A stretch of 64,000 nucleotides of DNA, taken from Trichoplax adhaerens (Eukaryota; Animalia; Placozoa). This document shows, piece after piece, positions 1 through 64,000 of this stretch (position 1 is the first letter of the stretch; each line of letters starts with the position of its first letter). The notes below the pieces were generated by a model. The model was given only the letters and a program-made list of their open reading frames with translations. It searched no databases and was not told the DNA's origin. Location of the stretch: NCBI RefSeq assembly GCF_000150275.1, contig NW_002060967.1, positions 186,001 through 250,000 of the forward strand. Direction: 5' to 3'. The translations under genes were made by a program, and so were the position numbers.

Positions 1-101
1 GTAATTTCTACTTTTCTATGACAATAGAAGACTGTTACGATATTTTAATTGATTTTATGGTGTAGCCAAGCCATGAAATGATTACCTCAATCATAATTTA
101 G

Positions 102-3100
102 CTAAACCAATAGTAGCTGTGTTTGTGAGTATAGTGCAAATGATACTGTAGAATCCAATGTTAGGGTTAGGGTTAGGGCCATATTAACAATTTTTATCAA
201 AGAGAGATTTTATAAACTTATCATTACATTGTTTGTATCCAGATAATACGTGTATACACCTTTTCATGTTTGGCTAGTCATTATAATGCATTGCTAATTC
301 TTTTATCTATCAGCACGAAAATTTAATTCTTGGTCAACTGCCCTGTTATATTGCAGCATTGGAACTTCTCATGTGGCCCATCAGAAGGCCAAAGTGTAAA
401 GTTTCGAAGCTGTAATATTTCAATGAATGGTATTTGCTGCGATTTATCATGCATTATTTTGTAAGGTAAATTATCAAGAGTCATTAATGAATATATTAAT
501 ATTAAAGATCTTCATTCATTTTTGATAGAAATATGAACGTTGAGATTGATAGTTTCGCTAAAACTCTCTTATCTTAATTAAGAGAAAAATTACAAACGTA
601 CCTATAGCATTTCAAGATTAATAAGAAAAAGTTGGATGGAATATTAGACAATTTTAACTCTAGAAAATAATTGAAAGCAACGCTTTGTTGTATAAATTTG
701 TTTCTATTCATTGCATCCTACATTGAATTGAATAAAAATTTCTTTTATCACTTCAGTTTAAGTAATCAACGTAAATAAAAGGTATGCAATGAAAAGTATG
801 CTTTTTGATTTTGTATTCTGTCTTTGAAAGTATATTAAGAAATGACAAAATTATTTCTTGTTTACTTTCCTATTCTATATAAATGTGTAATTCTAATTAC
901 TTCTTCGTTTTTCTATTTGGAGGGTGAGAAATAGTTTTATCGGCGTAAAAGTCCGAAATTGATCATTCTCGAAGAGTTACAGAATTGTGGGTGACATGTT
1001 TTCTTGGGATAAACTCAATTTTACTATGACAAGGCTTTGGGATGGGAGTTTGTTTTCTATGATTGCCAACACCTTTGTGTCATTAGTAGTTTTGAAGGTA
1101 TAAGCAAAGGAATTCATTTGTAAGTAGACTAGGGCGGAATGAGGCAAAAGACATTCTATTAAGCAGCATTCCTCTACGTGTATCTTAGTACTATGGCCAC
1201 TGTGTTGTACCGTCATCTTTTTAATGAATTACGGATTCAGGCTAATTAAAGAGGCGAATGATTTACGCAACCATAGCAGCAATCAGATTTGAAATCGATT
1301 ACGCGTATATCCTGTACGTATATTGAACGTATATGTTAATACCTTCGTTAGAAGTAGTTTTTTTCTCTTAGTGGACTAGTATTTCAATCATGGCATGATA
1401 TATTAATAGAGACAAAGTTTCGATTCTATTAGCAGAATTAAAACTGGGTAGATTTGCAATGAATGCGATAGCTCAGTTATTAAAGTTAGAAATTCTTCTA
1501 TTTTGACTGGAGTGAGATTTGTTTTTAGCAGTGGTCGACGCACCATGGCTCCGCACCGTTGCACTAAAGTTCACATCGCTAGTCAAAATGATGTACAGTA
1601 TAAAACACGGCAGCACTTGACGTCGTTGATTGTATTTCAAGTTAGTATAAGTTTTAATTATTATTACTCATGAATTGGGCAGTGATGTTCGCCGTTAATA
1701 AAATTACCCGTAAAAGATGTATTGATACTCCAAAATAAATGAGAACAAATACATGTCGAACATATTCTTTTCACAATGAAGGGGATTACCCCCTCCCATC
1801 AGCCCCTATATAAATCTAGAAAGAGGGACATTTTTAATATTCAAAGTAGCCCGTGCACTCATTGATTAACAATAATTGCTGTAGGTAGGTACTGTCTGAA
1901 ATCGATAAATAATTGGCAATATTGAAAAAATGGCGTGATGAAATAGCCTGCATGCAGTTTTGATGCACCGCAAGAGGGCAAATCATAAGTACATGTCACT
2001 AGTGGAATAGTATAGGTAAAAGAATGGTCACCGTCAAAATGATACCGGTGAAAAACACTTCAATTCCTAATCAGAGGTTTAATAATGAAGATTCATTTTT
2101 AAGTTACCTTTTAAGATTGGATAATTTAATCAGTATGGTCACTTTCAAAGTAATCGATTGAGTTGAACTACAGTTTATTGTACTGTGTATCTTAGTCTAC
2201 GTGTATTGTAAACCGGCTACTTTATTTGGGTTAAAACGGAACCTTATCCGATAGCATAATCTCGTTGAGAATTCTACATCGTAAGATTGTGTAGCGATAT
2301 ACGTGTATTTGGTTCGTGTTTTTATACCAGTCATTATAACCTAAATTCGTCTACAGTATGATAACGCGGCTACCCATTTTCCACCTTGCCGCAACATTGA
2401 CATTTCTCCTGGGAGACAAGACGTGACTATCAGAGGTTTGTCGATGCCACGAAACCGCTGAAAGCGATTCCGCGTCCATGAGGAACCTCTAGCCCAAAGC
2501 GCAATTTTCTATTTTTCACTGAATTATTATCACTGCTGTACTTGATCACGTCATTCAATGACTCAACGCACTATTTCAGAGCGCTGCACTGCCAATCCGT
2601 TTGCATCTTGTCGACTTCGACTGAACACTGAGCAGAGAGCAGGTGGTGAACTAGTGATGCTATAAATAAAAACAACGAAATGAACTATTTTTGCCTCCAA
2701 CTGATTCTATCGCTTTTCATCATACACCATAGGAAAGTGCATGTGCCATTTCAGCCCTTGCTGTAATTGCAACAACAGAGCTGGAAGTCAACGATTTACT
2801 ATTCAATGTGCCATTTCAGTCGTCGCTAACGTTGTAGTGGCATTGGATGCTAATAGCTATCCCATTAGTCGAAAGTGTCACTGGACTTGGACGCACCTTA
2901 CTACAGACTACGATTGGGCAAGAGATGACTGCACCAAGGTCAGGCCAACACGACTTGTGTTGGTATATTGAGTTGCACTTGTACCCTTGGACACTGTACA
3001 GTCCTGGAAGAAGTTGGTGGCTGCCATCGGGGAAGGTCGGGGAAGGGGGGTACTAACGAATACAAGGCAGGAGGATAAGCTTATTTATTCCTTGAGTAGC

Positions 3101-3336
3101 TGTTAGGCCATAGAAATAAATGAGATTTTTTTGACTCAATGGCTTAACAATAACTAAGCCCAGTCGATCTTCCTCTACCCTGTACTGTGCATGTCCATTT
3201 CACTTTTAAGTTTGGATTTCTGCTTTTCATCTTATTTTGCGCATGGAAATCGCAGTGTAGTTATGGGCTTGAGCGACTGGATACAGATCACTACAGTAGA
3301 AATGACCAGTTGAAACGGTCATTTCTCAAATTTTGA
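102..3336 (+). CDS. 5'-partial multi-exon Cys-rich protein resembling an IL-17 receptor ectodomain; no TM segment seen (putative soluble receptor-like protein)
   Basis: Phase-compatible GT-AG exons 1529-1640, 2357-2435, 2580-2642, 2733-2938, 3256-3336 (TGA) read SGRRTMAPHRCTKVHIASQNDVQYKTRQHLTSLIVFQ|YDNAATHFPPCRNIDISPGRQDVTIR|ERCTANPFASCRLRLNTEQRA|GKCMCHFSPCCNC...DDCTK|CSYGLERLDTDHYSRNDQLKRSFLKF*. Less certain upstream exons 102-124 (KPIVAVF) and 357-429 (HWNFSCGP...). IL-17R resemblance judged by eye only. Confidence 0.5.
160..178 (+). repeat. Interstitial telomere-type (TTAGGG)3
   Basis: gttagggttagggttaggg inside a putative intron. Confidence 0.7.
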
Positions 3337-3630
3337 ATACAGTACTGTACACTGTACAGTGCAGTGCTGTACAGTGCATACAGTACAGTACAGTACTATA
3401 CTGTACAGTCGCTACAGTGTACAGTGTACAGTACAGTACAGTGTACAATACTGTACAGTTCCGTAAAACGTCACTCTCCCAAATCTGAAGCCAAAAAAAT
3501 TCGCGAAACGAACAACCTACAGTACTCTGCACTGTACAGTACAGTACTGTACAGCGAGTAACACAATACAGTACTGTACACACTACTGTACAGTACACTG
3601 CTCAGTAGTGTGGACTACAGTACACTACAT
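3337..3630. repeat. TACAG/TACTG-rich low-complexity island (self-complementary TACTGTACAGTA units), promoter-proximal
   Basis: Dense tacagtactgtacactgtacag repeats about 320-610 bp upstream of the ATG at 3947; explains spurious ORFs 3326-3598 and 3364-3561. Confidence 0.8.
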
Positions 3631-3946
3631 ATCCTTTCCTTACCATCCGGACGGTACTGGAATGCACTGTGAACACGCAAAAAAACACAAACAAGACGAT
3701 ACACAACTTTGAAGTACTCTATGTATAATATGCAATCCTACACACTTGATAAACAGTCTTGATGACATTTTTCCAACACATGGCGTTGGTAACTGTTGTC
3801 CGCCTTCTTGATGTTATCACTTAAGAAGCTTCATCGAAATCGCTATAAAAAGATTATTTATGATCCTTTGGTCCATTTGATAACTGTATAAAAAGCTAAA
3901 GTGAATCTTGCCTGCAATTACCTACTAGTCGATCTCGGAAATCCTC

Positions 3947-6900
3947 ATGGAGATACGCTGGAGAAACTGTGTCCTTCTTTATTTTTGTCTAGTCATAGGC
4001 ATTGCCATGTCGGTGAGAAAGAATTTTTCCGACGAAGCACTATGGCGATCGGCTTGTGCTCGAGTTTGTAGAGAGGTAATGTGCTAAACTACTACCCAAT
4101 CTTTACATTCTATTATCGCCTAGCATTCGAAATTTCCATCTCCATGTTACAGCAATTTTTTTTCCATTTACTTTTACCTTCCATTAATTTCCTTGAAAGG
4201 AAATGTTTTACCACCACTAATTATATTTGGATGGAAAATGCCTTTGCATCATCTTTGAATTTCATATTGAGTCCCAAACTTACATCATCAATCCTTCCAT
4301 TGGAACATACATGATATAGCCTTATACTGAATGGATGGAAATGGAAATTGATGAATGTTGGATACATAGTTAGAAAACATTTACTCTTGATTAAGCCAAG
4401 TATTGACGGAGAAGAAGTTGTTGTACTGTTCAGCTATGCTAGTTTCACCTTATTGTGTACAGTACTTGTGTGTACTCTCTACTGTACTGTACATTGTGGT
4501 GTTGCCGTTTTTACTGCTGTGCGTACGGGGTACGGGTGCCGGTCAGCGTAGTGTCGGAAACCAGCGATCTTGCGTAGTACTGTACAGTAAAGAAAACAGG
4601 AATGTGCTGTCATAGTAGGGAGACTGCGGCACTTTACAAAATAAAAATTGGTTAGTGACTTCTGAGTGTTTTCATGTTTTACATATCGGCTAAAAGTCAT
4701 TTACCATAATTTTAAGAAATCCAATTTTGACCTGGCCTTTTTCTACGCAAAGGAAATAATTCTTGTAGACTCTCGGATAAAAGTGATAGCGATCCCTTGA
4801 ATAATGACTGTGTATTCAACGGAGAGGCACGTAAACTCTCGGACTGTCACTGTTACTAGAATAGTAGGCACGGCAGAACTTGAGAAGTACCGTCGTGTTT
4901 TTTTTGTGGATTAACTCATTAACATGATGTTACAGTTAAGTAATATTTAGTGTCGTCTGCTTTCTTTGGGCAAAAACAAGTTCTAATTACAAGTTAGTAA
5001 ATTGGTAGAGTACCTGTCTGTGTCTTGTATTGATAATTTGATATACATGTGCAATACAGTGCATTTTGAAAATTGGAGTTGCAATGCTCGGTATTCCCGT
5101 ATATGCCTCTGGATCATATTATTTTTTTTCCCTTCCATTTTTTTTTTGGTAGCGATGATGTCCTTTGTACGGTCTTTTAAAATGGGTTTTTCCGTGACGA
5201 GTTATATTTTTGCTCACTCATTTCTATCAAGGCAGACAGTAATACCCTATAACTAGCGTGATTATACCGTACCGTACAGTATGTCGCAACTATCTCCCAT
5301 GAAAAATTTTCAAACTTTGTACTTATGTATCCCGATAAAGAGTAACAAATTGATTGCTGCTATTCTACGGCCTTCGTCCTGTTTTGTCAATTGGGTTGCC
5401 GATCCGGGCGCACAGTATGCCGTCGTGCCGTCTATGTACAGTATCCACTATAGACTGAAAAAAAAGTATGTACATTACTGATTAACTACTCTAGACCGAC
5501 CCTGATTCTTTATTTGCCTTTTCAGTTTTGCCACACAATTTCGTGTAGCAAACTGCTGGTGTTGAACACCACTAAAGCCTATTATTGAATACTTATTTTA
5601 CTAATTGTATCTCCACCGCTTAATTATTGAAGCAAGATAATCCCAATGTTCTTGGCTTGTTTTAAATTTCGCTTAACATAGAGAAAGACGTCAGAATGTT
5701 TGACTTCATCATGTACGTCAATCCTATTCGACGGTCTCTATGCGTTTCGTGCACTAACGTTGGAAAAAATTTTTCTCTTTTTTTCTTTTTCGGATGGCAT
5801 TTTTTTTTTTTCACTGGACCAGTACCCTGGTTCACACACTGTCCAATTCTTACAGTACAGTACAAGAATTTGGGTCTACTGTACCGTAGGAAAATGATTG
5901 TAGCTATCCTAATACTGTACTGTTTTGTACAGTATTACCGTCAACGCTACAGTACGATACTGTACTGGTGCGTATTCTATGCCAATCGATTGCGGTTGAC
6001 CCCTTTTATTGATCAGAAGATATCTATATCTATACTGTATATACTGTATGTTGTATAGATATAGATATAGATATACTGTATATAGTATAAATAACTAACT
6101 AGATCTTAAACAATAATCTGCGATGCAAAATAAGAGATGGGTTGGGCTAGTGGAAACAGTACAATGCTGCATAATAGTGTCCTTTTGCCAGCCCTTTTCC
6201 GTGATTAGTGAAAGAATAGTGTACAAACTAGAATGACCTGAGACAATTACAACACGATTCTCTACTCTACACTACCGTATGATACAACGTACACTGGTAT
6301 CATGATTATCATGAATTATTTGTAAAAGGGAATCGTGTAAATGAGGACTTTGGCGATTTGAAAATTTCTAAAATGCGTGGATAGACTATTTTATTACTCT
6401 GTAGTACCATGCAGAATCAAATCAGATTGAACGTGAATGGTATAATTCTTAACCACATTTGATGCTTATATTGATTTTCTTCTTCAATCTTGTTTTATTA
6501 GGAAGAGGTTCTTGGCAATGAACCTTTATGTCTGTTGAATGATAGTGTATGTAGGCGTGCCTGCGAAATACCTTGCCACATGAAAAAATACGACGGTGTT
6601 CTAGACTGTGAGAAAACTTGCAGTGTCGAAATAAGCGCAAGAAATTGGACTGAATTTGAAGTATGCAAAAGTAACTGCAAGCTAGCAAGCAAATTCTTTT
6701 TTATTCCTTTAAGACCATGTAAGTTGCTTTATGGTATAAACAACGCTTGATTATTTACTATCGCAATTTTTTACAGCACTGATTGACAGTGCTGTGATAA
6801 TTGTCATTGAGTAAATCATTTATCGTAGAATTTTTTAAAACAATATAGCAAATGATTGAAATATGTTATTATATACATTCGCAAGTGCCAGCTATCGGTA

Positions 6901-9419
6901 ATACTCTTAATAATATACTGTATCTTGATATTGGTCATTTATAGACGTAGATTTTAAGAATCTATCGCTTCCCGAATTTGAAAAATATATTGGAAGTAAG
7001 AGGCATCGTATTAATAACAATAGCATTATTCAATTTTGGGTTCTTATTGGAGTAGTCAATTTTCATTGAATTGTTAACCTCGACATTGAATAAATGATGG
7101 ATTTTATTAATCTTAGCCGACCTATCTTGGCCGGATCTGCGATGCAATGATAAAGGCTTTGTTGTATCTCCACCTCCACAGCACGACGATCCATGTAAGT
7201 ACTGTAGAGATAGTCCCAATTTAGGGTGAATATCGTAATGCTGTATTCTTAAGAATGTATCAAAAGTATTTCATCATTAATAACTGGTGTCATCACTTGC
7301 TATGTTTCAAACCGCAAACGATCAAATATGTACTTGCCCTAGAGAACTACCATCCGATGTAATAACCGATGATTTCTTTTACGTACCTGATAACAAATCT
7401 TGCTTGACTGTTACCGAACATGAGCATCTGACTTTACAGTTGCGCTGGAATGGACGTAAGTTTCCTTAATACCCCATTAGTAGTCAGTAGATGAATTACA
7501 ACTCGCATAAAGTAGAGTGCATCCTTAATAAGTTGAAATCATCTAAGGTGATGAGATACTGCTTTTATATAGCTTCTCATAGAATGTACGAAGTTATCGT
7601 GACTGACGTGATCAACGAAAATAGTTCTCAGCCGTTATATCGATGTAAAGTAGTGAAAGAGCCGAAACTCGACTTAAATAATATCGATGAAATATTTCCA
7701 TTATCCCAAATACACAAGGGGTTAGCTGTTTCCATCATTGATGCTGAACCAAGGTATCTTTTGAAAGTGCCACAGTACGTTGTAAAAACAAATAGCAAGG
7801 CCGCCCTTTACGTCAACGGAAAACTTGGTTTAATTCCTCCCAAAGCTTCTACACCTTCCGTAGGAGTTATCGCTACAACAAGCACCTTAGCAAAAACAAC
7901 CGTTGAAGACACGAGCAAATCGACTACTGATTATGCAACGACAACAACGGCAAAGACTGCTAAATTGACAACATCACCACCGGGTATAGGCTTATTCTGT
8001 ATGATAGAATCATTTAAATAATCACGTTGCCGTTCTAAACCGAATTATACTCTTTTCAGGAACGTCCTTATCGGAAGTCACCTTAATAGTAGTCCTAGCT
8101 GTTGTTGTTACGGTAGGCGCAATAATTGGCGCCTATTTCATATATAAATGGCACAAGAAAAGATCACCAGTTTTGAAAAAAGAAGAGGAAATTACGAAAA
8201 TGCCTTCAAAGCTCGTGAAAGATGTCTTACCACCGCCAAATCTACCTGTGACAGGTATGATATTCTTTACTTTCAATAACTTGACACAACAATATACATA
8301 CAATGTAATGCGGTATCATTCATCCGGATTAGGCGAATGCCAAAACGAGAAATGTATTGAGCAATATAAGCTGTTGGAAAAAAGAGTTGATGAAATTTTA
8401 ATGGGATTGAAGAATGGTGAGTACGATTTTATCGTTGCAAATGATATTCTTCTTGATATCTCTTTTACGATAAGTAGCTAACGTTGACGTTGTCGTTACG
8501 TTTTATTATTTACATAGACCGTCCAGTTAATCTAACACCAACCACGGTTTACATAGCCACAGCCAACGTGTGCCCAACTGTCAAGACATTAATGCAGTCT
8601 TTACAAGCCCTTGAGTATGATTGTGCTCTTCCAGCAATGGAGAAAGACAAGGCTTTTGAAGTTGGTGATGGTCCTTGGACGTTTCAACGATTAGCCTCAG
8701 CAAGCAAGGTTCAATTACAGTTGACAGTCATAATTTCCTTATCTAAATTGTTGATATGAAAGTTCTATTGATTATTTATTGATAGTTGTTGCATTTCCCT
8801 CTTGTGTGCAATTCTACGCATATAGATTATTATGATTGTAAGCCAAGAGCTGCTCAAATGTATTAGTCTCTTCGAGAAAACATTAAGCGTTGGAGATTCT
8901 GGTGGTACCTTTTCGAATTCAGAACTTCGAATGATTTGTGAATGGAAATATGCACTCAGTTTGGAGTATGACTTTCCTACACAGAGTCGTCTTATTTTGG
9001 CTGCAGTAGACGATACTGATAGTGATACTATCAAGAGTATTCTCACTTTACAATCCAAGTCTGTGCTAAGATTGCCCGCTGATCGATGCAAAATCTTGGC
9101 GGCTGTGACCGGTTTATCGGAATCAGATTGTCGCGTTAACATTACTGTACAGAAGACTATGCCGGAGAAAAAGTCCGATCAACCTGATGATCGATTTGAA
9201 ATACCGCTATCGGATGAACTATTAAGGGAATTGTCATCCTGTGAAGACAGTTATGCATCTGATGATGATAGCGATATATCAGATAATGACACTTTAAGTA
9301 TCATTATTAATGAGAATCGCCTTCCACCCCTATTTGTTCCGGATGTAAGTATACCAATAGAAGATATCGGACGTACAAAGACCCAAACTGAAATGATCGA
9401 TCCATACGCTTATGCCTAG
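3947..9419 (+). CDS. Type I membrane receptor: signal peptide, Cys-rich (anosmin-like) box, FN3-like domain, Thr-rich stalk, TM, SEFIR/TIR-like domain, acidic tail (IL-17R/Sef-like)
   Basis: Exons 3947-4075, 6405-6439, 6555-6718, 6945-6995, 7117-7198, 7343-7455, 7573-7983, 8060-8254, 8333-8416, 8518-8708, 8826-9419 are all GT-AG and phase-consistent. Signal MEIRWRNCVLLYFCLVIGIAMS; TM VTLIVVLAVVVTVGAIIGAYFIY-KWHKKR; cytoplasmic TVYIATAN...VKTLMQSLQALEYDC...GDGPWTFQRLASASK|IIMIVS fits the SEFIR box pattern. Confidence 0.8.
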
Positions 9420-9477
9420 CGAATGCATAAATTTTTCGTTTTAATTTACTGTAAGTCATATTACTATGTAACATTTA

Positions 9478-9509
<32 letters not shown>

Positions 9510-9599
9510 AGTATTGGATTAGAGATATAACTTATCGCTATAATTGCAGTTTTGATTAAATTTGATGCGCTTGTTACTAAAGCAAGATTTGGTTACGCC

Positions 9600-11750
9600 C
9601 TGACTTATGCGTGACCTGACTGGAGTCATCACATAACTTGTATCACAATCACAATAATTGACGGATTATGTATCTATTTGTATTGTTTGATACCTGTAAA
9701 TTCCTTCGTCGAAGATTGATTTTGGTGTTGTTAGCATTAAATTACTTTCGCTAACTGCAAAAATATAATTGTAGATATATCATTAACCACCAGTAGTACA
9801 ATGTACATTATAATTATACGTTACTGACTCTAAATCTCTATTGATGACATTTTTCGAAGCGTAATTCTATCAGAATTATTACCTCTATTTTATCTCGAAT
9901 AATGAATGAACTGGTTCACGCTAAAGTAAACTATTATTGTCATTATATGTATGTTTTCTCACCTTGTTAATTATTATAAATGCAATTTAAAGTTGTAAAT
10001 CTTACTGTTGATAAAACCATAAGTGTAATTGTTCTAAAATTATCAAGCGTGCACTCAAACATAATTTGCCACCTGTGCACCATTATCCTATTTTAATAGT
10101 TGTAACCTAATACATGTTTATCTTTTACAACTTTGAAAAGAATAACTTCAGGTAAAGTGGCAACTGGATAATACAAAACTATTCGTTATAAAGATATTAA
10201 TTCATTTCTCTCTCTTTATATGCAAGTACGCTTAGAGTGAGAGAAATTTTAACGTATTATTAGTTAGTTCATTAGTATATTTTGTGGTATCAATTACGCA
10301 GTCAGCCATATTGTACAATATAAAATAATCTCTTATCAAAGGCTAATTCTATATACAGTAATGATAAATGTTGAATTTTATTGATTAATATACTACCACC
10401 TGGTTAATTAAATTATGTATCTGATCTCATTTTGAGTAATTTTTGTTCCATTGAAGGGTTTCATTAATTAATTATTAATAAACAAAAATTTTACTGCTAT
10501 TCTGTGAAGAGCCTATCAGTAATTACGTAAAAGAATAACGAGCGAACAAGTTCTATGTTCAATTTATACCTTATCAAAGTAGATCAGATTAGAAAGTTGC
10601 TGCAGTAGAAGTATACCTGCCGTTGTTGAGATAAAGTGTGTTGTATCGAACTTCAATTTTACTACTACAGTACTCATATATTTAATTGAGCCGTATAAAA
10701 TTTTGGGACTGCCCTTGTTTCAAGAAAATGGTGTGGGTTTTACAAGAGACGTAACCAATCACCCACAAGTTCAATAAACTAAATCAACAATAGGATTGCA
10801 TGGAGCACTGGTCTGTTACTCTTGGAATACATTTGCGAGAACATTGATGACAATCGAAATTTAAAAGTAATTCATGAGTAAATTAGTTTTAGTAAGTTTC
10901 ATAGGTAGTCCTGGTTCCTAAATACACTTGAAAGATTAGCGTAGAGCTATCGGCTATTATTGCTTCCTCAATGTAAACCAATCAAGGTAAAATTTCAAGT
11001 TCGAATGCATGACAGAGTCCATCACCACTCTATCCATAGCACAGTGTGATCCTCGACTGGTCCAATTCATTGTCACGATTTTGACTAATTTCAATCTACG
11101 GTCTGCCATCTTGTGAAACATTAGCAATGATGTCAATTTCCCTTTTATACACTTATATCCGTTTCCACTAGTAATAGGCTGTTGGCACTTTACAATCCGT
11201 AAAATTGTGCCTTATATCAATTTCGAGGATTGTTGAAATCAAAGTCGTAGACTTAGAGCTACTATGCTATTAATAATCACTGTGCACTTTATAGTCACGA
11301 CTTGTTAATAATTTACATCAGTAATAGTAGACATCTGTTTTACATCTTTGGTGAGGGGTACCGTCATGACGTCAGTATTGAACCCTGCAGACTCTGGGTG
11401 TACAATAGTATAGTGTCCCAAACAGCTGTCTGAGGCTATACTAAACAATGTATTACGATCGTCACACATTGGAGCCTACACTCAGCTCCAGAACGAGACA
11501 GTTTCGGACAGAGTGGATGGATGACCTATACTATTAAATAAAAAACATCAGCTAGCCGGGACTATTTACTATAAGCTTCTTTCCTCTGTTTACCTCTATT
11601 TACCTCCAGCATCAATCAGTTCGTTTTCACCATCGTAGTTATCCTGGCATTCCAATTCATTCAGAAGCTCGATAGCATAAATTAAAAGTATCGCCAAGGC
11701 AATCAATATCGATTCAGTTTTTCAATTTTAAAGATTAGACTGTTAAAGTG
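9600..11750 (+). pseudogene. Decayed LRR-GPCR (LGR)-like relic
   Basis: Stop- and frameshift-ridden fragments in LGR order: LRR-like YLYFISNNE (~9880), ILPPG*LNYVSDLIL (~10390), hinge ESCCSRSIPAVVEIKC (~10590), IAWSTGLLLL (~10795), DWSNSLS..GLPSCETLAMM (~11055), VYNSIVSQTAV*GY (~11400), QLAGTIYYKLLSSVYLYLPP (~11550). Boundaries approximate. Confidence 0.4.
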
Positions 11751-11835
11751 GGAGAACGTGATCTAATTCTTGCTGACGTGATCAAGAAAGGAAAGCAAAA
11801 CAATCTCCAGATTGATACGATCGATGGATTAAAAA

Positions 11836-12325
11836 ATGGCTGCTTTAACAACATTAATTCAAATATGGCTAACATTGCTCTCCATTGGTATCCTTGGCCA
11901 ATCGGACTGTCGGCAGTTGTCACTGCTAGCGAACATGACTGTAGTGGAGAAAATTGCTTTTGAATCGTTAGGCCGACAAATGTGTATTGGCAAGGTAAGG
12001 GCGATCGATAGGAGGTTTTGTCTTGAAATAGTAAACAGTAGACGGTATCAATGTTGACGATAGTTTAATCATCTTCTAGAATACATGTAGACCCAATGAC
12101 ACTATTCATAATCATTACAGTCGACTCCAATTGCGCTGTAAAAGAGAGTGCAAAATCAATTCTTTTCCAACCTATCAAATTACTTTTCAATTGATTTTAT
12201 TACTTGTAATATTACTATCGACTTTAGCGATGGTAATTCGTCGCTATAAAACACAAAAATCTGCGAGTGTCAAAAATTTCACGACCACGTTTTCCCTAAC
12301 CCTAACCTCTACACGAAGTGGCTGA
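11836..12325 (+). CDS. Possible small single-pass membrane protein (~134 aa, 2 exons); alternatively part of the adjacent GPCR relic
   Basis: Exon 11836-11994 (MAALTTLIQIWLTLLSIGILGQSDC...MCIGK|gtaagg) joins in phase to 12080-12325 (NTCRPNDT...CKRECK...FQLILLLVILLSTLAMVI-RRYK...SG*). Confidence 0.4.
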
Positions 12326-15300
12326 TCTTGGAACAGGGAAATCTTTCCCTTCAGAACTTACATTCCTAAAAAATGAGATAATGCAACACACAGGTAAGGT
12401 ATCCGATCAAATTTAGATTCGAAAATAAAAAGGGGAGATGATCCTAGACATTCCCCACTATGCTATATTGTATCATCGACTGTCTGATTAAAAAAGCCAG
12501 CCAATTTGGGATATACTGTAGGCCTTACAGTATGCAATATTGACTGAAGCTGTTCGTCTATCTTTTTTGCGGCCTACTGCATGTCATCGTGGTAAATTGA
12601 AGTAACTGATGATTTCTTAACAACTTGTGAAAGGCAAATTTAGTCATCCTGTTGTACTGTAGAAGTGTATTTGCCCAACAGTCTTTGTGTAGTCAACTTC
12701 CACTACGGGATCAAAAATGAATTGTTGTCACTTGTGATGATGATGACAATTAATTTACAGCTCCATCGAGACGCATATCAATGTGCATCTAAACTACGAC
12801 TACATTTGATGATCGTGATGGTAAAGGAATAGTATGAACGATCATGTTGTTACTAGAGATCTAGTATAACAGTACGACTCGCCGATTATTTTATTAGTAA
12901 TTGATAATCTGAATATTGAAACTAATCATTTCAACGCGAAATGGCTCAGTATCGCCTTCTCCATTTGTTGATTACTAGTCTTGCTTCAGATCACACGTGT
13001 AAGATGCATGCCTATGATGACAAGCTTGAACGCAACGCTGTACTCACTGCTATCATTTTGGAATTATTTAAAACTATTCTTGATGATGGATTGATAAAGC
13101 ATCAGATAGCCTAAATTGCATGATCATCAAGATAGATCAGCAGTAGATACGCACTCCCCATTGAATTGTACGGCGTCAATTAGTCAAGAAAGCAGTGTCT
13201 AAATACAGTGGTTGGACTCCTCGCTTTTAGTAACTTGTTTTAAAGTCGTTATTTGCAATACTGTATTGTAATTCATGCTCGTTTTTCTTTGTTCAATTCT
13301 CACTCAATATTGGATAGTCCACTCCTACCATCATTTTACAGTGGAAGTTGTAGGACTATTCCGTGAGGTTAGTAATAACCTTGACTATATGGATCCTTTG
13401 CATCGAATCAATAAAATATGATTCATAAGTTGGGAGAAATGGATTTCATTTGAATATCCGGTTTCACAGCCCGCCATGACGCCAAGGCTTGTCATTGCTG
13501 ACTGGTCTCGTAGTCTTTTCCAAGCATTACATTCTCTAACTTTGTCGCTAAATGCAAGTACGTCCATTATTTCTTCGATAGTGTCATCTACTGTTGTATA
13601 ATATTCAAATGCACTGGTAGTTTTCTGAGATATGGATGTACTACTGATAGAGAATGGCTTTATAACATGGACCTATGTTGAATTGCAGTCGTTTAGGATT
13701 CAATCATCATAATTCAGTCATTACCATAATAAAGTGCCGTTATTCATGGGTACATCAGGCATGGGAATCATGATGAAGTGATGACTCATCCTTTCGACAT
13801 AACTATCGTCCATCTTTAGTAGACCCTGCTTCAGTGAATATCAACAAACATGCTCTAAATTCCAGTATATGCGTATATATTACGTGCACATATTATCCCC
13901 CCAAAATAGTAAATTACGCTTTCTCATCAATGAACTAGGACGTAGCATTATAGCTGACTATATAACTTGGTATAATAGACTGAAACAATTGAAGAGAGAG
14001 GTTTCCCAATCCTAAAATTCGCTCAATAAAGATCACCTTTGCTCTTCCTTAAATTAATATTTCTGTCTTGAAGGCTTATGTCAAGTTAGAAGAACCGAAA
14101 TGCTACGTCGAAACCCGCAAATAATTATATATATATATAATTAATTAAAAAAAAAGCGTTGCGAGAACAATGACGTCCATTATTAATCGACTTTCAATCA
14201 CGCTTTTAATTTTTTAGTACCGCACTTGATTCCAAGAAGAATAAGCATGCTGTATTATTGCTATTGTTGCCCTTGTAACAGTGGATCCACCACCGATTTC
14301 TATGTCAATAGACGAGCAGGGCAGGATCTCTAATAATATTTCATATCCTATCTTAGATGTACTTTTATTTTTGTTTACAACTCAAATTGAAGGAAAAATT
14401 GTTTACTTTAGTCAACATTCTTGGATAGTCATCGTTGATCCTTTATATCAATTCGTATCCTATTGTACAGCTTGTCAACTTTTAGACAAACAACAGCACA
14501 AAGAAACATGGAGGTTATTCAACAACCACAAGGCATACAGTAAATTGTATAGTCTAGTATCAATTATTCAGTTATTGACGGAATCTGCTACGTTCCGTTT
14601 TCTATTTTTATACAATGATGTTCAAGTAGATGCAATCCGAACATTTTTTTCGGTCAAACATGCACACTAGTTGAATACTGTTCCAGTACATTATGGAAGC
14701 AAAGATAGCTTGTAGCAGTTAATTACACGATAATTAGAATTAAACGTATACCGACTATTCGATGGACAATAGTATACTGACCTCGACTGCCTATAGAAAG
14801 GATAACTTTCAGCCACTTCCCTAAATGACGTCAATGATTATTTTATTCTGCTAAACTGAGAAGGATAAACTCCAAGTTATACTTGAATAACGTCTACTGT
14901 AGGGATTAATTAATTAATATAATGTACTTATTGACTCAATCATCACTGCCTACCATCCGTTATCAATGATTGATACTTAGAATGCATTTTGTAGCTCGTC
15001 ACTAGCTATCCATTCTGAGTGGAGTGGAAGGGAAAATAATAATTTGAAATCCCATTTTTGATGAACTGGAGAATGAAGTAAATTATGGAAGAAGAACTTT
15101 CATAATAACTTGATTAATACAATGAGAGAATTACTTATCATGCTATGTAAACTACTTTATTCATCAATGATACTCAAGCTTAAACTAAAAGCTTACGCTG
15201 TACTAAACCCGCAACTTTTAAAATTTCCCTTACTCAACAAACTGTAAAATGGCCAACGTTACTAATCTGATGAAATCAACTATTCGGTTTGGTCGTCACT

Positions 15301-15923
15301 TCACTGGTATACCCCAGAAGATTAATTAAACCAAATTTTACAGATATACAGTAGAAATACTCCTAAAGTTTAATAATAGACTTACACTCTGTTAAAGAAC
15401 GTTTACAATTGACTATACGTCTCTTCACTCAGACGGACAACTTGTAAGTAATCAAAGACTATAAATTAGTAAAATATCTCAAAATCTTCCTTCAGTGATC
15501 TTTACTGAGATCTGACATACGCTATACGTGGTCAATTCCTTTCCTTTTACCCTCCCATGCTTGCTATCTATTCCTGTACTAATAAATTAATATAGGATTT
15601 ATAGAGATAAATCTGGTACCGTCATGCAAATGTAAATTACTTGTAGATTACTAGTCATCAAAGTGTGGATGGACTAAAACTGGATAACAGTATGTGACGA
15701 CCTGCACTTATTCAGATAGTCAAAACAAAAATTATTGGAGTTTTAAATATAGGCCCGTTATTTCAAAATTTTCCCCTTGAAATTGAATTGAATTTTTTAG
15801 AACAGCTTCAATATTATTATCGCTATATCCATAATCTTTAACAAGATCATGAATAGTTACTATGCTAGTATCAATAACTTGTAATATATCACATAATTCG
15901 TATTATCCTATTTTCTCTTCTAG

Positions 15924-18900
15924 TATATCGATTATCAGTATTTTAACGCAAGATGTATTCAAAACGATCCATCACCTGGCCTATATCAAAAATGTCGAGA
16001 AGGTTGTCTTATACCTATACTCAATATTAACTTTTGGAACACGAAATATCAATGCAGAAGTTTATGCTTTGCTAGAGCAAAGGATTTTACTCTAGCGACG
16101 TGCATGCTAGCTTGCAATTCCTTAGATGTAATGCGAGACCATCTAAGTGACTACTTGAGTAAGTACAGTAAATTAATCACCTAAATGTTGCACTTGTATA
16201 CTATGTCTCAAGGCAGATTCTATTTAACACTGGAAAAACCTTTGCTAATGCCGATATTGTCCTTTTTTCCTTCTAGAATTGCGCTTTAAGCCGTACTTAC
16301 TACCTGAGATTGCTACTAAATACAACAGATCCCTAGCATCAATCAACTTTGAACATCTTCCAATTAAGAAACCTGCTCCACATGATAAAGGGCCTACTCT
16401 CCTACCCGCAACAGAATTGAAGGCGAAAGAAGAGATTATGAAACGCATTGTAGATCCTGATTCATCCATTACCATTCCAAAAATGTGCATTAATCAAGCG
16501 CAAATTAATTTAGCCAAGCAAGTGCAAGGTAACCAGTTTTTAAACATAAAAAGGATCTTAAAGTTTGCTATCGCAATTGATACTAACTCTTTGTAAAATG
16601 ATGTAGCTTTTATAACGCCTGCGACCGTTTGCTACTGTTATGATCAAAGTATGTCAACAAGCGATAGAGCCCCAATACCTTCCATTCCATTTACTAAAAC
16701 AGTTACTATTACTGAAAGCAAAAGACTATTACTGCGCTTAGATTGGACAAGGTCGTCCTATGAAGGTTCACTCCATCATTCGAAATTAATTTAATTTTAA
16801 AAGTATAACATATAGTTAGTCTCAACATTGCATTTTTTCTCTTTTATTTAATACTAATTAGCACCAAAGGATTATTTTGGTTACACATTAACGTGGGGAT
16901 TTCAGGGAGGCGATGATAATTGCAAAATTTTAAAACGGACAACCACAGCATTTACAATTGTATTTGATAAAGAAGTGCCGTCATTGTGCCCTCCGATCCA
17001 TGTTACAATTACAACCTACCCAGCAAAACCAAGATCATATATTAGTGAAAATGTCTATTTCAATCGAGATATAATGAAACATCTCCCTAATTGCCATGCT
17101 ATAATAAAGGAAGTACCTACATCTAACAACATGGTTATCAAGACAGCAGGTACCACCCACTATCCTGGATTTACAAATGGTAATTGATTCTATAAATAAT
17201 AATTTTATAACATGCTAAGTTGTAGGTAGTTCTGTTCAATGATTTATTAAACTGCGACGATACATCGTCCGGCGGTGACTGAAATACACAATAAAATTGA
17301 GCTTTCACTACAAACTATCAACACTATTAAAGTAGTTATATTAAAAATGACAGTAACTAGTTTTAAGGCATAATTTTACTACCGTACATTAGGGTAATAC
17401 TCGTTTTGCAAATATTTACGAGCATCATTGATTACCAAGCAAAAACACCGTTGATCTTTTGATAATACTATTTCGATAACATCCACCTAGCAACGATGAA
17501 CAGAAAATTAATAGTATTCAGTTTTTCATAGTTTCATAATTATTACGCTAGAGATAGTGATCTAAAGTATTCAGTGGTAAGTAATAGTATGAACATCATC
17601 AAACCCAATTAACGGCATTACAGTCATTGTACCTTTTTAATGCGATTTCGTTAACATTAATATCTATGCAAATCTAACAATTTCCACTGATGTGTAGATA
17701 GCTGCAATTGAGTTTTAAATTATACGCCATGATACGACCGATTAATGGTATTTTTTAATACGACTGATATGCTTAGCAACACAATCAAATTTCATTTCCA
17801 CCAAGCCCGCTACCATAGCAACAATAGGTAAAAACGAAATATCGTTGATTTTAAAACTTGATCTCTTTATAACAATTAGTTATGTTTCAGCTGAGCAACA
17901 TAATCTACTTGAATGTAATCGCATAAATGTAACAATGATATTTTACTTTCGCAATTCTCTATAATCTTAGCAGCTATGATAGATTCTTGTATCAAATTCA
18001 TAAAATTTTGTTTCTAATAGACTAATCCATACTTTCAAAGTAAATATGATTATTTTGTATAAATTTTTTTTGTAAAATCTATGTATTTTTGTGATTATTT
18101 ACTCTGGGTTGAAATTATTACATTAATTCCTAGTACTTCAATATAAACCTATTGGTACAATCCTACAACCAGTATAATTTGTTGCAAGATTACGTAAAAT
18201 TGTTTAATACTACAGTGTTTTAATGGTATGCTACTTAGTCATAATTACTCAGCATTTGAATTTTTCAATTTATACAATTAAAATTATTCACTACCAACAC
18301 TCTAAGGTGATACAACGGGTCAAATGCAACATATAAATCTTGTACTCCTTTCAGCCATGCTATCCATATTAGCAGTCATGATGATAATTGGTTTTGTATG
18401 GTACAAACGATGGTTGAAAAATAGAACAGTATCTCGTAAGGGCTACTATCGTAAGTTAATTGGCTCATTTGAGCGTAATTATTTTTTTAATATTTTATGA
18501 TTTATTACTTACTGTATGCGTAACTACTAAAATGTAATATTTCATAATAACATTGATAATTTTGAATCAGATAATGACAAGCCACCTTCCAATTCTCATC
18601 TGAATCAATCTTCAAAGTGTTCTACTCCGGGTTAGAAAGCGTTACATTTATATACTTTGAATCTAGAGTACTGTATTTTCTCGTTAAGCTTAAATCGACT
18701 CTGCTAGTTCCGTCTACCATTTGTTGGCATAAGTAATACGATGACTAAATACGAATAAAAGTTATCGCAAACTAATACATTGTTTTCATGACACAGTATT
18801 GTTAACTTATTACCGTATGTGTATGAGCTAATCAGCTATCTTTCATATTTATATTAGGTGATTGCTTAAGTCAACCTAAAGAATTAATAGGGAACCCTTT

Positions 18901-20766
18901 AAGCAACGAACTCGAAATCACTGAAAACCAAATTATTCACCAAGATCTACAATTAGAAAGTACTACTGTAACAAGTATGAACTGGAAATTTAGTACTAAT
19001 TATATGAATGATGAAAAACAATTCTTGACCTCATTCGTTAAATCGTATTAAAATAAAATATTAAATAAAATTTTAAGTAATACTTATTCACCATGTTATT
19101 TCAACATATTTATAGATCTGGATAAATCGTCGTCCATAAATCACTCGTCAAGGGACTTATCGGTGACGTCTAATAATCCTGTATCTAACTCTGAGAGAGC
19201 TAGAAATGTTACAGATGAATCGATCAGTGTAGATAAAGTAAATATTAGGCCTGGTGAGAAATAATTTATTATCCTTAAGATAATTTAAACCATTCAAAAT
19301 TAAGCACCTTTCGTTTAAATGATGAATTAATTATATGACTCTTTTATCTAAAAGGTACTGACGTATCTTATCAAATTACTAATTTGTTAACTGATCATAC
19401 TTTAGCAACAACTATCTCTTCACTCGATTCTTGCAAGCAAAAAGAATTCCATGATCCATTAATAGTAGGAAGTTCGTCCTGGATGAAACAAATTCTAGGT
19501 AATGACTATAGTAATTATTCCATAGAGATCATGTCGGCATATTAAAATCCGTAGTCATGAAGTTGTATCGATACATTGTAATTTATAGAAAAAATTGATA
19601 ATTACAGGACTCCATTGCTGTTATTTTGTTTTCGTTATATAAATTGATCTATATTTACTATTTTAAAATAGATACTGAAGATCAGGATACCTTCAGCGAT
19701 TACAGCCACGATTCACTCTATGATAGACTTAAATCGCATATTGATCTTGATAGTTCATCAGATGTTAACAGTCTGAATGCAGGATTCGAGAAATTAGATG
19801 CTGAAGATCAGGATAGTTTCAGTGATTACAGCCAAGAACCGCTCTTCTATAATAAACTTAAATCGCATATTGATCTTGATGGTTCATCAGATTTTAATAG
19901 TCTGAATACAGGATTAGATGGTATTATCAATTAGCTATTCAAATTCTATTAATCTGCTAAATATTGGATGTATCATCTAGTTTACCGTTAACTGATGCTT
20001 CTAATATCACAATTTTCTTGTAGAAAATTCTGATACTAGTGCTTATGGCACAAGACCTCCTAGTCAGAAACCTGATTATCATCCGTCGATATACATATCG
20101 TATTTTCCCGATAGAGAAGGTCATTCTCAGGAAGCTAAAGCTCTAACCAACCGTCTACGTCACCTTGGGTTTAATGCAATTTCACACGAATACAATACTT
20201 TAGCCATTAACTATCAAGGTCAAGGAAACTGGGTTGCATCTAGCATTAGAAATGCAGATAAGGTATGTACAATTTAGTAATGCCAACGCAATCGTAAAAT
20301 GTAGATTATGTATGTACAATTTATGACTTTATTCCAATTTTAGGTGATAATGATTTTATCCCCTGAATATTGCGAAATTAGTAACTGGTTGTTAACTAAA
20401 GACAAATCCGTTGGGAACTATTACACGAACAAATCTCTAATTGATTTTTTACGTGTTACTCAAGAATTAACGGAAATTAGAAACATTATCTGCAGTAATG
20501 CCCAAAAAAACACTAAAACCTTTTTGGTAAGGCTAAAAACAAGTCAACAATTAAACGCATTGGATGGCTTTAATACATTCCCTCTGCTGGATTGGCCTAA
20601 AGATGAAAACAAACTTGTATGTTTTTTACATAATGTTGAATATTATTTACCCAAACCATTACCGAAAACAACAAAAGTTATAATCGAAGCAGACGGCGAA
20701 GTTATAACGTCTGTTGTTAGTGAAAAACAATCAGATGAAGTTACGGTCATCACTACTACATGTTGA
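15924..20766 (+). CDS. IL-17 receptor-like type I membrane protein with FN3-like ectodomain and C-terminal SEFIR domain; 5' exons (probably 14.1-15.9 kb) unresolved
   Basis: Approximate exons 15924-16002, 16096-16159, 16277-16528, 16607-16765, 16862-17179, 17778-17827, 18355-18450 (TM ...IAMLSILAVMMIIGFVWY-KRW), 18571-18629, 18858-18974, 19116-19253, 19354-19498, 19672-19920, 20024-20262, 20344-20766. SEFIR: PSIYISYFPDREGHSQEAKALTNRLRHLGFNAISHEY...GQGNWVASSIRNADK|VIMILSPEY. Confidence 0.85.
19672..19920 (+). repeat. Coding tandem duplication (2 x ~126 bp) within a cytoplasmic exon
   Basis: DTEDQDTFSDYSHDSLYDRLKSHIDLDSSSDVNSLNAG / DAEDQDSFSDYSQEPLFYNKLKSHIDLDGSSDFNSLNTG. Confidence 0.9.
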
Positions 20767-22829
20767 TATTCTTATAGAATTCAATTAAATCTAATACGGC
20801 TATGCCGTAGTCCAATATTACACAGCATTCTGTGTCTCCTTCTAATGCTTGGATCAAGTTGTATGAATTACTGATTGTAGACTTCCTATTCATCCGTTGC
20901 CATCTACGGTCTGATATTATTGCTATATAAATCAAGTCGCAGACTTGGACATTGAAATTTTACTCAATCTGTGTGTTATTAATGGTAGATTATATAGTTA
21001 GGAAAGATATTGCACTCACTGTTCGTTGGATATTCATATTAATTTACTAGAAAATATAAATTATGTCAAAGTAGTATTAACATAATCACTTACATCTCAT
21101 AAACATATGATAATTGCAAAAGTAAATCAAATTGGACATTAAGATTATTACAATGTTGCTAAGTCTGTTACCCATCATGATTTACATAACTGAAGATTGA
21201 TGTTGCGCTTATACTCTATTGATTTGCATATTTATATTAACTCACAAGCCATATTTACAGGAAAGCATTATTACGCTCAGGGACTATTAATTACTGCCTT
21301 AAAACTATTCCGTTCTATAATGATTACAAAAATACTGTGTCGTATTAATTATTGCCTTGAGATAGTGGCAACACCAGGTATTTTTATTGCAACTACAGTT
21401 ACGTAAAGTAGTGCATCGATTGACTTTAACAAGTTGATTTAAAAATGTTGAAAGGAATCTGTATTCATTCAGATTAAGACATCTACCAGGTAATTCTTAC
21501 CCACCTTTATGATGTTCTCATCAGCCACGATTGCAACAATAATTTTGCTATAAAACTTGATTATGTGTTATAGAATAGGTTTAGGTGATTTTGCACTAGG
21601 ATACGTTAAGTATTCACGATATAGTGTCAATCTTGTCTCTGTTGATTAAACGAATGCAATATCTGCGAATAAAGGTAAATTACATAGAAAGCGTACGCGG
21701 ACACTTTGATTTTATTTAGAATAGATTGAATTCTGAGCAAAGAAAAATTGAAGTTTTATCGTTTTTAGCTGTTAACTTAATTATAATAACGGGCTCAACT
21801 AAGTATTATTTGATCGTACCGAAAAGTATGATCTTTGAGGGCTAACTAATTGGCATTTACCTCATTCACCATATAAAGTACTGTATTCTGCGCTGTCATT
21901 GATCAACATGGAGGCATGCTTTGCATAATGTAAAGAATGAAAGAGTCCATTTTACTGAGTCAGTTATTCATGGTCTAACGATAATGTTACATAAATAATT
22001 CTATCTAAATCTGCTATTGTGATTTAGATTGAAAGAAATGATTAAAAATTCCTTTCTTTCATCAGATTAATCAGAATATGGACTCGTCTGATATCGATAT
22101 GGATAGATTGCCCTTAGCTTTCAATGAGCTACTGCAATTTATCATGACCCTTTAACCAACGTTTTTACAGTACACCTCACGAATTCAAATAAGCACTGTA
22201 TGGCAATACATAATTGCCTTCTGATTGAGCAAACCCTCTTCAGTTACGAACTAGATCAATAACTGATATTAAAATCATTCTACCGTTATTTTAAGGAAAT
22301 AGCTATTACATGAGATCCAAGGAACTTTAAATCCATTGAGATATCATCAGTTTAATTTCAGGACTGTAAAAATTCTCACATCAATCCTCTACTTCAAGCA
22401 ATTCAAATAATCTTAATCTAAATGAAAGGCGAATTGAAAAAATTTCAAATTTGTTATTAACATGCCTTAGTCGATGAATTACTCATTCTACGAGCTTCCT
22501 GATTAAAGTTGTTGAATAATTCGCATATCATGCCCCTGTAGTAAAATATTATTACCCTCAGCATTGATTGTCATTCAATAATCAATCGCCATAATTATTA
22601 CATACAGTGCCCATCGACAACCTCCTACTATGTCTTACGGACACACAACTAATTAAGTACTAATTAGAGAAACGATGACAAGATTGCCTCCTCTTTATGT
22701 CAGTTAGACTCATGTATTCAATAGTTTGACATAAGGGCGCCAGTTTTATTAGCTATCTGTAAGTAACAACCTGATTCATTCCATCTCAATAATCCCTAAA
22801 ATGCCATGTCTAATCTGTAAAATAATAGA

Positions 22830-23610
22830 CGATCACTTTATTATCAACCATCAGAAATAATTATTGACTGCCATGGAAGACTTTCTGATTCATATACCGT
22901 CTGTAGAATGATAGTTGATGGCTACATTTACTTAGTTAGAAAAAGAATCATTGACTATTGCGGATTTCTTTACCAAACTCAATACGTAATCCTCAGAATG
23001 ATCGTTGATGGCTGTATTACCTATCTCCAATAATATCTATCCAATGATTGATTCCAAATTCGCAGCATAACCTGTAGATCAATAACTGATCACTTTTATT
23101 ACCTAGATCGAAAAAATAACGATAGACTATCATAGATAGCTTCTAAACAAAAATATACCATAAGCAGAATAATTGATGGCTTTATTATCTCCATCGAAGA
23201 ATAGCTATGAACTGTTATGGATTGCTTGATAATTCAATCTATGATCTATCGATTAATAACTGATGGCTGTATTACTAAGCTCGAAAAACAACGATTGACC
23301 ATCGCAGATTGCTTCTAAACAGAAATACATCATGTGCAGAATACTTGATGGCTTTATTACCTCTATTGAAGGATAGCCATAATTGTCATGGATTGTTTGG
23401 TAATTCCATCTATGATCTATTGATTAACAACTGATCGGCTTACTACCTAGCTGAAAAAATGATAACCATCGACTATCACGAATTGCTTCCAAACTCAAGA
23501 CATAATCAGCACATTAAAAGTTCATTGCTTTATTATCTGCCTCTAGCAATAACCATTGACTATCATGGAATGCTTCGTAATTCAATATACAACCTGCAAA
23601 ATAACTGATC
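22830..23610. repeat. Degenerate tandem array, ~86-87 bp unit, ~9 copies, alternating A/B units
   Basis: Anchor gatggct/gatcact-ttattacct recurs at about 22831, 22917, 23007, 23089, 23175, 23262, 23347, 23433. Confidence 0.85.
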
Positions 23611-23839
23611 GTTAGGATTAATTGGATCATTCATGATTATATATATACAGTATACAGTCTTTTATTATAGACTTTTTCTTCTTAATTTCAGACTTCAAAA
23701 GTATACCGCTGACATCGAAATTGTTCTTGTCTATATGTCAAATTAAGTGGATCGCCATCAGTTAATAATAAATAAACAGCACAATGAGTTTAATTTTTAT
23801 TGATTTGACTTCGTGGCAGTTTAGAACATCTTAAAAATT

Positions 23840-26800
23840 ATGAATGTTGATAGTTTCTTCCATCGTCATAACGCATGGATGACAACGATAAAAATATTAA
23901 TTATCATGTTAGTTACGATGATAGCCTTGACAATTTATATAGCAAGCCATCATCTTCAACCAACTTATAGAAGATCATTCCATTTACGGACATACTCATA
24001 CAACCAGGTAAACCAGGATTAGTTTAATTCTATTCATGAGTTATGTGAAAATCACAGTGCATGTAAAAGAGTAGCTAATATATCGTACATCTCTAGAAAG
24101 ATCTCAATCTTCACACACAGTCTATTGCAGCATCAATAAATTGAGAAGAAAGATTTCCCTACCCTCGTAAAATTAGGTCCAACATATATCTTGAATCGTG
24201 GAATGTACATCTATCTATAAACATCTTAATTTTAGAAGAACTACTGCCTCTATTTTCAACCCAACGAGTAAAATTAATCAAAAAGCTTACAACCTTATCA
24301 CTGACTATTTTCACTGTATTTCATATTAACAAGAGACGAAAACTTTCATTTAAATTGACTTTTACGCAAGCTACGGTGCTGTTTCCAATTTCTGTATATT
24401 TGGCCTTTAACGTAATAAGATATTTATTCACAGTTGGAGGAAGCTAATCTTTAACTAATGTTGTCCATGAGCATTATATCATTTCCTTGTTCATATTTTC
24501 CTTGTTTGTCTTTGTAACTGTTGAGATTTCAGATACTGTTTTCTATACCAGCAGCCTATCCAAGAAGACAAGTCATGGATTCTTATACCCGTGAATCCTA
24601 ACTTAAAATACGAGTACATGGATTTATTAAAATTGGTTGGATATATCTAATATTGCACATAATTTGTTTATAGTCCCGTCTCTAGCAAATAATATAAAAA
24701 TACTGCTAAGAATTTGAAATGTTGTTTACATGCTGGTAATCTATCCTACAAGACATGTCATGGATTCTTGTGCCTGTGAATCCCACCCAGTAATACATCA
24801 ATTTATCGAATTGGTCGGATGCATCTAATATTGGGTATTAGCTTATGGCTCCGTCTCTAGTAAATAATATGAATACTGCTTAAATTTTAAATACTGTTTA
24901 CATGCCAGTAACCTATCCAATGAGACAAAGATTCTTGTTCTCGCCAATCCTCCCTTGTGATAAATGAATTTATCGAATTGATTAGACATATCTAATATCG
25001 TACATAATTTATTTATGGTTCCGTCTCTAGTAAATAATATGAATACTCCTGTAATTTTAAATACTGTTTACAAGCCAGTAAACAAGATCAGTCATGAACT
25101 TATCAAATTGATTGGTTATAGCTAATATTGCGCATTAATTTACTGTGTGATCTAGTCTCTAGTGAATAATATAAATACTGTTGAGATTTTAAATACGGCT
25201 TACATGCCAGTATCCTATCAAACAAGACAAGTCGTAGATTCTTATGCCTGTGAATCCTAAATTGTAATACATAGGTTTATCAAACTGGTTAGATATATCA
25301 TATATTGCACGTAATTAGTTTATATTCCCGTCTCTAGTAAATAATACAAATAATTTAGCCGCATCTAAAGTTTTGATGAGATTTCTCGTTGCCGTGAGGA
25401 AAGGGTTGGGGTTAGGTAAAAAAATAGTGATCATCTTTAAATGCTGAATGATTCAGTGATGATATATCTGAATTTTATTGCACTCTTTTACTAGTCTATC
25501 TAACTCGAGCAAAAATCTTCTATGTCTAAAAAGAGCACATGATCAGTGCAAATATCACAACCAACAGTACCCTAATTTTACAGCATCATAAATCTACTAA
25601 AAATGATCAGATAGTAATAAAGCAAGCGGTGGAAAGCGTTATATTTCTTTCTCTACTTCCCATAGCAATCTCGGATCACGTTTGACGAATATTACCTCAA
25701 TCAATTTAAAGATAAAATTCACAATATATAGTAATCAAATTATCTTTTCATATTTAATAATAATTTCATCCGATAGCTTAGATACCCATATGTGCATGTT
25801 TCCATACGACATATAAACTGCCTCGATTATATCCAATCCCATTTGTTATTGAAGTCAAATTTCTGCTATTGTGGACGGAAAACAGTTTATTTCTTTCCTG
25901 ATTTTTAGGACTACTTTGATTATTAACTCCATTAGTTTAACGATAAACATTATCTATCCTGATAACTTCATTTGAAAGCTTATGTATGCACGTATAATCT
26001 ATGTCTTCCGTGACTCCTTCGAACAAGCTCGAACGGTTTTGATTAAGTCTATCAATTTCATTATAAAATGAACAGTTCCTGTTCTGATAATTTTATTTAA
26101 AGGATTATGGGCACATGTATATCCTTCTACGCTAAATAGAAACTGCTTCGATCAGATCCAATTACATTTATTACCGTACTAAAAGTTAAACTGTTGATCG
26201 TTATAATTTTAGTGATATCATGCAAGAATTTTTGAGTAGTAAAATTAAAAGTTATGAATACCCAATGTCATTTCAATCAATATCCAGACAAAACTGATAT
26301 ATCAAAGTCCAATCATTAGCTTGCTTCTACATTCAGTCTTCATCTTTAAAAAGGAATAATTCACATCTAAGACTTTAAATTTTAGATACATAAAAGATAC
26401 AAAATTATCTCCATGTTCTACATGGGCACTTGCAATCAACTGAGTATCTAGTCTTTATACCTTGCAATAACAGCAATATTAGTAGCTTTAGGCTTGGCTC
26501 AATTAACTCCACTTAAGTCTTTCAATCACTCATTCAATAGCAATCTGTCTTGCTGTGATAAATATCTTGTTGGGAGTAAAATGACTTGGAACCCCTAAGG
26601 TCATCTTGGCTACCTTATCATTTCTTTAGAAGGTTACAGTTGAATAGTAACCGTACAAAATAATGCCAATACTTCACCTGTATAGGGTGAATACTGTAGA
26701 GATATTAGCCAGAATAACGGAGAATATTGACATCAAAAATAAATTAACAGATCAAGAATGACGGAACTTCCATTACTTCCGCTATTACTTTCACACGAAT

Positions 26801-27000
26801 ACAATTGGACTCTACATAAACAAACAAGAAAGGGCAAAATAGCAAACAATTTAGACAATATACGTAAATCAAAAGCAACTCAATAATTATAACTAGCCAG
26901 CGAGAATAGTTTGCGGCCAATCTCTTATTGAATGTCCTTTAATATTTGAAACATTTGGACCTGTTCATCCATCCGAAGCATCTAATTTTAAGAAATAGGA
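23840..27000 (+). pseudogene. Decayed LRR-protein relic interrupted by the ~170-bp array
   Basis: LRR-like fragments with stops: VYLAFNVIRYL (~24395), LTNITSINL (~25682), VPVLIILFKGL..LNRNCFDQI (~26075-26160, internally similar to CLDYIQSHLL at ~25820), LAQLTPLKSFNHSFNSNLSCCD (~26495-26560). Confidence 0.35.
24525..25350. repeat. Degenerate tandem array, ~170-175 bp unit, ~5 copies
   Basis: gtctctag(t/c)aaataata anchor at about 24678, 24853, 25023, 25156, 25330; shared atactgtttacatgccagta and gtgaatcc blocks. Confidence 0.9.
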
Positions 27001-27325
27001 ACTTATTTGATGAATTTTAGCTGGTATTTAGTAAGCCAATGCTAGGTCACAAACGCTGAGAAGCTACTGCAATATTTATTTGTGCTAATTACTTTCCGTT
27101 TCATCTATATTGCTGAGATCTACTCCATTCATTTAAGCTACAATTTATACGCTATAATATAGAACTTTATAATATAGAAATTATTAATACAAGACAATAA
27201 ATACGTTGCTGCGAATGATAGCTTATTCTATTAAAACTATCGAATTAACTAATAACTTTACCTCATCTTACAGATAAGTATGGTTAAAATTTGCACAAGA
27301 ATGAACTTTTCATTATCTATTTTAG

Positions 27326-30300
27326 GTCAATTCCCCTTCACTTTGGTTTGCCAATTCTATTTTATCGACTTATAAGCGACAACTTCAAGCTGGACTAGTT
27401 CATCGGCTGCATGGTCAGTTACTTACAGTTATTTGTCCATGATCTTAATATAGACTAGACCTCTCAGTTATTAAACTATTTTTTTAAACTATTGAATGTA
27501 AATCTTTTTCATTAGACAGCAATGCTGCTACCAGAGTATGTCCAGTTTTATCGACCAGTAACGATAAAAGGGGAACATTACTTAATAGGAATCGTTTACG
27601 ATTTCGAGGAAGGCCTAAAATAACTAAAATAAAGGACAATATCGTTTTATACCTGCAATGGAAATCATTACCTATCCAGGGTAAGCGCTTAAATTGATAG
27701 TATTATCAATGTAATCAAAAATTTTCCGTTTACTATTTGACTATCAATGCTAACAAGACAGTCGTATCAAAATATTATTTATATTTATACACATATACAT
27801 ACATTGACTATCATCAAACTACCAGAAATAATCACTAGTAGAAGACGTAATTTGCGGAGCCCTGATTCTATATTGAACTATTCATACTAAAGAGAATATC
27901 ATCTTAGAATGCACACTTATTATACACGTAATCATATCAAAATCTTTCAGTGACCATATGCTTTTTTATACGTTGAAATATTTGTCCTCAAACTATCAAT
28001 ACAAATAGGCAACGTAAGTCATGTAGGCATAACCCAATTTTAGAAATATTCTCACTTATAACAATCCAAAATTAGTTTACAATCATTTTGGTAAAGCGAA
28101 ATGTAGAGCATTTATGATTTATTTTACATATGCAAAAATATTTATTACCAAAGCATCAATATATTTTAAATAGATAATGTAATTCATGCAAATATTATCC
28201 AGTTTGAGATTATTCTCACTTTATAGTGAGAAGTATTTCCTTCCATTATATCGATCTATCTTATGATATCTAGAAATAAGATTTAGTAGATAAATTCTAA
28301 TAGTAATTTTAGATAAACTTGTTCTACCTCTAAACAGACCTCTAATTTCATAGACTTGGTTACTTATATAAATTATTTCGTTGCTTGGGCGCCAGTCAGC
28401 CATGGTCATTTCATGTATTGGAAGGAATACTGTATCGAAGTATCTAAATATAAGACTTCTATCAATATTTCTCTTCAGCTGGATCAAAGACAACTATCTA
28501 CTTCGTGTCCATTATTATATGTTACCCTTATCGCCAATTCTATTAATCATCAAGGCTACATTATATATGATCTAGTTAAATTAGATAAAAGTATTCGCAA
28601 GTTAGCCCATTGCTCAAGATATCCTCGGTTCATACGAACTGCATCCAAGAGTAGTAAAGACGGTAGTATGGCACCTGAGAAAGCTCTAACCAATCCACCT
28701 ACCCCCTCTTACAAACCATCAGGTTATTTCTATAAGTAGAGTTGTTTGTCTGACCGATATTTATTATCTTATTACGGCACTAAAGGAAAATATTATAGCT
28801 TCCTAAAGTTATGCATTAATGTTAAGGTTTTGAAATAGAATACACATTAAATACAGTACTGTATCATCCTGTAAAAGCAATCAATCTTATACCAAGTACC
28901 ATTTTGCTAGTAGTACCTTATATCAGAATAAACTGCAACACATCAGTTTGAGTGATTATAAAGCCTTTTTACAGCATCTGACATTATGCAATTACAGAAA
29001 TATCTGCCTTTCAAATCTAATACGAAATGTAAGAAAAAAATATGATATTTGAACAGTGGATAGTGTTAATATTTTTGAGTAAAAATTAGTTTCGTAGTAC
29101 TGCAATACAATCTATTTTTATCACATATCTATATCAGATTATACTTAATAGTAATCATCATCTAATTATCATTAGCTTATTAAAAATCCATTTCTTAAGG
29201 TAAAAAGCAAAACGGTAGATTTGTTTAATTTCATATTAACATCTTCAAATCATGACTCTTTCACAGGAAACATGCCATTCTTAGCTACTGCTATGTTGGC
29301 GGTATTTCTATCATTATTTAGCATATGTATAACTGTATGTATGGCTGCATTTTGCTGGTGTGAAAAATATCGTCAGCAAACAAAGAGGACTCATAGTAAG
29401 ACTGGATTCAAATTTAAAATTGAGCTTGACGTTTTATTTTTCTATAAAATCTTAATATAAATAATATGGAAATGTTATAAGTATAATATTTATATATAAT
29501 ATTTATTACTAAAATGGTACCATATAATTGAATCCTAACTGTATATATGTAATATATATATATATATATTATTGAATGATTGCATGGATTTCAGCTTTCT
29601 TTCCGCTGATCAATTAATATATTGCATATGCAAGTTTTAACTATTACTATTGAATTACATGATAATTAGTAATTTAGCATATATATAAAACAGCTAAAGG
29701 GTGAGATTCCGAGTAGCTATTTCGTATGTTTAAACGTCAATTGTTCCAGCTGCAATAGTGAAGTATAGTACAAAATTAAAATGATCTATTTATAGCATTT
29801 TATAATCCTTCTTATGCAGTAACATTGCCTCCTATTCAAAGTCAAGTTACTGCTACATTGCCATCTATAAGTCAACAAGGTAAGAGGACAGCTTTTTATT
29901 TATCTCAATACCTACTAAATTTATGAATTTGATGGAAATGATCTGATAATGTTATAATTTATCGTTGCATCAAGAAGATTAATAAGATGTCATAATCAGA
30001 AAATGCAATAAATGTGGTATTACATTTGATGACTTTGTAGTCTGAATTGATGCTAGAAATATCCAAACTCTCACTTAATTACTTATTTTCAAACATATGT
30101 ATAAATACATAGCTTGATATGTCTCTTTGATAGAAAATCCAGTCTTATTGTAGCTAATGTTATTAGGTTGCAATATTAACTTGCCATATATTCGTTGCTT
30201 GCATTAAGGCACTCCAATCTATCATATTCTTTATTCAGACCTCAATTTATCAAACGATAGCTACGAGCACAATAATTACTATAATAAATGAATCTGCTAT

Positions 30301-30641
30301 CACCAATTCCTCTATTATATTGATAAATCACTTACCTATTGCAATATTATCATCAACTAATGCTACAGGTCTAGAAAAATATACCACTATCTCCAATTTA
30401 CAGAAGACAAATGCCAACCCCACAGGAACTGCTATACCTTTACAAGAAAATCCTCATTATATCAGTAAGGATGCTACTTATTTCTCCTTATGTAATGTCT
30501 CATCCCTTATAACTACTGTATATACTGTGATCTAAGCTAATATAACCTACTGATTATGATTTTGTAAATGCAAATGATATGTTTGCAGAATATGACATCA
30601 CCTCAATTAATCTGGAACTACCAACCCAAAATAAACTGTAG
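27326..30641 (+). CDS. Type I membrane protein paralogous to the SEFIR receptors' FN3-like ectodomain, short cytoplasmic tail with NPxY, no SEFIR; 5' end unresolved
   Basis: Approximate exons 27326-27413, 27516-27680 (...IVLYLQWKSLPIQ), 28354-28722 (DLVTYINYFVAW...EYC...TSCPLLYVTL), 29267-29395 (TM FLATAMLAVFLSLFSICITVCMAAFCWC), 29820-29879, 30369-30464 (EKYTTI...ENPHYI), 30589-30641 (KYDITSINLELPTQNKL*); phase-1 junctions. Confidence 0.75.
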
Positions 30642-31599
30642 CACGAACTTAACTCAGGTTATTCTATGTCTGTACAGATTTTTATATCGATGTAGGCTAC
30701 ATAGATAATTTCAGCTTAATTTAGAACAATTGCAGTTGTGATTGTAAAATTATAAGTTCGTAGAATATACGTCAACTATTGCAATTTTGACAATAGCTGG
30801 TGTTGTTATTTCACATTATTTCAGCTCATTCCAAGCCATCAACGTGGAGCAAAGTGGAAGTAGATCATGATCCATGTGACTGGACATTAGATTGATGATC
30901 TGATTACGAATGTACTACACTAAAATTATATATTGTCTTGTAACTGTATCTTGGGTATGCAATCAAAAATCACTTTAGCTCCTCCAAGATATTAGCAAGG
31001 GATAAGTTACAGTAATAATGCTATTCTGATAATTCCAAGTTGCTAATGATTCTAGTAACTCTTTTTCCAATGCAGATTCTCCTAAAATATATAGACAGTA
31101 AGATTAATGCTGTAACTAGATAGAACACAGCAGTATAGATGCGAAATAAAAATTTGTTGGATTACCTAAAGATAAGTAGAATGGATGGATGCTAGTTAAA
31201 GATAACACTTTGAGCTCATATTTGCCCTTCTCTGAGATAGTAGACAAATGAAATATGATGCATGATGCTCCTTCGCTAGCTAACCTACAAACTATCTTCT
31301 TCTTAATTGCTGTAACAATAGTATTTATGATGAAATATAGTACATAGTATTGCAAAGCGTTGCAAATTTTAAATAAGGAACAATACTATGAGCGAAATAC
31401 GCAGCCTCTGCTCATTTTTATTTTTATTATTGCAAGAGAATCTCGTAAAATGAAGCCCCTTGCAAATACAGCAAATTTGTAGATAAAAATATGGCCCTGT
31501 TTACTAACTAATTAAACTGTTGAATAATTAGAAATTTTCCATAAACTGTTTATTATTATAATTTGGTGTTGGTTACATAATATGTAAAAAATTAGCAAG

Positions 31600-34500
31600 C
31601 TTAAAAAAAGCTTGATTATATAATAAAATTAACTTTGTAATAAAACCAGTGTATTATAACATGATATTATGTAACGGTGTGTTGGAATGTTTTCAGCCCA
31701 TATAATGGACTAATAAACTAGGAAACTGCATAATTGTCTGGTATCCGCAGCTAGCTCAAAATGGCCTGGACTATTATTTGATTTGTGTAATAATGTTCGA
31801 CTAGCTTATTCAGTTTGCTTTTTCTACATGATGTTATATCGATTTAGGTATTAATACCAAATATTAGATACTGCTTACAACATTGCAATATTAGGACTGT
31901 AAGTCAAAACTGTTTTAAAATAGCTTTTGATATTTACTACGGTTTGCAAAACTGCTACCCATGTTGATCTGTATAGATACTAGGCATGAAGACAGTTTCT
32001 TAATGAATAATGCCATTCATTCCAATCATACTGACGCAGCTTCAATCTGGTGAGAAAATATTTAGATATAGCTGTCAGGTGGATAATGGATGGTTATTGA
32101 TATTTGCATTGATCATTATGATGTATAAGCAGGAATTAAAATTATCTAGATCGAAAGAGCTTCCTCCCGGATAAGCTTTTATTGACAATAGCAATTTTAA
32201 AGTAATATTATATTTATAAGTGCTTATTTCGGTTCATTATTATGATAAACATTCAAGACAAAAATTAAATTATCTAGATCAAGAGAGTTTTCCCTCTACT
32301 TATACTGGTGATAGCAGTCTTTTAGTAATACGGTATTGATTAGTACTTATTTAAGGCTAATTATTGAGAAAAAAATTCGAGGCAACAATTAAAATTTCTA
32401 GATCAAAAAATATTTAATTCCATTTTATTAATGATAGCAATCCTGAAGTCTCACTATGCGTACGCATATTCATGCACTTATACCCATCAGGAGCTGATTA
32501 CTATGATAAAAATTAGAGACAATTACTGGAATTTTCTGGATGGAAGATATTAATCTTCGCTTTATTGACGATAAAAACCTTGAAATGACAATGTATTTAC
32601 TTACGTATACTCATCTCAGGTTGATTATTATGGTAGACATTAGAAGTAATAATTAATTAATATTATCTAGATCGGAAGATGTTTAATTCCGCTTTATTGA
32701 AGATAATAGTCTTGAGATAACAGATTCCTCGGAGATGTAGACTCATAAAAGGCTGATTATTTTGATAGGTATCAAAGTAATAATTGAAATTATCTAGATC
32801 GAAGATATTTACTCCGCTTTATTGATGACATCAATCTTGACATACGCTATACTTAGATATGTACAGTATAATCATCAAGGACTGATTGTTTATGATAAAC
32901 ATCAGAGGCCATGGTTGAAATTACCTAGATCGAAAGGCGTTTGATTCTGCCTTGTTGACGATAACAATCTTGAAATGCCTTATCAATATTTACTCATCAA
33001 GAGCTAATTCTTGTGATAAACATTAGAGGCAATAACTAAAATCATCTATATCGAAGGTATTTGTTTAATTCCACTTGGTTGATGATAGCAATCTTAAAGT
33101 AATAGTACATTCTATTTGTATGTGGTTATCAACAGGAAAGAATTTTCCCTCGTGAAAATACTTTACTTGAAATTAGTACTAAACAATGAAGTTGACGGAA
33201 GTAATGGAAAATTGTAAATAATTCATTTAATGAGGAATTTAACCTAAAATGTAAATAATTACTTCAGCAATGTAGAAATAAAACAATTTTCCGGTGACGA
33301 CCGAAACAAAGCTGTTTTTTATAAGCTATATTAGTTATATTGAAGTAGTCGGTAACTGTAGAAATTTCATTAATTTGTGCTCAAAACGTTTAATGAAACT
33401 GATAACAATCAAGAATAGCATCCAAGGTTTAGGCCACTTCTTGTATATACAAGTCAAAGCGATTTTTAAATTGTACAGTTTTGTTGTCAGTATGACCTTA
33501 GCGAAGCCCGTGCAACATTTGCACTATACTCAGTATACCGTATAGAGTACGCTTATAATATGGCTAATGAGAAATAGATCTAAGCGTGAAATATTTCAAA
33601 ATAGTAAATTAGGTAAACGATCGTGATATTTATACAAGTTAGCTTCATCATAACATTTTTTTCTGTCTACCGGATCGATTAACTAATGTTTTAAACACGA
33701 TCATCCTATAACTCAAAGTCAAAAAATTGATTTATTAGATTATATCTTAGTCGTAGAGCCAAGCACTGTAATATCTCTACAATTGTGAAATTGGAGAGCT
33801 TTAGCTTTATTTGGTATTAGCTATGCTCTGTAGTATATTATTATAACTAACCATAGTTGGAATAGTTACCATTTTTCTAGAAAAGCAACAATATTAGTGA
33901 TAGCTCTACAGAAGAATATCAAGCACTTGCTATAGCCATAGAATACTAAGCGAGAGCATTTGTCTGACAGAATTTTTATTATTTTTAATTCTAAATTGGT
34001 TTAAAGGTTTTAGATAGTATAACTTATTGACTTCAGCAAAGCTGTACAGAATAAATCAAGTTATATAGAGTACTAAATAAAAATACTGGTCTAATAAAGC
34101 TTATTTAGTTTTTCAAGATTTTAAACTGACTATAACGTATTGTTTTTGACAATTTAAGATAGATATAACTTGTCGACTGAAAAAATCTAGATTGATATGA
34201 ACAAATTTGATAATTTCCATCGTCAACACCAATCGCAAGAAAGTTTTTCATGTATAAATTGTCAATTGAATGAAATAGCCAGTTTACCTTCAAGAGTCAA
34301 TGCTCTTGACAGTTACTATTTTTAATTATACCTGGAGATATCAAGCATTAAACTTATTTGTTTTTAATGGTTTTGATGACATCACAATATTAATCCTCTA
34401 ATATATCCGGTAGTCAGTGCTTAATGGTGAAGTTAAAATGCATTATGATTCATAATATTAATTCGATTACGTCGACATAATTGTATTTTGCGGACAATAG

Positions 34501-37500
34501 TCACCGGGATTCCTGGATAGGATAAATACTTTCTACGCTATTTTAGTCAATATAAATTATGGAATTTAATACTAATAATATGCAAAGTATTAGAGTGCTT
34601 TGTATAGAAAATGGGAATTGTAGCAATAAATAACAAGGTTATAATCAGTCTATTGTGTGATACTAATTATGGCGTAAAATTAAATTGTCCATTATATTAA
34701 TAAAGTTAGAGAATTATATAAGTAGAATCAATTAACATTACAATTATACTCTGTACGTTATAAAAAATTTAAACTTATCGTTGAAAAATGTACGCTACCA
34801 TATGTTTATTCTTTTATGATCCTTGTCAACAGCATTTCTTTTACCATACTCCATCAGCATGCATTGGTATTTTTAAATTGAGTATTCAATAGATTCCGAC
34901 ATAAATGAGTTAATTCTATTGTCTCTTCATTTTGCTAGGACTGCGTTACTGTAATTTCATTTGATCTGCTACAACGAAACAAAATAGTTTTAAATTATTC
35001 CATCACAACAAGGACAATTTATGGCGCCATTTTCGATCACTCTATGATGAATTCTAGGTTACCGATTCGCCGTATGACTAGTAACCGATGAAAATTATTT
35101 ATTTATAGAAATACCGAACATACCACAGCTTGATAATTTCATGATTGCTATTACTGTAGCAATTAAATATAGATGATTTATTCCTTTGGCACTGCATAAT
35201 ATTAAGCAGATGATATTAAGAAAATAAAGTAACTTACTCGATAGTTTCATGGTTGTTGCTACTACTGTAATTAAGAAATATCTTAAGTGTTGCTTGGGAC
35301 TACATCTTGCTTTTATGAATTATGGAAAGAAATGATGAGTAAACAATCATGTGAAGATGGTATCTTGCTACTGAGTGTCCTCTATATTTTAATATTATGA
35401 TTCATATCCTGAAGATAAATCTATCACTAAAATCAATTATCCATTATTTCGTTCGTTTCGGTGATGGCATGAGATCAATTTTGATATTAAATTTTTGTAT
35501 TGATAATGTATATTACATCAATATCACATTTCATAATATCCTATTTCACAATATTAACCAATGAACTGTTTTAGGGTTGGGTCATTATCGGATCTTATTA
35601 GCTATAAGAGGGTTGTCATTAATTAAATATCATTTCTATATCACTGTTCATAATTGTTGTAAGATTATTTACAGTATATCAAAATATCATCATAACACTA
35701 CCGTACCGAATGATATCGTACAGACAATTTCGATGATTTTTTTTGATATTTATCTGGCATTGAGTATACCCATATAGCCATTTTGCAACTGTGTTTGGGA
35801 TACAATGTATGTATGTATACATTTATCTTTCGTCCAGGCGGATCATACTACCTAATAATGTTGCTGTTAAATTAAATATGCGTGTATAACGTAGAAAATT
35901 ACGATTATTAATAATTAATATTACAATTTTATCAATTATACTAGTTGTACGGTATTCATAAACTGTCCATGCTGATGATATTATTATGTAAATTTATTAC
36001 TTTAGCAAAAAGATGATGCAATAATGTAACCGATGGCAGACTATAGTACGTGCAAGTATGGGACAAATAGTCTATTTGATGAGAAAATAGAAGATTATAG
36101 GAGTTTTTGCTATGCCAGTGCACATTTGGCAGTCCACAGCAGCTGGATTATTATAGTAGTTAACGTTGTTATGTCAAGCGACTTGATGCTATTAATAAAT
36201 AATAGCCAATTCGACATATTGCGATGCCTATCAAAAACTTGATCCCTTGACTTTACAAATGTTTCTTGAATTTCTTGTTCAATCGTAGTTAAATATGGCC
36301 ATACTATGATAACAAGGCTAACCTATGCCGCTATAGTAGCCGTTGCTAAATCATAGTCCATCAGTATTGATTATAATATTATTCTTTATCCCTGAAATGG
36401 GTACTACTGATAGATGAGTACGAGTATATTATACTAAAATTATAGCATAAACTACTAAGTAGCAATATAGTTTCATCGTTTATATTGTATTAATTGCAAA
36501 TTAATTTAGATTAGATAGCAAAAATGATGATACTTTAATGGCTCTGTAAACAAATATAAAGTTGCTGTCCATATTAATCCATACGCATGCTCTACAATTA
36601 TATTTTCGCATTTATCGTCTTACTCGTAGAACATATCATATTGCACTGATCTGCAAGTACGCGTATTGTAGAAGACGAATTCAATATTTGAGATCTAGGA
36701 AAGTTAAGTTCTATGTCTATGAAAGATACTATCCTACTGTACAGTATAGATATGATGGGCAGCGTATATTCTTCCTAGAATGGCCTCGAATTTTCTCAAG
36801 ATATTAGTTTGTCTTGTTGATAGATCTCGTACTGTTGCATGTGCAATTGTGCATGAAGGAGGATATTAGGATAGTAAGATCGATTTATAAACAAATAAAT
36901 TAAGGAAGACTAACATCCTGTGTAAAATTAAATAATCAATTACAGTAATTTAACGACCCATAGAATCCATAAAATAATTTTTAGCCCAAGATAAATTACC
37001 TCATAGTGAGGCAAGCTTTTGAATGGATCGATCTCCATCTATTCTTAGTTGTATAAGTAACTATACTAGTTCAAATTGGATTGGGTCTCCAGTTGAAAAA
37101 GTATATTGACTTAAGGCAAATATGATGCAATCAACCGACTATCGATAATGCATTTTCCTGGCTCTTTTTCAATGTCAATATTGACTAAAACATTAATTAT
37201 TCTTGCTATTTGAATTTTTAGGTATAAAATAGTACTCTACACGTATTATATGAAATTGCTGATATCATCTTGATGATGGATTTCTTCTGGAGGCTAAGTT
37301 TTTACATCCGCTATCATTGAATAGCACTACAATAGACGGTAGTTTTATTTGCATCTACCTATTCTGAATTGTGCCCCTTTTCATCGACTGTATCCTCCAT
37401 CGACAATATGGTCTAGATCAAATCTAAATAGAATTCAAAATGGATGGTTAAGATAGCCGATCACTGGTGTAGTTGTTCTACTCTGATCTACGTACTAAAA

Positions 37501-38300
37501 TAGCGCTTGTAATCAAGCGCATTTATGAAATGACTGATTTTGTCATTTTGCGTAATTTAATTAATTATATGGCAGTAAATATATTTCTAGTCGATGCACC
37601 TGTACAGTATATTAAGAAGAATTTGCGCTTGGAAGCCACTGACCGTGTACACAACAGTCTCTTTAGTGTATACCTGATGTATTGGATTGACATTAACAGT
37701 AATATTGAATAAAATCTGACCTACAATATTAGAAAGACTCATCATGTCGTTATATTGTGGAAGAGGAATTGTTAATGCAGTAATACGATACATTAGCAAA
37801 GATCTCTCAGTTAACTTATAAAATAATGCTTACAACGATGTGATTGTATTGGAACTGACTGCATTGTCAGCCATAATGTGATTACTGGTGTTGTGGATAT
37901 TAGTAAGAGAGAACGAGGCAGATAAAAGAAGGAATTGATAGTATTGGCACTAATCTTTCAATTCCCTTATATAATATTGGCAATATTGCATTCCAATTGG
38001 CTGCGCTATCAGCCGTAACATTCATGTAATTAAAAACATGGAGAAAAAAACAGATGAAGAGAGTTATTTGTTGTCAATTATGACGAGCTCTGCGTGCTAG
38101 GAAAGCTGTCTAGCCATGTTTTTTATTTTCTTCTTTTGACTATGCTTTGTTCTTTAGTCATTATTGTACCAATGCTGGTTAATCATCGCTCAAAAATGTG
38201 GACTCTATTCTATCATTTCTTCTTCCTTTGATTTTAAGTTGATTGATATAAACTTACTTTTATTGTTTTACAATACAATACTGCTTGTTATTGCATTGAT
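31600..38300 (+). pseudogene. Decayed LRR-GPCR (LGR)-like relic spanning the ~128-bp array
   Basis: LRR fragments GLIN*ETA*LSG (~31710), FLMNNAIHS (~32000), NEIASLPS (~34270), FVFNGFDDITILIL (~34360); 7TM-like fragments MADYSTCKYG...SFCYASAHLAVHSS (36033-36242, TM2-TM3-like) and LPILNCAPFHRLY..T (~37355, TM7-like); many stops and frameshifts. Confidence 0.45.
32140..33100. repeat. Degenerate tandem array, ~128 bp unit, ~8 copies
   Basis: attatctagatcgaa anchor at about 32145, 32273, 32397, 32535, 32666, 32794, 32925, 33045; shared ctttattga..atagcaatcttga and tatgataaacatt blocks. Confidence 0.9.
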
Positions 38301-38584
38301 TGAGAAATAGCAATAAAATAGTATTTCCTACCTATTTGTATGTTTGTATTATACGTCTGATTGAAGAAGTAGAAAGAGAGCTACTTGCTATTCTATACGT
38401 CTAATTATAGAGGTAAAAAAAAGAGATACTTATTCAGTTATACACCAACTGAGTTCTACATGATACGCCCGATTAATTTAATAAGCTAAAAAGGAAAGAT
38501 CGAATTCTCTGCCTTATTTTCATCCACTAAATCAATTGATTACAACGACCAAGTCAATGACGTATTGGTTGAAGGGATTATTAA

Positions 38585-39875
38585 TTATGATTGTTGTTGA
38601 TTGATGATAGTGTCATCTCTGATCGCAAATTCAGCTCCAGTATACATCATCATCCACTCGTTGTATTCCGTACTACCCAATTCAAGGTGTATTTTTAATG
38701 GTGCAGTGGCCTACCTATTTTCTTTACAGTTACTGTAGTATAAATGGGTGCTGCTAACGTCAATCAATAGGAAGCCTAATTGTTCTTGTGGTATCCTCAT
38801 AGTTCTACATTGTAATACCTCGTCGTTTCTCTCAATTTCTTCAAGCATCATCATTACCTCGATTTGAAATAACTCATTGTGATCTACTCTACAGTACGTC
38901 TTCGCCTCTCTTTCGTCACTTGCATCCTTGACAGGATAGAATTGAAAAAGTAGTGGTCTCTTCTCTTTCAATCCTTTCTACAGGATCAAGAAGGGGGAAA
39001 GATGGCTCCTTTCCTCATCTCAACGTTGTATTATTTATTTATTTATTTCCATAAATGATTGTTGAATTTCTCCATGTCATTGAGTCTAACATCTCACCAG
39101 GAGGACATCGATTGTATCCTGCTGATCAAATTGATTGTTTAATTTTGTACTGTCGAGACTTTATGGTAGATATTGATTGATCCTATTCTAGGAGATGCCG
39201 CATCACTTAGTTACATTGACGTCATAAAAGCGATTAGCCATGGCTTGCAATAGTTTCCTGTATGTGTAGCATGAATGTCATTACTAGAAATTGAATGGGG
39301 ATAGTAAGATAATTGAAACAAAAAAAGCTAAACAGGGCTAAGTACCTATTGGTAGTCATGAAGAGCTAGTGAAGATTCTCCCTTCATTTCATCTTGGTCA
39401 AAAAGCCTAAACATTGGGCTAGTATTGTCCATCAGCAGAGCGGGTGCGGGTGCCTATCCCCATATTGTACATCCACTATGGGCTGCACAATATCGACCAT
39501 ACTAGTGGCTGCATACAAGATTGAATTGATCGAGTTGAGGTAGTGCAATCCACGATCTCCAGTACTGTAGAAAATGGAGTAATCCATGATCTAGTAGAAT
39601 ATTTATTTATTTATTTGCATAATTGAGCGTTAAAAGTAATAATACAACGTTACTACGCGATCGCCATGGGGTCAGGAATGTCCTTTGCATACAGTTGGAA
39701 TCGTCTCTACTGTGCAACGATTCGTCGTGGATATGATAGTATTATTCCATAGCGCATGCAAACTACGCGCCATTTATGGCACTCATTTGTAGTTTCCATC
39801 TCGATCAAAAGCATGCTAAATGTACCATTTCAACTTGTTGGCCAGGAAACAGATGCAGTTTGCCACCTGTGCCAT
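38585..39875 (-). CDS. Uncharacterised multi-exon protein (~165 aa)
   Basis: ATG at 39875 in strong context (gcagccATGG). Best splice: MAQVANCICFLANKLKC|RDDSNCMQRTFLTPWRS..|YWRSWIALPQLDQFNL|LFMTTNR|KLLQAMANRFYDVN|QDTIDVLL|KGLKEKRPLLFQFYPVKD...NELFQIE|ATAPLKIHLELGSTEYNEWMMMYTGAEFAIRDDTIINQQQS*. The 3' exons are well supported; 5' phasing is ambiguous. Confidence 0.6.
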
Positions 39876-40999
39876 GGCTGCCAACGTGAACGTGCAGTTG
39901 GGAATCCAGTGCAATAGTATCCGAGTGTTTTACAGTCGACCGGTGGAGAGGATCTCGAGTCTCTACAATACAGTACACTAGCGCAATGACTCTCTTTTCA
40001 GTAGTCTAGTAGTGGTTGATTGGTTTTTCTTTTTACCCTTGGTTCAAAGTTCAAAGTCGACTGCTGGCACGGGCTCTGTTAGTAACAGTTCCAAACGATA
40101 CCAATCAACGCGGTATAATACGACTATCTGAATGTATCTATCTTCATCCAATATCAATCAATCACGTGACCCTTGGCAAAGAATGTCGACTATTTTTCAA
40201 CAAGCCACCCAAGGGAACGCTGCGATCTGGCCCAACCGGGTTATCATTATTTACTTAGGCAAATACTTGAGCCAGGTACGATTACATAGGGAATTAATTG
40301 GATTGCAAGTCACTGCATGAGAGTAGAAGAAGTAGGAACCAATCTACTACTGTACAACATGAAGAAAGTACAACAATGGCAGCCAAACTAGAGCTTATTT
40401 TGAACTACATTAGTCAACCCATTTATCCTTCGCCTCGGTATCATTGCAGTGTAGTAGGTGTACAGTATAGACTCACACAGCAGAGTTAAAGCGCATTTTG
40501 CGGCCCCGCCTCTGATTGTCATTGTACAGGACTAGTAGGAAAGTTGCACGGTAGTCCATCCAGAAGTAAAGCGGCGGGTTGTAGAACGAGTAATCATTAT
40601 TACTGTACACTACTGTATGTCAAATGGCGGTGTACTCTTTCACAAAGCACTGAACAAGCAATTGACATTGGTGAATAGTCCATTTCTACCGCAAGTGTCG
40701 GTGGAAATAGCCATTAAATCTATGCACAGTGTACGATTTAAATTGACGCCGCCATACATCAACAAAAGTCTTGCAATCCATTTCATTCCGTTTCATCATT
40801 ACGGAAGGACGCTTTGTTATTGTCGGCTCCCTTCGACTCTAAAGTCTTGATTCACTCTTTCTCCACAGTACTATATTGGACAAGACTAGCCCAAGGCAAT
40901 GGAGACCATGAAGCATTTCCATAACAACTTGGAACATTGACTGAGCTTGACCTAACGAACGGTCAACTGGTAGTAATACTAAACACTACACACACACAC

Positions 41000-42400
41000 A
41001 GTCAACAGTAGAGGTCCTTTTACACTGTACTGTACGTAATAAAAGGGACGAGGCGCTTCCAGCCAGCCTTAGTAACCGAAGAATTTTGAATGACTTTTTC
41101 AAGTTTCAGTCTACGGCATCACGTACTGTACTCCTGTACAGTGTACAGTATGCTGAAAGTACTGTAGCCACAGTACTTTGCATTCTGGCATCACCGACGA
41201 AGAGACCGTTTGCGAAGATTGACCTGCGATTACAGTATGCGCAGTATAAGTACAGTCGGCGGCAGTTTCACCCTATCATTTACCACTGCAAACTTTTACA
41301 ACTCACATGGGCATAGAAGAGATTCACTGATTGACTCCATTACCACCCTCAACAACGATTCAAAACTGCTATAAAATGGAGAAGAAAGTCTATTTTCAAC
41401 CAGCACAACCTGTCTCTCTAGCGGACAACGTAACACGCAATTTACATTAGGTAAGATTAGTAATAACTGAATAAGAACCATTTTTATTTCAATCCACGTT
41501 CATGATATTAGTGGGCTGTGACAATACTGTAAGATTACTGACGAAATCTCAAGTCATCCTATTTCGTAAAACGTTGATGCGATGCTGTCTAAATAAGTAA
41601 ATATGATTAATTTGGGAGAAAAGAAAGAATAATGGTATTGAGACGATGATGTACTCAAGGTTGAGTTTATCCGTACTCAATTTGCCCAATATATTTTCTA
41701 TTTCCCCAAAAATGATGAACGAACGATGATGACTTTTCCATAATTCCCCTGTCGGTTTGACCTCTTCAATACATTGTATATTGTCCATGTTTGGGTGCAT
41801 TCCCAATGCATACTGTCCACTGTAGTGGAGCCGAGTGCCTAGTAGACATGCAGTATAATGTACTTTTGAATAATTAATGAGTTGTCGCTTTCCCACTGTG
41901 TACAATACTACGGCTACTGTGTATCCCGCTGCCGGTACAGTACAGGATTTACTCATTGTTTCACTGTTACAGTACTGTGTGGTGTTTGTACTGTACACTG
42001 TACACTGTACACTTCAGCCTAATGCACATGGATTCCATTTTGAGAAAGCGCGCTGCTGCGTGAGTCTACTGTACGCATGGACCGCCTCTTTTCCCGGTGC
42101 TTTTTGCAGGCCGTATTGTACCGTACCGTACCAAGCTCCAGTGCATAGAAAGATTTCCCTGTAGTACTACCGTGGTTAGTACTGTGTACGAGTGCGTTCT
42201 TATGGCTCCGATCAAGTTGTTGTTGCTATATTAAGCATATTACTAACCAACAACTTGGTCCCAGTCAATACCAATATACTGTAATGTCTATTTTTATAGT
42301 TACGGCAATGTTTCTACTGGAAATTTCAAAACAGTGCTAGACTGTTCTACAAGTTTACCCACCAACTGTATACTGTAAAGGCATAGTATCTACTACCGTA
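41000..42400. promoter_or_regulatory. Divergent promoter region with TACTGTACAG-rich islands
   Basis: Clusters at ~41020-41270 and ~41890-42200 lie between the divergent minus-strand gene and PPP1R15. Confidence 0.45.
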
Positions 42401-42462
42401 TAAGGACAATAACTTGATGTTTTTGTTTGCAAAGAGACAAAAAAAAAAGTTGATTTCGGTAT

Positions 42463-42470
42463 TGACGTAA
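42463..42470 (+). promoter_or_regulatory. CRE/ATF-like element TGACGTAA upstream of the PPP1R15 leader
   Basis: Motif ~33 bp before the first uATG (42503). Confidence 0.3.
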
Positions 42471-42532
42471 AAATATTGTTTTGATTTCTTTCCTTTACTT
42501 ATATGAACGGAACTTGATCCTATCCTGTCAAC

Positions 42533-42622
42533 ATGTTGCTATGCCCTACGATAACAGCACTATTTAATACAACAGCAAATCCGAAAAGATTTAGTATCCT
42601 AAATGTTCAATTCCTGCCCTGA
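42533..42622 (+). promoter_or_regulatory. 29-aa upstream ORF in the PPP1R15 5' leader (plus short uORFs 42503-42517, 42541-42567, 42603-42626)
   Basis: ATG...TGA = MLLCPTITALFNTTANPKRFSILNVQFLP*; no ATG between 42627 and the main ATG at 42870. Confidence 0.65.
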
Positions 42623-42869
42623 TTGAAAAAGTATTCAAGTAAATTGAAACAAGAAGAAAAAGTCAAAAAAATTACAACCGTTAATCACGCGCAAATTAAT
42701 CTCTTCTAGACGTACAAGCAAGATACTATCAAAGTGGAAGAAAAATCTTGCATTATTAACCTACCGCTGTAAAGGTAAATAAATACTGTCAATTTGATTC
42801 AGTCAAGATCCTGTTGAAGCCGTCTTGTAACTTGACTTCAATCAACAACTTAGCAAAGAGATTCCTGTC

Positions 42870-44453
42870 ATGGGATTAGGAGATCTAAGACACGACGATT
42901 GTTCTGAATACGATCCCCTGATGTCGCACTGTTATAAAAGCAACGGTACCGAATTATGTCGATGTGATAGCCTCGGTTACCACCATCAGCTTTGTCATAA
43001 TCACGATTACAATGGCATTGGGCCTCCTCACCAACGCAATAGTGGCTCCATTAGCCCAAGTAGCATTGTAGATGGCAACAGCGATGACTCCGATGATTGT
43101 AATATTAATTCTCATCAATTTACGTATCGCTGTATACATTGCCCGCATCGATTATGCAACGATTCACCTAAAAATGGATCTACAGTAAACAATAACTTAT
43201 TACAACTTGAAAATGAGATTTTGCACTGTAATTTTAATGCACCAGAAATGTTATATCCAGATAACAAGCATACTAACTCCAATATAAATTACTTGAGAGA
43301 CGATAACCCTAGCAATGGTGACAAGAAATTCCAAAAGTACCAATCTACTCAAACAACGAATGAGATGGATACACTATTACTAGACGACTATGTAGAAATT
43401 ATAATTGACCAAAATAACTTTAGCCATCATGATAATGACCATCAAGAAGATACACCTTTAACAAATTTCAACTATGGCAACGATAGGAAACATGATCACC
43501 AAAATACAAGTGTAGAAATTGAAAAGTGCCAATCAACCCAAGAAAACGAGGAATTGATAGCACTGTTGCCAAACTGCAGCGTGAAAATCATCACCGATCA
43601 GGATAGCATTAATGGCAGTGACTATAGTGAAAGCGACAATGATGATGATGATGATGATGAAGATGTATCAAGTGACTACTACGACAGTAGTAGTTGTAGT
43701 GATGATGAAGAAGAAAATGAAGATGAGGAGGAGAAGGATGATGATGATGACGACGACGACGACGACGATGAAGACTTGTATCCTTGCTATGGAAGATTAT
43801 GGAGTAATTCAACTGATAGAGCGACAAACAGTGACGAAGAATTGCGTAGTTGGAGTGATGTAAGTGATGATGATGATGATGACGACGATAACCAGTCTCC
43901 AGAAGCTTTAATTAATCACGAAGAGCAACAAGAAATATGGGAATCGTTCGCAACCAGCAGTTTGTCTAACCGTCTAACGTGTTGTACAAAATCTTTAAAT
44001 AATGGTATTATCTCAGTAGGTGAAAGGTCAAAAAAAGAAAACCATCAAGATTATCGTAATAAAAATGATAGTCAGCCTGACAGTGTGAATAAGGCAACAG
44101 GCTCTAGTCGTAACGTTATTGGCTTAGATAGCAGATGTAAGTTAAAGTATGAAGAAAAGATGAAATTACGTGAAAAAGACAATCATAATTGGAGTGATGA
44201 CGATGATAGTAGTAGCCCTTCTAGACCAACTCGTGTACATTTCAAACCTGGTAAACAGTTAGAGGAGGTTCATTTGATGGTTACTTGGAATTTTGCTTAC
44301 AGAGCTGCAAGAAAGGCTACTTGGTGTCAGTATCGCATCGATCATATTCGATTCTTGAATAGAATTAAAAAAGTGGAAGAAGCGATACGATACGTTTTCC
44401 AACCACAACATCGTGAAAAAATGCTTCAGTACATTACATTATCAGCGCAATAG
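42870..44453 (+). CDS. PPP1R15: Protein phosphatase 1 regulatory subunit 15 (GADD34/CReP family), eIF2-alpha phosphatase cofactor, single coding exon
   Basis: 527-aa ORF; acidic D/E/S tracts; C-terminal PP1-binding RVHF (RVxF) followed by W...AARKATWCQYRIDHIRFLNRIKKVEEAIRYVFQPQHREKM, the family eIF2-alpha-binding signature. Confidence 0.93.
   Translation: MGLGDLRHDDCSEYDPLMSHCYKSNGTELCRCDSLGYHHQLCHNHDYNGIGPPHQRNSGSISPSSIVDGNSDDSDDCNINSHQFTYRCIHCPHRLCNDSPKNGSTVNNNLLQLENEILHCNFNAPEMLYPDNKHTNSNINYLRDDNPSNGDKKFQKYQSTQTTNEMDTLLLDDYVEIIIDQNNFSHHDNDHQEDTPLTNFNYGNDRKHDHQNTSVEIEKCQSTQENEELIALLPNCSVKIITDQDSINGSDYSESDNDDDDDDEDVSSDYYDSSSCSDDEEENEDEEEKDDDDDDDDDDDEDLYPCYGRLWSNSTDRATNSDEELRSWSDVSDDDDDDDDNQSPEALINHEEQQEIWESFATSSLSNRLTCCTKSLNNGIISVGERSKKENHQDYRNKNDSQPDSVNKATGSSRNVIGLDSRCKLKYEEKMKLREKDNHNWSDDDDSSSPSRPTRVHFKPGKQLEEVHLMVTWNFAYRAARKATWCQYRIDHIRFLNRIKKVEEAIRYVFQPQHREKMLQYITLSAQ
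43638..43890 (+). repeat. Coding (GAT/GAC/GAA)n trinucleotide tracts encoding poly-Asp/Glu
   Basis: gatgatgatgat..., gacgacgac...; explains shadow ORFs 43609-43827 and 43612-43863. Confidence 0.9.
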
Positions 44454-46645
44454 ATCATATTGGATATCTAGTCATTACGATGATAATAGGTAATATTTAT
44501 AGGTAGTAAAATAAGAGGCATGATATTGTACCACTATCTATCCTGAAAATTTTTTACTCCTATATTGTACATGATGGTATCTACTACTATCCATTCATAT
44601 TTCCTTGTGAAAACTATAATGAACTGAGAGTCATTTTTAAAACTTTCTGTCGATATGAACATTTCTATCTAAAATACAAAACAATTTATCATTACTAGCC
44701 TTAAAATAGAAGTAGCAATTAGTCTTAGAATGTGTGAATCTTACTCAAGATATCTCGAATAATGTACTGTATGATACGAGTTATTATCCATACAGCAGTG
44801 TACGGTACAGTAACGTACTGTCTTATTTTCTTAACTGCTTCACATGCTAAGCTATAGTATCTATTTGTATGTATATTGCTACCATTGTACAATATTATAT
44901 ATCTAAGTAAACATAATATATTCAAGAACGTAATGAATTATGGATATTGCTTAGCTTTACACTAATAGCATACGTTGATATTCCATGTATATTCTTCATT
45001 GTACACTCTTAATGTACGCCGGTACTGTATATGAATGATATACGTAATAAAAGAATTTTTTTCATTTTAAAATTGTAGTTGCAATTAATGACTTTGTGTC
45101 TTAATAGATAATGTACGTGTTTTATCAAAGCTCAATACGAAATCAGCTATTTGCAGGTGCTGTTGCGCCGATTAAATTTCTGACTTTGCATGATATGCAT
45201 CAGTAAACTAGATTGCATAACTAGATAAGATTAGATCCAGTGTGATACAGTAAATGATGTAAGATCACGTCACTCTAGCTTTTCTATTGCGTATACAATT
45301 TGATTTTTTTGCTAACGGAAAAGTGCACTAACTGTAAGTAGTCGTCACAACCTTCAGTATTTCCATAATGCAATCTTTGTACGCGTAGTCGTTGCAATTT
45401 TGACATGGCTCTATACTCTACAGCATACTCGTATAGAAGATCAGTGTGATTTCCAGAGATCAACAATAACATCCAGTTCTTTACGAATCGCATCATTTAT
45501 GGATTAGTAAAGATGAATAACGCTACAACGACAACCCAACTTAGTCATTGATATTATAAAGTAGCGCTTTTGATAAGATATCCCATCAAGTTATAATTGT
45601 GCATTTATGCAAAGGCACCTATGGATCAAGCGACACAAAATTACGAGCACATCCATAAATTGCATTGTTAAATACTTTAAGAATCTGTTAAAAAATCCTA
45701 CTTGAAGACCAATTTATGAGATGGAAATAATACCAGTAATTTAAAACTAAATTTCTGCGGTGTAAAAGTATTTGGAACGCCAAAACTGTTATTCGAATAT
45801 GCTTTCCGTGATGAATACAATGTGAAAACAGCAATATTACTAGCCTTAAATGAAATTAAATCTCGAAGGAGTACGCAGGGTAATAGTCATAATTTTACTC
45901 GGTAACTATTTCAAAACGTGTTTCTAACGTTAACAACCGATCACATTGCAGTATTGTATTCCTTACTGTATAAATAATATCTCACTCTAAATAAAGCCAA
46001 GCTGTGAATGACTCCCAACATAAAACTACCTAATCGTTCTCCAATAAGCGTTCAAGAAAGAGAGAGCACATTAGACTATTTTGAGCAATTAATCACAGAG
46101 TAATTAAATTGATATTTCTTTACGAACTATCGAGACCATAGACAATACAGAAAATTCTCCAATTAAATATTCATAATTTTAAACATTTTATAAAATTTTA
46201 AATATGTAAGGATACGATACAAATTATCAAAGTGTTTTATTTTACTTGTGTGCTTTCGCCAACTATCATTTGCATGCATGCGTAAGGGGCAAGGAATGAT
46301 ATAGCAAAGTAATAACGTTCGAATACAAATAATCATGCAACGTAATGCAATGATCTTGTTATTACAAAGTCAAAATATCTTTTAATCCTATATAAATTGC
46401 TTTCTACGGAAACGATTGCCACGTACTTTATATTTATAATACATAATTTTTGTAGGTAATGCTGTCAATATTTAAAGTGTCGATCGCTTTTAGTACCAGG
46501 GTAAACTCATGCGGCTTGTGCACATTCCACTGGTATAAATTAGCTAAAACATTATTTACAACAATATAAAATTTGTTACAATTGCGAAAATGCCATTCAG
46601 AAATTAGCTAATGACATTTTTATCACTTTGGAAGAATTTTAAAAT

Positions 46646-53851
<7,206 letters not shown>

Positions 53852-54246
53852 TGCGACGATATAGTTTTACTTCCCTTCTCGGCCAATAACTCGATGAGCT
53901 AGTAAGCATACAATCAAGCCTACTTTGAAGGAAATATTGAAGTAGGATTGTGTAGTAAAAATCGATCTAGCACAGTATCCAATATTGGATCCAAATTATT
54001 CCTCAATGGCCATGCCCGTTTTAGCCTGTGGTCATACTGAAATTGAAGTGTTTCCCTTGCCGACTCTGCTTTATGTACACGGCCGAGTGTCCAGTAGGGT
54101 GAACTGTAGTCTAGTCGACACTGGGATTGTAATACTAATCAAGTATCGGTGACCCTGTGACGTGCTTTGCGTCACCCCAACTCGCTTCACTGCGTGGTCG
54201 TCCACTTCTCCACGACTCGAGGACACAGTACGTTGAACCGCCTTAC

Positions 54247-54300
54247 CGTACTATGTACTCTACGCCAGCCAATCGGGCTAAGATGGCGACATGGACTGGC
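54247..54300. promoter_or_regulatory. Candidate PHF21 5' non-coding exon/promoter segment (CCAAT box, YY1-like AAGATGGCG)
   Basis: GC-richer segment; minus-strand donor ACG|GTAAG at ~54246; CCAAT 54269-54273; AAGATGGCG 54280-54288. Confidence 0.3.
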
Positions 54301-56369
54301 GGGTAGTCGTGGCCGGTAAAAAGTCACAGATAGCCAAAGGGATGCCAATCAAAGAAGGCATTTCGTTCTCAGTGACGATTGTTTGGCTATCTAGGCGTAA
54401 TCTACTTGTAGTTGTATTGCTAGAGTACGGATAGAAGCTACTCAATCAAATGATTTGAAATGATATGCGATACATCATGCACATTTTGTCTATTTCTACC
54501 TGCATGCGGGAAAACGTCTACAGTATTCAAACGCACAAGCTATTTGTTGAAGCAGACTCCGTATTGCATCATAAGATATGTATTAATTACTTCCAGTAAT
54601 AAGGAAATAGTCATAATTTGACTACGTTATGGTAGATCTGTTCTTGATCGATAGTAATCAATTAAAAAAGGATTGAGTTTTCTTGGTGACCATATCCGAT
54701 TACAAATGGAACCCCCCAAAAATACGTTATACGAGCAGTAAATGGATATACGTATTACTGTATATGAGTATATAGAGACTGTAGTTTGTATGTTAAATTG
54801 TATGGCCATTCTGAGTTTACTCGTATATGGACATAATTATGTACGGTATAAATATACTTATATTATGTACTGTATATGTTATATCCATATATATGAATTA
54901 GATAATATATCGATCGTTTTTCATATGTTACATTTTTTATCATTATATTATCAATGATTCTAATTGCTAATGCTATTGTTATGATCGTGTTGACTGAATC
55001 TGTGACTGGCTGACTATACGGCAGTCGTAGAGATTTCCCAGCAGAAACGGGCGCTTACTTATTCAGCAAAATTTTTCCAATAAAAAGATTTTTTCTTCGA
55101 TAGAAGTATGTACGTATATACAGCATGTGCTGTATATTGTATTATTAATACCATAACATACAGTACGTATGTACGACTATATACTGTATTTATTCAGCGT
55201 GCGTACAGTATATGTACAGTAAATAAATATGATATACATTTCATTATACAAATATACGATACATCTATCCTATCATACACGGTAAAATAAAAATATTTTC
55301 CCCCATATGACGAATACTTCTTTACTACGCATAAATCATGACAGAACACTGTATAGCATTGTACAATAGATGGCACTCATATGCCCGTGGCTATTTTTTT
55401 TTCTTCTTTTTGCCTTGTATGTCTTTTTTATACTTTACTTACTTTTATACTTTACTATTCTATAGTAGTGCACATACGCATATACTGTATATACCATGAC
55501 AACACAGTATAACTGTTTCAACGTCTCAACCTAAACTTATCAAGTAGAATATAAATCAACCATTCCAATTTGTGTAAATCCCTTTGAAGATGGGCATTGA
55601 AAATTAATATGGTACATGACGCTAGAACACTGTTGTCACGTGCCTCAGCTTTGGAATGCTCCGTGTTATTAGCATGTTATTAGAAATCTGGACCTTGACA
55701 TACGTAGACTCGTATAGTGCTGCATTGCTGCATACAGTACTATACTAGATATCTCTATTTTCAAGCGAAAATTGATGGAGAAAAATTAATGTTACACTTT
55801 ATACGACTGCATTATTTAGTTACTTTACTTTTTTCCTTTTGTTTTAAATACATTTAACCTTGAAGAGCACTTGATTAATTAAAGAGTAACAGTATAGAAC
55901 GTCGATGTAAACAGTTTTACTACTGTACATGTACACTGTACAGTATACTGTATAGTAATATAGTACATACTGTATTATGATATTTACCGTCAATAGTTTA
56001 ATACGAGATCTCCCGTCATATTATTAATGTATTCATATGATGAACTGTACGGGACGAAAGCGAAGGGATATTGGCTAATATTTAAGATAGAGTTGATCAT
56101 TATAAATTATGGCATAGAAATCTCATTTTATTCAACTTCTACTTCTAGCCATCTGCAATACCGTGACACCCCTATGTGATTGCAGTCGGCAAACGAAATG
56201 TTTCGGAAGTACTTGCTTGCCAATAAAATGATGATGAAGACTACGTAGAAAAAACGTGTCGTTCTAAAAGTTGCGAATGTAAGTCCGTAACATGCCCATT
56301 GTACTATACTGTACGTACTACATTTGATTATACTTACTTTCCATTGATATTCTGTAAGTATATAATATA

Positions 56370-56490
56370 AAATATATATATAGAGAGAGAGAGAGAGAGT
56401 GTACATATATATATATATATTATAAATAAATATACTCGTATATATATTTATATACAGTATACATATATATATTATATATCATATATTATA
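56370..56490. repeat. (TA)n/(GA)n microsatellite
   Basis: atatatatatagagagagagagagagagtgtacatatatatat... Confidence 0.85.
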
Positions 56491-57434
56491 TTTTGTACCG
56501 CAAATTTTGAAATGTAAAAATTTAGAAAAGAAAGGCCACAATCATCAGAATTGTTGACTGGGTTGACGGCGGTGAAGATATCATTATTGGTCCAAGGCAT
56601 ATGACATCATTTTTTACCATGGATTTACGCGCAGTAGCCATCAGTCATCACTCATCAGATCATTAGCTACGATAGGTAATGACCTCCACGATCGCAGCCT
56701 TTGAGTGAAATCGTTTTTCCACTACTGTTCGCAACACACCACCATGGACTACTAGATGCTTCAGCAAAAGTACACAACGTATGAATTAAAACTACCGGTT
56801 TTATTCTGGCCGGAAATAGCCCATCAATGGTACTATAAATAAAAGTCTCCACTTTCGTATACTTGTGCAGTACGACTGTATGTTACTGTTTTTATAGGTG
56901 TATCATTTCTTTTAAAAATCTGTGGTATCATCAAGGACTACTCGATAAATTTTATCCTCCTTACTAAAATAAATGATACTCCACTAATTCCAACTAGTTT
57001 CACCAGGAATTTGGAAAGAAATTCTCTGAATAGAGAACTCTCAAGTTTCATGTACTGTACTGTACAGTACTGTACACTTTGGAGGGATTAGGGGAGCCCA
57101 ACCTACTGTAGTCTAATTATTTTCAATGGCACCCCTTCGTTCAAAAAATCAAAGTTGTATTTCGTTGCAATTCCTGTATAATATTTATATATACCCGTAG
57201 AAGGATATCTCCACAGATATTAGACTATAACTACACGTAGAATTGATCTAGTTTGGGCCTGATTTAACTTCCACACTTCATCTTTTCAAGGTGCCATGGA
57301 AATTAATCAGAGTGTACAGTGTACAATACAAAGCCTACTAAGTACTGTAATGTATTGAACGGTACTGTAGTGGATAATCACTCGGCGTGTTACTGTACTG
57401 AAGCGAGTAGGCGATCTTCTCCAAGCTGAGGGAA

Positions 57435-60400
57435 ATGGCTAAACGAGGTGCTAATAAGCAGTTAACGGACATGAACTATCTCAATGATAGCGATGAGGAC
57501 GATGGACAAGAGGTATCTACAGCTATTCTATTTCATAATGTTGTACTTAGATGCAAGTAAAATTAGAGTAAGCTGAAAATTCTATTAGATGAGAATGTAC
57601 ACGTATAAGTTGATCCACTATAATCATGATCGGAGTCGATTTTAGATTAGATTAATTAAATCAATTTTAGGATACTGTACTCTACTACTCTACTTGTAAA
57701 GCGTAGTTGATGAATGATGGAGAGAAAGAAGATCATTGACATTGAGTATGCAACTCTTCTTGACCCAGTTAAACTTACCATGATTTTTAAAATGACTTAG
57801 TGGGTACTTACAACTGCTAGGCATCATAAATAGTACCCCCTGCTCGTGCTATTCGGAAATAGCTTCTGCCTTCGTGATGGAAGTGCTGCAACGGTAGTAT
57901 TATGGAACATACGAGTACTCTAATTTTCTTATCGAAAAGCCAGCGGAACTGTGCCCCAGCAACATCATTGAGGGAAATTTTAAACATGATGCACTATTAA
58001 AATAGATCAAGTGTAGGCAGTGGATTATCGGCATGCTTAGCACAGGACAGTGCCTAAAAGCACAGTACGAGCATAGATATGCGTACATCGCGATGGAATA
58101 AAGTTCATCGATGTACCATTAGTATAGACTGAAATCCTGACGTTACATTAAAAAGACTAATTTTGAATAATGTTACGCTTTCAACAAAGTTCTACTCGTT
58201 CATGGATGGTAGCGTGTGTTGACTTTCACATTAGCAGTTGATCAATACAGTATGTGTAAATTAGTAGGAAACATCATCAAGATTGGTTCAAATTGTATTG
58301 AAAATCGCTCTTATCCTCAGACCACATTTCTGGGTACATCTCAATGGAGGTTATCTAGATGTTCTACACATTTATTAAGAAAATGGTCATAAAATTGCCA
58401 ATTTCATGTAGAATTATCGATAGGCTAACATCATACAGGATAGCCATTGAGAAATAAAGTACTGTATGTGTATCTGTCCTTCTCATCATTTAAACCATGC
58501 ATAAATGTAACTAAATAGAGCACATGCGACTACAGTGATAGCAAATCTACTAGTCAAATCATATATCCTTATAAAGAAATAAATATCCGCTATGATATAA
58601 TTGATATATCCGTAACCAGTTGATGACTAATTTTCTAGAATTAATACCATCAGCAAGTGCTGTAGTTGTTTATCTAATAGCTGCATTTATTCTGTAATAT
58701 TATTCTAGTATGCGTACGTAAGAGTTTCATGTATTTATTACCATCGGGTGTATGGTTACTTTCTGATGTAACACTAAACTTGAAATCAATTAATCCTAAT
58801 GTTAGGAGCAGTGGAGCGCGGCTAGCAATAAAAAGTTGAAGGACCGTGTGTGAGTTATATCTCCGTCGTAACACTTGCAATCGTTCATTTTCAAAAACTG
58901 CAACGTAGTGATTACTGTATTTAATTACTGTTTTAAACAATGAATTATTTATTGTGTTATATAAATATCAATCCATTGAGTATTATCTACTGTAAATGGC
59001 TTTCTGATCTTAATCTACTGACTGTAATTTTATCAAAATACATAATCAGGATTAGGAAAGTAAAAAGGGGACGTAATGCTCCCACAACCAATAACAATGA
59101 AAATGTAAGTAACATATATGTCGTAGGTAAAGATTTCAACATGTGTCTGTCTTATCCAGCTAAGTAACATTACTTGATGGATGCTTGCTTAGGCTAGTAG
59201 AAGCGGAGCATTTAAGCTATTTTCGGGATTCAAGACGGAAAATTCTGCCGCAAAACCTAATTTCCAATCCAACTTTAAGGCTGGCGACTTTAATCCGCCT
59301 GACTCAAAGATTCCCCTGCAACAACCGTCAAAACTAAGTAAGCTATGACTTGAATCTAAACCAACAGTATATATTCATTTTTTAAATTATGCCTAAACAA
59401 AGTGAACTATGGCATGCACCGTGGCCGACAATCTATTATTAAATGATACAATTATTTCTAATTCCTTTTATATTAAACCTTAAAGTATCATTTAAAACGG
59501 ATGAAACTTCTAAGTTTGGTTCACCGTTTGTAGCTGCTGATCAAAAACAATCTGGTATAGCTCTATATCAACACCATTGTCTTTACATATTATCATAACA
59601 CAACGTTGCTAACGCTGTCTTGCTTGATATCTTGACCTTAGATAATGAAAGTAAATATCACAAAAAGATTGCAAGCCTGAACAGGTCTTTTCTCAGGCAC
59701 ATTCAAAGTAGCCTAGATGATAACTTATTGGTCGATCTTTCACCTCTATTTACTGAATATACACAATATATGAAAAAGATCGAAACGGATCGAAGTAAGG
59801 TCACTAACACCGTCGATAGCGTTGCTAAATCATCCATTGGTACTTTGGATAGCAATATCGATTCAAAACCAAGCATTACTAAAGCAGCATTTAGTTTTGT
59901 ACCTACAACTTCGAAATCAATTCCGTCATTACCAACCACAACTAGTTTCGCTACTACTAATTTTCGATTCGCTCCTAGTTCTTCGGCATCAAGTAGTAGC
60001 GAGGTAAATAAACCAGCTCCCCCAACAGGTACTAGTGGCAGTGGTGATACAGCTGGAAATACAGGTGAAGAGTTTGCACCGGAAGGATTCCTCCCAACTT
60101 CTAAACCATTAGTTACTGAAGATGATGCAATATTCTCTGCCCGGTGTAAATTATTTTATAAATTGAAGAAAGATGATAAAGACTGGAAAGAACGCGGCGT
60201 AGGAACGATATATCTGAAAAAAACTGAAACGAGCGGCTTGCAATTAGTCATTAGAAATGATTCATCTCTAGGAAATATATTGCTAAATATAGCAGTATCG
60301 AAAACATTTCCAATGTCTATCGTGAAAGAAAAAAATCTTTCTTTCATTACTGTAGCTAATCCTCCAATTGATCCGAAAGATGTATCTACTGACCCTACTA

Positions 60401-60471
60401 CATTTTTAATGAGACTAAAGTCAGCTACAGATGCAACATCATTGCATGACCATATAAAAGGATCTGCTTGA
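57435..60471 (+). CDS. NUP50: Nuclear pore complex protein Nup50
   Basis: Exons 57435-57512 (MAKRGANKQLTDMNY...), ~58806-58849 (EQWSAASNKKLKDRV), 59050-59104 (IRKVKRG), ~59193-59337 (GAFKLFSGF), ~59486-59553, 59642-60471 (YHKKIASLNRSF...DLSPLFTEY; RanBD1 EDDAIFSARCKLFY...WKERGVGTIYLK...QLVIRND..LGNILLN). Confidence 0.93.
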
Positions 60472-61399
60472 AAAAGATGGGCCTTTTTTAGTGTTATCAT
60501 TTTCCATCATAGTTAACCGCTGCGAAACGCAAATATCTGCTACTGGATGATTAGCAATCAAGTGCTGTAGCTGATTTAACAAATTCACGAAGTAGAAAAT
60601 GTAATTGCCAACGTAATATTGAAGATCGATATAATTTATGCTGTAGCATGCGTCTAAAGTATTGAAAGAATTCATATGTACATAAAATCCTGTAGAACTT
60701 ATTTGGAGATATTAATCAACACTTGATAGCAACCAAATGGAGTAGTCAAGGCGTTGTTTACTGTATGTGATTAGCCTAGAATTACTTGTTTTATTCATAT
60801 TTGTGAACGAGTAACACGTTAATTAGATTATCAACAACTACTGAAGCAATGATAACTTTAGAGATGTGGTAGAAGTAGTCATTTTGTTACAGTCATGATC
60901 ATTGTTGTTATTTTATTCGTAGCGACATTTTATATTCGATTGAATAATGCATAAAGTGTTTTATTGCTAATAATTTTTAATTAATTTGTTAAAAATGAAT
61001 AAAAATGAATTCATTTCAATACATTGGGTTTGAATTCTACGATTTTCATTGCGATATACAATCACCAGAAAGGCAAGTAAATAATCCATTATGATCTAAC
61101 TAACTATGGTGATTTATAAGGTAGAAATTATATCGCACTATAAAAGTAATTGTTCATTATTATAAATCGATTACTTTTTTAGGTTGTTACCAACAGCTTT
61201 AGTTACCCGAATACCGTTTTTACTTGATATGATTCCAATCAGACTATGGATTTAATTATTTTAACCCTCTATAGCGTAGTTTATAGAAGATCCAAAATTA
61301 TACTATACATATATAGCTATTTAAACAATACTAACGTTAATTAGATAGAATTTTAACGCGTTTACAATAATATACGTGTACAGAATTGACCTATTATCG

Positions 61400-64000
61400 T
61401 TTCTTATCAGCTAGGTATAGTTGCAATCGTTTACTTCCAGGGTATTGATAAATTATAATTAAAGATATGATAGTCGCAGTTACGGTCTTGCATTAAAGGG
61501 AAATTCAAACCATCATACCTCAAAGATGTTCTGTATATTTTTCGTTAAAGACGAAGAAATAACAGTCATTATGAATAGCATTAAGTTAGGAATCAGATAT
61601 TTATAGGAAAATCTATCCTTAGTAGACTGTAATCTGTAGCATTCAAGAATCTTTCGCATAAAATCATTTACATGATAATTACCCGAGCATAATGAAGAAA
61701 TTCATCTCAAGTTTGATTACAACTGCCATAAAACAGAGAAATTACAAATAAAGTAAACTAATAAAATCCATCCAACGCACGACTTCGCAAATGCGTACCT
61801 TTATACTCTTGGATTATAATCTAATGCAGAAGTGCTAAGAAATGTTATGCTAGAGCAACTTTTAAATCTAATGGGATTATCCCATTTCCTACTATCAACT
61901 ATTTCTCACCTACGAGGTCGTATTGGTAACTGAAATCCTAATATAATGATTATTGGTAAAATTTGCTTTTAAAAATTTTATGTCATAATATGTATTGTCG
62001 TTAAATGTCTGCCTCTTCCAGTAACTAAAATTAATAATTAGAATAAATTACAAGATGTTCAATTTAGATAGGAAACTGTTTAATCATACTAATATATGAT
62101 CATTAATGATCATCAGGCCAAGTTGGATAGATGAAGAAGGAAAGTCATGCGATCGATTTGAGTTGATGACTAAATAGAGTCCATACTATCTGTTGCAATA
62201 TCCCATTTCAGAAGGTGATAGGAGCAGTTAAAGACAAAGTACCAAATAAATATTGATAACGGAGCTTACTCATCTTTTTTGATATTTCGCTTTTCCTTGA
62301 TGTGTGAATAGGATAGACTATGAGCTACCTGTAATGATCGATTTTTGACAAAATGAATTATACTTCTTTCAATAAATTTCACTTTTGGCAATACTATATA
62401 ATCAATCTTTTCTTGAAATGGCTAAGGATAGCAATGAAGCAAGATTCACTACATACTATTATTAGCAGCTTATATATTATAAATTCTTGCTATATCATTC
62501 AACTTTCTTGAAGAATTTGCACCTGATCATAAGAGTTTATCAGGGCTAGGCTAGATTTCTTTCCGCCATCTCTCAATAATAACATTTAATGATAGCTTTA
62601 GCTACTCGTACATTACAGAATTTGAGTAGGTTAGCTATCAATTTAGCTACTTTACCGTGCATATAAACTAAGGAGTATATCAATTAAGCCTAAATTATGC
62701 CCAAAAATGAAATTAATCTATCCTGATTAGGATTGAAATCGTTTATAAGAATATAGAAAGACCATTTTCTGATTTATATGAACTAATTATACAATTAATC
62801 GAGAATGAATAAATCCAATCAAACAGATTAGTCATTATCGAACTTACATTAGGGAAGAAAAGAGTCTATTACAAGTCACTATGGGTCATTAATTATTTTA
62901 ATCAATCCCATTTGAGTTAAGTAAAAGAAAAGACAATTAGTAGATCTGAGTGAAAATCTGTAATATTATGCTTCGATTTAGTTAAAGGGATAGATTAAAC
63001 TACGAACAGTTGATAAATATCTTAATCAATCAGGCTAGAAAACCTCAATGGCGATCGATATTCAACAATGATTTATGTCAAAAATACAAATTGTCAACAT
63101 TTTATTAACATAATTTCATTTCAATGTGTGCCAACCAATTTAAAATGGATAATAATATAACTTACAGATGTAACACAAGAGATTAAAAAGAAGAAATTTT
63201 AGGGAATCTTTCAGAAATGACTAATGATGTAAAATGGTTTTGATTGATAATAAATTAAATGGATGATATCGAACCAGTTAGAATACAATTAGAAATAATT
63301 ACTGTAATTAATATACCACGAAGAAAATCTTGTCAATATTTTTTCTCATCCTTGTTTATCCATCCACTGATGCTTAAAACTTGAAAGTTAAGAAATAGGG
63401 TGAAAAATCTTTTGCATAATACTAGATGACTTTGAAGTTCCTCATTTTAGAGGCTAAAGGGAGTTAATTGATTGGTTGAGGAGCGAAATCGCTGATTCTG
63501 ATAGAAGAAATGTTGATTCAAATGATAATTTAGTGAAAGAAGATATAATTTCCAATGAACTTATTCTTGATATAGATAAAACATTTCTAGGCTGAGGTTC
63601 AAATATTAATAAATAATTCTTTAATATATTTGCAAGGATTTGCTCCGGATGAGCAAACAAATAATACTATGATCCTTAAACGAGTAACTTTTAAACCCAT
63701 TTACGTACTAAGAGTTTCGCGATAATTTTTATTAAATATGAAGATGGCCAAAACACTCAATCTTGGTAGGACAAGCCATTTTTATAGAATCCTGAGAATG
63801 GCGAAAAAGTGATTTTAAGACTTGCTGACAATCTCTTACTCAATACTTAATCTTTTGATAGTTATAAGGAGATGATCATGGATAAAAGGAGAAAGGAAGA
63901 GTTAACATAGCAAATGCTGAGACTTATACATGCTGCATACTTCGACGACTGGATTGAACTTTTGCAGCATTGTATTCAACTAATCGAAAACTCTGAACAA
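61400..64000 (+). pseudogene. Decayed LRR-GPCR (LGR)-like ectodomain relic, runs off the window
   Basis: LALKGN (~61490), LVDLSENL*...LKG*IKLRTVDKYLNQ (~62935-63030), SSF*RLKGVN*LVEERNR (~63440), ILRLADNLL (~63810), hinge-like ETYTCCILRR (~63920); numerous stops. Confidence 0.45.

What the first reader, a model, noticed from the sequence alone, without database searches (positions are those of the whole stretch)
102..30641. Tandem cluster of IL-17R/SEFIR-type receptors that looks like a signalling, inhibitory and decoy receptor set
Seen: four co-oriented genes. Three share a homologous FN3-like module split by a phase-1 intron a few residues after the conserved W (LTLQLRWNG| / LLLRLDWTRSSYE| / IVLYLQWKSLPIQ|). 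Two end in SEFIR-like domains with the same phase-0 intron (ASK|II, ADK|VI), one has a SEFIR-less NPxY tail, and the upstream gene appears to lack a TM segment. Established: IL-17 receptors signal as heteromers via SEFIR-Act1, and soluble or decoy forms exist. Inference: a locally expanded cytokine/immune receptor system in an early-branching animal, possibly with heteromeric pairing and built-in antagonists.
Basis: partly seen in the sequence, partly recalled or inferred. Interest (0 to 1): 0.85.

Follow-up and report, generated by a model that had tools for sequence, protein, structure and literature searches.

The report
Tandem SEFIR receptor genes in Trichoplax
Three neighbouring genes of the very simple animal Trichoplax encode related single-pass membrane receptors. 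Two carry an IL-17-receptor-type (SEFIR) signalling domain and one has lost it, but I found no fourth soluble member, no recognisable IL-17-receptor outer domain and no IL-17-like ligand.

Summary
The window is Trichoplax adhaerens DNA.

- **Gene C (11836-20766).** Spliced RNA contigs from three studies confirm it: 14 exons, 878 codons, with signal peptide, Cys-rich exon, TM segment and SEFIR.
- **Gene B (3947-9419).** This is TRIADDRAFT_61640. Its SEFIR match is below threshold (16.8-18.7 bits, cut-off 23), but it is in the right register and has the same phase-0 intron. In this assembly, B's W-containing exon has no productive AG acceptor. Trichoplax sp. H2 has 4 extra bases there that create one.
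- **Gene D (about 27326-30641).** D lacks SEFIR. A D-type gene in another placozoan-like contig runs on into SEFIR exons. Here a TAG replaces its AAG 16 bases before a donor site that is still conserved. D is therefore either a truncated receptor or a pseudogene.
- **"Gene A" (102-3336).** Not supported.

The ectodomains resemble each other only weakly. Shuffle tests combined over the ectodomain and SEFIR exon pairs give p 2e-4 for B-C; over the ectodomain pairs alone, 0.03 for C-D. They match no FN3 or IL-17R model, and both AlphaFold models failed. No IL-17 ligand was found. A Death+SEFIR adaptor lies on another contig. One SEFIR transmembrane protein and this adaptor were already published (Kamm 2019). 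The signalling/inhibitory/decoy scheme remains speculation.

The parts
102..3336 (+).
   Evidence: No Pfam match in any ORF. No similarity to B, C or D exons. No gene is called upstream of B in the H2 locus L003. About 2006-2290 has four other copies in the genome at 68-71% identity. No Rfam family matches.
3947..9419 (+). Gene B = TRIADDRAFT_61640 (P0001), orthologue of TrispH2_008064 (P0006). Exons: 3947-4075 (signal peptide), 6502-6718 (Cys-rich), 6945-6995, 7117-7193, [7323-7455], 7573-7983, 8060-8254 (TM), 8333-8416, 8518-8708, 8826-9419.
   Evidence: Database models and their names. tblastn map of P0006 onto the window. Splice sites read from the sequence.
7323..7455 (+). B's W-containing exon (ends ...LQLRWNG, phase 1). 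It has no productive AG acceptor in this assembly.
   Evidence: Every upstream AG gives a stop or the wrong phase. H2 has 4 extra bases before 7320 that form TAG|AT. P0001 skips this exon and P0006 includes it.
8518..9419 (+). B's cytoplasmic SEFIR-like domain followed by an acidic tail. First half 8518-8708, phase-0 intron, second half from 8826.
   Evidence: Pfam SEFIR 16.8-18.7 bits, E 0.002-0.009, below the cut-off of 23. hhalign against placozoan SEFIR first halves gives E 0.019 in the expected register. In the second half only the first strand aligns, E 0.041. UniRef names the protein 'SEFIR domain-containing'.
11836..20766 (+). Gene C, 14 exons, 878 codons: 11836-11994 (signal peptide), 15924-16158 (Cys-rich), 16277-16528, 16607-16765 (W exon), 16862-17179, 17777-17827, 18307-18450 (TM), 18571-18630, 18858-18974, 19116-19253, 19406-19498, 19672-19920, 20024-20262, 20344-20766.
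   Evidence: RNA joints in X5, X7 and X9, absent from the DNA-like run X1. GT..AG at every junction. Open frame with intron phases 0,1...,1,0. The H2 annotation has an 895-aa gene starting at the same ATG.
20024..20766 (+). C's SEFIR domain, split by a phase-0 intron (20263-20343)
   Evidence: Pfam SEFIR 23.3 bits on exon 13 alone, and 23 bits in the six-frame genome search. Orthologous exons score 47.8-48.6 bits. A profile of C-type and adaptor first halves hits solved SEFIR structures: 5y8f at E 3e-5 and an IL-17RB/RA construct at E 0.028.
19665..19915 (+). 129-bp tandem duplication inside C's exon 12 (two acidic, Ser-rich 43-residue repeats in the cytoplasmic linker)
   Evidence: Tandem Repeats Finder: period 129, 2.0 copies, 85% matches. 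Exon translation.
27326..30641 (+). Gene D, my model without RNA support; the 5' end was not found. Exons: 27326-27413, 27516-27680 (W exon), 28354-28722, 29267-29395 (TM), 29820-29879, 30369-30464 (NPHY), 30589-30641 (stop).
   Evidence: Phase-1 compatible GT/AG sites read from the sequence. The TM, NPHY and last exons are 50-70% identical to L006. C and D third-module exons: shuffle p 0.008.
30589..30659 (+). D's last exon: TAG at 30639-30641, AATAAA at 30630-30635, and a conserved but now post-stop donor CAG|GT at 30657/30658
   Evidence: A 69-nt alignment with L006:1066-1134. L006 has AAG at the TAG position and splices on, in frame, into SEFIR exons. No SEFIR remnant elsewhere in the window or the genome.

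Best explanation
The window carries a tandem array of three co-oriented, distantly paralogous genes for single-pass type I membrane proteins of Trichoplax adhaerens.

Gene C is an expressed, correctly spliced receptor. It has a signal peptide, a Cys-rich N-terminal exon, a beta-rich module, a TM helix, a long acidic linker and a true SEFIR domain.

Gene B has the same layout and the same intron-phase pattern, but a divergent SEFIR-like domain. In this assembly the exon holding its conserved Trp cannot be spliced in productively.

Gene D belongs to a receptor type that has TM + NPxY + SEFIR in another placozoan-like genome. In T. adhaerens it ends at a premature TAG and its SEFIR exons are gone.

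Inferred, not shown: an unknown ligand brings receptor chains together. Their SEFIR domains then recruit, by SEFIR-SEFIR contact, the Death+SEFIR adaptor encoded on contig C1414, which feeds a MyD88/TRAF-like pathway. If D is expressed, it could bind ligand or partner chains without signalling. The ectodomains are orphan and cannot be shown to be IL-17R-type. There is no fourth, soluble gene.
For: Organism and gene B identity: P0001 is TRIADDRAFT_61640 and P0006 is TrispH2_008064. Gene C structure and expression. C's SEFIR. B's SEFIR-like domain. The same phase-0 intron splits the SEFIR in B, C, L004 and L006. Paralogy: Fisher-combined shuffle p 2e-4 for B-C and 0.03 for C-D, with all non-corresponding exon pairs at p>0.3. 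B and C share the intron-phase pattern 0,1...,1,0. D truncation. Adaptor: Death 34.6 bits and SEFIR 31.2 bits, as reported by Kamm 2019 (PMC6321704). No further paralogues were found elsewhere in the genome.
Against: B's SEFIR is below the Pfam cut-off. It is not found by my small placozoan SEFIR profile, and phmmer finds nothing for it in the PDB. Its second half is not recognisably SEFIR. The exon pairs for the similarity tests were chosen after the fact, and B-D is not significant. D has no RNA, annotation or database support, and no signal-peptide or Cys-rich exon was found for it. Both AlphaFold models were unusable, with pLDDT 38.8 and 34.1. Nothing tested shows ligand binding, pairing or adaptor recruitment.
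Confidence: 0.65

Rival explanations
1. One reading: a four-gene IL-17R-type system with FN3 ectodomains and a division of labour. B and C would be heteromeric signalling chains, D an inhibitory NPxY receptor and A a soluble decoy.
For: Two SEFIR-type receptors lie side by side. There is a SEFIR-less relative. Weak FN3/Ig leads exist: language-model neighbours of C's exon 5 score 0.82-0.85, and Atlas structural neighbours reach TM<0.4. By eye, D's third exon has an FN3-like F-strand pattern.
Against: Gene A is unsupported. No IL17R_fnIII or fn3 match was found, even on the joined database protein P0006. No IL-17 ligand was found (PMC4517768). The NPxY motif coexists with SEFIR in the D-type relative L006, so it is ancestral and not a substitute. 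The leads are within the range that shuffled sequences reach.
Confidence: 0.1
2. A partly decaying cluster in which only C is a working receptor. D is a pseudogene (nonsense codon plus lost SEFIR exons). B in T. adhaerens is crippled because the acceptor indel forces skipping of the Trp-containing exon.
For: TAG replaces AAG, and the donor 16 nt downstream is still conserved, which suggests a recent lesion. No 5' exons were found for D, and there are no database hits. B's exon has no productive acceptor, and the T. adhaerens model skips it.
Against: All seven modelled D exons keep open frames and canonical sites, while the SEFIR exons have vanished without trace. That pattern suggests the truncated form has been retained for a long time. 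An AATAAA sits just before the stop. Skipping B's exon keeps the reading frame. H2 keeps the exon.
Confidence: 0.3
3. B, C and D are unrelated membrane-protein genes that happen to be neighbours. The shared motifs and phase-1 introns are chance plus the general phase-1 bias of extracellular exons.
For: tblastn finds no pair at E<0.01. Several exon pairs are not significant. Phase 1-1 exons are common in metazoan ectodomains (my own knowledge).
Against: Four of six B-C positional exon pairs rank at p<0.05 or close to it, while nine control pairs do not. The SEFIR intron position is identical in all. The D-type gene in L006 carries a SEFIR that is 48% identical to C's.
Confidence: 0.1

Closest known systems
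Placozoan 'SP + TM + SEFIR' protein and the Death+SEFIR MyD88/CIKS-like adaptor of Trichoplax sp. H2 (Kamm et al. 2019, PMC6321704)
   Same: Same genus and same architecture. The authors also found no FN3 or Ig domain in the ectodomain, and found similarity to IL-17R only in the SEFIR region. The adaptor is the gene I verified on C1414.
   Different: They report one such receptor, with its locus tag only in a figure. Here there are two adjacent ones (B and C) and a third, SEFIR-less relative (D). The tandem arrangement, the exon-level paralogy, D's truncation and B's acceptor indel do not appear in the passages of that paper that I read (main-text matches for SEFIR, IL-17 and CIKS, and part 1 of 2 of supplementary file 1). 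Its figure was not readable, and I did not read the rest of the paper.
Vertebrate IL-17 receptors IL-17RA to RE and IL-17RD/SEF
   Same: Type I single-pass proteins with a cytoplasmic SEFIR. A profile of C-type and adaptor SEFIR first halves hits an IL-17RB/RA SEFIR construct (E 0.028) and a solved SEFIR protein (E 3e-5). B shares the G-P-W and A-x-K-I-I stretch by eye.
   Different: No match to the two IL-17R FN3-like ectodomain models. There is an N-terminal Cys-rich exon instead. No IL-17 ligand gene was found. The only SEFIR adaptor found in the genome has a Death domain. Act1 instead carries a U-box and helix-loop-helix (my own knowledge), and I did not search for an Act1-type adaptor as such.
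Truncated or soluble receptor antagonists (soluble IL-17R isoforms, MyD88s-type dominant negatives; my own knowledge)
   Same: D keeps the ectodomain and TM segment but lacks the signalling domain. That is the classical make-up of a dominant-negative chain.
   Different: D arose through a nonsense codon and loss of exons in a separate gene, not through alternative splicing. Neither expression nor function has been shown, and it may simply be a pseudogene.

Membership tests
SEFIR domain (Pfam PF08357): gene C | Score at or above the curated gathering cut-off (23 bits) | tested here: met
   23.3 bits on exon 13 alone, which is the first half of the domain, and 23 bits in the genome scan. Orthologous exons score 47.8-48.6 bits. 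The joined domain was not searched (exon-by-exon rule).
SEFIR domain (Pfam PF08357): gene C | Sequence relation to proteins with a solved SEFIR structure | tested here: met
   Profile A8 (C, two orthologous fragments and the adaptor) hits 5y8f/5y8e 'Sefir domain protein' at E 3.4e-5 and the IL-17RB/RA construct 9ot1_B at E 0.028.
SEFIR domain (Pfam PF08357): gene B | Score at or above the curated gathering cut-off (23 bits) | tested here: not met
   13 bits on the exon alone. 16.8-18.7 bits on the joined database proteins P0001 and P0006. SEFIR is still the best-scoring family, and the undoubted SEFIR exon of L006 scores only 17-17.9 bits.
SEFIR domain (Pfam PF08357): gene B | SEFIR/TIR-like alpha/beta fold | tested here: inconclusive
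   AlphaFold2 model with pLDDT 38.8. Its strand-helix order is compatible but the model is unusable, so no fold search was run. hhalign against placozoan SEFIR: E 0.019 for the first half. In the second half only the first strand aligns.
IL-17 receptor family | Two FN3-like ectodomain modules (IL17R_fnIII_D1 PF16556, IL17R_fnIII_D2 PF16578, or fn3) | tested here: not met
   No match exon by exon, on the joined P0006 ectodomain or in the whole genome. AlphaFold2 of the ectodomain gave pLDDT 34. There are only weak FN3/Ig leads. Absence of a match does not exclude a diverged FN3 fold.
IL-17 receptor family | Type I topology: signal peptide, one TM helix, cytoplasmic SEFIR | tested here: met
   C: a hydrophobic N-terminus in exon 1, one hydrophobic stretch followed by basic residues in exon 7, and SEFIR in exons 13-14. 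B, through P0006: the same order. This was read from the sequence; no predictor was run.
IL-17 receptor family | Cognate IL-17 cystine-knot ligand encoded in the genome | tested here: not met
   PF06083 gives no six-frame match at E<=1 (low sensitivity, and the controls did not ring). Huang et al. 2015 also found none in T. adhaerens (PMC4517768).
IL-17 receptor family | Signalling through an Act1/CIKS-type SEFIR adaptor | not testable with these tools
   A SEFIR adaptor exists but has a Death domain. Binding was not tested.
   No similarity, no Pfam match, no annotation in H2, and part of the region is a dispersed repeat.
NPxY-motif receptor tail (gene D) | A conserved cytoplasmic NPxY | tested here: met
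   The QENPHYI stretch is identical in D and in L006. Whether it binds PTB-domain proteins cannot be tested here.

The most novel reading that the evidence does not exclude
Placozoans have their own small family of SEFIR receptors with a non-IL-17R ectodomain (a Cys-rich box plus a beta-rich module) and an unknown, non-IL-17 ligand. Within it, the Trichoplax lineage has turned one member (D) into a signalling-dead, NPxY-bearing chain through a nonsense codon and loss of the SEFIR exons. That would be a natural case of a dominant-negative or decoy receptor arising inside a tandem cluster, with the intact ancestor-like form still present in another placozoan.
Probability: 0.25. Interest if true: 0.65.

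Novelty: new member of a known kind. Interest (0 to 1): 0.45.

Why it matters
SEFIR signalling is usually discussed as part of the bilaterian IL-17 axis. Placozoans have SEFIR receptors and a Death+SEFIR adaptor but no detectable IL-17, so these genes bear on what SEFIR receptors sensed before IL-17 existed. This report gives an RNA-validated gene model for C. It shows that the receptors form a local paralogous cluster. It also identifies two natural lesions, D's truncation and B's acceptor indel between T. adhaerens and H2, which can be compared across placozoan lineages. It also removes an over-reading: there is no evidence for a soluble decoy gene or for IL-17R-type ectodomains.

Tried and rejected
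- **Joined exons.** The only joined sequences I used are the database proteins P0001 and P0006.
- **Retrieving C's full-length protein.** A two-row alignment of P0006 and C's exon 13 used as the query returned only the B proteins. MAFFT alignments of P0006 with several exon fragments were garbage and were not used.
- **Representative search.** The search with SEFIR first halves gave only B, two exon-sized fragments and two low-complexity hits.
- **PDB searches.** phmmer of B's SEFIR region and of C's two SEFIR exons against PDB sequences found nothing relevant.
- **AlphaFold2.** B's SEFIR region (5-row alignment) gave pLDDT 38.8. B's ectodomain (single sequence) gave pLDDT 34.1. I ran no fold search, because models this poor give meaningless matches.
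- **ESM Atlas.** Its own model of P0006 is poor (pLDDT 0.44) and its neighbours reach TM<0.4. Feature hits for C's exon 5 score 0.82-0.85 to fn3 and Ig-like clusters, a range that shuffled sequences reach a third of the time.
- **D's largest exon against 5.8 billion proteins.** No hit. This says little.
- **SEFIR remnants downstream of D.** A local profile over all six frames of the window found none. The same profile also misses B.
Full report
**Identity of the window.** The genome has 105.6 Mb in 1414 contigs, and the window is C1390:186001-250000. A database protein that matches the window's exons letter for letter is TRIADDRAFT_61640 of Trichoplax adhaerens (P0001). A 92%-identical protein, TrispH2_008064 (P0006), comes from Trichoplax sp. 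H2. The H2 locus L003 aligns to window 1-19391 at 98.5-99.4% identity. The "early-branching animal" is therefore a placozoan.

**Gene C (11836-20766) is confirmed by RNA.** I laid contigs of four runs on 15000-20999.
- Run X1 covers the stretch without any joint, so it behaves like DNA.
- Runs X5, X7 and X9, from three different studies, carry 12 joints.
- All joints are GT..AG once the stated cut shifts are applied.
- The contigs' loose 5' end maps to 11963-11992. This puts exon 1 at 11836-11994, an ATG followed by a hydrophobic signal-peptide-like stretch.
- The H2 annotation starts its 895-residue gene at the same place.
- The 14 exons are in frame for 878 codons, with intron phases 0, then 1 eleven times, then 0.
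- Exon 7 holds the only TM-like stretch. Exon 12 is a 129-bp tandem duplication.

**C's SEFIR domain.** Exon 13 alone reaches the Pfam SEFIR cut-off, 23.3 bits against 23. Orthologous exons from other contigs score 47.8-48.6 bits. A profile of these first halves together with the adaptor's hits a solved SEFIR protein (E 3e-5) and an IL-17RB/RA SEFIR construct (E 0.028). The second-half exon has no Pfam match of its own.

**Gene B (3947-9419).**
- P0006 shows a signal peptide, a Cys-rich exon, two short exons, the W-containing exon, a long exon with a Thr-rich stalk, a TM exon, a short exon and a two-exon cytoplasmic domain.
- All internal introns are phase 1, except the first intron and the one inside the cytoplasmic domain, which are phase 0. 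This is the same pattern as in C.
- SEFIR is the best Pfam family for B but stays below the cut-off: 16.8-18.7 bits, E 0.002-0.009.
- For calibration, the undoubted SEFIR exon of L006 scores only 17-17.9 bits.
- hhalign of B against the placozoan SEFIR first halves gives E 0.019 in the expected register. In the second half only the first strand aligns.
- My small local profile does not find B, and phmmer finds nothing in the PDB.
- The intron that splits the domain (ASK|II) sits at the same place and phase as in C, L004 and L006.
- I rate B as SEFIR-like with a probability of about 0.8.

**An unexpected defect in B.** In this assembly the exon that ends ...LQLRWNG (7323-7455) has no AG acceptor that gives an open, in-phase reading after the upstream exon. 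H2 has four extra bases just before 7320 that create TAG|AT, and its model includes the exon. The T. adhaerens model skips the exon, which keeps the frame. Whether T. adhaerens really skips it needs RNA.

**Gene D (about 27326-30641).**
- From the sequence I can chain seven phase-1-compatible exons: a short exon, the W exon (...LQWKSLPIQ|), a long exon, a TM exon, a 60-nt exon, an exon with NPHY, and a last exon ending at TAG 30639-30641.
- I found no signal-peptide or Cys-rich exon upstream, and D's largest exon has no database hit.
- The decisive comparison came from two metagenome contigs, L006 and L007, reached through a SEFIR fragment.
- These contigs carry D-type TM, QENPHYI and last exons, 50-70% identical to D's (TM exon E 4e-10). 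Those exons are followed, in frame, by two SEFIR exons with the usual phase-0 intron.
- D's last exon aligns with L006 over 69 nt, up to a shared CAG|GT donor at 30657/30658.
- T. adhaerens has TAG where L006 has AAG, and an AATAAA lies just before it.
- No SEFIR remnant exists downstream, elsewhere in the window or elsewhere in the genome.
- The NPxY motif is therefore ancestral to this receptor type and not a substitute for SEFIR. D is a truncated derivative, and whether it is functional or decaying is open.

**"Gene A" (102-3336).** The region has no Pfam match and no similarity to the other genes. H2 calls no gene there. About 2006-2290 is a dispersed repeat, and no Rfam family matches. 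I reject it.

**Are the ectodomains homologous, and are they FN3?**
- tblastn within the window finds no pair at E<0.01.
- Smith-Waterman scores against 5000 shuffles give p 0.0014 (B/C W exons), 0.03 (B/C Cys exons), 0.02 (B/C SEFIR first halves) and 0.008 (C/D third-module exons). The other pairs are not significant. Nine non-corresponding control pairs all have p>0.3.
- Fisher combination gives 2e-4 for B-C, 0.03 for C-D and 0.19 for B-D.
- These exon pairs were chosen after the fact, so I treat this as moderate support only.
- No fn3 or IL17R_fnIII model matches, either exon by exon or on the joined P0006.
- AlphaFold2 of the ectodomain failed, with pLDDT 34.
- The Atlas leads point to FN3/Ig-like folds but lie within the noise.
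- By eye, the W, the alternating aromatic strand that opens the next exon, and D's P-x-x-Y-V-x-L-x-A-N stretch look FN3-like. That is a lead, not a test.

**Pathway context.**
- The genome's only other detectable SEFIR lies on C1414, in a gene with a Death domain (34.6 bits) and a single-exon SEFIR (31.2 bits).
- This is the MyD88/CIKS-like adaptor of Kamm et al. 2019, who also reported one SP+TM+SEFIR protein with an unassignable ectodomain.
- No IL-17 ligand model matches the genome, in line with Huang et al. 2015.

**Verdict.** The finding is a real local cluster of SEFIR-type receptor genes with new detail: the tandem paralogy, an RNA-validated model of C, D's truncation relative to an intact relative, and B's acceptor indel. 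The IL-17R label, the soluble decoy and the functional triad are not supported.

Noticed in passing
window 160-180: Three tandem TTAGGG units, a short interstitial telomere-like repeat.
   Followed up: no
window about 2006-2290: A dispersed repeat with at least four other copies in the genome at 68-71% identity.
   Followed up: partly
window 3354-3459, similar stretches at 4400-6000, and L002:2100-3200: GTACAG-rich 34-bp tandem repeat. It produces long spurious ORFs rich in Y, S, T, V, Q and C on both strands. The same kind of repeat lies next to the Death+SEFIR adaptor gene on another contig.
   Followed up: no
window 24631-25081: 170-bp tandem repeat (2.6 copies) in the 6.5-kb spacer between genes C and D.
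   Followed up: no
window 15000-15443 joined to 15924: One RNA contig of run X5 joins 15443 to C's exon 2 (GT..AG). It suggests an alternative 5' exon or an unspliced precursor inside C's 3.9-kb first intron.
   Followed up: no
window 17484-17631: A low-depth joint with CT..AC ends in run X7, which reads as GT..AG on the minus strand. It hints at an antisense spliced transcript inside C's intron 5.
   Followed up: no
window 7316-7322 against L003 about 13344-13352: A 4-base indel between T. adhaerens and Trichoplax sp. H2, exactly at the acceptor of gene B's Trp-containing exon. Only H2 has a usable AG.
   Followed up: partly
window 12080-12322: An ORF with a TM-like stretch inside C's first intron. 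It has no Pfam support, and no RNA was laid here.
   Followed up: no
B (P0006 residues about 670-680) and C exon 9 (window 18860-18973): Both cytoplasmic regions contain a P-x-E-x-I-G stretch. It resembles, but does not fit, the TRAF6-binding consensus (my own knowledge). It may be chance.
   Followed up: no
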